Program-made: the position numbers and the translations under genes
DNA from: Histomonas meleagridis 2922-C6/04-290x
Taxonomy: Eukaryota; Protista; Parabasalia
Reading direction: 5' to 3'
Assembly: GCA_020184695.1 (NCBI GenBank)
Contig: JAANOX010000231.1
Location: forward strand, 186,001-250,000
DNA length: 64,000 nt
The notes under the pieces: model-generated
What the model saw: the letters and a program-made list of their open reading frames with translations, nothing else
Told to the model about the DNA's origin: nothing
Databases searched by the model: none
Shown: one piece after another, positions 1 through 64,000 of the stretch
Layout: every line of letters begins with the position of its first letter
Numbering within the stretch: the first letter of the stretch is position 1

Positions 1-2
1 CG

Positions 3-1922
3 ATGTTCAATAAATTGGCGCAAATTTTCATCTTCGGTAGGAGGTGGTAAATGATTGGTTACATACCCAAGTGGCGTCCAGTCATTAATATTTATGAATT
101 TAATGACGCCGTTGTTTGACATGATTAATAATAATGACTCATTAATTACTCGATAATTAAGGACATTACAAGGACAAAAAACAATCCGTGTGAAATCAGT
201 GCGGAATAATGTGCTATCATTACAAAGACCAAATACTGTAGTGGAATTATGATCAAATTGTAAAGAGCGTAAATTACGACCAGCAGTTTGAATACGGCGT
301 GATGAAGGAATGGATTCATCATAAAGACTAAGTATGCCATTGGAATAACCGGTGGCAAATTTGGAATCTGAATATGCCAAACACAATGAATCGCCATCAT
401 AAGTTCGTGGCTTGATACTATACCCTGGTGTAATGTCACTCTTGTTGGAATAGGTATAAAGTTTTATAATATGGTTTTTCAATAGAACATAAAATTTGCC
501 ATTAGATTGAGTTGATGTCTTTTCATCAACAGCCACATCAATGACAGGATGAGAAAGGATAAGAACATGTTCTTTGCCATCAATAAAAACTCCAAGAACT
601 TGCTTATCTCGTTGAACAATTAATGCACCTTTATGTGAACCAAAATGTTTTGTAGTCTTTCCATATGATTTATATGTGAATACACATTGAGATGAAGAAT
701 CAACAAATCCTATATTTGATTCTGTTTGCCAATAGATTTTGGAGGACGTTAAATCGAACGATACGAATTTAACGGTCTCTGATGACACCTTGTAACGTTT
801 TGTGTCTGTTGTATCATAAAGATTTCCAATCATAACATAACCATCTCGAGATCCTGTTGAATACTTGGTGCCATCGCTATCATATGCAGTGATGTCAGAT
901 GGAAATATAGGATCAATTGATGTTATTTTAAATGTCTTGGTCGAAATTAAAGCAATTCCAATTGTAGAATGTATAAACGCAACATATTCATTATCCTTTG
1001 GACAAGTTGCTATACCAGTTATACATCCGGTTGATGTTATTGGCTGAACATCTTTTGATGGAAAGAAATTATAATCCTCATTCATTTCGTAGCAAGAAAT
1101 CATTCCATTTCTATGTGTAATCATTAGTTTTGTGGCATCGTTAGGGAATTGAAGAAGTAAATCAAAGATTGATGGAACGATACCACTATCGATTAAAGGG
1201 ATTAAAAGCTCTAATTCAACATTAAAATAACATAATTCTTTTTCAAGCATAACAAAAATGTAGTTTGGCATGTGGAGAGACCATTGTGCATCAATAATTG
1301 TTGAATCAGTATCAATCATTACTTTATCTAATATTGGGTTTGGAGGCGACTTTCCCTCGTCTTCGAGAAAGCTGATGGTAAATGTTTTATCATTATCGAA
1401 AAATAAAATTCTATTTTTGTATAAGGGATCAATTGAAAAATTAACAGCATCAAAGCGAAGATCTGTTTCCCAAAGCATTATGAAATTTGTCAAGTTATCA
1501 TTTTTCGCTCCATTCGAGTATTTAACAGCAATCAATCTTTTGGAATTTAAAAGAACAAGTAATATTTCATTAATCCATTGAATAGAAATTACTTTTTCAT
1601 GTTTGTTTCGTAATGGCTTTGCTGATGCATTAAAGCATTTTTTCTCTATATCTAAAATAAAAAGTCGACAATGATCATCCCCTATTGCAATCAGCGATCG
1701 CAAATAAGGGTGAAAACTTAGGCAAGTGATTGGGTTTGGTGGAACCTCGATTGATCCTGTATGAATAAGTTTGTTTTCTTGAAAGTTGGATATATGAATA
1801 CATGAACCTGTTGCATACGCAATTAAATTATTATTTCCCCAAGTTATGCTTTTTCTGTTTTCGTTATTATATGATGGAGGAAATTGTGGTTGGATTTGGT
1901 ACTGGAAATTGCCTCCAAGCAT
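3..1922 (-). CDS. WD40-repeat protein, WDR11-like (runs off the left window edge; absent from the ORF track)
   Basis: Manual translation from ATG at 1922 is open to the window edge: MLGGNFQYQIQPQFPPSYNNENRKSITWGNNNLIAYATGSCIHIS...ITCLSFHPYLRSLIAIGDD. The N-terminus resembles the WDR11 'NK.A.DWG..GLIAYG' pattern, followed by beta-propeller-like strands. Confidence 0.7.
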   Translation of the reverse strand, partial: MLGGNFQYQIQPQFPPSYNNENRKSITWGNNNLIAYATGSCIHISNFQENKLIHTGSIEVPPNPITCLSFHPYLRSLIAIGDDHCRLFILDIEKKCFNASAKPLRNKHEKVISIQWINEILLVLLNSKRLIAVKYSNGAKNDNLTNFIMLWETDLRFDAVNFSIDPLYKNRILFFDNDKTFTISFLEDEGKSPPNPILDKVMIDTDSTIIDAQWSLHMPNYIFVMLEKELCYFNVELELLIPLIDSGIVPSIFDLLLQFPNDATKLMITHRNGMISCYEMNEDYNFFPSKDVQPITSTGCITGIATCPKDNEYVAFIHSTIGIALISTKTFKITSIDPIFPSDITAYDSDGTKYSTGSRDGYVMIGNLYDTTDTKRYKVSSETVKFVSFDLTSSKIYWQTESNIGFVDSSSQCVFTYKSYGKTTKHFGSHKGALIVQRDKQVLGVFIDGKEHVLILSHPVIDVAVDEKTSTQSNGKFYVLLKNHIIKLYTYSNKSDITPGYSIKPRTYDGDSLCLAYSDSKFATGYSNGILSLYDESIPSSRRIQTAGRNLRSLQFDHNSTTVFGLCNDSTLFRTDFTRIVFCPCNVLNYRVINESLLLIMSNNGVIKFININDWTPLGYVTNHLPPPTEDENLRQFIEH

Positions 1923-2361
1923 TGGGAAATTTCAACGTAATTTTTTGGCAATTAATTTTGAGACAAAATACTTTGTCATCCCGATAAAAGAAATTCAATA
2001 TAACGATAAACTTTTGAAAGACTTTTTTATATCGTCATTGAACTTTATGTATTGAAAAGTGTAACAACTTTGAGAATTGAATGCGCCTATGGTAGGTCCG
2101 ACCAAATAAGATCGATTTTTGAATAAAAATATCTCAACTAAAATTAAACAATTATTGAAATAAATATCTTAAATAATGTATATTTTAGATATATTTCATG
2201 ATTATAAAATTTTTTTTGTGAAACTAATGATAATGTTTTTGATGATTTAAGGTCTGCTCTGTAAAGCCAAAAGTGACATATCATGGGGTGGAATCCGAGA
2301 ACTGGAGAATATAGTTTTTGCCATAAATAAAGAAAATGTTAAGTTATCAGCTAAACAAACA

Positions 2362-3432
2362 ATGAAAATATTTGATCATAATTTTCCATATTCTTTTAGT
2401 GTTTCTAATTGTTATCTTATTCGTTTAGCATTTTATTCTTTAAGAGGAGATGCAGACACTTATATAGAATACTTAAAATTAATACAAGAAAAAGAAGATG
2501 AAATTGGTATAAACATTAAACCAAAAAATTTTGAACTTTTTAGTCAACTTCTTTCATATAATCCCACAGAAGAATCATTTTATCTTCTTGAGAAAATGAT
2601 TGAACAAAATTTAATTGATACAAGTATTCCATTAAAAATAAAAACCAAATATTTTGCACATTACCAAACAATAAAAGAAAGCAAGCATTTGTATTTTTAT
2701 GATATTATCAAATTGCTTCTTCAACAAAAAGGAATTGATATTAATGCAAAAAATATTCATTTTTTTTTATTTAATATAAATTTTAATAATTTAATAATTC
2801 AAAATAATTTTTGGAAATTATTTAAATTATTTTATACAGCACTTATGAAAGCATCTGAATATGTTTATATAGAAATAGTTAGATTACTTCTTGAACAAGA
2901 AGGAATTGATATTAATGCAAAAGATATTTATTTGTTTTATTTAATATTTATTACAATTTTTTCTCAATATTTCAAAGTAATATTTGAAAATTATTTAAAT
3001 TATTTTATACAGCACTTATACTTGCATCTTCAAAAGGTAATAAAGGAATAGTTCAATTACTTCTTGAACAAGAAGGAATTGATATTAATGCAAAAGATAT
3101 TTATTTGTTTTATTTGTTTTTTATTTTCATGATTTGATATTTCAAAATAATATTTGAAAATTATTTAAATTATTCAATACAGCACTTATCTCTGAATCTG
3201 AAAGTGGTAACACAGAAATCGTTAAATTACTTCTTGAACAAGAAGGAATTGATGTTGACGCCGAAGATATTTTTTTGTTTTATTTAATATTTGTGTTGAT
3301 AGTTTGATATCATAAAATAACATTTGGAAATTATTTAAATTATTTTGGACAGCACTTATGAAAGCATCTGAATATGGTTATATAGAAATAGTTAAATTAC
3401 TTTACGAGAAAGGTTCTAAAGAAAATATTTAG
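2362..3432 (+). pseudogene. Internally deleted DUF3447-type/ankyrin repeat gene with 4 hairpin inserts (69, 71, 68, 68 nt)
   Basis: N-terminus is homologous to the 4677/11237/45782 genes but joins directly to ankyrin repeats (TALMKASEYGYIEIVKLLLEQEGIDINAKD). Inserts at 2764-2832, 2935-3005, 3108-3175, 3278-3345. No in-frame ATG for the upstream homologous segment. Confidence 0.7.
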
Positions 3433-3981
3433 ATATCGACGAACGTGATGTTTCCTCATTATGACCACACAAATGAATCAGTATACTATAATACATAAAA
3501 TTTTCTAAGAATTTTTTTTTGCATTAGATGTATCTTTTACATGAAAATTAGGAATCATCAAAATTATGTAATTAAAATTTATGAAAGCAATGAGATAAGC
3601 AGATAAATTTAAATGAAATAATTTTCTTTAAAGAAATAACTTGTATCATGGAATATTTTTATTGAGAACATATTATCCGAAAAGTTGAATTGAACATATC
3701 GGTGTTATTTTTCTTGAATTTTTTTCCCAGAGCATTTTGAAGATGTGTTCAAACACTTTCGGTTGAAGTTCTTCTTGTTTCTATCAATTAATATATTTTA
3801 CCACAAGATCTTTTGTTTCTTAGGCTTAAAAGAAAGGATTGATTGTGGCTTAATTAAACAATTGCAAATTTAAATTCGAACATCGATTTAAAGAATATGA
3901 AATATATATTGCTTGAAATCATTAGAATCTTATTTCATTTAAATGAATTTGAAAAAATTAACAATTAAAATAAAAGTCAAA

Positions 3982-4308
3982 CTATTTTGAATTCGCAGAA
4001 ATAAGGTCTCCCAGAGTAATTCTAGAATTTTCCAAAATCTGTTTTTTTTCTTCCAATTCAGAAATCAACTTTTGAATGAAAATATTCTTTTCGTTGTCAT
4101 TCATTTCTTGAACTTTGCTTAATTTGGTAAGTGTGAGTTTTCCATCTGCTGATTCTTCTGAATGATCTATTTTTTCATCTGGGATTGATGAACGAGATTT
4201 TTCTTCAATGTTTTTTATTTTATCTGAAATGCCTAATAGTGCTTCTAAGTCATTATAAATTTCTTCAATTAAACATTGTCTCTCTTCAATTGAGCGAAAT
4301 TTAAACAT
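3982..4308 (-). CDS. Small coiled-coil hypothetical protein
   Basis: ORF with E/K/L-rich heptads; likely start MFKFRSIEERQ at 4308. Confidence 0.5.
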   Translation of the reverse strand: MFKFRSIEERQCLIEEIYNDLEALLGISDKIKNIEEKSRSSIPDEKIDHSEESADGKLTLTKLSKVQEMNDNEKNIFIQKLISELEEKKQILENSRITLGDLISANSK

Positions 4309-4664
4309 TTTTATTTCATAAATTAACGTCCTCGGGGTACCCTGTTGCGATCTGTGTTTGTGCAAGCATAAAGCTATTCGATATATTGTCAATATTAAAA
4401 ACATTTATATCAATTATCATCAATATTGTAAATATAATGAAATAATATAGTTTCATAATTTATTTTATAATAATAAGATAAGATTATATTTTAATAATTA
4501 AATTAAATCAAGTAAAACAGAATAATCATTATATTTAAACAATCAAATAAGAGAAATAATCATATGTTGGCAATTTTTTTCGTTTAATAATATTTATATA
4601 ATTAAAATTGTTTTATTAGTTTGCCATTTCATGGGTTCAATAAGCTTTTCTTTTTAGCTTTTTG

Positions 4665-4672
4665 ACTTCATT
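4665..4672 (+). promoter_or_regulatory. Trichomonad Inr-like element (TCATTTT)
   Basis: TCAYW-type motif a few nt upstream of the ATG at 4677, as described for the Trichomonas initiator. Confidence 0.4.
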
Positions 4673-4676
4673 TTGG

Positions 4677-5870
4677 ATGGATGAAACTGGCCATGATTTA
4701 ATGTATTCATCTGATGGTCAATTTGACGACTTGCAAATACCACATTCACTAGAACAAATAATATATGATTTAAATGAAGAAAATCTCGAATTATCTGTTC
4801 AAAAAATGATAAATTTATTTGATATCAATTACAGTTATTCATTTAATTTTGTGATATGCTTTTTAGTTTATTCGGCATTTTCTTCTCAAAGGAATGAAAT
4901 TAATTTATATTTTAAATACTTACAAAATATTGAAGAGAAAGAAAAAGAATTAAAATGCGATGATAATATCATCGAAATGTTTGGTAATTATATATCTGAT
5001 ATTAAAGAGAATGCAGCATATTATTTGATTAACGAAATGATTGAACATAATTTAATGAATCAAAATGTAATTGAGAATAATAATTCGAAATATTTCGCAC
5101 ATTATAAAACAGAAATGCAAAACAAAAAGAGAAATAATGGTGGACCATATGAAATGGCTTTTTTAAGGAACTATGAAGAACTTTCAAAGAATGATTGGGA
5201 ACTTCATAAGAAATATATTAAAGAAGGACATAATCCAAATGAAATCGCAAAAATAATACGAAATGATGAAATAGAAAGACTTAAAGAAATAATGTCACAA
5301 ACAAATTTTGATTTTAATCAAAGAATTGAATCATCACTTTATGAAAGATGTTCATATATTAATCAAGGTAATATAAGAATGATTGATTATGCAGCATTTT
5401 TTGGATCAATTAAATGCTTTAAATACCTTATGATGAAAGGTTGTAATATAAATAAATCAACTACTTATGCAATTGCAGGTGGTAACATTGAAATTATTCA
5501 TTTATGCGAACAAAATCATTCATCATTTAATGGCGCATTTGAAGCAGCAATTAAATTTCATAAAAATGATATCTTTCGTTATATATTTGATAATTATTTA
5601 GATACATTAGAAAATAATTATCGACGTAATTCACCAAATAATATTTATAGTTTAGCAATTTTATGTGTTAAACATGGGAACTATGAAATTCTTTCATTTC
5701 TTGAGGAAGCTTAAACACAGTTGGTAATAATATTATTAATGAAGCAGCAAGAACAGGTAATATATACCTTGTTAAGCATTTTCTTCAAAATAATGAAACA
5801 CCTAAAAACATATTAATATATGCAACTGAATTTGGGAACTTCGAACTTGTTCAATACCTTTTTCAGCCTT
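4677..5870 (+). pseudogene. DUF3447/ankyrin family gene, frameshifted near 5710 and truncated before the repeat array
   Basis: Contains EGHNPNEIAKIIRNDEIE, IDYAAFFGSIKCFKYL and AIAGGNIEIIHLCEQ motifs. Continues in another frame (NNIINEAARTGNIYLVKHFL...YATEFGNFELVQYLF), then runs into an inverted unrelated fragment. Confidence 0.75.
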
Positions 5871-6130
5871 TTTTATTAATAGCGTGCCTTCTTCCCACAA
5901 CTTATTAGATATATAAGCTATAGCTTCACAAATTATTCTTTCATTTTCCGAAAAAAGCATTTCAATTGCTTGATCAAAATTGTTTTGATTACTGTCATCA
6001 CTCCTAGCATATGAAGGAAGCCACATCAGGATTTTACTTTTCCTTTTTGCTTGTGCTTACCTTTTGTACTGCATTTAATTATTGCATCAAACTTTGATGT
6101 GTCATCGGCTTTTAACGGTTTCATTCACTT
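5802..6130 (-). pseudogene. Fragment of ARM/importin-alpha-like gene N-terminus
   Basis: DQAIEMLFSENERIICEAIAYISNKL is ARM-like; stops upstream; abuts the ankyrin gene tail-to-tail. Confidence 0.35.
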
Positions 6131-6419
6131 TGACATAATTAATTTCTAAGAAAAATTTTGACATAAAAAATGTGTGGTATTAAGACATGAATAATAATTA
6201 TTATGTGGATCTATGAATGATAAACGTTTTAAAAAACATTTTCTTATGTAAATACGTGTGATATCACAAACAAATTCATATTATATGTTACAAGAATCGC
6301 CAACAATTACTTAAACAAACTGAAACAACATAATTAATTTTTTAATAATTTAAAAATATTATACTTAAAAAAAAGATTTCATTTAGTATATACTATATTT
6401 TATTAAATATTTATCTCAA

Positions 6420-7667
6420 TTACATTTGTTCAATGAATTTCTCTTCTTTAAAATCATCTGCAAAAGGATCTTCTTCAATATTTGATATAGATATTCCTGT
6501 TGTGAATGTGTTTGCAGTTTGGTTGTCACTTTGTTGTTCTGATATTTCATTTTCATCAATTTCTTCTTTTTTATTTTTAATTCGAATCAATAACACAATA
6601 AGTAATGAAATTATAATAATCACAACAATAATAACGCAAACGATTATTACGATAATTTTTGTTTTGTTATCATTTGTCTGAATTTCATTTCTATAAGTAA
6701 ATGTAAAGAAATTCGAATAGTAATTGTAATATGTCGAATAAATAATAACTGTGTAATCATAATAAATAAATTCCGTTTCGATATAAATATATGACGAATT
6801 AATCGTAATTAACGAAATTGTTTTTGTTTGTATTTCATAATAAGTAAACGAATGCGTAATTGATAAAGTAAAAGTTAATAAATATGAAAAAGTTTTCGTT
6901 AAATCATTTTGAAGTGATTCAGTAAATGCAAATGACTTTGAAAATGTATTACTTTGGATAAATGTATGTGGTGCTGAATATGTATTTGATTTAGAAAATG
7001 TGTTTGAAACAGAATATGTATCACTTCGACTGAATGTGTGTGATGCTGAAAATGAAATCGTTGAAATTGCATTGCAATTTCCTTCTACACTTTGAACAAC
7101 TTCTAAACTCCCAAATTTTTCATTTGCATATGTTGGATATGTTATAACTGTTGCTGCAACATTATAAAATGCAGATTCTCCAATATTTGGTTCAGTTGCT
7201 CCATAATAATAAATGCATTGAAGATTGTAACAATTACCAAATGCTGAATTTCCAATTTCTTTAATTCCATATCCAAGTGTTAATATTCTTAAATTAGTAC
7301 ATGTTGAAAATGATGAACTACCAATTGCTGTGACTGAATTTGGAATTGTAATGTTTTTGATTGATGAACATAATGAAAATGCTGAATCACCAATTGTTGT
7401 GACATTTTCTCCAAAAATAATTATTTCGAAACTTAAGCATGACGAAAAAACAGAACCTCCAATATCTGATACTGATTTCCCAAAATCAACTGAAACAACT
7501 GATGACCATCCTGAAAATGAACTGCTTGGAATTGAATAAATTCCTTCACTAATAATTATAAATTTTGTATCGTTTTTATATTGATTAATTACATTAAAAT
7601 CATTTGAATTTAGTATTGTTAATGTTGAATTATCATAAAATAATTGAAAAGATTTCATGAAAAACAT
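6420..7667 (-). CDS. BspA-like (TpLRR/LRR_5) surface protein with S/T-F stalk, TM helix and DPF-containing tail
   Basis: Repeats such as VTTIGDSAFSLCSSIKNITIPNSVTAIGSSSF; SxTFS stalk; TM IIVIIVCVIIVVIIIISLLIVLLI; tail IEEDPFADDF. Likely start MFFMKSF at 7667. Confidence 0.85.
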   Translation of the reverse strand: MFFMKSFQLFYDNSTLTILNSNDFNVINQYKNDTKFIIISEGIYSIPSSSFSGWSSVVSVDFGKSVSDIGGSVFSSCLSFEIIIFGENVTTIGDSAFSLCSSIKNITIPNSVTAIGSSSFSTCTNLRILTLGYGIKEIGNSAFGNCYNLQCIYYYGATEPNIGESAFYNVAATVITYPTYANEKFGSLEVVQSVEGNCNAISTISFSASHTFSRSDTYSVSNTFSKSNTYSAPHTFIQSNTFSKSFAFTESLQNDLTKTFSYLLTFTLSITHSFTYYEIQTKTISLITINSSYIYIETEFIYYDYTVIIYSTYYNYYSNFFTFTYRNEIQTNDNKTKIIVIIVCVIIVVIIIISLLIVLLIRIKNKKEEIDENEISEQQSDNQTANTFTTGISISNIEEDPFADDFKEEKFIEQM

Positions 7668-7716
7668 AACAAAAATTAAAACATTTTTATGTTTTTTCTT
7701 TTCGCTTGTTTTCAAT
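6993..7716. repeat. Copy 1 of a ~724-bp near-identical direct duplication (copy 2 at 9576-10300)
   Basis: Identical ORF-track peptides at 7330-7539 and 9913-10122; by eye the sequences differ by about one substitution and one T indel. Confidence 0.95.
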
Positions 7717-8354
7717 GCATATTTGGTCAAAAACAATTTCTGTGCGGTTACAGATTTTTTCTGATAAAAATTGACATAAACTGCCGATATCATTGAAAAA
7801 ACGGCGGTTAAACGAACAATGGCATTGAATTTAAATGGTCGGTCTGCTTTATCGTTTTGCATCAATGGAAAAAAAAGAAATTTACGCTGGATCAAAGATA
7901 TATTCCCATGATATCGATTCAAAGTTTGTTTTGGTAGATTGTTATCAATAAGAATACTGATTGCAAAAGATTTATTTTGATTAATTATAAAATATGAATC
8001 TGGGAATTTTATTTTGTCACAAAAGAATTGACGTATTATTGATGTACACATACTGCCAGTCATGAAATTTGAAAATAAACTGGTTTTAAAGAAATTAGAA
8101 TTATTGTTAAATATATCAAAATTTTCATCCTTAATTGCAGAGATTGGAACTTCTGCGTTGTGTATATGCGTTAGCCTTTCTTTGTTTTGGTTCGTTTTCA
8201 TATTTGATATTTTTATAGTGGTAAAAAATGGAATTCCTGGTCTTGTATCGGTTATATATTGCTTTATTATGTTCGAAATGAACAGCATTTGCAGGGTTTT
8301 CATCTTTCCAGATCTAATATAGTTGAAGGCCTTAACCAAATACACATCGGCCAA
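7717..8354 (-). other. Unrelated ORF segment fused in frame upstream of the BspA gene
   Basis: About 213 open codons with no LRR similarity; junction coincides exactly with the duplication breakpoint at 7716. Confidence 0.45.
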
Positions 8355-9085
8355 TACAAAAGTTAAAAATCATACGGTTAACATGCAAAAAATTTGTTGT
8401 TGAATTGAAGTTTTTCAATTTAACCTAAATTTTTTTGCTTCAATATTTAAATACATCTACAAAAGATAATGAATTAAATGATTTTAAAGACACTTTTAAA
8501 TAATTTAATGAACGAATGTGATAGAGTTGAATCTGTTGATTAAAATGATATCCTTTGTTGTTGGTAAACGTTTTTTAAAGTATTCAATTTTATGATTTTT
8601 AAGAGATCTGTGTAATTTTGATATAAATTCTTTGAATTAAACATTTCCTTAAATATAAATATATCTCAATGGATATCCAACATCAATGATGATTCATCTA
8701 AATAGTTTGATTTTATAAAGTAAGTTTAATTAACTTTAAATATAATGTTACAAGATTCCAATGTTTTAATTTCAATGATTTATTTCTGTTGTAATGATTT
8801 TCTACAGAAATGTAACTTAACAATTATCATTCAATAACTTAGAAAGGTAAGAATTTATCATTATAAACTTTTTTGTTAATTAAAAATTTTTTTCTTCTAT
8901 TTGTTCTTTAGAATGTTACGTCGAAACGATGTTCATTGTATATTATCGATAATATATAATGTTTTCATTGCTAATCATAACAAATTGAAAATCGATTAAT
9001 ATTTCTCATTGCGAATCATTTCATACTTTTTAAATATATAAAAATATATCAATTAAAAATATATTTTTATTTTACAATTAAATCA

Positions 9086-10251
9086 TAGCCAATTGTCTTC
9101 ATCTTCTTTAACAATATCTTCAACTAAAGTATTTACGTCCTCCATTTGTTTTTGTACTTGATGTCGTCGAATTCTTAAATTGTAATTTTGAAGTCGATTT
9201 TTCTTTTTGATTACTACTTTTTATTAAGAATATAACAATTCCAACAATTATTAATACAAATGCAATTGATCCGCAAATAATTCCAATTAAAGCATTAGTT
9301 GTAAGTCCATTTGATTGTGAAATGTTTGTGCGAAACATTGTAATGAAGTTTGAAAAATAATTAAAATGTGTCGAATACATAATAACTGTGTAATCATAAT
9401 AAACAAATTCGGTTTCTAAATAAGAAAATGTTGAATTATATAAGGATAATGAAAATGATTTTGTTTGCGTTTCAAAATAAGAAATTGAATACGCAATTGT
9501 CAATGTATATGTTAATGTATATGAATATGAAAATGTTATATCGTTTTGAAATGATCCAGTAAATGTATTAGAAAGAGAAAATGTGTTTGAAACAGAATAT
9601 GTATCACTTCGACTGAATGCGTGTGATGCTGAAAATGAAATCGTTGAAATTGCATTGCAATTTCCTTCTACACTTTGAACAACTTCTAAACTCCCAAATT
9701 TTTCATTTGCATATGTTGGATATGTTATAACTGTTGCTGCAACATTATAAAATGCAGATTCTCCAATATTTGGTTCAGTTGCTCCATAATAATAAATGCA
9801 TTGAAGATTGTAACAATTACCAAATGCTGAATTTCCAATTTCTTTAATTCCATATCCAAGTGTTAATATTCTTAAATTAGTACATGTTGAAAATGATGAA
9901 CTACCAATTGCTGTGACTGAATTTGGAATTGTAATGTTTTTGATTGATGAACATAATGAAAATGCTGAATCACCAATTGTTGTGACATTTTCTCCAAAAA
10001 TAATTATTTCGAAACTTAAGCATGACGAAAAAACAGAACCTCCAATATCTGATACTGATTTCCCAAAATCAACTGAAACAACTGATGACCATCCTGAAAA
10101 TGAACTGCTTGGAATTGAATAAATTCCTTCACTAATAATTATAAATTTTTGTATCGTTTTTATATTGATTAATTACATTAAAATCATTTGAATTTAGTAT
10201 TGTTAATGTTGAATTATCATAAAATAATTGAAAAGATTTCATGAAAAACAT
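9086..10251 (-). pseudogene. Second BspA-like gene sharing the LRR module; frameshifted
   Basis: Extra T near 10146 breaks the frame. Different stalk/TM (ALIGIICGSIAFVLIIVGIVIFLI). The tail EDEDNWL lies in a shifted frame. Confidence 0.75.
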
Positions 10252-11236
10252 AACAAAAATTAAAACATTTTTATGTTTTTTCTTTTCGCTTGTTTTCAAT
10301 TTGTTAATTAAATATTTAACTTCATAAAGTAAAAAAAATCCCAAAATAAAAAAGTTATACATCAGAACTTGAACAGTTTCACTGAATTTGAACATTTTCT
10401 TCATGAAACAATTATTCAGTGAAATTGGTATATGAGCATTTAATGAAAAATGATTAAATACTAAAGAAAAGAATCTGAAATAATGTTTAACATATGAGAT
10501 CGGTAATCCTAATAAAGAGAAATGAAACTGATGTTTTCTTGTGCTGTTAAATGGATTCGGTTCATTATCTTTTAGCATAACAAAGTTTGTGACTTTGTTG
10601 GACACATTTTCTTTGTTATGGCATGAGAAAATAAAGTGGATATCCATTTTGGATTCTAAAGTAAGACAAGACGATTGTTTGAGAGTTTGGAAAATAGATA
10701 ATTGATCACGAAAAATCTTTGAACCTGAATTTTGTGGAGAGGCTTGTAATAAGCAAAAGAAATACATGGGGAAAGCCAAGAAGAAAAAACACATTTGTGA
10801 GAAAACTTGGGAACTTGTTAATAAATCAGCCAAAAACGATACAGAGAGCTTCAACCGCTTCGCCTTTTCGTAGTTTCGTTGGCTCAACTTTAACGAATAT
10901 GCGTTTTATTGTTTTTGCAATCGGAAGATGTTTATAAAGCTACAACACAATGATTTTATGAAAAGTGACAGAAAATCACCTTGTTTCAATCATGGAAACA
11001 GCCACAAAAATGAAAGAAAGAAGATGATATCGTTTAGCATCAAAGAACAGATTTTTGAATGATGAACGTACAAAAAGTTTGTTCCAACACAATTAACAAA
11101 GTGCATTGAATTCTGAATAAAGTGCATTGAATTCTGAAAGAGATATTTCCATACAACCGTACCAATTCCTAAGACCGTTAAAAACACAATTAATCACTCT
11201 GTCAAATTTTATATAAGGCTATTGTGCTCACTGTAA

Positions 11237-14119
11237 ATGAATGAATGTATCAGTGGGAGCAGCGAACCTTCATCTCTCAAACAAATATTGAAAATACTAA
11301 ATTCTATTCAGCAAATTATTTATCATTTAAAACAAGAAAATCTTGAATCATCAGTTCAACAAACAACTCAATTATTTGACACAACTCCATCATGTTTATT
11401 AAACTTTATCATTTGTCATATAGTTTATTCATCATTTTTTTCTCAAAGAAATAAATTTGATATCTATGAAGAATATTTAAAATTGATTCAATCAAAAGAA
11501 GCGGAAATAAATGAAAGTTCATCGAAAATCTTTAAAATTTTGCTTAATTATATTTTAACTATAAAATCACAAGAAGCAGATTATATAATCAATAATATGA
11601 TTGAACATAATTTGTTTAATCCTAAAATTGTTCAAAACATTAGAAATCCATATTTTGTACATTATATGAAAAAAGAAGATATAAAAAAATATGGTTTTCT
11701 TGAAGACATTACCAGTATCTTCGCCAATACTGAAGAGCTTTCAAAGAACAATTTTGCGATTCACAAAAAATTAATTAGAGAAGGACATAATCCGAATGAA
11801 ATTGCGAAAATAATTCGAAATGATGAAATAGAAAAACTTCAAGAAATATCGTCACAAACAAATTTTAATTTTAATCAAACAATTGATCCATCAGTTTATG
11901 AAAGATGTTCATTCATTAATCAATATAATGTCACATTAATTGATTATGCAGCATTTTTTGGATCAATCAAATGTTTTAAATTTTTGCTTATGAATGGTGC
12001 AAATGTAAATAACACAGGTAAATATGCAGTTGCAGGTGAAAACAAAGAAATTATTCATTTATGCGAACAAAATCATTCAACATTTGAAAATGCATATGAA
12101 ACTGCAATTATGTTTCATTTAAATAATATCTTTAAATATCTTTATGAAAATAAAATTGAAGAAATTAATAACTTAGAACAATTAGGAAAGGTATGTATTA
12201 TATGTGATAATTATGAAATTTTTTTTTTTTACTTCAAGAAGGTATGAAAATAAATGATGATATTATAAATGAAGCAGCAATTGATGGAAATATATTTCTC
12301 ATTAAACATTTTCATGAAAGTTGCCAACTTCCAAAAGATATTTTAGTTTACTCAGCAGAGTCAGGAAACATTGAACTTGTAAAATATATTTTAGAACAAA
12401 AAATAAATGATATTAACACTAAAAATGATATTGATTCCATTAATTTGAAATACATATTTTATATTTGGAAATTATTTAAGATATTTAGCACAGCACTTGT
12501 ACTTGCTTCTGAATTTGGTTATACAAAAATTGTGAAATTACTTCTTGAACAAAAGGGAATTGATATTAATGCTAAAGATGATATTAATTTTGATAATTTT
12601 ATATTTCAAAATAGAATTTGGAAATTATTTCAATTATTTACAGCAGCACTTAGAGGAGCATCTCTTTGTAATCATAAAAAAATAGTTAAATTACTTCTTG
12701 ATCAAAAAGGAATTGAAATTAATGATAAAGATATCTATATGTTTTATTTGATATTAAATTTAATAATTTTATATTTCAAAATAATATTTGGAAATTATTT
12801 AAATTATTTGATACAGCACTTATTTTAGCATCTCAAAATGGTCATACAGAAATAGTCAAATTACTTCTTGAACAAGAAGGAATTGATATTAATGCTAAAG
12901 ATATTTATTTGTTTTATTTAATATTTATTTTAATAATTTCATGTTTCAAAATAATATTTGGAAATTATTTAAACTATTTAGAACAGCACTTATATGGTCA
13001 TCTTTAAATGGTTATTCAGAAATCGTTAAATTACTTCTTGAACAAGAAGGAATTGAAATTAATTCTAAAGATATTTATATGTTTTATTTGATATTAAATT
13101 TAATAATTTCATGTTTCAAAATAATATTTGGAAATTATTTAATTTGTTTAAAACAGCACTTATGAAGGCATCTTTAAATGGTTATTCAGAAATAGTTAAA
13201 TTACTTCTTGATCAAAAAGGAATTGATATCAATGCTAAAGATATTCATATGTTTTATTTGATATTATTTTTAATAATTTAATATTTTAAAACAATGTTTG
13301 GAAATTATTTCAAATATTCAAAACAGCACTTATATGTACATCTGAAAAAGGTCACACTGAAATAGTTAAATTACTTCTTGAACAAGAAGGAATTGATATT
13401 AATGCTAAAGATATTTATTTGTTTTATTTATAATTTATTTTTATAATTTTATATTTCAAAATAATATTTGGAAATTATTTAAATTATTTAATACAGCACT
13501 TATATGGGCATCTAAAAATGGTAATACAGAAATAGTCAAATTACTTCTTGAACAAAAAGGAATTGATATTAATGCTAAAGATATTTATTTGTTTTATTTA
13601 ATATTTATTTTAATAATTTCATGTTTCAAAATAATATTTGGAAATTATTTAAACTATTTAGAACAGCACTTATTTTAGCATCTTGGAAAGGTCGTACAGA
13701 AATAGTTAAATTACTTCTTGAACAAGAAGGAATTGATATTAATGCTAAAGATATTTATTTGTTTTATTTAATATTTATTTTAATCAATTAATTTTTCACA
13801 ATCATACTTGGGATTTATTCAAAACTTAGAATACATCACTTATTATTTCAGTTGGGAGAAATCATATTGAAATAGTTCAGTCACTTCTTACACAAAAAAG
13901 AATTGATATTAATGCTAAAAATATTTATATGTTTTATTTGAAATTTATTTTAATAATTTGATGTTTAAAAATAATATTTGGAAATTATTTAACACATTTT
14001 GGACAGCATTGATGATAGCTATTGATGAAGGTAATGAAGATATAGTTAAACTACTTCTTAAGCAAGAAGGAATTGATGTTGTTAAAAAGAATATTATTTT
14101 GTTTTATTTAACGATTTGA
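11237..14119 (+). CDS. DUF3447 + ankyrin repeat protein interrupted by 10 hairpin inserts (2 x 51 nt, 8 x 68 nt); one -1 frameshift in a T12 run
   Basis: Removing 12436-12486, 12589-12639, 12742-12809, 12912-12979, 13082-13149, 13252-13319, 13422-13489, 13592-13659, 13762-13829 and 13932-13999 and adding one T at 12219-12230 gives one ORF of 746 codons with 34-aa ankyrin repeats. Confidence 0.8.
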
Positions 14120-14274
14120 ATTAAATGACTCTCTAACTAAGTAAATCTCACAAAATTCTTGTTTAAAATATAATAAGTAAAGAAAACATAATTTTCTTCC
14201 AATAACTTTGTAAGTAAAATGTAATAAAGTATATATTAAAATTATTTTTTATTGTTTCCTTTATTTGTTTAACA

Positions 14275-15762
14275 TTATAAATCTAATTCCTGCATATTTT
14301 CTTGTTCAATTTCTGGATGAAAATCCTGTTCATCTGTTACCCCATCATCGAGTTTTTTCATAATTTCGCATGTTATTCCAAGTGCTTTCTTAGCCTTCTT
14401 ATATTGTTTTTTTGCACTTTCATCGTTTTCCAACTCAGAGCATTTACTGTCGAGATCTTCAGCTAAGTCAGTGAATTCTTGGAATAGCAAAGGATCCGAT
14501 ATCTGATCATATAATTCTTCCATTTTAAAGTTTTCCAAGTCAGCCAAGAAATCGAAAATATTCTTTATGACTGTATAAACAGTATCCACATCGAGAGTAC
14601 AAAGTGAATATATCAATCTTTCTATAACGTTATATCTATATAAAAACTCAAAAATATTTTGATCAAAATAAGCGTAGTCCAACAAAGCAGAAAGGAAAAC
14701 TAATGCATGACATTTAGTTGTGAACTTACCTTCTTCTGAATAGAACAAAGCTTTTTCTGCAATTCCAAGTGAGAACAATTTTATTGCATCTTCTTTTGAT
14801 TTAAATGCAATGTTATAAACAAATGGCCAAAGATAAGAGAAAATTCCTTCGTTCTCTTGTTCAAAAAGAGATAAAAGGAATGTTACAAATTCTTTATTTC
14901 CAAGGAAATCAGTTATATGAACATTATTTAATGATGAAAGCGTTTTTAGTAAATCTAAAAAACATCCAATATAAGGAAGATTATTTTTAACAAGAAATTC
15001 AAATATCAAATAAAAATCTTTTTGGACAAATTGAGAAGCAACATTATTTGGGTTGACGCTATCGCATAGTGTGGTAATGCTGATGAAAAAATTCACTGCT
15101 TGCTCATAAAAGAGTGGATGAAGAAATTGTAATGTTCCCTCAACTTTAAGGAATAACTTATAGAGATATGTATCGGTTTCGTTAAATAATGTCGTTTGCT
15201 TGTAACGTCTGGCAATGGCGGAAAGTAAACGAATATGTAAATCTACTTGATGTGGTTCATTCGGATTAAAAGGTTTGTCTAAAAGAAGTTGTAAAATACC
15301 CTTAGACCCAGCGATACACATTGCTTGATTAGAAAATGTGAGATATCCAACAAGTAGCACAACTATTTTGTCATCATCAAAAGGTTGATGAATTAACGAT
15401 ATAATATAATCATAATTAATGTTATTACTAATAAGCATTTCATTCCCAGGGGAACCCCAACAAAGAATCAAAGCTATCTTGATTGCTGTTATTACAAGAA
15501 AGATATTAAATTGATTTTCAACATTCAAAATAACAGGCGCTATGTTTCGGATTATTAAATTATCAGTCATGTGATCATATAAACCAATATTTCCATAGAA
15601 AAATGGAAGAGCTTGCCCAAAATTTTGTATATCATTGTTTAATATTATGGCCTTAGATTGCTCAAAATTCATTGAAACCATTTCTATTTCTTCATTAATA
15701 GAATCTAATAAATTGATTTCTGTATACCTTTTGATTGTGCTGACTTTGGGAATTTTCCTCAT
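14275..15762 (-). CDS. ARM-repeat (importin-alpha-like) protein
   Basis: 495-aa helical ORF with ARM-like segments (ALILCWGS, LWPFVYNIAF, EEGKFTTKCHALVFL). Confidence 0.6.
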   Translation of the reverse strand: MRKIPKVSTIKRYTEINLLDSINEEIEMVSMNFEQSKAIILNNDIQNFGQALPFFYGNIGLYDHMTDNLIIRNIAPVILNVENQFNIFLVITAIKIALILCWGSPGNEMLISNNINYDYIISLIHQPFDDDKIVVLLVGYLTFSNQAMCIAGSKGILQLLLDKPFNPNEPHQVDLHIRLLSAIARRYKQTTLFNETDTYLYKLFLKVEGTLQFLHPLFYEQAVNFFISITTLCDSVNPNNVASQFVQKDFYLIFEFLVKNNLPYIGCFLDLLKTLSSLNNVHITDFLGNKEFVTFLLSLFEQENEGIFSYLWPFVYNIAFKSKEDAIKLFSLGIAEKALFYSEEGKFTTKCHALVFLSALLDYAYFDQNIFEFLYRYNVIERLIYSLCTLDVDTVYTVIKNIFDFLADLENFKMEELYDQISDPLLFQEFTDLAEDLDSKCSELENDESAKKQYKKAKKALGITCEIMKKLDDGVTDEQDFHPEIEQENMQELDL

Positions 15763-16076
15763 TTGAATGTACGTTTAAAAAAAATCAAAATGAAAACTCT
15801 GATTAAGAATGTAATTCATAAATCACCTTTAAGATGTTGCTATCACTATCACATATTGAGATAGTTGCAAGGTTTTAAATATGTTTCTTAATCAGTATTA
15901 ATCAATGTTCTAACAATTTTAAATTTATGACATGTTTAAATTTAAATACGTCACAAACTTAAACACAAAACGTTTCTTAATCATAGTTATATTTTAATTA
16001 AGATTAACTAATACAAAGACAAAAAAAACTTGAAACTAATTTCTAATTCAAATTAGGTAGGCCGTTTACAATAAAA

Positions 16077-19056
16077 ATGGAAAAAGAAGAAATCCAGGAA
16101 ATATCAGAAGATTCTCTTTCTGAAAATCTTACAGAAAGGTGTAAAAATCTGGAGTATGAAAATGATGTCTTGAAATCACAATTAGATGATGCGCTTAAAG
16201 TAACTAATAATATTGAAAAACTTCACCAACAAATATTAAATCTTTCTAAAGAGTGTGGAAACTTGAAGTCACAAAACAACGATCTTTCTAATCGTTTAGA
16301 ACGTTCTTTAAAATTAAATAATGAATTATCCGAAAAAATCAATAAAGAAAAAGAAAGTCAAACACAACAGCATGAAAAATCCAAAATGAAAATGAATGCC
16401 AAAATCAATGAATTACAGAATCTTCATCAAGTACAAATTGATAAACTTTTATCAAAAATCGAAGAATTGCAAAAAGAAAGCCAACAAATGGAAATTGATC
16501 GAAAGCTTATTAATTCTAAGCTCGACAAATTATTTGATTTAGCTCAAAGATATTTTGATAAGCCGATTAACTCATTTGATGATCTTATGAAATCTTTTGA
16601 CAAACCCAACAAAAATAAAGAACAACCTAAAATTGAAGAAGACAAAAATAATAACGAATTAATTGATTTAAGACAAAAAGCTATAGCTTTCAAACGACTT
16701 AAAAAGAAATTCAAACTTTTATGCATCAAGAATTCACAACTATTTGATGAAGTACAAAATTTAAAGCAAAAGAACTCTGAAATTTTATCATTACAACAAA
16801 AATCTGAAGAAGATAAAAACGAAATACTTAGTGATTCAGAAACTAAACACAAAGAAAATGTTCGAATTATTTCCTCTTTAAAAGAAAAGAATCAAAAACT
16901 TAAAGACCAACTATCTGAATCTACATCTTCTTTAAAGTTGCTACAAGAAAAAAATCGAGAACTTGAACAATCTATCCAACAATTAAAATCAGATCAAACT
17001 CTTCCTTCAAAGGAAACAAACACCACAAAAGAAACAACAAACGATACATATCAAAAATCACTTCACCGCAAACTTTTTCAGAGAATAACCGAACTTTCCC
17101 AACAAAACAATGATTTACAAAAAAAGTTGTCCATTCTGAATGAAAAACTTCAATCTTTCGAAGTTTTAAATCATAAACTTGAAATTGATAATAATAAATA
17201 TGAAAATGAACTTTCATCACTTAAAGTAATATATAATGAAACAGAAGCACAAGTTGAAAGTCTTCGAAATATGTTAAAATTACAAGAAAAAAATGACGAC
17301 AAGAAAGAAACAGATGAGTTAAAAGAAGTTATTAATAATCTTCGGCAAAAGATAAAATTAATGAATGATGATAAACATATCATTAATTCTCTTCAGCAAA
17401 AAGAAAAGCAACAAAACGAATTCATCGAAAAACAAAACAAACAAATTATATCACAAAAAGAAGAAATTGAGAAACTTAAAGAAGAAATTCAAAGTATTGA
17501 AATAGAACTTGATTTAACGAAACAAATGATGGAAAAAGCTCAAAATGAAAACAAAAATAAATTTAATGAGATTCCATTAGATGCATTTTCTCTACCAAAT
17601 TCTGATCTAAAACTTAAAAATGTTTTGGAAGGCATCGCAAAAAATAAATCACTTCAAATGTTTTCAAAGATTCAAACATGTCTTAAAGCAGTACAAAATT
17701 ATTATGAAAAAGAAATATCGAAACGAAACAAAAGTTTTGATGATATAAATGAAAGGAATAAAACATTACAAAATAAATTTAATGAATTTTTGATTAATAT
17801 AACAATTATTCTTTTTGATCGTGCAATTACTTTAAATGAATTTATTAATGACTCAAAAGAAGAAGAAATTATTAATTATATACAAAAAATACGACAAGAA
17901 AACGATCAACTTAAATATTCAAATGGAAAACAATTAGAAGTAATTGAACATTTAAAGAAATTATTTAATATACCTCAAAAAGAAAATAACTTTTCAGATG
18001 ATATTAAATCATTATTTGATGAACAAAAGAAAAAAATTATTTTCCTTAAAAACAAAATTAAAGAATTACGAAATAAAATTAATAAAATTCAAATTAGTCA
18101 AAAAGAAAAATTTGAAGAAAGTAATCAAGAAAATGATAAAGTTATATTAAATCTTAAAAACGAAAATAATTCATTAAATAAAAAAATCGAAAAACTATTA
18201 AAAGAACTTCAAAAGCAACAAGAAGAAACGCAAAAAATTTCACAGAAATTAAAAACAGAAAAAGAAAATGCAAATAATGAAACACAAAAATTCGAAAATG
18301 ATTTAGCAACATTAACACGTGATACCAAAAATTATGAAAAAACATTACAACAAGAAAAAGAGAGATATAAAGAATTACAAAATAAATGTAATAAATATGA
18401 AAAAGAAATTTCTCAACTTTCGAATTATATTCATACATTAACAACATCTAAAGAAAAAATAGATAATGAATATAATGAATTACTTAAACAAAATCAAGAA
18501 GAAAAGAAAAGAGCGGAAGAAAACTTGAGGAATAAAACAGAAAACTTAACAAATAATTATGAAAATGTAATTTCTAACTTAAAAGAACAATGTGAAAAGT
18601 CACGAAAATTACAAGAAAAATTACAAAGTGAATTAATGAGCACAAAAACTTCTTCGAAAGAAACAATATATAAATTAAGAAAAGAAAAAAATAAATTGGA
18701 AAATGAATTAAAAAACGAAAAAGAAAACATCGAAAGAAAAACAAAATTAATGGAAACATCGTTTCATATACAGAAAGTTACAACAGAAAGTAAATGTAAT
18801 GAAAAAATTAGAGAATATGAAATGAAATTAACAGAACAGAAAAAGAAAATTTATACATTCATAATTAATACTTTTAGTGATTTGTTTGACCCAAATCAAC
18901 AAATAGATGATAAAACATTTAAAGAAATTGTAAATGCGGTAAAAGAACAAATGAATAAATATGAAAAAGCTGATAAAGCAATAAGAGAAATGATAGGAGT
19001 ACCTTATAACCAAACCAACTGAAGACGCCGTAGCAAGAATGGTACTAAATTTATAG
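16077..19056 (+). CDS. Large coiled-coil protein
   Basis: 981-aa heptad-rich ORF. A 1-nt shift near 19014 would extend it to ...TEDAVARMVLNL-TAG (19056). Confidence 0.8.
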
Positions 19057-19201
19057 ATTATATAATAAAATATCTGTAAAATCTTTTATTGAATAATTTC
19101 AAAAAATTTTTGTAAAATTATAATATTTTTAGGATTTGCCTGTAAAAGAGAGTTAAGCTTTTTGAGGATGATGACTTTAGGATACACATTTCTATTTTGA
19201 A

Positions 19202-19816
19202 ATGATCTTCATCTTATTATGTACATCTTCTTTATTTAAAGAAATAGAAAACACGATAAAAGAAGAAACACCAGAGATAGTGAAGGTGTTTTGGGAATTG
19301 TCAAATTTAACATTAGCTCGTGAAAAATTAAATGAATTAATAAATCAATCAAGTTCAAAGACTTTAAAAACAAGAGAAGAAAGCATTATACCATTATCTC
19401 TTGTTGGTATTAATTCATCAAGGACGAAACAATATTCTAATTTTCTAATGCCATTTCAAATATTTAGAAAAAAAGAAAAACTTCCATCAAATATTGCTCC
19501 ATCTTTTATAGCCAAGCAGGGCTCACCAGTTTTCAAATTTAGATCCATTACTTTATGCTTAGCCCGACATATAATTTTTTCTCCAATTTCTGTTCATGTA
19601 TCATCAACAATTCGCCAATTTAGGATTTCCTTTTACTTAGGAAATGAGTTGGCTTTCACGACGCATACTTATGATCTTCCAAAAGAATATTCAGAACCAA
19701 TTGCATTTGATTTTGAAACAGACATTCTCTTCAATTCTATGCATCTTGATGTAGTGCAGAACTGGGGAGATAATAAAAAGACATACATGAATCATTTTCA
19801 GTTATACGGACCTTAA
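19202..19816 (+). CDS. SUN (Sad1/UNC-84)-domain-like protein
   Basis: C-terminal LDVVQNWGDNKKTYMNHFQLYG resembles the SUN 'SNWG...YTCLYRFRVHG' motif; hydrophobic N-terminus. Confidence 0.6.
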   Translation: MIFILLCTSSLFKEIENTIKEETPEIVKVFWELSNLTLAREKLNELINQSSSKTLKTREESIIPLSLVGINSSRTKQYSNFLMPFQIFRKKEKLPSNIAPSFIAKQGSPVFKFRSITLCLARHIIFSPISVHVSSTIRQFRISFYLGNELAFTTHTYDLPKEYSEPIAFDFETDILFNSMHLDVVQNWGDNKKTYMNHFQLYGP

Positions 19817-20419
19817 TCATGATTACATTCTCTTTAGCACAACCAAAAGTATTTTGACTACTCCCACATTCTGTCGACAGAATTCAGATGCTTTCATAAG
19901 TGTTGTAATAAATAATAGATTTGATGTGAATCATATGATAATTATTAATGAGTTTTTTGTGTGTACATATTTCTTCTTCTTTTTTTATTAACTTTAAATA
20001 ATTGATTAAACGTTTCACGAAAAAAAATGCTTAATAACCCAAGTTACTTAATGAAAAATCATTTTTTTTTTCAATAAGAAGATCTTCTTGCAAAAAGTGA
20101 TTCAAAGTTTTGCAAACGAAAGAAAATTTTCTTTTTACCCGGTTATAAAAACTTTCTTTATTCATTGATGTTCCATAGTGGGACACCTTATATATTGTTT
20201 AAATGAAAAAAATTGGTGTACCAAGGGTTTTTACTGGGACTATATAAGAAGCAATAGAAAAATCGCATGTTCTTTGTTTTGCACTTTACTCACTTCATTA
20301 TATATAAAACAATATTATGTAATTTTAGCATGAATACACAACCCTAAATGATATTACTATTGTTTTGAAGACTGCGAAATCTTCAATTAACTTTATAAAT
20401 TTTATTATTATTATTTAAT

Positions 20420-21037
20420 TTTAGCACGATGATAGCCATGGATCATTAACCTGAACCTATTTTCAGTTAACATGACGTATAATATGACACCACAACTCCA
20501 TACATCACTGGTGAACCCATTGTAAGGCTGCCCACTAATACATTCGGGAGATGAATAGCATGGAGCTCCACATGGTGTCTTAACTAAGTTATTTCTATCG
20601 TCAAAATTAGCAAGTTCAAAATCTGTGATTTTAAAATATTTTCTAGTCTGAGGTCACGATGTGTAATTCTATTGAAATGAATGTATTGGACAGCTTCGAG
20701 AATCTGTCTGAAAATTGGTTTTGCTTCACTTTCATCAAGATGGTCTTTATTCATTAAAAATTCGAACAATATGAAAAAATAAAGTAACAATAATTTTCAT
20801 CAGAAAGAAAATCAATCATTTCCACAATGCCTGGATGGTGAAGTTGCTGATTGACCTCTTTTTGTAGTTCGATACGTTTCTCATAGTCTTTTTAATCAAT
20901 TTTTTTTTTGGCATAATTTTGCAGATATATTTTTGATTACTTTCCTGATGAACACATTCTTTTATTATTGAACGTTCATCTTCGCCAATAGTACTTTGTA
21001 TATGATAATGTCCGACTTTAGTTGGTAAATTTTGCAT
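20420..21037 (-). pseudogene. CAMK-family Ser/Thr kinase pseudogene
   Basis: VGHYHIQSTIG, LDESEAKPIFRQILEAVQYIHFNRITHRDLRLENIL; multiple frameshifts and deletions. Confidence 0.8.
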
Positions 21038-21085
21038 TTTTAATATACACTGTTTGTGGAAAAGGCGGAAATTTTTTTTTTCATC

Positions 21086-21426
21086 AAGGCACACAAAACA
21101 AACAGTTCGTAAGTAAACACCTTTTGTTGATTCACAAGGAACAAAGAAACAACATCGTTTCAGACCCAACACCTATAGTTGCTCTTCGTGAAATTCGTAA
21201 ATATCAAAAGAGTACAGATCTTTTAATTCGTAAGCTTCCATTCCAACATCATGTTCACGAAATTGCATCATGGTTGTGATCTTCATTTCCAATCATCAGC
21301 AATTGCAGCTCTTCAATAAGCCTCAGAAGCTTGCCTTGGTCTCTTTGAAGATACAAACCTTTGCAAGTTGAACACCACTTGTTAATAGTCAACTTGCACA
21401 AAGAATTCGTGGCGAAAGTAATTTAA
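21086..21426 (+). pseudogene. H3: Histone H3 pseudogene
   Basis: TKQTVRK...[23 protein letters not shown]...GLFEDTNLC...QLAQRIRGE; no ATG, with frameshifts and deletions. Confidence 0.9.
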
Positions 21427-22613
21427 ATTTTCTTATATATTTTTATTTGTTTCCTTTTACATATATCTTTGTCAAGATATATCTTGACAAGAGGGCGTAT
21501 AATGTAAGTGATGCATTGGATCAATTTGAGATGAAGTTTTTCTTTAAAAAAGTCTTATGACGAATGAAGAAAAATTTATTTGAGTCGTATTGCCTGTGTT
21601 AAGGATATGTTTTATATATGTTTTCATTAAATATTCATCTTATACATCATGATGTTAATGTTGTTTAATAATTCTACATAAAGAGATTTTGTTAGAATAT
21701 TATTGTCATCTTATACTACATATAATAATGAATTTTGGGAATGTTTATGCATAATCATTTTAATCAGATATTTAATACATTTAATAAGTTTTTGCATAAT
21801 AATAATATTTCCAATTCGATTCTTTGCATATTATGAATAAAAAAGAATTGATCTTTCATGAAGAAAAATATGATTTTTTCCACAAAAAGGTTTGACAATT
21901 AAAAATGTTACTATAAATGATTTAAAAAAAACATTATTTACACGTAAAAACAATTTTCATTTTGTATAAAAATGATGTGTAAACCAAGAAACATTCATTT
22001 AAACAATATTATGGTAAAAAATTAATACGAAAACTATTTATTGAATAGTGAATGCATTTAATATGGAAAACAATGTAAATTCTTTGATGGAAGTGTTCTA
22101 TATGGAAAATAATATCAACATTTAATAATATTTTATATTGATTGATGAATCTTCGAGGTAAAGCGACCAATTACATTCAAAATAAATGGGTGAAAATAAG
22201 AATATAATTGATTTACATTAAATCTTTCAATATATATTAATTTATCACCCAGAAAAGTTTTAAGCCACTGGATTTTCTTTATTATCATATGTATATATAT
22301 AATGTATTATCGAATATCATCAAATAATTTTAAATTATTTGTTACTCTTGTTAAATATTGAGGCAAATCAGTTGAAATGATCGCCTTTAAATATATAGGC
22401 TTATTTTGGTGCTTATTTCTTCGTAACGCCAAGGAAAATGCATCGAGAAATTTGTGGATTTTGTTTCTGTTGAAGATTTTAATTCAGGCGGTTATTCTGA
22501 ATATGCGATTGAATTTTTAAAAATAATTCTAAGAGATCAAAATTACTTGACAGAAAAATTCAATAACCTACAGAAAACTTATATATTTTGTTCGGGAATT
22601 AGTTTGGTGTACA

Positions 22614-23342
22614 ATGGAGCCCGCTCAACCCAAAAATTCAAGTGAAAATGATAGCACATCAGATGAAAAAACAATGGCATTAGAACGTACACCAATAACA
22701 CGTAATTCTCCATCAACAAAAGAATACAATAACGAATGTTCAAAAATTAAAGATATCTTACATAAGTTCGAAGTATCAAAAGACAAAGTATATGAAATAT
22801 CAGAATTATGTAATTCATATTTGATTACAAGAAGAGTCTTATACGATTTTATTACTGTTATGACTGCTATTAAAGTTGTTGAAAAAATATCAAATGAAAA
22901 TTTTATTTGGAAAGGAATCAAAGTTTATCCTGTTTTTATAAAAAACATCAAAGATGAAATATCAACATTTTCTCATATTGACTTTAAAATGTTTAATTGC
23001 AATGATAATGATAAACTTAAAAACGTTACAGTTAAGCTTTTAGAACTGTTTTATTATTTAGGAACAGAAGCATTGGATATAAGAAGGGTATCTGTTTTGT
23101 TCATTGATGGAACCGTGAAAAGGAAAACAATGTTAAGGAAACTTTACACTATTTCGAACTCATTGGAAGTGATAGGACTAATAGAAAAAACTTTACAGCC
23201 AGCATTAATCAAAATTAATATTTCACCAGTCCCATTAACAGGGTTGGAACTATTGTTAAATCATCCAATCCAGATGAGGAATGAAGAAATATTTATCCGT
23301 AGGAGAGAAAAATTCAACGAAATCACGGAAATCAAAAATTAA
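22614..23342 (+). CDS. E2F/DP-like tandem winged-helix protein
   Basis: Two RRxYD-like motifs: RRVLYDFITVMTAIKVVEK and RKLYTISNSLEVIGLIEK. Confidence 0.7.
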   Translation: MEPAQPKNSSENDSTSDEKTMALERTPITRNSPSTKEYNNECSKIKDILHKFEVSKDKVYEISELCNSYLITRRVLYDFITVMTAIKVVEKISNENFIWKGIKVYPVFIKNIKDEISTFSHIDFKMFNCNDNDKLKNVTVKLLELFYYLGTEALDIRRVSVLFIDGTVKRKTMLRKLYTISNSLEVIGLIEKTLQPALIKINISPVPLTGLELLLNHPIQMRNEEIFIRRREKFNEITEIKN

Positions 23343-23769
23343 TTTGAAAATTAATATTGACCATATCCCACCCATGCAAGTGTAGGAAAGAAATGAATTT
23401 GAGAATTTATAAATTAGATCTTATGCGAACATTTTTTTCTTTTGTGGAAATTTTGCGTGAACGGTTTATTATGTGGCAAAAAATTGAATTATTAGAAAAC
23501 CATTTAACGTCACCGGTTATATAGTGAAAAAGTTAAATCAATAATTTACACAAATTTCTTAATAGAGATTTTAATACGCTCAAAATTTTTCAGACATTTT
23601 TATTTTTCATTTAAAAGCAATCGATTGCTTTTTGAAAAACAGATTTTGCACGCGAATAAACTATTGAATAGCCAATAAACCAGACAAAACTTGTTTTCAG
23701 TAGGGTCTATCTGGAGAATTATTTTGTCACGTTTTTTTCTGAATAAATAATTATGGCAACTTGGTTTCT

Positions 23770-23774
23770 CCTTT
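23770..23774 (+). promoter_or_regulatory. CCTTT (M5-like) core promoter motif
   Basis: CCTTT 8 nt upstream of the RPS18 ATG; this motif is reported for Trichomonas ribosomal protein gene promoters. Confidence 0.35.
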
Positions 23775-23781
23775 CAATAGA

Positions 23782-24246
23782 ATGCCCCTAGAAGTTACTG
23801 ACCCTTCAGCATTCCGCGATATGGTTCGTATGCTTTCAACAAACGTAGATGGACGTAAGCCACTCTACTTAGCACTTACTGCTATCGCTGGTCTCGGACG
23901 CAGATTTGCCCATGCTGTTGCTCGTCGTGCTGGTCTTGATCCACTCAAACGTGCTGGTACACTTACATCACAAGAAGAAGAACGTATTGTTGCTATTATC
24001 CAAAATCCAGTTGAAAATGGAATTCCAGTTTGGATGCTCAACCGTAGAAATGACCGTGCATCCGGCAAGAACCTTCAATGGGCCTCAACTGACCTTTCAT
24101 CTAACCACCGTAACGAAATCGAACGTATGAAGAAGATGAGAATGAAGCGTGGTATCCGTCATAGCCTTGGTCTTAAGGTTCGTGGCCAATGCACAAAGTC
24201 AACTGGTCGTCGTGGTGTTGCAGTTGGTGTTGAACGCAAGAAGTAA
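23782..24246 (+). CDS. RPS18: 40S ribosomal protein S18 (uS13)
   Basis: RMLSTNVDGRK...GLGRRFAHAV...IPVWMLNRRND...RGIRHSLGLKVRGQCTKSTGRRG. Confidence 0.97.
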   Translation: MPLEVTDPSAFRDMVRMLSTNVDGRKPLYLALTAIAGLGRRFAHAVARRAGLDPLKRAGTLTSQEEERIVAIIQNPVENGIPVWMLNRRNDRASGKNLQWASTDLSSNHRNEIERMKKMRMKRGIRHSLGLKVRGQCTKSTGRRGVAVGVERKK

Positions 24247-24471
24247 ATTTTTCAAAGTATTTCATTTTTAATCTAAGATGTTTCAATTTGGGTATCATTA
24301 ATGATAGATCGATCTATTTTTCTTTTAAATTATAATTACCATAAATTGGTGATCGTGTAAAAAATTCTTTAAAACATAAATATAAAAAGAGACATTCTTC
24401 ATTGAAGAGAAGATCGGCTATTAGAAAAAAGAATAAGTTAAAAAACTCTAAAATTATATTTTTATAACCAA

Positions 24472-25014
24472 TTATGTGATTGTGCTTTCGTCACGAAGGT
24501 ATTCTCCAAGATCACCAATACGTGCAACAGCATGAATCGTAGGTAAGGCCTTACGTAACGCAACACTAGATTGAAGAGCAACGCCAAGGCCAATGGGAAG
24601 ATTGTTTGCATTGTAAACAACAACACCATCATTTCTTTTTACACCTTCATCAATATTTTGAACACCTTCTGCTAAAATATGTTGACCATAAAGAAAACCA
24701 ATTTCAGCGGATGGCTTGATCCAAACTTTAGCTTGAGCAATTGGTGCAATAACTGAAAGTGATGTAACATGAAGGAAAAATCTGCCTTTGTGAGTAAACT
24801 TTCCCATGCAAATCCCTGCTGAAAGAAGGAGTTTAGATTGAAATGGTGGGCATAAATCAGCTAATTGTTTTCGTAAATAATATACACGATCTTTATGAAC
24901 CCTAAAAGTCCAATCTTGACCATCACGTTTAAGCAAAAGTTCTGCGTTGTTTCCAATGAATTGGTTTAGTTTTTCGAAGAAAATTCTTGCCTCTTCATTC
25001 CGTAATGGACGCAT
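24472..25014 (-). CDS. NIP7: 60S ribosome biogenesis protein NIP7
   Basis: MRPL...FRVHKDRVYY...GICMGKFTHKGRFFLHVTSL...KVWIKP...FLYG; C-terminal PUA domain. Confidence 0.93.
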   Translation of the reverse strand: MRPLRNEEARIFFEKLNQFIGNNAELLLKRDGQDWTFRVHKDRVYYLRKQLADLCPPFQSKLLLSAGICMGKFTHKGRFFLHVTSLSVIAPIAQAKVWIKPSAEIGFLYGQHILAEGVQNIDEGVKRNDGVVVYNANNLPIGLGVALQSSVALRKALPTIHAVARIGDLGEYLRDESTIT

Positions 25015-25610
25015 TTGAGATTTTGCGAACGACCATCAAGAAGCCGTTTATTCAAATTTTAAATCAAGGAGCAAATTTTCTAAAAAAATTCGTCTATGTT
25101 TATATGCTTTTTTATGGTTTATGTATTGGATAAATTTATTAATTTATTAGTCGGAAATATATTTCTTTTGTTTTTCTTATGTTTTAAAATTGATATTATG
25201 TAGGAAAAAAATGTTGTATTCCATACACTTTTATCCTTTTTTTGTTTGACGCGCTATAAGAAAAGCATTAAAGTTACTCATTTCTTCATTCTCTTATGAA
25301 GCAAAAGAAACTTGAAAAGTGACAAGGTATTCAAAACATTTTCAAATTTAAGGAATACTAAAAAGCAAATAACGAAATACACAAAATTATTATATAAGGA
25401 AGTATAGTTGATTCAATAAATGTAAAAATTGCGACATACTATTAATTTCCAAAAATCACATAATTATCAAAAAACCGTATTCGAAGATAAATAAAAAATT
25501 TACAGCACCAAACTCTTAACTATCTTTTGTTATTGTCTCGATACGCATGAATTCTTTTCTTCACATCATAAATACTTTTATTTTTTTTTACGTAATCGAA
25601 TTTTATATTC

Positions 25611-25945
25611 TTCAAATAATTTACTTCATCAAATTATTTACTTCTTCAAATTATTTACTTCTTCAAATTATTTACTTCTTCAAATAATTTACTTCATCAA
25701 ATTATTTACTTCTTCAAATTATTTACTTCTTCAAATTATTTACTTTTAAATTATTTACTTCTTCAAATTATTTACTTCTTCAAATTATTTACTTTCAAAT
25801 TATTTACTTCTTCAAATTATTTACTTTTAAATTATTTACTTCTTCAAATTATTTACTTTTAAATTATTTACTTCTTCAAATAATTTACTTCATCAAATTA
25901 TTTACTTCTTCACATTATTACTTCTTCAAATTATTTACTTTATAT
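25611..25945. repeat. Minisatellite, 17-bp unit AAATTATTTACTTCTTC (about 20 copies, some 15-bp variants)
   Basis: Directly visible tandem array; variants AAATAATTTACTTCATC and AAATTATTTACTTTT/C. Confidence 0.95.
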
Positions 25946-25998
25946 TATTTATTTTAAAACAAAATTTTTTCGAAAGAAATTTATATTTTATTTATATA

Positions 25999-27306
25999 TC
26001 ACCATCCAAAGTTCAAAGTTTTATTACAGACTTCGCATTGATAAGGCGTTAGACACTGTACATCGCCCACTTCAAGGTACGGGAATTTTGTTGCGTTTGG
26101 GTAATACTGCATGTTCAGCTCCAATATGAGTCTGTTCCAATTACTACTCAACGTTCCTATTACGTAATCGGCGTTTACCGCTTCTTCCAAATTCGCGAAG
26201 GAGCTCAACGACATATCGAAGAAGTCATTAATTTTCCAAAGGTCGAATCCTCCTTTTCTTCTACTGAAGTTGTAATATGATATATCGAATCGGTCCCTAA
26301 ACTTCAAGAAGTAATCGATCGGCTGTTGGTCATCGCTACTTATGAACACCGAAATTTTATCCTTTCGAATCAATTTGTTTAACACTTCCAATGGATATAA
26401 ATATTTCGATGTATCAATGAGTTTCATCTCGAGATATTTGTCGCCTTTACGAATGTGCATTGAGACATCATAATGATCTTTAGGATTAACTAACGCTTTG
26501 TTTCGAAACTCTTTGACCCATTTTGTTAAGTTGTCACTAAAACGCGTTATGAAATACGCTGATTGTACCCGCCAATAAAAAGAATGTAATTCTGGTGGAA
26601 TGGCTATTCGTTGCATTACAGATCGGACTGATTCAGGTAACGCTGCTTGAGGATGTTCGATGATTCGCATGAACTTAGGATCAGAATAATTGATTTCTTC
26701 TTTCGTAAATTTACACGATGATACGGGTTGGAAATAACAATCAAAACCATTACTACCTGAACATTGTGGACAATTTAAAAACCTGTGATTATCTTTGGTG
26801 TCATAAACAACTGTACGATTAAGTTCAATGCCGCGCGCAATATAACTACCAATGACATGAACATAAGCACCAATTCCAGTATACCAGCCGCCGGGAATTA
26901 AAAGGAAATCCCTTTCGCTGCAGTCCTTCGGGAATTGGTTTTCATAAATTATTTTTTGTATTTCATCTGTGCCATATAATCCGTGCTCATCATGCTTTAA
27001 TGGCTTGTCACGTTTGGGGTCGAAGAAAAAGACTTTTTGATGCATTGTGTCATAAGGATAATATGAGGACAAAATATTTTCGATTTCATCTTTGGTCAGA
27101 TTATTTTTGATGAAATCTTCCCAAAGTTTGTATTGAAGATCAAAACATTTATGTGAGACAATTCTAAAAACGGTATGAATGCCCGATAATTCGTGAAAAG
27201 AATAAGTTTTGTAATATACGTATAAAATGAGAAAAAACATCGGGAAAAGCTTTAATATAGATATAAAGATATTTTGATCTTTTTGAATTTCTGCTTCTTT
27301 TGGCAT
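25999..27306 (-). CDS. Alpha-1,6-fucosyltransferase-like (GT23) type II membrane glycosyltransferase
   Basis: N-terminal TM; motifs MHIRKGDK, VFISSDD and VIGTLSSNW match FUT8/NodZ-type motifs I-III. Confidence 0.75.
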   Translation of the reverse strand: MPKEAEIQKDQNIFISILKLFPMFFLILYVYYKTYSFHELSGIHTVFRIVSHKCFDLQYKLWEDFIKNNLTKDEIENILSSYYPYDTMHQKVFFFDPKRDKPLKHDEHGLYGTDEIQKIIYENQFPKDCSERDFLLIPGGWYTGIGAYVHVIGSYIARGIELNRTVVYDTKDNHRFLNCPQCSGSNGFDCYFQPVSSCKFTKEEINYSDPKFMRIIEHPQAALPESVRSVMQRIAIPPELHSFYWRVQSAYFITRFSDNLTKWVKEFRNKALVNPKDHYDVSMHIRKGDKYLEMKLIDTSKYLYPLEVLNKLIRKDKISVFISSDDQQPIDYFLKFRDRFDISYYNFSRRKGGFDLWKINDFFDMSLSSFANLEEAVNADYVIGTLSSNWNRLILELNMQYYPNATKFPYLEVGDVQCLTPYQCEVCNKTLNFGW

Positions 27307-28374
27307 TAAACGCGAAATTTAATCCCCCTTCTTCTTAATTTGTAAACAAATAAACACTCTGTTTCTTTTATCAAAAAGTAGAAGAAAATAAAGTACATCA
27401 ATACAAAACGATCAAAGCAATAGGGGCGCCTTCAACCCATCTGAATTGGATTGAAAGATTTGTGTACACTTTTATTTCAAATTTCAAAGTGTAATATGCA
27501 AATTCAGAGTACTTAAAAAGCTCGATTTTTAGGTATTCAAAAACAAGAAAATTGAACGAATTAATCCAACGACTATTGAAATCTTTTGGAATTGAATGTG
27601 CTGATGATCATCATGATAAATCTTCAAAAATAACAAAAAATACAGCTAATTAAACAATTTGGAAGCAATATATGCTCTTCCTCAGTCAAACATAGCAATT
27701 GTATGCAATTTATTTTCATACAATGTTATAATTTCTAATTTTTAAAATTATCATTACTAAAAAATTCAAAAAGACCATTAATTTATCATACAACTGAATT
27801 AGTTTTTACAATAAATTAATGGTAATTAACAAAAAATTCCTCAAATATTTTCAAAAAATAAGTAATCATTGGTTACATATTTAACTCACCATAAACCAAA
27901 AGCAGCCAACAGTACACGCTGTACTTTACATGAAAAAAGTTTCTGAGTTATAATAAAATCGTTTTTTAATTTATAAATCAAAAAAAATCAAATGATTATC
28001 ATATCACAAAATAACATATATTATAGCAAATCGAATTTGTGATTAAAAATCGCCAAAGTTTTTTTAAAACCAATTTATTGTAATCCTTCAACGTGAATTT
28101 ACTTTCTGATTTTGAGTACTTTATTTTACAGTTTACGTTTTTGAGTAAATATTTTAAACGTTCGTCATATCTTCAAACTTTTCACTGGTACGAAGTCTAT
28201 ATCGCCATTTATAGCTGTTGCTTCTTGTAAATAAATTGTTCCAATAGTTCCGCTTTGAAAACTATTTTCATAAAACGTTTGTATTTGTGTAATAAAATCT
28301 TCAACATTGAGAAATAAATGTTTATTAATGTTTGGACTCTATTAAAAAATGGTTTTCATTATTCACATGATGAT

Positions 28375-29667
28375 TTACTTTGTTTGACTCTTTGTTTTAG
28401 CTTTTGTTCTTGAGAACATTGTATATGATTCCTGGATATATTTAATATTTGTTGAGATTGAATTCAATGGTATGTTGCCCAACTCGCAAATCACCAAATC
28501 CACGTATTCTCCGGGCGTTATATCATAATTTAACGCTAAGTACTCTTGATCGGTTTTTGTTTCATCGCTTGGCACTTTTTCGATAAACTCTTTTCCAATG
28601 ATTTCGTTCTTTGCTAATGCGTCGATTCGAACATCGCTGACGAACCTATAGGAGCCACAAACGAAGAAGACTGGGACATTACAATCAGACGCAACCATTG
28701 AAATCATTGCTGTTCCAGCTGGAGTTTGTGCAGCATTATTTGATAATATACCACAGGGTTCAATGAGAACTTTCTTAACTTCAGGCATAACATAGCTAAG
28801 TCCGCTAATTAAAACATATTTGACATCAAGATCAGAGATCTCTTCAACAAGACGTCGTGATTGGAAATTAGGACGTGAGTCAACAACAATTACACGGAAC
28901 TTTTTACCTTGTGATGCAGCAATACGAAATGCTTTACATATTAATGGTGACCAACCATAAGTAAGAATGACATCATCATCAACAATGGTATCGGCTGTAG
29001 TCTTAGAAAGGAAGTTACTGACTTCGTTAATTTTATCATCAATAAAACTTTGAATAGCATCAAGAAGATCAGATCGTTGAACTTCTGGAGGTGGAGGATT
29101 TTCAGTGATGATTTGGTTCTTTATGTAACGTACAGCATTACCAATACCTATAGTAGTTGGTGTGAGACGAATTATTGAAATTAAATTCATTGTACGCTTG
29201 ATTAAAGAAAAGAGATTTTGAATAATTTGACCACGATCATCAACAGGCTCATCTCTGATTTGAGCCATCATCATTTTTAGAAAGATTTTTGTACGTTCGT
29301 CTTCATCAATTGAAACGTCTTGTGCAGTTTGAAGAGCAAATTCAAGAAGGGCAGGGTGAACAAGATCTCTGTCTGCAGGCTTCATACGAGATAATAATTC
29401 CTCTGTAGTCCAACGGTGAATCACTGGAATATGAGGGAATAGTACGGAAATTTCGGAAATTTGTTTTTCAGGGGCATCACCATTTTGTTGGGATTGATTA
29501 TTTTGAGCTTGTTGTTTTTGTTGAGCTTGATTTCTTTGCTGTTGATTTTGTTGTTGATTTCTTTGTTGTTTTTGATTTTGCTGTTTACGCTGCACATTGT
29601 TATCCTTTGTTTGTCTCCTTTGAGTTTTCTTTTGTTGATTTGCTTGTTGGGATTGAACTTCCGACAT
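28375..29667 (-). CDS. EIF2B4: Translation initiation factor eIF2B delta subunit
   Basis: Q-rich N-terminus; VHPALLEF, DVILTYGWS, FRVIVVDSRP, YDITPGEYVDLVICELG. Confidence 0.9.
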   Translation of the reverse strand: MSEVQSQQANQQKKTQRRQTKDNNVQRKQQNQKQQRNQQQNQQQRNQAQQKQQAQNNQSQQNGDAPEKQISEISVLFPHIPVIHRWTTEELLSRMKPADRDLVHPALLEFALQTAQDVSIDEDERTKIFLKMMMAQIRDEPVDDRGQIIQNLFSLIKRTMNLISIIRLTPTTIGIGNAVRYIKNQIITENPPPPEVQRSDLLDAIQSFIDDKINEVSNFLSKTTADTIVDDDVILTYGWSPLICKAFRIAASQGKKFRVIVVDSRPNFQSRRLVEEISDLDVKYVLISGLSYVMPEVKKVLIEPCGILSNNAAQTPAGTAMISMVASDCNVPVFFVCGSYRFVSDVRIDALAKNEIIGKEFIEKVPSDETKTDQEYLALNYDITPGEYVDLVICELGNIPLNSISTNIKYIQESYTMFSRTKAKTKSQTK

Positions 29668-29816
29668 TAAATTAAAATTCGGTTAACGATTTGGTCCAAG
29701 AAAAAAGAGAAAGTCACTTTTTACGATAGACTATTTTTGGGGTGCACCTGCCATTTTGATTTGTCCACCAATGAGCGGTTTTTCAGAAATTTTGAATAAA
29801 ACGGTATTTCACATTC

Positions 29817-31076
29817 ATGGCGAACATCAATACCCCAGTTATCATTGATGTTGGTACCGGTTATACCAAATTGGGCTATTCCACGAACAATCGCCCCGAT
29901 TACATCATTCCTACATTAATTGGAAACAGAGATCTTAAAAATGTCTCCCAGGCTCAAATGACAGGAACAGAGGATCTTGATTTTTACATCGGTTACGAAG
30001 CGATCCAAAATCAAACCCTTTACCCAAACCACAACATAATGAAGCACGGTCAAATCGAAGATTGGGATAAAATCGAACAAATGTGGGAACAATGTCTCTT
30101 CAAATACCTCCGTTGTGAGCCAGAAGATCACCCAGTTCTTTTAACTGAGCCACCATTAAACTCCCCAGATAACCGTGAATTCACAGCCGAAATTATGTTC
30201 GAAACTTTCAACGTTCCTTACCTTTACATCGGTATGCAAGCTATGCTTGCAATTGCTGCTTCATGGTCCAAAGAAGGTCAAAAATCATTAACTGGTTGTG
30301 TTGTTGATTCTGGTGATGGTGTTACTCATGTTATCCCTGTTGTCGAAGGTTACCCAATCTCTAACGCAATTCAACACGTACCTGTCGCAGGTCGTGAAAT
30401 GACTCTTTTCATCGCCGATCTCTTGAAAGATCGTGAACCTCAAGTTCCTCCAGAAGATCGTTTCACAGCAGCTCGTGAGATTAAGGAGCGTTTCTGCAAG
30501 GTCGCCAAGCATCCAAGTCCAACATTTGCCATGTTCGATAAGAATAGATCCAAATACATCACAAAGTATCAAGGAGTATCTTCAAAGACAGGCAAACCAT
30601 TCGAATGTGAAGTTGGTTACGAACGATTCCTTGCACCAGAAGTTTGGTTCTCACCAGAACTTGTCAGTAATGAATACACAACACCAATTTCCGTTCTTAT
30701 TGACCGCGCGATCCAATTATCACCAATCACCAACCGTATGCAATTGTATAATAACATTGTTCTTTCCGGTGGTTCGACAACATTCAAAGGATTGGCCGGT
30801 CGACTTCAAGCCGATGTTCAAGTTCTTGTTGATGAAAGACTTAGAGAGAATGCAGAGCGTGAATCCAAGAGAATTAATCGTAAGATTGAGGCCGGTAAAG
30901 TCCCCGTTAGGATTGTTGAACATCGACGTCAACAATATGCAGTTTGGTATGGTGGTGCTATGCTTGCACAAACAGGCGAAGCATTCTTAAGGAAATGTCA
31001 TACCAAACAACAATACGATGAGGTTGGCCCATCGATTGCACGCGCAAGTGCAATGTTTGGTGACAGTGCTGTCTAA
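29817..31076 (+). CDS. ARP3: Actin-related protein 3
   Basis: VIIDVGTGYTKLGY, YLRCEPEDHPVLLTEPPLNSPDNRE, TGCVVDSGDGVTHVIPV, CHTKQQYDEVGPSIAR. Confidence 0.96.
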   Translation: MANINTPVIIDVGTGYTKLGYSTNNRPDYIIPTLIGNRDLKNVSQAQMTGTEDLDFYIGYEAIQNQTLYPNHNIMKHGQIEDWDKIEQMWEQCLFKYLRCEPEDHPVLLTEPPLNSPDNREFTAEIMFETFNVPYLYIGMQAMLAIAASWSKEGQKSLTGCVVDSGDGVTHVIPVVEGYPISNAIQHVPVAGREMTLFIADLLKDREPQVPPEDRFTAAREIKERFCKVAKHPSPTFAMFDKNRSKYITKYQGVSSKTGKPFECEVGYERFLAPEVWFSPELVSNEYTTPISVLIDRAIQLSPITNRMQLYNNIVLSGGSTTFKGLAGRLQADVQVLVDERLRENAERESKRINRKIEAGKVPVRIVEHRRQQYAVWYGGAMLAQTGEAFLRKCHTKQQYDEVGPSIARASAMFGDSAV

Positions 31077-31590
31077 AAGCCAATTAATAAATCAAAAGTT
31101 TTATTCATCTTTGATGTGCGTCACTTTTAGCCGGCATTTTTTCAATAAAACCGAAATATTATTATTTTTCGATTTGAAATTGCGTTTTTTCCTGAGCTAT
31201 AGAGGGGAACAAATGCCATTCGGCCGTAGGGTTGACGGGAGCTATAGATACGACGAATACTTTGGCTATTTTTATTCAATTTCATCAATTTGAAATTTAT
31301 ATCAATTTCCACAAATTGATGAATGATACACTCGAAATATAAGTTTGAGGAACAATTAATAAGCTAAAAACACTTAGATTTTAAGGAGATAATGATTATC
31401 ATTGATCAAATAAATTAATCATGTTACATTTTTACCAAAAAAGAAAAACAAATTGATGGTAGGAAACAAATACCAATGGTTTTGGTCAGGATAAAATTAT
31501 GGGCAGAAATCCGTCCAACTTGTTTGGTTGGATTACAGCTTTTTCAAAGGCTTTTATCGAATAATCAGAAAATTTCAGAGGATTCGTCAA

Positions 31591-32514
31591 ATGCAAATGC
31601 AGGCGTCAGAGAAAATCAATCTTCAGCCAACGCCCCCTACCTGCGATACTGATGCCGTGGCAGCCCATTACTCATCATCTGTGAGTGGAAAGGAGGGTGA
31701 TGAAGCTTGGCAAAACATTTTATCGACATTTTTGAAAAACTTTAAAAACCCAAAAGCGTTATCAACATTGGCTAGATCAATATCTGCGATAGGACAACAA
31801 AATAATGCTTCACCAACTTCATCAAATACTCAAAAAAAATCAAAACAAAACAAACAAAGAACAAAACAAAAAAAATCAAATAATGAACAGCAGCGCGCAA
31901 AAACGAAAGTTCAAAAACCTTTAAAAATTAAAGAACCTCCAAAAAAATCAATATACGAAAAAAGACAAAGAATTATCATTAATCCTTCAGAAATAAGAAG
32001 AATTCAGACACCAGATTGGACTGTTTACGAACATGACGATCATCCTGAAATTCCATCTCCAAGATCAGATTTTCATTTTGATATTGTGAAAGAACATCAT
32101 CGGTTAGAAGTTTGCGAATACAGAATAATTAATGGCATTGATAAGAAATATGGACATCCTGCTTATTGTATTGATGCTGCTGACGAATCAGAAGATTTAA
32201 ATTTATTACCATTTGAAATCGAAAAATATCAAAATTATGAATGTAAGGTATATCCTCAAAAGGTACCAACGTTTTGGCCTCCACGAGTTTGGGATAAAGA
32301 AGATAATAAATTTTCTCAAGATGAAAGTGATCAACTTCTAAGCTTAATTGTATCATCCAAATCGTTGGAGACAGAGGTACGTCGAGTTGTACGGTCTCGT
32401 ACTCCTTCGGTTAAACCGAAATCTCGGAAATCAGAAAGATCACGAAATTCGATTGTTAAGCTTCCTATGACTACCTTTGATACAGACTCATCCTCAGATG
32501 AAACCGATTTCTAA
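31591..32514 (+). CDS. Hypothetical basic, probably nuclear protein
   Basis: Long ORF with a K/Q-rich linker; no family recognised. Confidence 0.6.
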   Translation: MQMQASEKINLQPTPPTCDTDAVAAHYSSSVSGKEGDEAWQNILSTFLKNFKNPKALSTLARSISAIGQQNNASPTSSNTQKKSKQNKQRTKQKKSNNEQQRAKTKVQKPLKIKEPPKKSIYEKRQRIIINPSEIRRIQTPDWTVYEHDDHPEIPSPRSDFHFDIVKEHHRLEVCEYRIINGIDKKYGHPAYCIDAADESEDLNLLPFEIEKYQNYECKVYPQKVPTFWPPRVWDKEDNKFSQDESDQLLSLIVSSKSLETEVRRVVRSRTPSVKPKSRKSERSRNSIVKLPMTTFDTDSSSDETDF

Positions 32515-32667
32515 TTTGTGTGTTCACAATACTAATTTCTATCTAAAAATATATTATTTGTTTTCGAACAATATATTTTTGTTTGATGAAATATGTCAAA
32601 ATTAAAACGAATTTGATGCGTTCTGATAAATAAAAATTTATAAAATGTTTATAATTTATTATACATT

Positions 32668-33156
32668 TCATGAATCTTCGGATATAGGCCTTTGTGTATC
32701 TATTTCTTTTTCGTCTGGAAATATATTAAAATTGCTATCGGATAATTTATATGCATGGAAAGATTTGATTGACGACTCATTTTGAGATTTTCTTTCTGGA
32801 ACTTGATCTTTGTCAAGAGTTATACTGTACTTGATTAATATACTCTGTCTACTGTCAGTTACAAAGCACGGAATAGAATCTCCAATCGTATTCGGATCAA
32901 CACCTTCAAATAATTGAAGAACTAATGGTGTTAACCTTCCAGCTATAATATCGTTAACTATTGCTTGTGAGCTTGAATTGTATTGAGATGATGTTTCAAA
33001 ATATGGTAATCCCATTGCAAAAGATCTAAGTGAGAAATTTGATTTATTAAAAAATGCATCAATATAGGTATCATAATTTGGTGCTTCTTGAGGTGACTCA
33101 AAATTTGAGCACCTTTGTATTCGTATTTTTTTGCGGGATTTTATAGAACTACTCAT
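32668..33156 (-). CDS. Hypothetical protein, possibly Spt20-like
   Basis: LPYFETSSQ...IIAGRL...CFVTDSR loosely resembles the Spt20 SEP region. Confidence 0.4.
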   Translation of the reverse strand: MSSSIKSRKKIRIQRCSNFESPQEAPNYDTYIDAFFNKSNFSLRSFAMGLPYFETSSQYNSSSQAIVNDIIAGRLTPLVLQLFEGVDPNTIGDSIPCFVTDSRQSILIKYSITLDKDQVPERKSQNESSIKSFHAYKLSDSNFNIFPDEKEIDTQRPISEDS

Positions 33157-33505
33157 TGTGCTACTTTCAACGTGGTTTGTCTCTTTTGGCAAATCACTGA
33201 AAACTTTTTGTGTCACTTTATCAAAAAGTCGTAATTTTTGAAATGAGCTCAACACAAATTTGAATCACCTAACGGTTCTATAACTGGTCAATGACTATTA
33301 CTGATTTTGTTTTCACCGAAAATTAATTATTCATATACATCTTTTGGTTTTTTTATTATGAATTTTATTAATTGAAGTGATAACATTCATTAATAGCATT
33401 ATAATATCCTAAAAGTTGTCTATACTTTGATGAATTCTTTGTTTTTTGATCTATCTTTGACAGAGTAATTTAATTTGGGAATAACGTATTTTAACGTATT
33501 TCCGA

Positions 33506-34681
33506 ATGAAAGCTGCTATAAAAGCAATTAATGACGAAGATGAAGATGCATTCAAAAATGCACTAGAACAGATTAATGATATTAATGCAGTTTTTCTTTG
33601 TTTTTTGGAGTATATTTGTTTTATTGAATATTTCTTTTTTTTGAATCGAAATCACTCCTTTATCTTGCCACAGAAAAAAAATCAATACCAATTGTTAAAA
33701 TCATTCTTGAAAAAAATCCTAATCCTAATCAATTAAATGTTCTTTAATTAATTATGCAAATGTTTTTTTGTTTTAATTGGTATTGCACCATTACACTTAG
33801 CTACAGAAAACACAGAATTATTTAAGTTGCTTTTCGAAAAAGGCGGTGACTGTAATCTTAGAGATAGTATTAATTAATTTAATTTCATGTTTCTTTTCTA
33901 TTATTCAAATTTCTTTATGTTTAACCAAAGACACCAATTTTTTATGCTGTTGATAACAATAATAAAGAATTAGTTCATTTCCTACTTGAAAATGGTAGTG
34001 AAGCAAATGTTACATGTAATGACAAAATTTATTTAATTTATAACGAACACCTCTTCATGATGCAGCTGAACGCGGAAACATAGAAATTGCTACTGCTCTT
34101 ATTGATAAAGGGTGCGATGTTAATGCGCAAAATTGGGTTTAAATCATTTTTTTAATTTTTCTATCACGTTTACAATACAACGCCTTTACATCTTGCAGCT
34201 CAATACGGAAGGTTTGAAATGATCGAATATCTTCTTTCAAAAGGTGCTTTTATTGATGCACAAGACCAACAAATTTGATTATTCGTTTTGGTGTTAATTA
34301 ATTTTTTAACGAACTCCACTTCATTTGGCAGCTGCAAATAATTACGGCGAAATATGTCAATACTTAATTAGTTCTGGTTGTGATCATACGATTACAAATA
34401 ACGAAGGAATTACTGGTGTTGATGCAGCACCTCCAACATTACGTAAAGAATTAACAGATTTCGTCATAAACAATTTGATGAACAAATCGCGTGGGATTGA
34501 AATAAGTTCATCAAATGCAGGAATTTGTGTATTTTGTCAAAGTGAAAATGCAGAATATGTATTTTTGCCTTGTCAACATGTTTCTCTTTGTTCAAAGTGT
34601 TATCAAGATAATAAGGATAAATTAAAGTTCTGCCCAATGTGCCGAAAGACTCTTAGTTCAGTCCAAAAAATACAAGAATAA
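33506..34681 (+). CDS. Ankyrin repeat + C3HC4 RING (IAP/MIB-type) E3 ligase with 6 hairpin inserts
   Basis: Removing 33597-33640, 33745-33778, 33875-33927, 34027-34043, 34137-34170 and 34274-34307 gives 320 codons with APLH, TPIF, TPLH, TPLH, TPLH repeats and CVFC...PCQH...CSKC...CPMCR. Confidence 0.85.
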
Positions 34682-34846
34682 CATTGAAAAGTAAAAGAAA
34701 TTTCTTTGAAAATAACCGATTATTATATTGGAAAATTTTGAACTATATTCAAATTTCAGAGGGTGGAGGATGGATATAAAACATAGAATTCAATTCAAAA
34801 AGTAAGCGTCAGTTGGAGCTTGCTCTTGAAGCAAAGAGAATCTTCG

Positions 34847-37123
34847 ATGGAAGAAATTGTTGAGCTATTCGAAAAACTCCAAGAGGAACTTCATGACAAG
34901 CTAGTTAACCTTAGCGACTTTGTGATTAAAGAAGAAATTGGAAAAGGGGCAACTGGTATTGTTTATCTTGCAACTTCAAGTAAAACAAATCAATTAGTAG
35001 CAATCAAAGAAAGCAAGTACCAAGCATTAAACGAACGACAATTAACATTATATTGCAATGAAATACAAGTTTTATCCAAATGTTATAATCATCCTTTCTT
35101 ATTAAAATTTATCGGATTTACTAATCGATTTCCATACACAATCATCACCGAACATATTCCTAATGGATCACTTTGGAATGCACTTCACTATTCCATTGAA
35201 CCATTAACAGGTGATCAAAAAAACAAAATTGCCATCGGAATTGCTGCTGGCATGGCAGCTTTACATGATCAAAACATTATTCATCGAGATCTAAAATCTC
35301 TTAATGTTCTATTAGATAATGATTATTTACCAGTAATTTGTGATTTTGGTGCATCAAAACTTTTAGACATTGATTCAGATGAGCCCACATCCCCAACCAA
35401 TCGTGTTGGTACACTTGCATGGATGGCTCCAGAGTTATTTACGAACAGCACATTTTCCAACAAAGTTGATGTTTATTCATTTGCAGTGCTTCTATGGGAG
35501 CTAGAGACCTGTCAAGTTCCTTTTAAAGGCGTCAAAAGCGAACAAATCCCAGAGATGGTCGTCAATCAAGAACGACCTCCAATCCCTACCACCGCTCCAA
35601 TTAGCCTCAAGAAGCTTATTCGCCTTTGCTGGCATCCTAATCCAGACAAGCGTCCCACATTTTCGGCCATTTTAGACAAGTTCCTTCACAAAAAGGTATA
35701 TTTCGAAGGGGCCACAGACTCATCGATACATTTCATACAAGAGAAACTTGAAAACTGGAAACGAACAATTGACATCACGTTAAAAGAAACGCGAAACAAT
35801 TCCGTTGAACATGTCAAGCAAATCTTTCTTAAGCAAGACTCGAAAGAGATCCTTCAATACATCGAAGGGTTAAACGAAAACAATTGTCGCACTTTTTATT
35901 CGGTCATTTTAGAAATGATCGAAAGCGAAGAAGCGACAACGATTTTGTTGCCTGCGTTATATGGACTTTTATATATTATTACTGAAAATGAGAAATGTCT
36001 TTTACAATACGTCGAAATCGATGACTTTATTAAGCTTCCGTTTAATCGGAATGAGCTTAAAGAGATATCGTTATCAATACTCATTCCGATATTCGAGAAA
36101 TATCCGAATTCGATATCACTTGAACTTATATACACTTTAAAGAGTTTAATACAATTTAACTCAATTAAAATTTGTCGTTTGTTTTCGATAATAATTAATA
36201 ATGATTCGAATGTTAATAACGAAATGAAAAAATTTGTAACCGAATTGTTATTGAATGAATCGGAAAAGTTCATAATGAACGGAGCCGAGAAAATTGTTTT
36301 GCAAACGATATTTAGATTAATTCTGAATAACTTCGACTTCTTCGAAGATAAAATTAATGAATGCAAACGAATATTCGAACTTTGCTTAAGCTCAGATGAT
36401 AATAATATCATTGATTATACTTATTCGATAATATTCACTCTTTATAAGAACTCAATGTCGATCGAATTATGTTCGAAATTGTTGTCGAGACATTTGAGCG
36501 ATGAAAAAAACGCAATTTTGGCGTTGAAGTACATTGCGATTACAGATGTGATAAATGATATTAATGTAGAATTAATGGAAAAAATACTTTTTAAATATGA
36601 TGATACAAAATGGTCAGAATTGGCATACTTGAAATTATGCGAAAAATGCAAATTCGATGAAAATTTCGTCGAACATTTTAACGAAGTTTTATCACACGAA
36701 TTCAACGTAAATTTTAAAATTCAAATTTTGATTTTGCTGCTCTCAAATTCCAGTTTTCGAAAGGAATTCACAAAAATTAAATGTACTTTTGCGGTTTTAC
36801 TGAATTATATAAAGGAAAACGTTACGAACGATCGGAAGCCATTGAAAATAATTAACGAAATTTTACAGAGAATTGAAATTGATGAAATTCTAATTAATGA
36901 AATTAAAGATTCCGAATTTATAAAATTTTATTTAGAAGAAGTGATTAAATTGAATAAGATGAAGTATTATAAGTTCGCTTATGAAATAATTGGAAAAATC
37001 GCAAAATTCAAATATCTGGAAGAATTTAATTGTTTGATTCCAATTGCACAAAAACATTTGGAAATCGATTCTGACATAAAAGAAGATGCAGAAATGTTTT
37101 TAAAGCTGACAGAAAAAATATAG
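34847..37123 (+). CDS. TKL-family protein kinase with helical/ARM-like C-terminus
   Basis: IGKGATG, VAIK, HRDLKSLNVLL, CDFG, GTLAWMAPE, KVDVYSF, CWHPNPDKRP. Confidence 0.92.
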   Translation: MEEIVELFEKLQEELHDKLVNLSDFVIKEEIGKGATGIVYLATSSKTNQLVAIKESKYQALNERQLTLYCNEIQVLSKCYNHPFLLKFIGFTNRFPYTIITEHIPNGSLWNALHYSIEPLTGDQKNKIAIGIAAGMAALHDQNIIHRDLKSLNVLLDNDYLPVICDFGASKLLDIDSDEPTSPTNRVGTLAWMAPELFTNSTFSNKVDVYSFAVLLWELETCQVPFKGVKSEQIPEMVVNQERPPIPTTAPISLKKLIRLCWHPNPDKRPTFSAILDKFLHKKVYFEGATDSSIHFIQEKLENWKRTIDITLKETRNNSVEHVKQIFLKQDSKEILQYIEGLNENNCRTFYSVILEMIESEEATTILLPALYGLLYIITENEKCLLQYVEIDDFIKLPFNRNELKEISLSILIPIFEKYPNSISLELIYTLKSLIQFNSIKICRLFSIIINNDSNVNNEMKKFVTELLLNESEKFIMNGAEKIVLQTIFRLILNNFDFFEDKINECKRIFELCLSSDDNNIIDYTYSIIFTLYKNSMSIELCSKLLSRHLSDEKNAILALKYIAITDVINDINVELMEKILFKYDDTKWSELAYLKLCEKCKFDENFVEHFNEVLSHEFNVNFKIQILILLLSNSSFRKEFTKIKCTFAVLLNYIKENVTNDRKPLKIINEILQRIEIDEILINEIKDSEFIKFYLEEVIKLNKMKYYKFAYEIIGKIAKFKYLEEFNCLIPIAQKHLEIDSDIKEDAEMFLKLTEKI

Positions 37124-37273
37124 AATTAGATTAAAAATAAAATTGTAATACAGAAAATATAATAGAAATAAAGTAAACTTTTTTTAATATATATTTTTAA
37201 TGTTATTAAACAAGAAAAAAACTTTTTTGATATTTAGATTAAACTCCGCTTTTATATATAATAAGAAACTTCT

Positions 37274-37700
37274 TCAAAAATCGTATAACTCATCAAGGAT
37301 TTTTCTACAATCAAATAAGGTGTAGATGGCCAATGGATCTTGAAGTTCTGTATCATTGTAAACAATTGGGCATGCGTTAATTTTCTTTTTGAAATGGTTG
37401 TTAAACCTGTTTTTTATAGAGTTATTAGTTCTTTTACATTGGAAATGTTCAGCTATGAGTGCCCAATTTGGCCCATATTTTTTATACAATGAAATAATAG
37501 ATTGATCTTCTTCTTCTGTCCAAGGTCCACGAGATAAGCCGGGAGCTAAATAATGATGATATCACTCTCTGCATTGGCGGTTACTTTTACCAGGCATTAA
37601 TTTTGAAATTTCATGCCAATTTGGGTATTTCTCATTCCAACCTATTCAAGTAATTTCTTGTATTCATCTGGCGTGAATTTATGTGACGATTTTTTATTAC
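37274..37700 (-). pseudogene. R2R3 Myb-like transcription factor pseudogene
   Basis: HKFTPDEYKKL...RQCRE*YHHYLAPGLSRGPWTEEEDQ...YGPNWALIA...RTNNSIKNRF; internal TAG/TGA and a frameshift. Confidence 0.8.
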
Positions 37701-39068
37701 AAATTTATTTGTATTCAATTAATTGAAATTGGATAAAATCATTATACATCATTTATGTAAAGTGATACGTATAAACACATAAATTCAATTCTTACATAGT
37801 CGAACATGTCACTGTGAAATAATTGTGAGAAATTGCTGGCTGTTGAACCCAAACAATATCAAATCCAAAAAATAACCTATTGACCCTTTCGATTTTCTGT
37901 TCGTTGAAATTATCATTCTCAAATTCGAGGTTAACAATGTCACATTGAAGACAAGTTTTTAACGTTGTAATTTCTGGGGTTTTTGAGTTCCTTAAAAGAT
38001 TCAACAATTTCACGCAATAATAAAAATATTTCACAAATTAAAAGTTATGTTGTGATTGATTAATTTCATGTCCGGGAATCAATTCTTTGATATAGTGTAT
38101 TTTAATCAACAAAGGCACTGTGATTGAGAACAAAACCCAACAACAACTGTCATAATTTTCTGTCTATTGAAATTACCAACCGTTTGAGTCACTTAAAATG
38201 TAAACAACACAAAATGATATCTGGTTGTGTGTTCAGACGGTTATTTAAGAACAAAGTTGTTGCTTTTTTCCCTCAGAAAAAATTTTTGCAAAAACAACTG
38301 AATCATTTTTACTCATCCTTATTTTTTAATAAAAGAGGCCCGAGCAATATTCTTGTTGTGGTTTCTATTTGTTCTTGGTATCATTACTCATCAATTTATT
38401 GAAATTGCATTTAATCTTTTCAAGCTACAGCAGCTTTAACTTTTCTTCTGTTTTTATGAATATTTTTATGTCTAATGTTTTCCATTATAAAATGATTTGA
38501 TTTTCGATCTCTCTATATTTTTAAAACTGCAAAATGCTAAATTGTCGGCAAACAAATCGTTCTAGAAATTTATTTGCAAGTTAGAGAAACATACAATACG
38601 AAATTTTTTACTTAAGTAATTCAAGAAAATTGGCGAACATTTTCTAGGTTTCACACCTTCTTCCACAGAGTAAATATTGTTGAGAATTTTTTTAATAAGG
38701 TGCTTTCATCATTTATAATATTTGGAAATTTTCGTAGATTTAATTGATTATTTTTGGTTGTAAAATCTATAAATATTATATGGCAAATTCCTTTTGATTT
38801 TTAACATAATTTTTTCATTTGCATGCTATTATATTTAAACATTTAAAAGTTAGTATCTCCTAAATTGTGGATAAATGTTTTCACAAAAACTGCTTACTAT
38901 TTTTTTATTGGTTTTTTTGATAAAAATTGGAAAGAATTTTTTGCAAAAAAAAACTTTATAATAAAAAACATAGGATTAATTATATTAATACAATAAATAA
39001 TGATTATTTAAAAAATCTTTTACTATTTTTGGGGTGCCTTAATTGGCGGTTTTATTCGTTGGAACTAG

Positions 39069-39974
39069 ATGGAGTTTTCTTGGATTAATGATTTATCAAA
39101 GGAATTCTTCGGAATTGGGAGAGCTCCTTTACCACAAGAAATTATCGCAATGAAATCTTCTGTTCCTATTTTAGCAGAAAAACAAAATCATGATTTGTAT
39201 CATTTTTGGGGAAAAATCACAGGTACATCTCGAAGTTATTTAATTATTGTTTGTTACACAGGAGGTCTTCTAGGTGAAAAAACATATTATGCATCGCTCG
39301 ATGCTGTTTCCTGGTTTGGTCTTCCATTAGTCACAAAAGAATTATTATTTCACACATCACACATAAGAAAGCCAATTACAGGAAACCCACTAAGCAAAGA
39401 ACTTGTTTATCATCCAAGACGTCCTATTCCATTCAAGGATATAACTCCATTAATTCCGCCCAAACCTCGAAATGAAGAAGAAGAGGAAGAAGAACAAGTT
39501 GAAGAGAAAGCCACAGAAGAAGAGGAGGATCAAGAAGAAGAAGATCTTCTTGAATTCGAGGAAATACAAATAAGTGAAGATCAAAGAATTGCTTGTCTTG
39601 TTCACCTCATTGACAAAAATGGTCTCATTTTCCCACAAGACTCTTTGATATGGAAATCTGCAAATTCTGTCGCTTTTAATCCTCTTTTCAAAGGTGTTTC
39701 ATCAGATGCAACGCTTGATGATTTTTGCAGACTACAAAAATCGGCCTCAAGAGAAGGCATTCGACCAAATGCTATAGTGGAATCGATGCCTTTGCTCTCA
39801 GATGACCTTCCTTCACGCGGATGGTCAATTTCATCAGAGAAATACAGCAATGTGACAAAAATCACATCAAAGTTATGGCCAGGATTGTGCTTCATTTCGA
39901 AGGGCCCTCATTGGGGAACAGTTTATCTTGGTAATGGAAAGCGAAATACAGACTTCCTTTTTGCATCTGAATAA
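39069..39974 (+). CDS. RSPH9: Radial spoke head protein 9-like
   Basis: FWGKITG...YLII, SEDQRIACLVHLID, SKLWPG...VYLGNGKRNTDFLF. Confidence 0.8.
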   Translation: MEFSWINDLSKEFFGIGRAPLPQEIIAMKSSVPILAEKQNHDLYHFWGKITGTSRSYLIIVCYTGGLLGEKTYYASLDAVSWFGLPLVTKELLFHTSHIRKPITGNPLSKELVYHPRRPIPFKDITPLIPPKPRNEEEEEEEQVEEKATEEEEDQEEEDLLEFEEIQISEDQRIACLVHLIDKNGLIFPQDSLIWKSANSVAFNPLFKGVSSDATLDDFCRLQKSASREGIRPNAIVESMPLLSDDLPSRGWSISSEKYSNVTKITSKLWPGLCFISKGPHWGTVYLGNGKRNTDFLFASE

Positions 39975-40209
39975 ATTTGATTAAATTCCAAACATGAAAT
40001 AATTTATTTTTTTTTATCTTTTCATGAAGTATGAATGCCACTCTTAAAGGCATAAAAAATAAGATGATATTCCCAAATAAAAAGCATTAAATTTCCCAAT
40101 ATTTTCTATATAGAGAAATTTACAAAATTTTAGGACGATTAAAATGAGTTCAATATTCACTTTGTTTGTCATTTTTAGCCGTAATAAGGCTTGAAAAACA
40201 GGAAACCAA

Positions 40210-40914
40210 ATGAACACAATGATGTCTGGCGAGGAAGCACAGGGGGAATTTTCGAGCCAAGACCTCCAAATGCTTCCAGCTGAGCTTCTTGAGGATATTG
40301 GTTTTCAAGCAAAAAGACCTGCTCAGGCCCAAAAAGATCTTCAACCTATAAATAATAATTATTATAGTGAGAAAGTTCGTACCAGATCCACGCTTACTCC
40401 GCCCATTTCAATTGAATTTCCGAAATCAAGACAAAAAAGTTCCTCTTTAATCAGATTTAATTTTTTAGTTTCGAGTCCCCATGGACTAACACCAGTTCAT
40501 ACTGGTGTCCACAGACAACTAGTGCCAAAGGATTGCATAATATATAGTGACGGACCTATTCTTCGTTATGGTGTTGCAGTTCATTCAGATGTTAATAAAA
40601 ACGAAAAAGACGAAAAGCGTCTTCCATACATGTCATCAGATCGATCTATTGTTCGGTTCATTGATGAAGATCGAATCCTTGTACCTAATTTGATTGATCG
40701 AGATAAGAAAGCGTTAATTTTGCTGAATTTAATCATCGAACGGATGAACATTGAGCGTCGGGTAGTGTTTCTCGAGACAGTATCTTTTAACCACAGAGCC
40801 GCATTTCATTTTGGTCACAAATATACAAATCAAAAGATTGTCAAAGAAATCTGCAAACAGTTACAGTTTTTGTTTGGCTGTCCCGTCTATCCGTTTTACA
40901 TCGATGACGAGTGA
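40210..40914 (+). CDS. Hypothetical protein
   Basis: 234-aa ORF with coding-like composition; no family recognised. Confidence 0.55.
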   Translation: MNTMMSGEEAQGEFSSQDLQMLPAELLEDIGFQAKRPAQAQKDLQPINNNYYSEKVRTRSTLTPPISIEFPKSRQKSSSLIRFNFLVSSPHGLTPVHTGVHRQLVPKDCIIYSDGPILRYGVAVHSDVNKNEKDEKRLPYMSSDRSIVRFIDEDRILVPNLIDRDKKALILLNLIIERMNIERRVVFLETVSFNHRAAFHFGHKYTNQKIVKEICKQLQFLFGCPVYPFYIDDE

Positions 40915-40963
40915 GAGTTTAGAGTGTCGGAATAAAAAGAGATTTATGTTAATGTTAAATATT

Positions 40964-41467
40964 TTATGATGTTTGGAATCTGGCACGCATTGACGTCAAG
41001 AGACAAACTAAAAGACCCATGATACCAATAAGTTCTGAGAAAATTTGGACAATAAGTAATTTGAAGAACATTTCTGCATCTCGATGACAAACAAGTGATA
41101 TTGAGGAACCAACAAGACCAATGGCTAAACCTGCAGATAAGCTACAAGCTCCTTGTACAATACCACTAAAGAAAATGGCATAACCGGCATGATAATGTTG
41201 TCTATCAAATGGTAACCCATGGTATTCAATTCTGCCATTTAAAACAAGTGCCATAATTAACCCGTAAATGGCGATAACTTCGCAAAGAATTAAGTTCATA
41301 ATATCTCTCATTGAAATTGTTCCTGATACAACTGCTGTTCCAGACATTGCTGTGCCACATGTCCAAATACCCCATGCTGCCCCGATGGCTGCTAGGCCAA
41401 CGCATAGGCCAATGCCTTCTCCGGCAAAATTGTAAGGAGAGATGTCAAATAAAAACCCGGACGACAT
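40964..41467 (-). CDS. ATP6V0B: V-type ATPase proteolipid subunit c'' (Vma16/ATP6V0B-like)
   Basis: GLAAIGAAWGIW, LILCEVIAIYGLI, YHAGYAIFFSG, FFKLLIVQIFSELIGIMGL. Confidence 0.85.
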   Translation of the reverse strand: MSSGFLFDISPYNFAGEGIGLCVGLAAIGAAWGIWTCGTAMSGTAVVSGTISMRDIMNLILCEVIAIYGLIMALVLNGRIEYHGLPFDRQHYHAGYAIFFSGIVQGACSLSAGLAIGLVGSSISLVCHRDAEMFFKLLIVQIFSELIGIMGLLVCLLTSMRARFQTS

Positions 41468-41953
41468 ATGTTTATAGGTTAACCAAACCGTTTTTATCAA
41501 CAAAAGTGTCTTTGGGGTGCTCCGATAAATTTTCTTAAAAATGTGAATAGTTTTTTTTAATCCTTTGCCTCAATAAATCTTTAAAGTTCAAAAATGTTAT
41601 AAAGTGAAGTCATCCATTATGCATAATATTTTTAATGAATTAAAAAGAATTAGATTTAAATACATGGCTTTCTGTAACATGCTAATCATTTAAACAGTAC
41701 TTTGATCTCAATGGTATCAATTAAATAATTTTATTTTGTATCAGTAATGTAAAAAGTATGCTTTCTTTAGAAGATGATACTAAGAAATCTGTACTCGTGT
41801 AGAATTCTAGAGTTGGAAACCAAAAAAACTTTTCGATTATCCGTGTAAACTACGATAGGAATCTAATTCAGTTAAAAGTGGCAATATCAAGTGTTCAAAA
41901 TTTACAGTCACTTCAAAAAGTGAAATTGCACTAAAAAACGATTTTTTTGGCTC

Positions 41954-44900
41954 ATGAGCAATTCAAGCGATAATTCAAATAATGATTCCAAAAGTAAAAA
42001 TTTTATTAAAAAGCACATGAAGTTAATCATTATTGGAAGTGTCGTAATTGTTTTAATATTGATCATTATTATTGTTATTGCTGTTGTTGTTAAAAAGCAA
42101 TCAGATATTGGTGATGTTGATGATACTGAAGATACCTCTTTTAAGCCATCTACATTTGAGCAGTTACCAGCTTCAAAGATTAATACAAATCTTCAAAAAT
42201 GGACAAAGATGCGTCTAGTCAACCAGGAACAATATGAAAATGGTAATGCTGGTGGAGAGGGATGTCAGTGGCCAACAAGTCTTGCCTGTGATTCTGATGA
42301 CGGAAATTTTATTCTATATGGAACCGATGTTTCAGGGTTTTGGAAATCTCTTGATGGGGGAATTACCTGGTTTCAATCCAACAATGGGCACAAAAGTTGC
42401 GGAGTAGGTAGTATAGCCATTGATCCCAAGAATAAGAATCATGTAGTTACAGTTGGCAATGGGGGTAAGTTTGAATCTGGAATTGAGTACTCGTATGACC
42501 AAGGACAAACATGGAATCGTAAGCAAAAATTTTCAGGAATTTATGGATCACGTTATCTTCGTGACAGCTTAGCATTTGATCCATCATCATATGATTCTGA
42601 AAAAGGCATTTGCATGCGTGTTTATTTTTCTACGCCATATCAATTAGATTGTGACATTCGCAATGGCGAAAACTTAAATCCTGTAAAAAGTGCCAATAAT
42701 TTGTTCAATGAAACAACTTCAGGCTTTTATATCAGCACTGATGGTGGTGAAACATTTGTTCAACAGACTACTTTAGCCCCTGATGGTATTATCCGGGTTA
42801 GCAAAGATGGTAATTATTTATTTATCGGAACTCAAAAAGGTGTATATTATTCAAATGACCATGGCAAAAGCCTTCAAAAATTATCGCATTTCCAAGATGA
42901 TGAGATTTCAGGAATTGACTTAGTTGATAACAACTTATATGTCCAAACCTTTAATGGAATATGGCTTTCCACAGATTATGGCAGCACATTTACTGAAATC
43001 ACATTAGGTAGTAACTACCCAACATCCAAAATGGCGCAAGCACTAAAAGTTTGTCCTATCAACATATCGCGCATGGCCATCACAGCACGAAATGTTGAAA
43101 CTGTTTACTATCAAACCTTTTTATATTACTCACATGATTCCGGCAAAACATGGAACAAATGGACTTATGACCGAACATCATTTTTTCATTTTGGTGATTC
43201 CAATTGCGATGCTCGCGAGAAAGTTATCATATGGAATCCGATTAACCAAGACAAGCTCCTCACGTTTGGCGTTGACAATTTGTTGATGTCAACTGACGGA
43301 GGAATTCGATGGCATTCGCCCGGACAAATCTCAAACATAATGTTAGGTGCGAAATTAACGTTTAATTACTATGACACGACGCTGTTATCGTTTGGCGCGC
43401 AAGATTATCACGGCGCTTATACATTGAACGGAGGATTATATTGGATTCCATTCTTTAACATGCCGGGTAACCAGTACGGGCTATTCATGCCCGATGAGAA
43501 GACAGTCATCGGCACATCTCTAAAGTCGTGGAGTGATGGGTCTATACCAGAATTAACATTATCATTTGATGCTGGAAAAACTTCAAATTTAACAGGAAAA
43601 TATGTGAAAAGCGCACAAGAAAGAAGAAGCATACAAACGATTCAATCATTTAAAAACCCTGAGACAATTTTCGTGGGACAATATAAATCTATTGATAATG
43701 GAAAAACGTTCGAAATAATGAATGAATGTGATCAAGTGTTTTGTATGAACTTAATAGAGCCTCATGAAATTTATGGACAGAAAATTGGTGATCCTTATGT
43801 TATTGTATCTTATGACGAAGGAATTACTTGGAAAAAAGTTAACGAAAACAATCCTTTCCCTGATAAATGGGGGTCTGAGTGTACTTTTAAAGTATTTGAT
43901 ATGAGTTTTGATCAAGTTAATAGATTACTTTATGTCATATATTATACAAAGGGTAAATATGATTCAAAAGATATGGTTTGTATCGACGTTGATAGTGGCA
44001 ATGTTACATTTTTGACCGATAATATCCCAACTGATTATAGAGGATCAAGAAGAATTGATACATGTGTAGTAGATCCACATTATACTGATCTAATTTATAT
44101 CGGTGGCTCAGGAGATTACTTCCTAAATGATAAAAGCGTTTTAAGAAGCTTAGATAGAGGCAAAACATGGGAAGTTATAAATACCAATTCTGAAAACGAT
44201 CAAAATTTATTAGGTTCCTATGGACATCAAGTATACACCATTAGAATTAATTACACCAACGGTGAAGTATTGTTAGGGAGTTCTTGTTATGGTTTTTACA
44301 AACTTTCGCCCCCATATGACCCAAACGGTCTGAATGAAAAAGTGACATACCATAAAATTGTATACGTTACAAATGGCGGTGAGGAAATTCAATCGGATTT
44401 CATCGCAAACCGAAGATTTCTGAGGCCGATAACGCCGACCAAAAACGGTTTCGTATTTTTGGGGTGGTACAAAGATGAAGAACTAAGTGAACCTTTTGAT
44501 TTCGAAAATACTCATATAACAAACAGTATTAAGCTTTATGCAAAGTGGAGACAATCATTTTCTGTCACATTTATTGATATTGATGGAAAATTAATCGGGA
44601 AAGTTACACAAGATAACGAAGAACCAATTCAACAAATCGATCCACCATCGCATAGAGGCTATGTTTTTGCCAACTATTTTTATGACAAAGATATTACAAA
44701 AGAATTTGATCATATGATCGTCTTAGATGAAGACATTACACTATACGCTGGGTACTATAAGACACAGAACGAAACAATTTATCCAAATTCTGATGACTAC
44801 AATGGATATTTAGAATTTCGAAGTGATAATGTTTGCGTTCCTGTCTTTTTATACGACAATGAGACCAAGTACAAGTGTGACATTGATGAGGAAGTCAAAA

Positions 44901-45229
44901 ACAGAATAGTTCCCTTCATAGATATGGAATATCCAAAAAATTATTTAATCACAATGAAAATGGATACGCGGTTTAGAGGCGGCGTAACTGCCACAAATAG
45001 GCTACGCAAGTGGTGGCAGTTCAGTGGCACTGTTTTTGTGAACAAATATGATGTAAATGGTAACGTATCTGTGGGAAGGACACAGACGCAAGTAGTTAAT
45101 ACAACCAAAGATTGTCGGTCGATTTTGGTGTTTTATTATAGCGAAGAAGGAAATAGTAATTGGAAAGAAATCAGAAATACAATTCAATTGAATGAAATTG
45201 TCGACAGAAATATTTTGTTTGAATTGTAG
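41954..45229 (+). CDS. Type II membrane protein with BNR/Asp-box beta-propellers (GH74/sortilin-like) and Listeria-Bacteroides repeats
   Basis: N-terminal TM; repeated SxDGGxTW/F Asp-boxes (KSLDGGITW, ISTDGGETF, RSLDRGKTW); C-terminal YVTNGG...PTKNGFVFLGWYKD...KLYAKW repeat. Confidence 0.85.
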   Translation: MSNSSDNSNNDSKSKNFIKKHMKLIIIGSVVIVLILIIIIVIAVVVKKQSDIGDVDDTEDTSFKPSTFEQLPASKINTNLQKWTKMRLVNQEQYENGNAGGEGCQWPTSLACDSDDGNFILYGTDVSGFWKSLDGGITWFQSNNGHKSCGVGSIAIDPKNKNHVVTVGNGGKFESGIEYSYDQGQTWNRKQKFSGIYGSRYLRDSLAFDPSSYDSEKGICMRVYFSTPYQLDCDIRNGENLNPVKSANNLFNETTSGFYISTDGGETFVQQTTLAPDGIIRVSKDGNYLFIGTQKGVYYSNDHGKSLQKLSHFQDDEISGIDLVDNNLYVQTFNGIWLSTDYGSTFTEITLGSNYPTSKMAQALKVCPINISRMAITARNVETVYYQTFLYYSHDSGKTWNKWTYDRTSFFHFGDSNCDAREKVIIWNPINQDKLLTFGVDNLLMSTDGGIRWHSPGQISNIMLGAKLTFNYYDTTLLSFGAQDYHGAYTLNGGLYWIPFFNMPGNQYGLFMPDEKTVIGTSLKSWSDGSIPELTLSFDAGKTSNLTGKYVKSAQERRSIQTIQSFKNPETIFVGQYKSIDNGKTFEIMNECDQVFCMNLIEPHEIYGQKIGDPYVIVSYDEGITWKKVNENNPFPDKWGSECTFKVFDMSFDQVNRLLYVIYYTKGKYDSKDMVCIDVDSGNVTFLTDNIPTDYRGSRRIDTCVVDPHYTDLIYIGGSGDYFLNDKSVLRSLDRGKTWEVINTNSENDQNLLGSYGHQVYTIRINYTNGEVLLGSSCYGFYKLSPPYDPNGLNEKVTYHKIVYVTNGGEEIQSDFIANRRFLRPITPTKNGFVFLGWYKDEELSEPFDFENTHITNSIKLYAKWRQSFSVTFIDIDGKLIGKVTQDNEEPIQQIDPPSHRGYVFANYFYDKDITKEFDHMIVLDEDITLYAGYYKTQNETIYPNSDDYNGYLEFRSDNVCVPVFLYDNETKYKCDIDEEVKNRIVPFIDMEYPKNYLITMKMDTRFRGGVTATNRLRKWWQFSGTVFVNKYDVNGNVSVGRTQTQVVNTTKDCRSILVFYYSEEGNSNWKEIRNTIQLNEIVDRNILFEL

Positions 45230-45781
45230 CAATAATAAAATTTTTTGGCGTTGTTTTATTTTTGGAATAATTTTCTTCAATGATAAATCATAATTTACCA
45301 AAATTGTAATGAAAACTTCACTAAAGTTGCCAAAGATATGAAAAGCGTAGCTGATCAGACATGGGCAATGTTGCTGATATGTGATCATAGCATTTATTTA
45401 ACATGTTTTATTTTTTCATATTTTGTTTGATTTTTTAAGAGTTGTTATGATTAAAAATTGTTTTGAAATTCTTATTGTTTAATAAATTTTACTGTTTCTG
45501 TTTTCCTTCAGATACTAACATAAGCGTTGTTTTAAATATTTGCAATAATTTCCAAATATTATTTTGAAGTTTGAAATATATATAAAATAAATATGCAAAA
45601 TATTTTATCATCTTCTTAGGAGATGCTAACACTAATGTTGTTTTAGATATTCGAAATAATTTCAAATATTAATTTAAAGTTCGGAATTAATAATATATTT
45701 AAATATTTAAATGGCCGCAGTCCTATCGAAAAGTCACTTTTTGACCTCAAAAATCATACAAAAGTTCCTCTTCTTCATCTA

Positions 45782-48419
45782 ATGGATTTTCTCTTATCTC
45801 TAAAAAATATCATATTTGAATTAAAAGAAGATAATGTTACTTTAACAGTTCAAAAAGTCTTGGAATGTTTTGACCAAAATTATTCATATTCCTTTTGTTT
45901 AATAACTTGTAAAATTTTATTTTCTTTTTATTGCTCCCATGGCTATAATATAAATTTATTATTACAATTTTTAAGTACGCTTCATAAAAAATTTTATAAG
46001 AAATTTAATATAAATGTTAACAAAATTTTTGTAACAACTTTAAATCATTTTTACATCAAAAATGGTGCTAATTTTGTTTATGAACAAATGGATGAACGAA
46101 AAATGATTTCTTATAAATTTCTTAAAAGAAAACGTTCGATATATTTTATGCATTATAATAATATATTGTTTTATCCAACATATATACCTGACGAATTTGT
46201 TAGTTCATGGGAAATAGAGAATACATTTCGTTATGAAGCTAAAATAAATTATGAAGAACTATCTAAGAATGATTTTGAACTTCATAAGAAATTAATGAAA
46301 GAAGGAGTTAATCCAAGTGAAATATCGAAAATAATTCGAAATGATGATATAGAAAAACTTCAAGAAATATCATCACAAGCAAATTTTGATTTTAATCAAA
46401 CAATTAAACCATCACTTTATGAAAGATGTTCATTTATTAATGAAAGAAATGTTAAATTAATTGATTATGCAGCATTTTTTTCTTCAGTTAAATGTTTTAA
46501 ATATTTGCTTGTAAATGGTGCAAATATCAAATATACAGGTAAATATGCAGTTGCAAGTGGAAATGAAGAAATCATTCATTTGTGTGAACAAAATCATTCA
46601 TCATTTGAAGGTGCATATAAAGCAGCAATTGAATTTCATCGAAATGATATCTTTAAATATATATATGAAAATAAATTAGAAAAAATTGAAAATTTAAAAT
46701 ATCAGCTAAAAAATTTATGGATAGAATGTGTTTTATATAACAACTATGAAATCTTCAAATTTCTCCTTGAAGAAAACGAAATGACTTTTAATGAAACTTA
46801 TAATATTATTGCAAACGAAATTGCAGCAGATGGGAATTTATATCTCATTCAATATATATTAAAAGACAACAATATTCCTATAAATATACTTCTTTTTGCT
46901 ATAGAATCAGGAAACATAGAATTGTCGAAATATATTCTGATTAATCAAAAAGGATTTTATATTAATGCGATTGATTTTTTTGGATTTTAATTGAAGTATT
47001 TAGAACTGCGCTTATGTTAGAAACTATTAAAGGTAATGTAGAAATTGTTAAATTACTTCTTAAAAATGAAGAAATTGATATAAATATGAAAGACAGAATT
47101 TATATAAATAATTTGATATTTCAAAATAATATTTGGAAATTATTTAAAATATTTTTAACAGCACTTATGAAGGCCTCTCAAAGTGGTTCCACAGAAATAG
47201 TTAGATTACTTCTTGAACATAAAGGAATTGATGTTAATGCTAAAGATATTTATTTGCTTTATTTAAAATTTATTTTAATAATTTTATTTGTTTTATTTAA
47301 TATTTTTGAACGATTTTTGATAATTATTTAGAGAATTTAATATTTATTTGAGAAATTTGAAACAGCTATTATTTTTGCAATTAGAAATGGAAACTCACAA
47401 ATATTTAAAATGCTTCTTAATCAAAAAGGAATTGACATCAAAGTCAAAGATACAAATTATTTTGGCAATTTTTTGTTTCTAAATAATATTTAATATTAAT
47501 TTAATTTATTTATGTCATTGTTTTTAAGTGCAACTAGACAAGGCCTTCCAAAAATTATTAAATTACTTCTTAAACATGAAGAAATTGATATCAATGAAAA
47601 AAATATTTTAAAAGTTTTCATGAACTTTATATCAGCAATTTTATATTTCAAGTGATTATTTGGTATTAATCCCGATTTTTTTTGACAGCTCTTATAATAG
47701 CATCTTTAAAAGGACACACAAAAGTAGTCAAAGCACTTCTTAAACTAAAAGGAATTGATGTTAATGCTAGAGATGATGTTTATTTTTGTTGATTAATAAT
47801 TATTTTAATTATTTTTTGTTTTTTAATGATTTTTGGAATATATTTATAAAGTTTCAAACTGCTCTTATGAGAGCAGCTGCAAATGGTTATATTGGAATTG
47901 TCAAAATGCTTCTTGAACAAGAAGGAATCGATTTTAATGCGAAAGATAAAATTGATTATGATAATTTGATGTTTCAATATAATTTGTGGAGTTAACATTA
48001 AATATTTAGGACAACACTTATGAAAGCATCTGTTGGAGGTTATTTAGAAATAGTTAAATTACTTCTTGAACAGAAAGGAATTGATTTTAATGCTAAAGAT
48101 GATTTTTTGATTGATATAATATTTATACAATTTATTTAACATTTCAAATAATTTTTCGGAATTTATTTATGTGTTTTAGAACAGCGCTTATGGGTGCTGC
48201 TGAAAAAGGGAATTTAGAAATCGTCAAATTACTTCTTAAACAGAAAGGAATTGATTTTGATGCGAAAGATGATTTTTTAGGTTAATTAATTTTGATTATA
48301 ATTATTTTTCATTTAAAAAAAAATTTTGGAATTTATTCACAGTGTTTTGGTCAGCACTTATTTTTGCAACTCGTTATAGTCATCCAGAAATTGTTGAACT
48401 TCGAAATGAAAAAAGGTAA
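45782..48419 (+). CDS. DUF3447 + ankyrin repeat protein with 9 hairpin inserts (17, 51, 102, 51, 68, 71, 51, 68, 68 nt)
   Basis: Removing 46985-47001, 47104-47154, 47257-47358, 47461-47511, 47614-47681, 47784-47854, 47957-48007, 48110-48177 and 48280-48347 gives an uninterrupted 697-codon ORF. Confidence 0.85.
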
Positions 48420-48872
48420 ATGTTAAAATATTTCAGAAACACTTTGAAAATTGAATATAAAATAACCTCTCTATAAAAGAAAAAGAAAATAGCCAAAGAA
48501 TGATGCAATAGTTAATTACAGTAATGTAATAAAATAATTTAGTTTACATCCAAATTGTTAATTTTACATTAACATTTTCGTATAGTGTTGATTCAAAAAT
48601 TGTAATTTTATATTAAAAACCTTGCAAAGACAAAAAGGTATTTAACAAAACATTTATTCACAATGAACAATTGCTTAAAAAAAAAAAAATCAAAATTTTT
48701 CTCCGCAGTTTACAAATTTAACCGATTAGAATATTCAATGAAATACCACCACTTTTTCTGTTGAATGAGTTCACTTTTCTCTTTATGCTTTCTGTTGTTA
48801 AAACCGTGAGCCCAATGAAGCTGTTAAGCTTATAAGGTCAATAACTTCTGTAAAATTTTTAACAATGATATC

Positions 48873-49511
48873 TTATGATGTTATATCATTGTAATTATCA
48901 TCATCATCAAAAATCGGAAATTCCATTGAAATTCTGATCAGTTGTTTACGACAAATTGGACAAGGGTTTTTTTCTTTCCATATTTCACTTGCACAACTGT
49001 AACAACAACATTGATGACCGCAAGGAATAAATATGGCCGAACAATCATTTTCACAACAAACGACACACTTTGATTCAGGGAACACACGTACGGCTGCAGA
49101 GATGTGAACATTACAAAGTGGGCAAGTTTCTGATCTGTTTTTTGGAATTTTCTCGGAACATTTTGCACAAAATATTCTATGTCCACAAGGCACGCATATG
49201 TTCGTTGCTTCTTCCTTTTTGCATTTCATACACAAGCCTTTGCTATTACATTGCTTCATTTTCCCGATTGTTTGCTGAAAATCATCTTCTTTAAAAAATA
49301 TTTTTTGCGCAAGTGGTAAATCTGGTGGTACTTCTATTTTAGGTAAAGGTTCAATAGTTTTAAATGAAATTTGATTGAATAGTATTTCTGGAATTTCTGA
49401 TCTTTTTAAATTTTCTGCATTCATAACTAAGCGATACCCTCCGGGCACTCTTTGAGAGTGCTGACTTCCTGTTGTTTGATTTTGGTTATTTGGGTTTTGT
49501 GTCCTTTTCAT
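48873..49511 (-). CDS. Double C3HC4 RING protein (E3 ligase-like)
   Basis: CMKC...PCGH...CAKC...CPLC and CVVC...PCGH...CYSC...CPICR. Confidence 0.85.
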   Translation of the reverse strand: MKRTQNPNNQNQTTGSQHSQRVPGGYRLVMNAENLKRSEIPEILFNQISFKTIEPLPKIEVPPDLPLAQKIFFKEDDFQQTIGKMKQCNSKGLCMKCKKEEATNICVPCGHRIFCAKCSEKIPKNRSETCPLCNVHISAAVRVFPESKCVVCCENDCSAIFIPCGHQCCCYSCASEIWKEKNPCPICRKQLIRISMEFPIFDDDDNYNDITS

Positions 49512-50623
49512 TTTGTATAAAAAATGCCGAACCACTTGGAAAGTGATATCAAAAAATGATTTTTTTATAAAAACTTTAAAAAAAACTTTGTAAAAAATTT
49601 AAATAGATATTAAAATTATTGGAAGCAAGTTCTTGGAGGACATAAAAGATGAGATACATCTTGTTTTTTCAGGAATAAATGCCACATTTGGAGCATCTTT
49701 TTCAGCTACCGTCAAAAGCCCTCACCAAAAAATCCTAACGTAAGCGGTTATTGATTCAAATTTTTCTTCCATTCAGAATATTCATAGAAAAATGTCAGAA
49801 TATTTATATAACGTTTTTTTATACGTAAAAACCTCCATTTTGAACTTTTTGTTTTTCTGAGATTTATTATAAAAAAATTGACTCTTCAATCATTTTGCTT
49901 CTTTGTCAGAATTGTAGTTGCTTTCAATCATTGACTCAATTTTATGACTTAACTTAAGTTCTATTACATTATACCAAATTTTTTTTTTAATATTCCAAAA
50001 TTTATTCCAATTCCTTACATCAAATTAAAAAGTCATAACTTATATAAACATTATTTATGTAAAGTTATATCATTTGACAATATTTCTTTAAGAATCTGTA
50101 GACTGAGTATATATAAACATTACAAAATTTTATATTTTAACATGTATGAATTATTTTTTTTTAAAAATTCATGCTTCTCTTTAAGTCAATTATCATCAAA
50201 TTTGGATCTCTTAAGATATATAGATTTTATAAGTAACATTTTATATTTTGAGTTATTATGGTAAAAATGCATTTTTTTTCAAAAATCAAAAGATATTTAA
50301 TTTAAAATAAGTGGAATATGTTCGCCTTGAATCGTACTGCTTTTATCTGTGATAATACCTTATTAAAAATTTATCAGAGAAAAATCAAATTCGTCAACAA
50401 AAAATTGTTTATTTTAGAGTAAAAAAATGTGTTATCAGGAATGTTACTATAAAATTGAATTCTTTGTTTAAATTTTAATTTACAAATATTTACAAATATT
50501 TATTATCATTATTTCGAGTTGTAAACAGAAAATTAAGAAAAAGATTTGAAATCAATTTTGAACATATTAATTATTTTGATTTAATTTGGAAAATTATATC
50601 ACGTAACTAAATCAAATTGGCTT

Positions 50624-51046
50624 TTACTTCAAAGATGTTGCAGATGAGCTACGAGTTGCACCAACACCAGCTTTGCTGTGTTTAACAATCTTCTTGCTCA
50701 TTGCGAAATCAGCAAGAACATGGCCAATCATTTCTGGTTTGATTTGAACTTCGACAAATTCTTTGCCGTTATAGATACCGATTATGTTATCAACAAATTC
50801 TGGAAGAACAACCATTGATCTTAAGTGTGTTTTGACAACAGGTGGCTTTTCTCCTGGGCCCTTAACAGCTTCACGAGCCTTTTTAAGTTTAGTGATAAGG
50901 TGAAGATGTTTAACTCCGAAACAACGTGAGATATAACGCCTGCGTGGTGCTGAAAGAAGTTTGACAAATTCTGGAAGTTCCATGGCCTTGAGGTCATCGA
51001 GTGTTTTACCACGGAATGTATAGTTACGTTGTGCAAATTTGGACAT
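50624..51046 (-). CDS. RPS15: 40S ribosomal protein S15 (uS19)
   Basis: YTFRGKTLDDL...VKTHLRSMVVLPE...YNGKEF...IKPEMIGHVLADF. Confidence 0.96.
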   Translation of the reverse strand: MSKFAQRNYTFRGKTLDDLKAMELPEFVKLLSAPRRRYISRCFGVKHLHLITKLKKAREAVKGPGEKPPVVKTHLRSMVVLPEFVDNIIGIYNGKEFVEVQIKPEMIGHVLADFAMSKKIVKHSKAGVGATRSSSATSLK

Positions 51047-51138
51047 TCTCCAAAAATGGTATGACCACAGACAAACCGATAAAACCGAAATTTGATAAAC
51101 GGTCTTATTAAACGGTCACCAACTAACGTTTTTTCCTG

Positions 51139-52437
51139 ATGTCTTCCATCGAAAAGAAAGCTTTTAAGTTATGCTGCCAAGGGAATGAAGAATTATTTAA
51201 TCCAATTGTACCATCACAAGTTCCAATAAATTGTCAAATACAAAATGTTTATATCTTTTTTACTGATTGAAATTAACCACATAAATCTTGAATATCCATC
51301 ATTTTTACATGCTGCAACTATGCACCAAAAAGCAAAAATGGTTCAACTTCTAATTGATCTCGGAATTAACTTAAATTTACGTGACATTAATATTTTTCAT
51401 TTCGAAATGATCCATAAAAATTTTTGGTGTTTTTTATATTTTTTTCAAACAGCTGCTTGTTTAGCATGTATAAATGGGTTTAAACAAATTCTTAAAATTC
51501 TTATTGATGCAGGAGCTGATATTTTTCTTAATGATTACAATGGAATTTAAATCATTTTTATTTTGCGCCAATTCATTTAGCAGCATTACATAATCAAAGA
51601 CCATGTTTAGAACTTCTAATACAAAACGGGGCTAATCCAACAGCACATAATATTTATTTATAATATATTTTGTTTCTTTTCTTTTTTAATGTGTTTTCTT
51701 TTAATTTTTCTTGTATCATTTTTAATATTTCGTGAACCAATTCATTGTGCAGCACGAATGGGTAATAATCAAATCATTGATTATTTAGTTTCACTTGGTG
51801 CTAATATTAATGCACAAACAATGGATGGTAGAACACCTTTGTTTGAAGCATGTTGTGCAACTGATGAAGAGTCAAAACAAGTCGGACGTATTTCTACTGT
51901 TTCGATTCTACTTAAATATGGTGCAAATCCTTTAATTAGTGATTTATCTGGAAATTTTTCAAATTATTTAGAACACCACTTCATTGGGCATGCTATTATG
52001 GACATGAAAAAGTTATACATAAATTATTACGTAAGATGAATGATAATATTTCAGATATAGTAGATATTAATTTGAATTTTTGGATGTTTATTTAATAATT
52101 TCGAAGTTTTTTTTAATGTTTATGGTGTGACTCCTTTTCATCTTGCTTGCTTTTCAGGTAATATTAATATTTGTCAATTATTACTTGAAAAAGGGGCAAA
52201 TGTAAATGCACAAGATAAATATATGATTTGTTTATGTCTTAAAGAACACCAATGCATTATGCTGCTCGTGCTATTGCAAAAGATGTTATTAAGTTGTTAC
52301 TTGATAATCATGCAAATCCAGATGTGATAGATGACGCAGGTGAAACACCTATGTCACTTAATGAAGGAATGACCGAAATACAAGAAATTATTCAAAGACA
52401 TTCTGAACAAAATCGGAAAAAACTTGACTCAAGGTGA
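51139..52437 (+). CDS. Ankyrin repeat protein with 7 hairpin inserts and two insert-free repeats
   Basis: ATG at 51139. Removing ~51247-51280, 51395-51445, 51545-51561, 51661-51730, 51953-51969, 52081-52114 and 52226-52242 gives 353 codons with SFLH, TAAC, APIH, EPIH, TPLF, TPLH, TPFH, TPMH repeats. Confidence 0.8.
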
Positions 52438-53229
52438 TAATAGAAATTTATAAAAATAAATGTGTTTTTATTTTTTTATTTATTTAAAAACATAAAAAAT
52501 ATTGTAGATTTTTATGAAATTTAAAGATATAATATTCATCTTTTAATGTTTATATGAAAGTTTTACAAAAGTACTCATTAAGCATGAAAGAAAACCAAGA
52601 TTGAACTATTTTGTTGTTATTTCTTGAAGATGCAGTATATTAATTAATTTAATCATTTCCCAATCATTAATTTGAAACATGAAATTAATAAAATTGATTC
52701 TAAATTAAACAGACAAATATCTTTAATATTAAAGAAGTAATAATAATTTAGATATTTTTATGTAACTTTTTGATGCATACATTTTCTTTATTAATAAATG
52801 AGTATCTGACAGAAAGTGATTTGATTTTTTAGTCAAAACAAAATTTTGTTGTGATGATGTTTCTTAAAATTTTTCTATTTCATCATTTCGAATTATTTTT
52901 AATATTTCATTTGGATTAACTACATCTTTAACATGTTTCTTATGAAGTTCCCAATCATTCTGATAGCTCTAAATAATTTTTATAAAAAATTTCATCAATT
53001 AAGCCTTTTAATGAAATTTTTTGTTTTCTTTTACTACTTTATAGTGAATAAATAGTTTATTAATATGTATATAACCTTTGTCAAATAATGTTCGGCAACC
53101 GGTAAAACAATTCAAAATTCACATAAAAGTGACGAAATCGTGGGAAAATAATAAAAACTTGATTCCAGTATTGATTTAGGCATACACCATTAAGTTGTTT
53201 GCATGCAATACACCTGTAATATGCTGAAT

Positions 53230-53500
53230 CATACAAATTAATGATAGTTTCTTGTGGAATTCACTCCCATTCTTATTTAATTGCTAAGTATAATTCATCT
53301 TTGTTTCGAAAACTCCTACCTCGAAGTTTTTCTTTGATTTTTGCCCATAATTGCTTTATGGGTGATAAATCTGGCGAAAAAGATGGCCACTTAACAATTC
53401 TTCCATGCAAAATTTGTTCAAGAATTTCATGACATGGCTGATGAGAACCTGCTCCATCCTGTTGCCAAATAAAATTGGGAATTTTTTGTCCAATCAAATC
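53230..53500 (-). mobile_element. Tc1/mariner DDE transposase relic
   Basis: FIWQQDGAGSH...WPSFSPDLSPIKQLWAKIK is the Tc1 'QQDNAPxH...WPxxSPDLNPIE' region, with the catalytic E changed to K. Confidence 0.85.
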
Positions 53501-53812
53501 TATACTTCTAAAATCACCCTATTTTGTAGTTCTTCAGTTTGTTTAATCTTTGGTCCAATTTTGGGAAACAATTCGTGAGCATATATACAATGGTAGAAAA
53601 CTTGGTATGTATGCTGTAAAAAAAATTCAAAAAAAAATTCGAAAATGTAAAGATTTAATTGTTGCATATGAACATAAAAATTAAGGAATCTCAAATGCAA
53701 TAAATAAATTAAATTATTGTAATTATGTCAAAATTGATTTAACTTGCATCCATATAATTTTTGATAGATTAATTAATTCTTCATATGAATCTGAATTCGG
53801 AAATATAATTTA

Positions 53813-54887
53813 GGGTTAATTCAGATGTCCCCAGGGGACAGTCCCCGGTGACATGTCCCCGGGTGTTCAATTTTTTAACAGTCATTGTGAAAATTTATGG
53901 ATTTCAGCAGTGGATTTTTTTTCGAAGTTGGAGAAAACCGAATAAATTGAGTTTATCGGTAATACAAGAAGTTAAAAAGACGATTAAATTGCTTTTAAAA
54001 AAAACGCACTGATACCCTACCCATGAGGTTGAACAAAAGACAATTCTAATGTTTTATTTATTGAAAAATCGTCTAAAAATGTTTATTAGCACCACACAAT
54101 GGTCACTGCCTCTAATTGTGAATGCGTTTGATTCTGTGAATGTGAGCGTTGGCATCAGGAGTCATCCTTCAATTGTCGTTCCTTTGGATGCTTTCAAATC
54201 TCCAAATGTCTCGCTTTGATATGTTACCAACGTCTAATAAATGATATTGGTACTTTAGAAAAGGCACTGTTGGCGATGTTTCGTCCCAAAAATAATGCAA
54301 TACTTGGAATTGTAAGGTTTTAAATGATGAACATGAATAAAATGCACAATCCACATATATTTTCACTCTTTCTCCAAAAGAAAATGTCTCCAATGCGAAC
54401 ATGATTCAAATGCATAATTCCCAATCGATGTGACCGCACTCGGGATTGTGATATTTATCAATGAAGTACATGAAGCAAATACGTGTTTCCCAATTGCTTC
54501 AACGCTTTCTCCAACGCGATTCATTCTGAAACAAAAAAGTCATTTTTTGCCAAATGTTTTGGGAAAAAATTTGATGCAAAATTATTATACGATCAATACC
54601 TGTTGATACCATGGAAATTTTTATATATCCAAATTACATTTGAATGTAATAACATTGAATTAAAAACGACGACATTGAATTGAAACACACAATATACATT
54701 TTTGACATGAGTTTAATCGTCTTTTTAACTTTTTGTATTACCGATAAACTCAATTTATTCGGTTTTCTCCAACTTCGAAAAAAAATCCACTGCTGAAATC
54801 CATAAATTTTCACAATGACTGTTAAAAAATTGAACACCCGGGGACATGTCACCGGGGACTGTCCCCTGGGGACATCTGAATTAACCC
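53813..54887. mobile_element. Non-autonomous Mutator-like element (MULE): ~176-bp TIRs, 9-bp TSD TATAATTTA
   Basis: GGGTTAATTCAGATGTCCCC... at 53813 with its reverse complement ending at 54887; near-perfect TIR to ~53988/54712; TSD at 53804-53812 and 54888-54896. Confidence 0.92.
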
Positions 54888-55179
54888 TATAATTTATGGA
54901 GATGAAATATCAGATATTTATTTTTCAATAATTTAAATGAAACACCTCCTGAAATAAATATTATCGAAGATAATAAAAAAGAAATGTCGTACTAGAATCC
55001 GACAATGAAAAAATTGAAATATTGATCTGATGTTGCTTAATGTTCAGAACCAGCAAGAGACCTTATCAAAGAGTTCTTTATTTATGAACAAAAATTGAAA
55101 AAACAATAGACCCGATGGCAAGAGATGTACTAATGACCTGGCGCACAACCAACAGTACAATCTGAATGTTGGTCAGCAC

Positions 55180-55270
55180 TTTTGTAGGAGAAGATTATCT
55201 CATTGTAGTAATTGCCATAAAAAAGATCATTATGCTCCAGCATGTCCATTTAAATTCAGAAATTATAGCT
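55180..55270 (+). pseudogene. CCHC zinc-knuckle relic (possibly a transposase C-terminus)
   Basis: RRRLSHCSNCHKKDHYAPACPF = C-x2-C-x4-H-x4-C in a stop-ridden context. Confidence 0.45.
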
Positions 55271-56089
55271 TTTTCTGAATGAGATCTTCTCTATAGTATA
55301 TCAATAAAAGTTTTCGAATTAAATTTTATCAAATTTTAATAAAAACATTATGAAATAATTATAATCATAATAAAATACAATCAATAGGAATTTAAATTAA
55401 ATAATATGAATATTAATTTGAATGACCAAAATTATATTGCTGACATTATAATCCTAATTTTTATTGAATTGTTTAGATTAGAAGTATTATTGGTTATATT
55501 AGTATAATTGTTCAAATTATAGTAGATACTAGTAAATGGATATTGATATGTATACACTTAAAATTTTAATTACAGCTTTTACCGATTAATTTCCGCGGGG
55601 TTTTTGTTTTATATGCGGAAAACGTTCAGTTTCGGAAATACAATATCTTGCCATTACTTCAAGAGTTTGATCCCAATATTGTACAACAAATTCGAGTGAT
55701 CACCTTTCTTCATTTTTATGGGATTCAAAATAGTAATTCGATAAATCTGACTTATTGAATGCAATGATCGACTTTTAACCTCATAAAAAAAAGACAATTT
55801 ATATCCCAAAAATGTTGTAAATAATTTGTTATTATCAATTCCAAGTTGTGATCTTCCTTCCTTTAATATGTTTCTAATTTGCTTGTTTGAATTCTTTGGC
55901 TTTTAAATCGATTGAAATATCAAGTGTAATTTATTTGATAGACAAAATTGGCTTTTATGGGTATTTGGGTTGACTAACAAAAATATTTTTTCTGATTCAT
56001 GTAAAACATATTCCTTCATTAATGTAATAATTTCAATATCACACTAGAAACTCATATTTTAATTTTTCAAAACCAAATGCGCTCAGCAA

Positions 56090-56330
56090 AGCTAATTCTA
56101 TTTATTTTGGAGTAAATGAAAAGAATGGCTTATCATCGGATACACAGCTGTGCGTCCATCCGTTATAATATAACACATTTTGTCTTTTTCAATGCGGTTT
56201 CGTATTGTCATAACATAAGGTGCCAGAATATTTTCGATCCAATATATCATTGATGCTTAAATCATATGTCCTTTTGCAGTCTGATAATATTTTGCCCATC
56301 TCGGGAAAAAGGTAGCCGGTTACCAAGTGC
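56090..56330 (-). mobile_element. Degraded pogo/Tigger (DDE_1)-like transposase fragment
   Basis: AKGHMI*ASMIYWIENILAPYVMTIRNR...IITDGRTA across a frameshift resembles 'GWM...W...F.P.....LLDGHxSH'. Confidence 0.4.
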
Positions 56331-57332
56331 CAACACTACATAAAATCATTTTGAATGAAATAAGTCGGAATATAACTGTTTTTCTTGATGAGCACTTTTC
56401 AATGATAAATAATGAACAAGTGTATTCAAAGGGCAATCAAAATTTTCACTAAAACAATTCCTCAATTCAAAAAGTGATGTTAAATTGAAAGTACATAATT
56501 CGAAGAAATATCTCACCTTATTATTGCCCACTTAGCTTTCCAATGTAATCATAAAGAAATAATAATGCTGTGTTATAAGAATGTTCAGATAGAAAAAAAA
56601 ATGAAAAATTGCAGAAAATTACGATTCTTCCTGCAAGATTACAAGCTAGATTTTCGTGCTTTTAATTTTATTGGGATATTGAATGTTAAAAGTTTCTGCC
56701 AAAAATTCATTTTTTTTGCCTCAATCTTTTACGTTATAAATTATCAATAAATTCAATTAGAAAGTCAGAAATATGAATTTCACTTCAGCTTCCACTGCAA
56801 ACAACATCAGTAAAGATCAGGTGACCACTTCCATGGTTATTTTTCCATGGTCGGCAATCTTTATCTACCAGCAAGCATTTTTTCCAAAACTTGAGACTTG
56901 ATTCAGATATTCCTGTATTCATAGCTAATTTGTAAATTGAAGTTGTATTATTGATAATTCGATCACTGCTTCGACCTTTACTCTTACATCTTTTTTTAAA
57001 TAAACATTAAGCATATTCCCTCTGAAAATTGGTTTCATGTTTACAAACTAATTCCATTTATTATAAATGTTTTTTGAATAGTTTAATAAAATTGTATGTG
57101 AATTCAGGCACTTTTTCCAAAAAAAGCCACAAGTTCATTTTACACTTTTTGTAAAACAATCAAATATTTCTAATCGAATTCCATTTCTGGTGATCTCAAA
57201 AGTTTTCTCTGAAGCCAAATAGAAACAACAGGCACACGTGATTCAAGGGTTCGTTAGAATTACTCTCGAGTTAAAAAAAGCAACAATTTTTTATTATTAT
57301 TTCGCTGGATAACTATCAAAATTACGACACAT

Positions 57333-58817
57333 CTAAGCAATAATTGGCTCTGTGCTCTCCATTTGTATCCTTCGTTGAAGGTACATTGCCATATCTCTTA
57401 CATTTTCATTTTCAGATTCGACGGAAAATACTGTTTTAACTATTCCGGACGACGCCAGCTTGCGCATTAACTTCTTTCCTTTTCCACCTTTGGATAGTTC
57501 GTTAATTAAAACAAGAATCAACTCGAGCATTGGCATTTGAAGGCATGGAATATCAGACTCGCAATAATCTATGATTTCGTCGCTTATATTATACTTCAAG
57601 AACTTTTCTTGGACCTCATGTGAACATTTTGTTAATTTTAATAATGCTTCAATTGCGATTTCCTTAAGTTCAATTGAACCTGTATCCATTATATCAAACA
57701 ACGTTTCTGTGAGTTTGTCATGTGTTAAGAATGGAACGGCAACCAATTCTAAAGAATCAGGAAGTGATTGAATTATAAATTTCAATCCAGCCTTTGATAA
57801 TTGTGTGTCCGGACTTTCTATCATCTCTGATATTATTTTAAAGTCAACTGGGGTGATAAATGACCTTCTCATAATGCTTTTTAATTCTTCATCTTCAACT
57901 TTATTTGTTTTGGAAAGTGCCTCGGCGATCGTTAAGACCAAAAACGATAGACAACGATAGACATCGTCTTCTTCTTGATTTTCTATATAGAATTCAACGA
58001 GTTTTTGAATGATGCTGCTTTTGAAAATTTGATGGATTATAACGTCAGATTTCCGAAGCATAAACTGAAGCGAATATAAGATATAAGAAAACGAATTTAT
58101 GGCGATTTTTTCAGTGTAAAGTTCAAGAAATAGTGGATACGATTCCTCAATGTCTTTCCCATACTTCGTGATGACATAACAAAAAACTGTAAACTTTGCT
58201 GGTGGTAAATCTGCTTGACAATATTTAACGAAAAGATCATAAAAGTGGTTAAGAAAGACATTATATTTTTCATCAATTGACGAAAAAGATTCAAGAAGAT
58301 TGTTAATAGCATTAAATGAATCCTTGAGACCATTTATATCACATTGTTGTGATATGGAATAAATAATTGGTTCAACACAATTAACATGTCGAAATACTTC
58401 TTCAAAACGTGGGTCGCAATATGTGAATGTTGAAATAAAACGAACAGCATTACAATATAATTCTGAAATTCCAGGATCTTCTTCATAATTTAAGCAAGAA
58501 GCTATTGCCGTAATTAGGCCGGTGTTATCCATTATTTTAATAAAAGGATTTACTGGAGCTTGATGATTAATAAATATCATTGAATTTTGAATAAAAAAAG
58601 TGGTTAAATGAGAAATTTGCTCACTAACTAAATACTGATTAGTACCGATGTTTTCCACAATTGATTTACATGTTTCAAATATATTTTGCAGAACATTTGG
58701 AACTCCAAAAATATCATCAATTGTTTTTTCCTTTGGGATTTCAATCCTTTCACCTATCTCATCTAAAAAGCTTGCCTTATTGAAAGAAGGAGTAATGACT
58801 TTGTAGAAGTCACACAT
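57333..58817 (-). CDS. ARM-repeat (importin-alpha-like) protein
   Basis: Helical repeats (GLITAIASCL, NAVRFISTFTY, GSIELKEIAIEALLKL); likely start MCDFYK at 58817. Confidence 0.65.
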   Translation of the reverse strand: MCDFYKVITPSFNKASFLDEIGERIEIPKEKTIDDIFGVPNVLQNIFETCKSIVENIGTNQYLVSEQISHLTTFFIQNSMIFINHQAPVNPFIKIMDNTGLITAIASCLNYEEDPGISELYCNAVRFISTFTYCDPRFEEVFRHVNCVEPIIYSISQQCDINGLKDSFNAINNLLESFSSIDEKYNVFLNHFYDLFVKYCQADLPPAKFTVFCYVITKYGKDIEESYPLFLELYTEKIAINSFSYILYSLQFMLRKSDVIIHQIFKSSIIQKLVEFYIENQEEDDVYRCLSFLVLTIAEALSKTNKVEDEELKSIMRRSFITPVDFKIISEMIESPDTQLSKAGLKFIIQSLPDSLELVAVPFLTHDKLTETLFDIMDTGSIELKEIAIEALLKLTKCSHEVQEKFLKYNISDEIIDYCESDIPCLQMPMLELILVLINELSKGGKGKKLMRKLASSGIVKTVFSVESENENVRDMAMYLQRRIQMESTEPIIA

Positions 58818-58847
58818 CAAAAATGATGACTTGTATAACGGTCTCAA

Positions 58848-59381
58848 ATGGGGCACACCATTATAAAAGTGAATTCCTTCTTGACACCCGATTCGTTGTT
58901 GGGTGTTATCAGAGAATATGAAAACATTGTTCTCGATATTCAAGATATCCTTTTATTTAGAAGACCATTCTTAATGTTATTGTTAATATTATTGATAGAA
59001 CTTTATTTTAGATTTGTTTATAAATCAAAATGCGGATTTTTCGCAAGCGTAGTATTATTGCTTATCTTTGTATACGCTTTGATGTTTTTTGGAATTCATT
59101 TTTTGAAATTTATTCCAAGTGAAATCGACCAATCAAAAAATCAATATTTTTCAAATCAACAGATTTCATGTTTTTTATCACAAGTTTTAAATTTTGTTTT
59201 TTCACCTATAATTTTGGTTACAAAAGAAAATGCAAAAATTTCAGACATTTTATTATCTTTCATCTTTTTGGTTTTCATTCGAACTATAGGAATATTTTGG
59301 ACTGTGTTCACTTTGGTACATGTTATACTGTTTTCACCAATGGTTTATTTTTGGATTGTTCAAAAATATTTAATTTGCTAA
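58848..59381 (+). CDS. Multi-pass membrane protein, reticulon-like
   Basis: Two long hydrophobic hairpins (ILLFRRPFLMLLLILL..., LLSFIFLV...WTVFTLVHVILFSPMVY). Confidence 0.5.
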   Translation: MGHTIIKVNSFLTPDSLLGVIREYENIVLDIQDILLFRRPFLMLLLILLIELYFRFVYKSKCGFFASVVLLLIFVYALMFFGIHFLKFIPSEIDQSKNQYFSNQQISCFLSQVLNFVFSPIILVTKENAKISDILLSFIFLVFIRTIGIFWTVFTLVHVILFSPMVYFWIVQKYLIC

Positions 59382-60000
59382 TATGCTTACATGCGATTTT
59401 GTAAAAAAATTATTTGTATTATTTTTTTAGGCGAATCTTTTTTCATATAAATATTCCCAAAATATTTTATTTGTTTTCATTTTCAAAATTTGATCTTCTC
59501 AAAAAACATATATTCATGTAATCATTTGTCTGTGCATTTTGATTATATTAATATGTGAAAAATGCACATGAGTTTTAAAACTTTTTGTGATACAAAATTA
59601 AGCATTGAAAAACTATTAATCATCCATGAGATACTATAAACTATATTATTACATTTAATGTGTCAATCACTCTATCATTTACTTTTTATATTCATTCCGA
59701 TTTTCTTTATTTTATGCATATGAAACAACTATCTCTAAAGAAGATTCCAGAGGTTTGAATAAAATTATTAAAGTTAAAATTTTTCACTTCTTTTTGAATT
59801 ATTTTCATTGAAACAAAGTTATAGCAAAATGTTTTAGTTTTTTAAAAATACTTGCATAAAATTCTACTTTTCATTATATAATTCATAGAAAATAAAAATC
59901 ACTACTAAATTTGATGATTAACATTTTTTTCTTATTGAAATGCTTTGAAAAATATAAAGAAAAACTAATAATACATTAGACAAATTTTATTTAATCATTA

Positions 60001-60690
60001 ATGATTTGTGCATTAATATTCCATATCATTAAAGAAACATCTTCACTTAAAAATAAAGATATTGCTGTTATTGGTTCCAAAGCACCTCAGTTTGTAGGTA
60101 CTGCAGTAAACACAAGTCTTGAATTTGAAGAAGTTTCTCTTGATCATTTTAAAGGGAAATGGGTTGTTCTTTTTTCATATCCACTAGACTTTACTTACGT
60201 TTGCCCAACTGAGATTATAGCTTTTAGTAATGTTTATGAAGAATTCAAAAAAATAAATTGTGAAGTTATTGGTATTTCAACTGATTCTGTTTATTCTCAT
60301 CTTGAATGGATGGAAAAACCAAAAAACAAAGGAGGTCTTGGGAAAATTAATATCAAATTAATCGGAGATCTTGGAGCTAAGATTTCTAAGAAATATAATT
60401 TTTATGATGAGAATCTTGGACATAATATGAGAGGAACTGTTATCATTGATCCTGAAGGAATTATTAAGCATGTTTCAATGACTCATCCTAATGTAGGAAG
60501 AAATGTCAATGAAGTATTACGACTTGTAAAAGCTTTTCAATTCTCAGAAAAACATAAAAAGGTATGTCCAGCACAATGGGAAGAAGGAAAAGATGCAATA
60601 AACCCAAACCTAAAAGATTCGAAAGAATATTTCGAGAAGAACTATAAAACAAGTTTCAAGAGTCAAGCCAATTTTGGCAATGAAATCTAA
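60001..60690 (+). CDS. Typical 2-Cys peroxiredoxin (thioredoxin peroxidase)
   Basis: KGKWVVLFSYPLDFTYVCPTEIIAF; GRNVNEVLRLVKAFQF; VCPAQW. Confidence 0.95.
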   Translation: MICALIFHIIKETSSLKNKDIAVIGSKAPQFVGTAVNTSLEFEEVSLDHFKGKWVVLFSYPLDFTYVCPTEIIAFSNVYEEFKKINCEVIGISTDSVYSHLEWMEKPKNKGGLGKINIKLIGDLGAKISKKYNFYDENLGHNMRGTVIIDPEGIIKHVSMTHPNVGRNVNEVLRLVKAFQFSEKHKKVCPAQWEEGKDAINPNLKDSKEYFEKNYKTSFKSQANFGNEI

Positions 60691-61023
60691 ATATTATGGC
60701 ATGAAATAAAAGATTTATCTCTAACAAAATATTTAAAAATTTTAAAAAAATATAATTTTTATTCATATTATTTCTCAATTATCTATTAATATAATGTTAT
60801 GTATGACTTCTATGGAATTTTAAATTAAAACATTGAAAAAATAAAACAATTTTTGGAAAGTTAAAAATTTATTATAAATGAAAAATTAAATATAAATTTT
60901 AATTAAAATACCATGAGGAATCTCTTTCTATGAAGTTTTTTGTTTGAAAATTAATATAAATGTATTAAAAATTTTATGTGTTTTCTTATTTTATTTTTGA
61001 TAACAAATACATATTTTATCATT

Positions 61024-61775
61024 TTAAACATAGGAGATTTCTTCATCGAAATCATTTGCAAATGGATCTTCTGGAACATTTTCTATTGAATTAGTTGATT
61101 TGAAGGAGTATAACTGATTGTTATGAATGAGTTTAATAAAGAAAATGATTTTGAAGTTGATAATAAATAAGTTAAAACTATCGAATGACTGAGTGTAGCA
61201 TCAAATATAAACGATTCAGAAAAAGTATTTGAATGAGTAAATGCATTTGATGCAGAAAATGAATCAGACATTGTAAAAGTATGAGAAAATGTATCACTTG
61301 ATGAGAATGCATTGCTCTCTGTGAATATGCTACTTTTATAAAATGTTTTACTCCTTGTAAATGTATTAGAATGTCGCACTTGATGAAAATGTGTTACTTT
61401 TGGAAAATGTATTACTTTTCGTAAATGTAATAATTTTCGTATATGTAATACTTTTCGTAAATGTGTTACTCTTTGTAAATGTATTACTATTTGTACATGT
61501 ATTACTTCTTGTAAATACATTACTTTTCGTAAAAGTGTAATTTTGAGAAAAAATATTCGATGGTGTAAATGCATTTAAGAGTGTGGGAGTCTGCAATGGT
61601 TCACAACCTTCAGCAGCTTCATCTCCTTTGCCTACATCAACTCCATAAAACGAAGTTCCTGGATATTTGTCATATGTCATAACATTAGTTACATATGTTG
61701 ACATGAAGAAATCATTTACTATTTGATTGAGAATTGAGTCATTGTACTTCCCATTGTATCTATTGGTGCCATACG
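61024..61775 (-). pseudogene. 3' half of a BspA/Pmp-like surface protein gene (stalk repeats, EDPFANDF tail), 5'-truncated
   Basis: TFTKSNTF 6-aa repeats; tail PEDPFANDFDEE; frameshifts; TM helix missing; the frame breaks off near 61775. Confidence 0.75.
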
Positions 61776-61861
61776 ATACGATCGTCGCCGTAAGGATGTT
61801 CCCTCCTATCTAATTCACCCACAATTAATAAATCTCCCACAACATTAAATTTTTTATTGCA

Positions 61862-62371
61862 ATGCCTCGTAGGTTACGTAGACGTAGTTATTCACGTGGA
61901 CATCCACTGAAGACTGTAAAGTACCCCAATGAGACATATAATAGTTCCGGTCCTATTAGTTTTAATGTAGGTGAAGGTGAGCAAGCAGTTGGTGATCAAG
62001 TATCAGCTACCTTGATTAGTGCTGCATCTCAAGGTATGCGTAAAGTGAAGAATTTTACTTTGAAAATGATTACAGATATTTCAATTCCAGTCCTTTGGGC
62101 CTTGGTATATGTACCTGATGGTACTGTAATAAAAAACATTAGTTTGGGTACCCATGCTGCCCCTGTTTCATTATATGAACCCAATCAAAATGTTATCTTG
62201 TCAGGGTACGTTACCCCTAATGCTGCACAAACTCAAGTATTTCGTACTAGGTTAGCACGTAATTTGAATTCTGGTCATAGTATTGCTTTGGTTCTTCGAT
62301 TGGCAATACAAGGTACTGTTATTAATCAGAAGTTCTTAGGTGTTCAATTAAATTATGCAGTTACTTATTAA
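61862..62371 (+). mobile_element. Endogenous viral element: CRESS-DNA-virus-like capsid gene
   Basis: 169-aa intact ORF with Arg-rich N-arm (MPRRLRRRSYSR), beta-rich body (QGMRKVKNFTL, WALVYVP, SLYEPNQNVI, RLARNLNSG, LNYAV) and higher GC than its flanks. Recognised from memory, not searched. Confidence 0.65.
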
Positions 62372-62484
62372 TAATAAATTATGTCCCACTTTTATTTTTA
62401 TGTTTGATCCACATCGTATTGGACCTGTTAGTGAATCTTATTATTCACGCAATAAGGGAAGAGTCTTACAACGTAAGTTAGTAG

Positions 62485-62671
62485 GAATAGTTAGCTTACT
62501 TCTTGAACGCGAAAAAATCGATATTAATATTAGAAATATTACTTTGTTTTATTTAGAGAATTTATAAAAAATTTGATATTTCACATAAACATTTGGAATT
62601 ATATCTGAACATGTAAAACAGTGCATATGGTAGCATTAAAAAATATGTACACATATATAATTCAAATAACG
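62485..62671 (+). pseudogene. Isolated ankyrin repeat remnant carrying a 68-nt hairpin insert
   Basis: GIVSLLLEREKIDINIRNITL | KTVHMVALKN; insert 62547-62614 is homologous to the 68-nt inserts of the DUF3447 genes. Confidence 0.7.
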
Positions 62672-63324
62672 TAATACAGTTTTTTTTTCGAAATCCTTTG
62701 ATCAAATAATTTTTTACACATTCATAAAGTATTCAATAAATTATTGTGACATACATCACTTTTTTAATATTTTTTAATCGGACTGTATTCTGCCAAACCG
62801 TTGTTCGTTTTATATTTTCATTCAAAATATATGTCATTTATATTTTTATTGAAAATCAAATTGAAAGAATGATAATTTTTTAAAAAAAGTGGGATCGTTT
62901 TCTATTGTTCTAAATTTACTATTTAAAAATTGATTGAAAGGATTTGGAGGTTTGGTCTTACATCACGCCGATATTACAATCAATAATTCATAATGACACT
63001 AAAACCAATATGAAAATCGATAAAATATTAGGAATTATTAAATGGATTAATAATGAAAATGAATTAAATTTTTTTTTAATTCAAGTATATGAAAATAATT
63101 TATATAAATGTAAAATTGATATGATACATAATACAATAAATGTTTCGGAATAAAAAATATATATTCAATTTAAATTAATATTTTCATAAATAAAAAAAAA
63201 ATCAAAACAAAACAAAACAATTTTTTTTAATAATTTGATTTTTCATATTTTAACTATGTTTGTTATGTCAAATTATAATTCATTTGCCACTTTTATGTAA
63301 ACAATAAAAAATTAAAATCCAAAA

Positions 63325-64000
63325 ATGAACAAAATGGAAATGATTAAATTAATCCAACAAATAATATTTAATTTAAATAAAGAAAATGTTTCTCAATCTG
63401 CACAATCAATTCTATCCATTTTTGATTATAAATAACCATTTTCATTTAATCAAGTTATTATTCAATTTAAATATTTCTTTCTTTTTGATCCAATGAAAGA
63501 TTTTGATATTTATTTAAGTTTTCTTAATGAAATTGAACTATTTGAAGAAACTAAACAAATTCAATCCAAAATATTTGATGTTTTTTCACATCAACTTTTA
63601 TTTTCAAAATGTCAAGAAAATAATTATCCACTTTCAAAGATGTTTGAACGAAACTTTCTTAAACCTAACGCATTAATATATAAAGTAAATCCATATTTTG
63701 TTCATTATATGAGTCAAGAAGAAATTAACAAGCAAAAGAACAATTATTCATTAAAACAAATCATGGAAAATTATTCAGAATTATCAAAAAATAAATGGGA
63801 ACTTCATAAGGAATTAATTACTGAAGGAATTAATCCAAACAAAATACCGAAGATAATTCGAAAAGATGAAATAGAAAAACTTCAAGAAATATCATCAAAA
63901 GAAGGATTTGATTATAATCAAAGAATTCCAAAATCACTTTATGAACGAAATTCATTCATTAATCATAAGAAAGTTACATTAATTGATTATGCAGCATTCT
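63325..64000 (+). pseudogene. DUF3447/ankyrin family gene 5' part (runs off the window) with an in-frame TAA at 63433
   Basis: MNKMEMIKLIQQIIFNLNKENV...DYK*PFSF...EGINPNKIPKIIRKDEIEKLQEISS...LIDYAAF; the stop falls where paralogues have Y/F. Confidence 0.7.

Follow-up and report, generated by a model that had tools for sequence, protein, structure and literature searches.

Serial 17-nt T-rich modules in ankyrin-repeat loops of Histomonas meleagridis look like an undescribed kind of intron

In Trichomonas vaginalis, the short spliceosomal introns called type B measure 23-25 nt (PMC12316389). They resemble the T-rich modules described here in coming from the same phylum, in being very short and poly-T-rich, in having narrow lengths and in lying, in some cases, in ankyrin genes (PMC12316389). 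However, type B introns run from GT to AG, have a branch motif, TCTAAC, whose spacing to the AG is fixed, are at least 23 nt long and number only dozens per genome (PMC12316389), whereas the modules have neither AG nor branch motif, measure 17-18 nt, number more than 100 within 64 kb and stand in rows with single codons between them. Tiny spliceosomal introns of 15-16 nt in Stentor and of 18-21 nt in the Bigelowiella nucleomorph are cited in the same paper (PMC12316389). They are of similar size to the modules and very tight in length, and they show that introns of such small size are within the reach of a spliceosome. The modules, by contrast, have R-T-T-T and T-rich ends and, in the window (the whole 64,000-nt stretch of DNA analysed), occupy ankyrin loops only. 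The tiny introns of Stentor and Bigelowiella keep GT-AG ends and occur in all kinds of genes.

Systems beyond the conventional spliceosomal intron offer further partial likenesses. The nonconventional introns of euglenids, like the modules, lack GT-AG ends and leave nuclear pre-mRNA through an unclear machinery, but they are longer and variable and their ends pair into a stem, whereas the modules are of fixed length and have no predicted structure. The tRNA-type (bulge-helix-bulge) and IRE1-type (HAC1/XBP1) systems, each an endonuclease with a ligase, also remove short segments, some of about 20-26 nt, but both require defined helices or hairpin loops with G/C, while the modules are 88% A+T with no predicted fold. 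Internal eliminated sequences of ciliates leave the DNA, and bypass elements (T4 gene 60, the byps of yeast mitochondria) stay in the mRNA; the modules are like both in being short, AT-rich, frame-breaking inserts without intron signals, but unlike both they are, at the RNA-compared sites, kept in DNA and lost from RNA. In tunicates such as Fritillaria, spliced introns depart in large numbers from the GT/AG rule, but these are of ordinary variable length and genome-wide, with no series of 3-nt exons (PMC13326754). The published annotation of the source organism has scarce introns, at most one per gene (PMC8529796). No description of such modules was found in the searched literature, and they look like an undescribed kind of intron.

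Layout of the modules in six ankyrin loci

A sequence-only reading of this DNA had placed 37 inserts in six ankyrin loci, and motif anchoring with tracing of all loci of the window gave the same insert sites and the same 37 interrupted repeat junctions: four at 2.7-3.4 kb, 11 at 12.4-14.1 kb, six at 33.6-34.3 kb, nine at 47.0-48.4 kb, six at 51.4-52.3 kb and one at 62.5 kb. Insert totals, measured between the G-x-D-x-N and T-A/P-L motif anchors, are 0, 17, 34, 51, 68 and 102 nt, and also 69, 71 and 71 nt. The length classes given earlier are thereby matched, save that the 17-nt class has six members rather than five and that the junction at 52066 loses, by RNA, 52 nt in total rather than 53. 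The proposed 17-nt ruler has to be recast: a length of about 17 nt is indeed defining, but an insert is not one block of some multiple of 17. It is a row of individual T-rich modules of 17, occasionally 18 nt, parted by single codons as micro-exons. Every module falls between two codons, and as a rule a single codon of the D-x-x-G-x-T loop comes after it, giving a 20-nt lattice. About 115 modules lie in the window; in this AT-rich genome nearly all ankyrin repeats have their loop interrupted in this way, and one loop can contain a series of up to four or more modules. Scanning the non-ankyrin genes of the window turned up no such insert, as had been claimed, and the other broken frames in the window are both 1-nt shifts, in the T run 12219-12230 and at about 5708.

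All six loci lie on the plus strand. As read from the sequence, the short ankyrin gene at 2362..3432 has four junctions (2755-2832, 2926-3005, 3099-3175 and 3269-3345). The DUF3447-ankyrin gene at 11237..14125 has, by parse, 11 junctions (12430-14109), built mostly of a 170-nt unit that comprises 30 exon codons and four times 17 nt plus one codon; of the words sampled from 11200-14200, about half occur in the RNA runs. Its 1-nt frame break in the T run 12219-12230 corresponds, in the paralogue alignment, to one missing T in a run of 12 T, and a GT-AG intron at 12191-12241 was discarded as the cause, the lengths being multiples of three. The window assembly has homopolymer-prone T runs, which could account for this break and for some 18-nt modules. 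The ankyrin-RING gene at 33506..34681 has six junctions, the first three parsed less certainly and the others clear at 34027-34043 (17 nt), 34137-34170 (34 nt) and 34273-34309 (17 nt, GGT, 17 nt). An isolated ankyrin repeat fragment at 62491..62620, which adjoins a virus-like ORF, contains one junction, read by eye as four 17-nt modules followed in turn by AGA, GAT, GGA and AAA ACA. A second DUF3447-ankyrin gene (45782..48419; Pfam and parse) has nine interrupted junctions at 46.98-48.35 kb, with removed totals of 17, 51, 102, 51, 68, 68, 51, 68 and 68 nt, and the ankyrin gene at 51245..52437 has six. Elsewhere, 4662-5860 is a true pseudogene fragment, and what might have been a 17-nt module at about 5690 in this truncated gene is a 1-nt frameshift instead. 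A 17-nt tandem array at 25608-25940 shares 15/17 identity with one module, which we estimate to be the chance level at this composition, and it was not tied to the modules.

The loci were parsed with codon usage and a 17/18-nt T-rich state as the only prior. In most junctions the parser recovers a G as the third residue of the loop, and among lengths of 11-24 nt, a module length of 17 scored best in five of five loci. Other lengths in this range likewise yield stop-free paths, so that open frames alone are no proof of a 17-nt ruler and the argument is carried by the RNA data. By column, the one-codon exons are the most variable (conservation 0.72), GGA is at 0.96 and the modules are at 0.84-0.89. 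Slot-specific module families and two 170-nt tandem arrays in the window indicate that most of the 68-nt cases are copies of one unit; judging from these sequences, the independent cases are fewer than 37. The same module layout is found in a related metagenomic protist (scaffold L001) and in a named H. meleagridis paralogue. The module sequences of the ankyrin-RING gene, the 51-kb gene and L001 are unrelated, and their size is the same. Parsed L001 modules start with G in 17 and with GT in 13 of 22 cases, and contain no ACTAAC/TCTAAC. Two of them lack A beyond position 4, and one of these two lacks it altogether; an adenosine lariat would be impossible in both if they are spliced. In a Tritrichomonas foetus homologue, T-rich inserts that begin with GT occupy the same place in the loop, and the T. 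foetus gene in L006 has a loop insert of 25 nt that breaks the frame.

Modules are present in DNA and absent from mRNA

At the two of six loci compared with RNA, the modules are present in DNA and absent from mRNA, they are removed stepwise and their boundaries are fixed. The comparison used assembler contigs rather than raw reads, from runs X3, X5 and X6, and boundaries rest on the coordinates of contig pieces, not on contig letters. That these runs are RNA follows from zero depth in intergenic stretches and from poly-T loose ends at a gene end. Contigs of all three match 51099-52444 and 47358-48689 with 0-1 other letters and without the modules, the exception being one X5 contig in which the junction at 51652 is partly processed; the gapped transcripts that the sequence-only reading had suggested looking for are thus found at both loci, and junction 31-mers must exist in the reads of the three runs. 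DNA contigs (X1) retain the inserts, are colinear with 47260-50652 without gaps and are gap-free across six junctions, although contigs drop rare DNA variants and rare joined DNA forms could be missed. Word-indexed protein searches with the N-terminal domains returned paralogues and metagenomic relatives only, and no RNA-derived product of the loci; a metagenome scan with the DUF3447-ankyrin alignment gave only three distant loci, which were left unused.

The gene at 51245..52437 was compared in full. One X3 contig of 1122 nt spans 51099-52444 (1346 nt) and equals the genomic span minus exactly 224 nt; from ATG to stop, 1193 nt minus 224 leaves 969 nt, an intact frame of 323 codons. The junction at 51386..51445 has three modules (51386-51402, 51409-51425 and 51429-51445) with micro-exons CGA AAT and GGT, giving the loop R-N-G-Q; 59 nt of genome face 8 contig letters, and the pieces end at 51385 and restart at 51445 as parsed. 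A single 17-nt module follows a GGA codon directly at 51545..51561, and its deletion is seen in all RNA depth (113/113 in X3, 22/22 in X5) and in none of the DNA depth (0/522 in X1). At 51652..51730 four modules of 17, 18, 17 and 18 nt (51652-51668, 51672-51689, 51693-51709 and 51713-51730) leave the one-codon exons TTT, TGT and CTT; X3 lacks 70 nt here, and this is the sole parse with 16-19-nt modules that fits the piece ends. The piece 51729-52065 has one 17-nt gap in X3 and X5, placed by parse at 51953..51969, after GGA in the loop L-S-G-R. The junction at 52066..52123 (17, 17 and 18 nt; one-codon exons GAT and GAA; loop D-E-G-V) has only 6 contig letters for 58 nt of genome; one piece stops at 52065 and the next begins at 52124 (GGT). 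Finally, a single 17-nt module between ATG and AGA at 52226..52242 is cleanly left out in all X3 and X5 RNA depth.

Three junctions of the gene at 45782..48419 were compared through X6 contigs, and all three behave as the parse foretells. At 47455..47511 (three 17-nt modules, with ACA before the first and TTT, AAT and ATG after each in turn) one contig piece stops at 47454 and the next begins at 47511, 5 letters separating them. At 47605..47681 (four modules followed by GAA, TAT, GGT and TTG) the stop is at 47604 and the new start at 47681, and 8 letters separate the pieces; at 48271..48347 (four modules followed by AAT, TTC, GGA and TGG) the stop is at 48275, with one mismatch, and the new start at 48348, the separation being 4 letters. 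Thus, the one-codon lattice foretells all six multi-module piece ends and letter counts, and the 18-nt modules are removed too, yielding the totals of 70 and 52 nt seen in RNA. In the partly processed X5 contig, the restart falls exactly at 51690, so that modules 1 and 2 of the junction are absent and modules 3 and 4 present; removal therefore takes place on RNA, one module at a time. Removal at the RNA level means splicing rather than ribosomal skipping; of the two fates proposed earlier for the inserts, removal therefore holds and skipping falls away, given RNA contigs without the modules.

Possible machineries and rival explanations

The module 5' end reads R-T-T-T, with G or A first, the 3' end is merely T-rich and the length is nearly fixed. 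Among the 24 RNA-checked modules, the first base is a purine in 22 and the start is GT in nine; half of the window's modules begin with AT or AA rather than GT. The earlier statement that GT-AG ends and the trichomonad branch motif are missing is borne out, since none of the 24 ends in AG, the last three bases being mostly TTT, and none contains ACTAAC/TCTAAC or a branch-like motif. At the RNA-defined deletions at 51545 and 52226, no shift reaches an AG end. Nor were the marks of U12-type AT-AC introns (the ATATCCTT 5' motif, the TCCTTAAC branch motif and an AC 3' end) found: AT-initial modules read ATTT or ATTA, and none has an AC end. Nine junction regions folded no better than shuffled sequences (z from -1.85 to +1.03), which rules out RNA structure as the recognition signal; in these regions, no bulge-helix-bulge, IRE1-type helix-bulge or twin hairpin is predicted at the cut sites, and no euglenid-type pairing of intron ends, the size being fixed at 17-18 nt.

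The scenario that we favor, with about as much confidence as doubt, is that the modules are introns of an undescribed kind, removed by a spliceosome in a derived length-measuring mode and spread with the ankyrin repeats by duplication. Each 17-nt (sometimes 18-nt) module between two codons is then an intron, leaving single-codon exons, and modules are excised from the pre-mRNA singly, those at the 5' side being already gone in the sole intermediate seen; the outcome is a normal D-x-x-G-x-T loop. The R-T-T-T 5' end, the T-rich 3' end and the near-fixed length suggest that where the 3' cut falls depends on how far it lies from the 5' end and not on an AG. In favor of this scenario are also the purine first base of 22 of the 24 checked modules, the G and GT starts in L001 and the GT-initial inserts of T. 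foetus. The most likely agent would be the spliceosome acting on minimal U-rich introns, and the modules may descend from short GT-initial introns, their restriction to ankyrin loops perhaps arising because duplication and gene conversion carried them along with the repeat unit, rather than from sequence targeting. Against a spliceosome, three-base exons are very hard for exon definition, and the AT or AA starts of half of the modules, as well as the lack of an AG end and a branch motif in the 24 checked modules, count in the same direction; the adenine-poor L001 modules would count against a spliceosomal lariat. It is possible, though we regard it as doubtful, that the Histomonas lineage possesses a system of its own for excising and ligating RNA, independent of the spliceosome, in which a U-rich-binding endonuclease-ligase or the like, perhaps with a guide RNA, measures 17 nt on U-rich segments and joins three-base exons. 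Such a machinery would suit the near-fixed length, the missing AG and branch motif, the L001 modules that lack adenine and the complete removal in the contigs, for which no 3' signal can be recognised. It would also suit the sparing of a T-rich look-alike 18-mer with module features at 45914-45931, in the conserved N-terminal domain: this appears to be coding and is apparently spared, so that the motif alone cannot explain recognition and site choice needs more than a local motif. However, as no bulge-helix-bulge or hairpin is predicted, it would be unlike the tRNA-type and IRE1-type systems; the U-richness and the G/A-T start resemble degenerate spliceosomal features, and no candidate enzyme or guide was found.

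The remaining explanations do without splicing. RNA contigs alone cannot date the loss of the modules and, as contigs drop rare DNA variants, the message could in principle come from insert-free DNA, either an intronless second copy or a ciliate-like excision in some nuclei. This is very improbable, since DNA depth for the 51545 deletion is zero and DNA contigs are gap-free over six junctions, the RNA contigs differ from the locus by 0-1 letters, every gene would require its own intronless twin, and the X5 contig with two modules gone and two kept is an RNA intermediate. Even harder to credit is that the arrays are decayed pseudogenes, or that the inserts are kept in mRNA and the ribosome bypasses them or shifts frame. 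Several inserts are open in two frames, and the pseudogene fragment at 4662-5860 and the frame break at 12219-12230 are real, but transcripts without inserts and the intact 323-codon frame contradict this at the two RNA-compared loci, and conservation by codon position (0.87/0.94/0.86), with the G codon kept inside inserts, argues against decay. Scarcely conceivable, too, is that assembly of the genome or of the RNA, or template switching by the reverse transcriptase, produced the finding: while the T runs might explain some 18-nt modules and the 12-T break, the inserts are reproduced by short-read DNA contigs, the deletions occur in three RNA runs, in all depth and with only 0-1 nt of flanking microhomology, unlike template switching, and the same layout recurs in a foreign metagenome scaffold and in the named Histomonas assembly. 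The outcomes that the sequence-only reading had named as fatal to its proposal, dead pseudogenes or an assembly artefact, are therefore not what transcripts without inserts and DNA contigs with inserts display.

Implications for introns and for ankyrin gene models

If confirmed on raw reads, the modules would be among the shortest introns known, the first large set of near-fixed length that has no consensus at the 3' splice site or branch, and the first example of one-codon exons in long series. Then either distance alone is enough for a spliceosome to choose the 3' site on a 17-nt substrate, or mRNA is spliced by some other machinery; were the spliceosome-independent reading true, the modules would constitute a new intron class beside group I, group II, spliceosomal and tRNA-type introns. 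The system is tractable, offering short modules, many natural variants of length and sequence and public RNA data. Named Histomonas proteins of the family stop before or inside the interrupted repeats, and thus, for this poultry parasite and its relatives, a large ankyrin repertoire is probably cut short in the gene models or absent from them.

Single-codon exons in the ankyrin loops

The window is AT-rich (G+C about 28%) and contains six ankyrin loci, all on the plus strand: one at 2362-3432, two with an N-terminal DUF3447 domain (Pfam; 11237-14125 and 45782-48419), one with a terminal RING finger (ANK-RING, by domain match; 33506-34681), one at 51245-52437 and a fragment at about 62.5 kb. 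A 170-nt period is seen in two arrays of the window. Anchored on the G-x-D-x-N and T-A/P-L motifs, the loop inserts total 0, 17, 34, 51, 68 or 102 nt, and also 69 and 71 nt. When all six loci are traced, the 37 interrupted junctions counted in the sequence-only reading are recovered, their length classes are nearly as it gave them, and no non-ankyrin host is found in the window.

The inserts consist of T-rich modules of 17 (sometimes 18) nt, about 115 in the window, and a typical repeat has 80 nt from the D codon to the T codon, that is, four times 17 nt plus one codon. For example, D-(17)-AAT-(17)-CAT-(17)-GGA-(17)-AGA followed by ACA GCA CTT becomes the ankyrin loop D-N-H-G-R-T-A-L without its four 17-mers. 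This layout of modules and one-codon exons is supported by module loss in paralogues, blind parsing, column conservation and RNA. Whole 17-nt units are present or missing between paralogous junctions, the 51-nt junction at 47098 being the 68-nt type minus its first unit only. A Viterbi parser that was given a T-rich 17/18-nt state and codon usage, but no ankyrin information, returned D-x-x-G-x-T loops, with G third, at most junctions in the five large loci (the first three junctions of the ANK-RING gene and the first of the 45782 gene are less certain parses), and likewise on a foreign metagenome scaffold, L001. Across nine 170-nt units, column identity is lowest at one-codon exons x1, x2 and x4 (mean 0.72), reaches 0.96 at the GGA codon and 0.84-0.89 in the modules, and is 0.87, 0.94 and 0.86 at the three exon codon positions. 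By this measure the 3-nt islands resemble hypervariable loop residues, and the 17-mers resemble non-coding DNA that co-evolves.

Two further features touch these genes. The 11237 DUF3447-ankyrin gene goes out of frame at a run of 12 T (12219-12230); the paralogue alignment is colinear as protein on both sides and 13 T are expected, so that either an assembly homopolymer error or a true 1-nt frameshift is present. A seventh DUF3447-ankyrin copy (4662-5860; Pfam match) has a 1-nt frameshift near 5708, contains no 17-nt modules and ends abruptly near 5860, where a minus-strand gene starts; it is probably a pseudogene fragment.

Removal of the modules from RNA

Three RNA runs (dated 2023) and one DNA run (the DNA runs of the same organism date from 2021) were compared with 46700-52450. 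The RNA comparison used assembler contigs and covers two of the six ankyrin loci, and module boundaries were taken from the coordinates of aligned contig pieces rather than from contig letters. The RNA runs behave as RNA: depth is zero at intergenic 49772-50539, genes are deeply covered, and the 3' end of a minus-strand gene (50623) shows loose ends of poly-T.

A contig from RNA run X3 spans 51099-52444 with 0-1 mismatches, and its 1122 nt are the genomic span of 1346 nt minus 224 nt. Clean 17-nt deletions at 51545 and 52226 account for all RNA depth in X3 and in a second RNA run, X5, and the deletion at 51545 has 0/522 depth in the DNA run; another 17-nt gap lies inside contig piece 51729-52065. 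Where several modules adjoin, the genomic interval minus the unplaced contig letters gives the length removed: 59 minus 8, or 51 nt, at the junction starting at 51386; 73 minus 3, or 70 nt, at 51656; 58 minus 6, or 52 nt, at 52066; 56 minus 5, or 51 nt, at 47455; 76 minus 8, or 68 nt, at 47605; and 72 minus 4, or 68 nt, at 48276. A one-codon lattice predicts all piece ends, unplaced-letter counts and single mismatches at these six junctions. At junction 51652 the sole parse with modules of 16-19 nt that fits the data is 17, 18, 17 and 18 nt, indicating that 18-nt modules are also removed, unless the assembly miscounts T runs. The proposed steps of 17 nt therefore hold insofar as 17-nt units are removed, but the unit is the single module and 18-nt modules are removed too. 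At this same junction an X5 contig restarts exactly at 51690, with modules 1-2 gone and 3-4 kept: it is a processing intermediate, and removal occurs on RNA, module by module.

Short-read contigs of the DNA run, X1, are colinear and gap-free with 47260-50652, so the inserts are kept in DNA. Compared as contigs, the inserts at both loci are absent from mRNA and present in DNA; the sequence-only reading had supposed that they are removed or skipped. This comparison contradicts loss of the modules at the DNA level, and equally the views that the ankyrin loci are pseudogenes, that ribosomes bypass the inserts or that the inserts are artefacts. The modules are removed independently of one another, have their boundaries between codons, begin with R-T-T-T and measure 17-18 nt.

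Related loci and other elements

Word-indexed protein searches found named Histomonas meleagridis paralogues, and also a group of metagenomic relatives that are 45-52% identical. The Histomonas paralogue locus L002 has the same loop inserts. On L001, from a related protist, five of six junctions resolve into 4 x 17 nt and single codons (loops Y-N-G-M, K-S-G-K, K-Y-G-K, K-D-G-L and S-D-G-F), the parser recovering only two modules at the sixth; 17/22 parsed modules start with G and 13/22 with GT, and two lack adenine beyond position 4. Loops of the Tritrichomonas foetus homologue (L006, GCA_001839685.2) are mostly uninterrupted. A 51-nt T-rich loop insert at 2713-2763 is read through by the annotated 538-aa ORF, which stops within a frame-breaking insert of 25 nt that follows a GGA codon (3071-3095); three further ankyrin repeats follow in another frame, with a stop near 3480. 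Judging from these loops, T. foetus may have unannotated loop introns of other lengths.

At L002 (GCA_020186115.1) a DUF3447-ankyrin paralogue is split at 4200-5500 by an inserted element flanked by G-rich inverted ends, whose protein reading resembles a mariner/Tc1-type transposase and inside which annotated protein P0016 terminates. In the window, an ORF at 61862-62371 with an arginine-rich N-terminus (MPRRLRRRSYSR...) immediately precedes the isolated ankyrin fragment; this ORF has no Pfam match and looks like a capsid from a small virus with circular DNA. Endogenous cressdnavirus elements, Cap-like and Rep-like, have been reported from H. meleagridis assemblies (PMC9615429). A palindromic GTCCCCGGGGAC-like unit forms two short arrays (53825-53863 and 54838-54875), about 1 kb apart in AT-rich surroundings, which could be mobile element ends. 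Three minus-strand ORFs (6915-7054, 9503-9604 and 61213-61533) with GAAAATGTATTACTTTTC-like 18-nt and 36-nt coding repeats are one repetitive protein family.

Module signals and the removing machinery

Of the 24 RNA-checked modules, 22 start with a purine. Among the 21 that measure exactly 17 nt, 13 start with A and 6 with G; T predominates at bases 2-4 (0.81, 1.00, 0.71) and at the last three bases (0.90, 0.81, 0.86), and there is a purine bias at positions 5 and 14. Module composition is T 59%, A 29%, G 7% and C 6%. None of the 24 ends in AG or contains ACTAAC, and the RNA-defined single deletions at 51545 and 52226 cannot be slid to GT-AG, in line with the earlier description of non-GT-AG inserts. 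Flanking exon bases show no pattern on either side of the modules, and in nine junction regions the predicted fold is no stronger than in shuffled sequence. A T-rich 18-mer with module features in the conserved N-terminal domain (45914-45931) was called by the parser, but it lines up with residues that are conserved in the family and appears to be coding; this look-alike indicates that the local motif is not the whole signal.

Just past the stop of a minus-strand ORF (25999-27306) are twenty tandem copies of the 17-nt unit TTCTTCAAATTATTTAC (25608-25940). Rotated, this unit matches module 51953-51969 at 15/17 bases, which we estimate to be within chance for such composition.

The full-text literature searched holds no description of such introns. 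T. vaginalis introns have GT-AG ends and a branch motif and measure 23 nt or more (PMC12316389), and for the H. meleagridis genome introns are reported to be scarce, at most one per gene (PMC8529796). The 3' cut of the modules would be set by distance. It is an even bet that a derived spliceosomal mode removes them, which we consider slightly likelier than a separate machinery: the spliceosome is favoured by the way the modules start (G/A-T), by their U-richness, by the relative's GT-rich modules and by the fact that 15-nt spliceosomal introns exist elsewhere; the missing AG and branch signals, modules without adenine and exons of 3 nt speak against it. That a machinery other than the spliceosome does so is a tentative alternative. 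Since same-slot modules share 84-89% identity from repeat to repeat and from locus to locus, the restriction to ankyrin genes in the window may reflect the spread of the whole repeat unit.

What the first reader, a model, noticed from the sequence alone, without database searches (positions are those of the whole stretch)
46985..47001. Five minimal 17-nt inserts: at the lower size limit of known introns and without GT-AG
TTTTAATTGAAGTATTT (46985; removal gives the consensus-like DFFG|RTAL), ATTTATTTAATTTATAA (34027), ATTTAAATCATTTTTAT (51545), AATTTTTCAAATTATTT (51953; DLSG|RTPLH) and ATTTGTTTATGTCTTAA (52226; DKYM|RTPMH). Each shifts the frame by 2 nt, so the downstream repeats cannot be translated unless it is removed. 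Boundaries are ambiguous by 1-3 nt because of T/A microhomology; starts fit (A)TTT and ends fit TTT or TAA. Established: the shortest spliceosomal introns (Stentor, 15-16 nt) are still GT-AG.
Basis: partly seen in the sequence, partly recalled or inferred. Interest (0 to 1): 0.8.

Follow-up and report, generated by a model that had tools for sequence, protein, structure and literature searches.

The report
17-base micro-introns in ankyrin genes
In a gut parasite that is most likely Histomonas meleagridis, ankyrin-repeat genes are peppered with 17-base U-rich pieces that are cut out of the RNA although they lack the near-universal GT-AG intron ends, often leaving exons only one codon long, which looks like an undescribed kind of intron.

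Summary
Confirmed, and bigger than reported. All five 17-nt inserts are in the sequence. Poly(A) RNA contigs lack exactly 17 nt at 46985, 51545, 51953 and 52226. DNA contigs keep the insert at the two sites they cover (46985, 51545).

The five are the simplest cases of a system covering every ankyrin gene in the window. Distances between repeat cores are 12 + n x 17 nt (13 of 18 gaps, p about 7e-13). RNA removes 35, 51, 52, 68 and 70 nt from the long inserts.

The best model is arrays of 17-nt (rarely 18-19, 34-35) introns separated by single-codon exons. It yields open reading frames with canonical D-x-x-G-x-T loops. In one gene these match residues of orthologues that have no intron there.

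Consensus is RUUURUUU...RUUU. The 5' end is GU in relatives (all GU in GC-rich ones) and mostly AU here. The 3' end is almost never AG. No branch motif or RNA structure was found.

The enzyme is unknown. I favour a derived spliceosome that measures length; a nuclease-ligase ruler is not excluded. No description was found in the literature searched. Other first-stage readers of this scan noted the same pattern elsewhere in this genome.

The parts
46985..47001 (+). 17-nt micro-intron TTTTAATTGAAGTATTT in gene G4 (DFFG|RTAL)
   Evidence: RNA contig in X3 lacks exactly these 17 nt; DNA run X1 keeps them (0 of 518.7 depth with the deletion).
34027..34043 (+). 17-nt micro-intron ATTTATTTAATTTATAA in gene G3 (CNDK|RTPLH); predicted
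   Evidence: Orthologue L005 has the 17-nt GTTTGTTTTGCATTTAT at the same site. Orthologues L007-L010 have no insert there and read CND(K/N)R(T/S)PLH. RNA word shares of 0.43-0.50 fit absence from the RNA.
51545..51561 (+). 17-nt micro-intron ATTTAAATCATTTTTAT in gene G5 (NDYNG|FAPIH)
   Evidence: Left out in X4 (113.3 of 113.3) and X5 (22.4 of 22.4); DNA run X1 shows 0 of 522.5 with the deletion.
51953..51969 (+). 17-nt micro-intron AATTTTTCAAATTATTT in G5 (DLSG|RTPLH); can slide +1
   Evidence: The X4 record 20 and X5 record 26 pieces over 51729-52065 carry a 17-nt gap. Not in the 'left out' table, so no DNA comparison.
52226..52242 (+). 17-nt micro-intron ATTTGTTTATGTCTTAA in G5 (DKYM|RTPMH); can slide +1
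   Evidence: Left out in X4 and X5 at full depth. DNA run X1 has no depth here.
45782..48419 (+). Gene G4: DUF3447 + 9 ankyrin repeats, about 31 micro-introns by the model
   Evidence: Pfam. Gaps are 29, 63, 114, 80, 83, 63, 80, 80 nt. The model gives an open 700-aa frame with loops such as DRDGLT, DKDGRT, DNNGRT.
48271..48350 (+). 80-nt gap of G4: gat | 34 nt | ttc | 17 nt | gga | 17 nt | tgg (micro-exons of 3 nt)
   Evidence: RNA contig X3 record 12 runs to 48275, then has 4 unplaced letters, then restarts at 48348 (68 nt removed). Only decompositions with at least 3 excisions and exons of 1-3 nt fit.
33506..34681 (+). Gene G3: ankyrin-RING protein, 13 predicted micro-introns (11 of 17 nt, 2 of 19 nt) at six loops
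   Evidence: Removing them gives a 317-aa ORF colinear with orthologues. The single-codon exons CAT, CAA, AAG encode H-Q-K, as in orthologues that have no intron there.
51278..52437 (+). Gene G5: ankyrin protein with 11 micro-introns; one loop (about 51815, NAQTMDGRTPLF) has none
   Evidence: X4 record 20 (1122 nt, 0-1 mismatches) is the processed RNA. The model gives an open frame.
51386..51445 (+). Triple unit in G5: 17 | cgaaat | 17 | ggt | 17
   Evidence: RNA keeps 8 letters of 51386-51444, so 51 nt are removed. Enumeration; best reading D-R-N-G-Q-T.
51655..51728 (+). Two 35-nt units around a 3-4-nt exon (tgtg) in G5
   Evidence: X5 record 26 lacks only 51655-51689 and keeps 51690-51728, so it is partly processed. 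X4 lacks 70 nt in total.
52066..52123 (+). Triple unit in G5: 17 | gat | 17 | gaa | 18
   Evidence: RNA keeps 6 letters, so 52 nt are removed. Enumeration; best reading D-D-E-G-V-T.
12244..14100 (+). Gene G2: tandem 170-nt pitch (90-nt core + 80-nt gap = 4 x [17 + 3]); some 153-nt units lack the first 17-mer
   Evidence: No RNA laid here.
2362..3500 (+). Gene G1: same 170-nt architecture (gaps 83, 80, 80)

Best explanation
The inserts are genuine intervening sequences removed from the pre-mRNA. They form a lineage-specific class of fixed-length micro-introns.

Each unit is 17 nt (sometimes 18-19; a few 34-35-nt double-length units). It is U-rich, starts R-U-U-U(R-U-U-U) and usually ends R-U-U-U. 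In relatives the first base is G; in this genome it is mostly A. The 3' end carries no AG and varies between orthologues (UUU, CAA, CAU, UAA, UCC).

I therefore infer that the 5' RUU start plus a measured distance of about 17 nt sets the cut sites. One to six units sit in the beta-hairpin loop between ankyrin repeats, and neighbouring units are typically separated by one codon. After processing, those codons spell the D-x-x-G-x-T loop. Units can be removed independently.

Shown: removal from RNA, retention in DNA, quantised lengths, a partly processed form, conservation of position and length in related species.

Inferred: single-codon exons (from contig block arithmetic, orthologue colinearity and the ankyrin consensus) and the rule of 5' signal plus ruler.

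Open: the enzyme. I put about 50% on a derived spliceosome working in strict intron-definition mode at its minimal intron size, about 30-35% on a non-spliceosomal nuclease and ligase, and the rest on something else.
For: - RNA lacks 17 nt at four sites, and 35, 51, 52, 68 and 70 nt from the long inserts. DNA keeps the insert at the two sites it covers. A partly processed contig exists.
- Gap lengths are 12 + n x 17 nt.
- Position weights from 56 unique units: R1 91%, T2-4 79-95%, R14 79%, T15-17 86-91%, AG at the 3' end in 1 of 56. In relative L002: G1 71%, AG 0 of 24.
- Orthologous loci share the loop positions and the lengths (17/17/19 in two species). These are L005 and L007-L011; L008 also shares the downstream kinase gene, so synteny is seen there.
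- In GC-rich relatives, T-rich 17-18-mers all start GTT and are split by a GGC or GGT codon.
- Removing the units gives open frames colinear with orthologues and with canonical ankyrin loops.
- The T. foetus homologue is uninterrupted.
Against: - Exact junction letters inside the long inserts were not seen. Only contig block coordinates were, so the single-codon exons rest on inference.
- One predicted 34-nt unit (51244-51277) is retained in the only RNA contig covering it.
- RNA runs X5 and X3 also hold unspliced words of G3.
- The 35-nt units do not fit a simple single-ruler rule.
- The relatives' introns have no RNA support.
- Against the spliceosome sub-reading: no AG; A at +1 in most units; two predicted units in GC-rich relatives contain no adenosine at all; and the parabasalid branch/3' motif (ACTAAC...AG; PMC12316389) is absent.
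Confidence: 0.78

Rival explanations
1. The same RNA-level excision, but performed by a spliceosome-independent nuclease and RNA ligase (tRNA-splicing or RtcB-like, or a new enzyme). It would bind a U-rich stretch of about 17 nt and cut both ends at a fixed spacing.
For: - No AG, and A at +1 tolerated.
- Some predicted units have no A to serve as branch point.
- Exons of 3 nt are hard to reconcile with usual spliceosome footprints.
- Both ends carry the same RUUU word.
- The length is typical of tRNA introns (my own knowledge).
Against: - No bulge-helix-bulge or stem-loop signal. The consensus fold of 17 aligned 80-nt gaps is empty, and local folding energy equals shuffles (mean z 0.03).
- GU is at the 5' end in all 11 units of the GC-rich relatives L007-L010 and in the 9 units parsed in the AT-rich relative L005 (GC 31%). 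A U-rich body also looks like a reduced spliceosomal intron.
Confidence: 0.3
2. The ankyrin arrays are decaying pseudogenes, and the 17-nt gaps in the RNA contigs are artefacts of assembly or of reverse-transcriptase template switching.
For: The sequence is AT-rich and repetitive. The evidence is contigs rather than reads. The X3 contig over 46985 differs from the window at 9 bases.
Against: - The same exact deletions appear in two RNA runs at full contig depth, with 0-1 mismatches.
- Every removal restores the frame.
- Lengths are quantised across 30 or more gaps.
- Cores stay open and conserved while position and length are kept across species of 31-58% GC.
- No flanking direct repeats that would drive template switching.
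Confidence: 0.02
3. The inserts are removed at the DNA level, or the RNA comes from insert-free gene copies elsewhere in the genome.
For: Microhomology at some junctions. Ciliate eliminated sequences also show quantised lengths (my own knowledge).
Against: - DNA runs X1 and X2 hold the insert-bearing form at single-copy depth. No DNA contig has the deletion where DNA covers the site (0 of 518.7 and 0 of 522.5).
- DNA runs hold 1.00 of the words of the G3 stretch.
- A partly processed RNA form exists.
Confidence: 0.03
4. The inserts stay in the mRNA and are skipped by the ribosome through bypassing or frameshifting.
For: Proposed by another first-stage note (s1-304777). Bypassing is known for phage T4 gene 60 and for yeast mitochondrial byps (my own knowledge).
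Against: The polyadenylated RNA contigs already lack the inserts, so no bypass is needed.
Confidence: 0.01

Closest known systems
Minimal spliceosomal introns of ciliates (heterotrichs such as Stentor, about 15-16 nt; karyorelicts, 17-nt mode) and of the Bigelowiella nucleomorph (18 nt and up)
   Same: Very short. The length distribution is extremely narrow, suggesting a machine working at its size limit. The introns are AT-rich and removed from RNA.
   Different: Those are GT-AG and occur genome-wide in all kinds of genes. These have R at +1 (mostly A here) and no AG. They stack in arrays with 3-nt exons and, as far as seen, occur only in ankyrin-repeat loops.
Parabasalid spliceosomal introns, especially Trichomonas type B (23-28 nt)
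   Same: Same phylum. Short, with GT plus a poly-T body. The relatives' micro-introns start GTT(T/C) (PMC12316389).
   Different: Type B introns keep GT/AG and a (T)CTAA branch site fused to the 3' motif, with one, rarely two, introns per gene. Here both 3' signals are missing, and a single gene carries 11-31 units.
Micro-exons of animals (3-27 nt) and plants (1-15 nt)
   Same: Exons of a single codon are included constitutively (PMC7935315, PMC8831610).
   Different: Known micro-exons lie between long canonical introns and need special enhancers. Here 3-nt exons alternate with 17-nt introns in tandem.
Recursive splicing and nested or abutting introns (ratchet points, stwintrons)
   Same: Long intervening stretches are removed in several steps, and some units abut with no exon between them (partly processed contig).
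   Different: Known cases regenerate canonical GT or AG sites. None is present here. (Comparison from my own knowledge.)
Structure-defined non-spliceosomal introns: archaeal/tRNA bulge-helix-bulge, HAC1/XBP1 (IRE1 + RtcB), euglenid non-conventional introns
   Same: No GT-AG. Small size (XBP1 26 nt; tRNA introns 14-20 nt).
   Different: All of these depend on a defined RNA fold. No conserved or above-chance structure is seen here.

Membership tests
U2-type spliceosomal intron | Absent from mature RNA, present in DNA | tested here: met
   17-nt deletions in RNA runs X3, X4 and X5. DNA run X1 shows 0 depth with the deletion at 46985 and 51545.
U2-type spliceosomal intron | GU at the 5' end | tested here: not met
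   None of the 4 RNA-proven units starts GT. Of 56 unique units in this window, 7 are GT and 32 AT. In relatives GT dominates: 13 of 24 in L002, 11 of 11 in GC-rich orthologues, and all 9 units parsed in L005.
U2-type spliceosomal intron | AG at the 3' end | tested here: not met
   1 of 56 units here and 0 of 24 in L002. The RNA-proven sites cannot be slid to AG.
U2-type spliceosomal intron | Branch site (in parabasalids ACTAAC fused to the 3' motif) and lariat formation | tested here: inconclusive
   The motif is absent (against PMC12316389). Two predicted units in GC-rich relatives have no A. Lariats cannot be tested with these tools.
U12-type AT-AC intron | 5' ATATCC and 3' AC | tested here: not met
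   Units start ATTT or AATT and end TTT, TAA or TAT.
Bulge-helix-bulge (tRNA-endonuclease) intron | Two 3-nt bulges around a 4-bp helix formed with the flanking exons | tested here: not met
   No consensus pairs in 17 aligned gaps. The minimum free energy of 40 unit contexts equals that of shuffles (z 0.03).
IRE1-type (HAC1/XBP1) intron | Twin stem-loops with conserved loop motifs at both cut sites | tested here: not met
   No stable local stems, and no G/C-containing loop motif in AU-only junctions.
Euglenid non-conventional intron | Intron ends brought together by a stable secondary structure; variable length | tested here: not met
   No structure. The length is fixed at 17-19 nt.
Programmed DNA elimination (IES-like) | Sequence absent from the DNA of the expressing nucleus | tested here: not met
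   DNA runs hold the inserts at single-copy depth, and no deleted form is seen where DNA covers the site.
Translational bypass or programmed frameshift | Insert retained in the translated mRNA | tested here: not met
   Poly(A) RNA contigs lack the inserts.
Constitutive micro-exons | Exons of 3 nt or less kept between two removed segments | tested here: inconclusive
   Supported by contig block arithmetic, by synonymous GGA/GGC/GGT between T-rich units in five species, and by H-Q-K colinearity. The junction letters themselves were not seen.

The most novel reading that the evidence does not exclude
A second mRNA excision system in a eukaryote. The machine would be either spliceosome-independent or a spliceosome so remodelled that it needs neither a 3' AG, nor G at +1, nor a branch adenosine. 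It would recognise an RUU start, measure about 17 nt, and operate processively on arrays separated by single codons. This would have allowed explosive intron gain inside one repeat family in the Histomonas lineage.
Probability: 0.35. Interest if true: 0.95.

Novelty: new variant of a known kind. Interest (0 to 1): 0.88.

Why it matters
- These would be the first well-supported large set of mRNA introns that ignore the AG rule and largely the GT rule while sitting at the minimal intron size. They would also be the densest known use of single-codon exons.
- They give a natural system for asking how a splicing machine can define sites by length alone, how introns multiply inside repeats, and how far spliceosome chemistry can drift, or whether another enzyme does the job.
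- Practically, the published genome (PMC8529796; most likely this organism's) reports about 570-640 introns and at most one per gene. Three genes in this window alone need about 55.
- The large ankyrin family is therefore annotated as truncated stubs. Paralogues in the public H. meleagridis record are named 'caskin' and cover only the N-terminal ORF.

Tried and rejected
- **A 9-nt micro-exon** (ATATTTGGA, reading I-F-G) between a 51-nt and a 17-nt intron. Rejected because the RNA block coordinates of 48271-48350 and 51386-51444 do not fit it, and because the single-codon model gives far better ankyrin loops and orthologue colinearity.
- **Sliding boundaries to GT or AG.** Impossible at the RNA-proven sites.
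- **Structure-based recognition.** The alignment fold is empty and folding z-scores are null.
- **Scan of the whole window** for 17-mers of the form [AG]TT...TTT whose removal fuses long ORFs. Only a few chance-like hits outside ankyrin genes. Housekeeping ORFs (actin-like, peroxiredoxin, eIF2B, kinase) are uninterrupted.
- **Rfam on the window.** Nothing, so no snRNA to inspect.
- **Two metagenome scans for more orthologues.** Patterns matched, but no confirmed locus.
- **Exhaustive protein search with a 74-aa exon,** hoping for an RNA-derived full-length product. It was swamped by giant ankyrin proteins.
- **Two word-index protein searches.** They gave paralogues and orthologues but no RNA-derived product of these genes. 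The actual junction letters of the long inserts therefore stayed out of reach.
- **Literature.** Seven searches found no description.
Full report
**Source.** The window has 22-38% GC. It carries DUF3447-ankyrin and BspA-type LRR genes, which are hallmarks of parabasalids. The nearest named proteins are from Histomonas meleagridis. That genome's published features (43 Mb, 28% GC, two strains sequenced in 2021) match the run metadata. I treat the organism as H. meleagridis or a very close relative.

**Observation.** Laying contigs of three RNA runs and one DNA run on 46500-52400 gave:
- an exact 17-nt omission at 46985 in X3;
- exact 17-nt omissions at 51545 and 52226 in X4 and X5, at full contig depth;
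- a 17-nt gap in the pieces covering 51953.

The DNA run keeps the inserts at the two sites it covers (0 of 518.7 depth with the deletion at 46985, 0 of 522.5 at 51545). It has no depth at 52226, and 51953 is not in the deletion table.

The RNA runs behave as poly(A) RNA. They show poly-T loose ends at the 3' end of the minus-strand gene at 50623, and X3 and X4 have no depth in the intergenic stretch 49849-50242. The X4 contig over G5 differs from the window at 0-1 bases.

Three RNA runs from two studies hold 0.43-0.50 of the sampled words of 33995-34335. That is the share expected if all inserts there are missing from the RNA. DNA runs hold 1.00, and two RNA runs also hold unspliced words.

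**The wider pattern.** In every ankyrin gene of the window, each repeat core (T-A/P-L ... D) is followed by an AT-rich gap. Measured from the D codon to the next T codon, the gaps are:
- G4: 29, 63, 114, 80, 83, 63, 80, 80 nt;
- G3: 65, 23, 46, 46 nt;
- G5: 63, 29, 82, 29, 64, 29 nt;
- the tandem arrays G1 and G2: 80 nt, sometimes 63 or 83.

Thirteen of the 18 gaps in the three diverged genes equal 12 mod 17 (p = 6.5e-13). The RNA contigs remove 51, 70 and 52 nt from the three long G5 gaps and 68 nt from the last G4 gap. One X5 contig has lost only 35 nt (51655-51689) and still carries the next 39 nt. Processing is therefore modular and happens at the RNA level.

**Anatomy.** Notes by other first-stage readers suggested single-codon exons, so I re-parsed the gaps as 17 + 3 repeats. 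An 80-nt gap then reads, for example, ATTTATTTGTTTTATTT aat ATTTATTTTAATAATTT cat GTTTCAAAATAATATTT gga AATTATTTAAACTATTT aga. That spells D-N-H-G-R-T, the ankyrin loop consensus. Three lines of evidence support this parse.

(i) Contig block arithmetic. For 48271-48350 the RNA contig matches up to 48275, then has 4 unplaced letters, then restarts at 48348. Every decomposition consistent with that needs at least three excisions and exons of 1-3 nt. The natural one is gat | 34 | ttc | 17 | gga | 17 | tgg.

(ii) Orthologues of the ankyrin-RING gene G3. These came from metagenome and Logan contigs (L005, L007-L011). L008 shares the downstream kinase gene, so synteny is seen there. They carry inserts at the same loops. 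In GC-rich relatives (52-58% GC) the inserts stand out as T-rich 17-18-mers. All of them start GTT, and they are split by a Gly codon that varies synonymously (GGC, GGT; GGA in AT-rich species).

(iii) Open reading frames. Removing 13 units (11 of 17 nt, 2 of 19 nt) from G3 gives a 317-aa frame colinear with those orthologues. The single-codon exons CAT, CAA, AAG encode H-Q-K, exactly as in orthologues with no intron there (PDGHQKEPIFYAVD). CNDKRTPLH likewise matches at 34027. The same rule gives open frames for G5 (11 units) and G4 (31 units), with loops such as DKDGRT and DNNGRT.

**Signals.** Across 56 unique units:
- position 1 is a purine in 91% (A 75%, G 16%);
- positions 2-4 are T in 79-95%;
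- position 5 is a purine;
- the middle is A-rich;
- position 14 is a purine in 79%;
- positions 15-17 are T in 86-91%;
- the 3' dinucleotide is AG once.

A paralogous family in another species (L002) has six gaps of exactly 80 nt, G at +1 in 71% and no AG. Orthologous units keep their position and length across species but not their 3' ends (UUU, CAA, CAU, UCC, UAA). At several orthologous units this genome has A where L005 has G at +1. RNA-proven units start with A or T, so A at +1 is functional here. No conserved or above-chance RNA structure exists. A T. foetus homologue is an uninterrupted 661-aa ORF. Non-ankyrin genes in the window are intact ORFs.

**Mechanism.**
- Shown: RNA-level excision of quantised units.
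- Inferred: the conserved 5' RUU(U) plus a distance of 17 nt (sometimes 18-19) sets the sites, since nothing else is conserved and orthologous 3' ends drift.
- For a spliceosome: the GU start in relatives, the U-rich body and the razor-thin length spectrum recall minimal spliceosomal introns and Trichomonas type B introns.
- Against a spliceosome: the missing AG and branch motif, A at +1, A-less predicted units, and 3-nt exons.
- A nuclease-ligase ruler remains possible, but it cannot be of the structure-recognising kinds known.
- The 35-nt units, and one 34-nt unit retained in RNA (51244-51277), are not explained.

**Origin.** This is inference. Tandem duplication of a unit, or of a unit plus its codon, is neutral if each copy is excised. 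That would explain stacks, the 170/153-nt pitches differing by exactly one unit, and spread through repeat amplification.

**Novelty.** Seven full-text searches found no description. The genome paper reports scarce introns, at most one per gene. Other first-stage readers of this scan noted the same pattern on other pieces of this genome, but none of those notes had been followed up.

**Limits.** The evidence comes from contigs, not reads. Junction letters of the long inserts were not seen. 34027 is supported only indirectly. The relatives have no RNA data. The enzyme is unknown.

Noticed in passing
window 51244-51277: A 34-nt AT-rich stretch splits the 5' ORF of G5 (MSSIEKK...IQN) from the first ankyrin repeat. 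It is retained in the only RNA contig covering it (X4 record 20, colinear over 51099-51385). Either this unit is poorly removed or the protein starts at a later ATG (about 51321).
   Followed up: partly
window 12225-12250: In gene G2 the DUF3447 part and the following part (…EIFFF / LLQEGMK…) are in different frames across a long T run. This could be a homopolymer assembly error, a pseudogene or something else. It is not a 17-nt unit.
   Followed up: no
window 47452-47529: Irregular 78-nt gap before a repeat that lacks its TALxx start (SATRQGLPK...). The units there fit the RUUU...RUUU consensus poorly. An RNA contig (X3 record 11) leaves the genome at 47454.
   Followed up: partly
window 41954-45226: A 1091-aa ORF with BNR/sortilin-type repeats and Listeria-Bacteroides repeat domains (Flg_new). 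It looks like a bacterial-type surface protein in a eukaryotic genome and is a candidate lateral transfer.
   Followed up: no
window 61862-62368: A 169-aa ORF that another first-stage note calls a CRESS-virus-like capsid. Pfam gave no hit at E <= 0.001.
   Followed up: partly
window 33995-34335 (RNA runs X5, X3): RNA run X5 holds 100% and X3 holds 75% of the words of the unprocessed G3 stretch. Either unspliced RNA is abundant or there is DNA carry-over. X5 also shows faint intergenic depth.
   Followed up: no
L003 5300-6500: In the public H. meleagridis contig, a long uncalled ORF (about 390 codons, frame 2) lies between a truncated DUF3447 gene annotated as 'caskin' and the next interrupted ankyrin array. 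It may be a mobile-element gene. Not tested.
   Followed up: no
L005 2372-2402: One orthologous unit can be read either as a 19-nt non-AG unit followed by AAG (matching a 19-nt unit in this genome) or as a 22-nt GT...CTAAG intron. It could be a link between the micro-introns and canonical short introns.
   Followed up: partly
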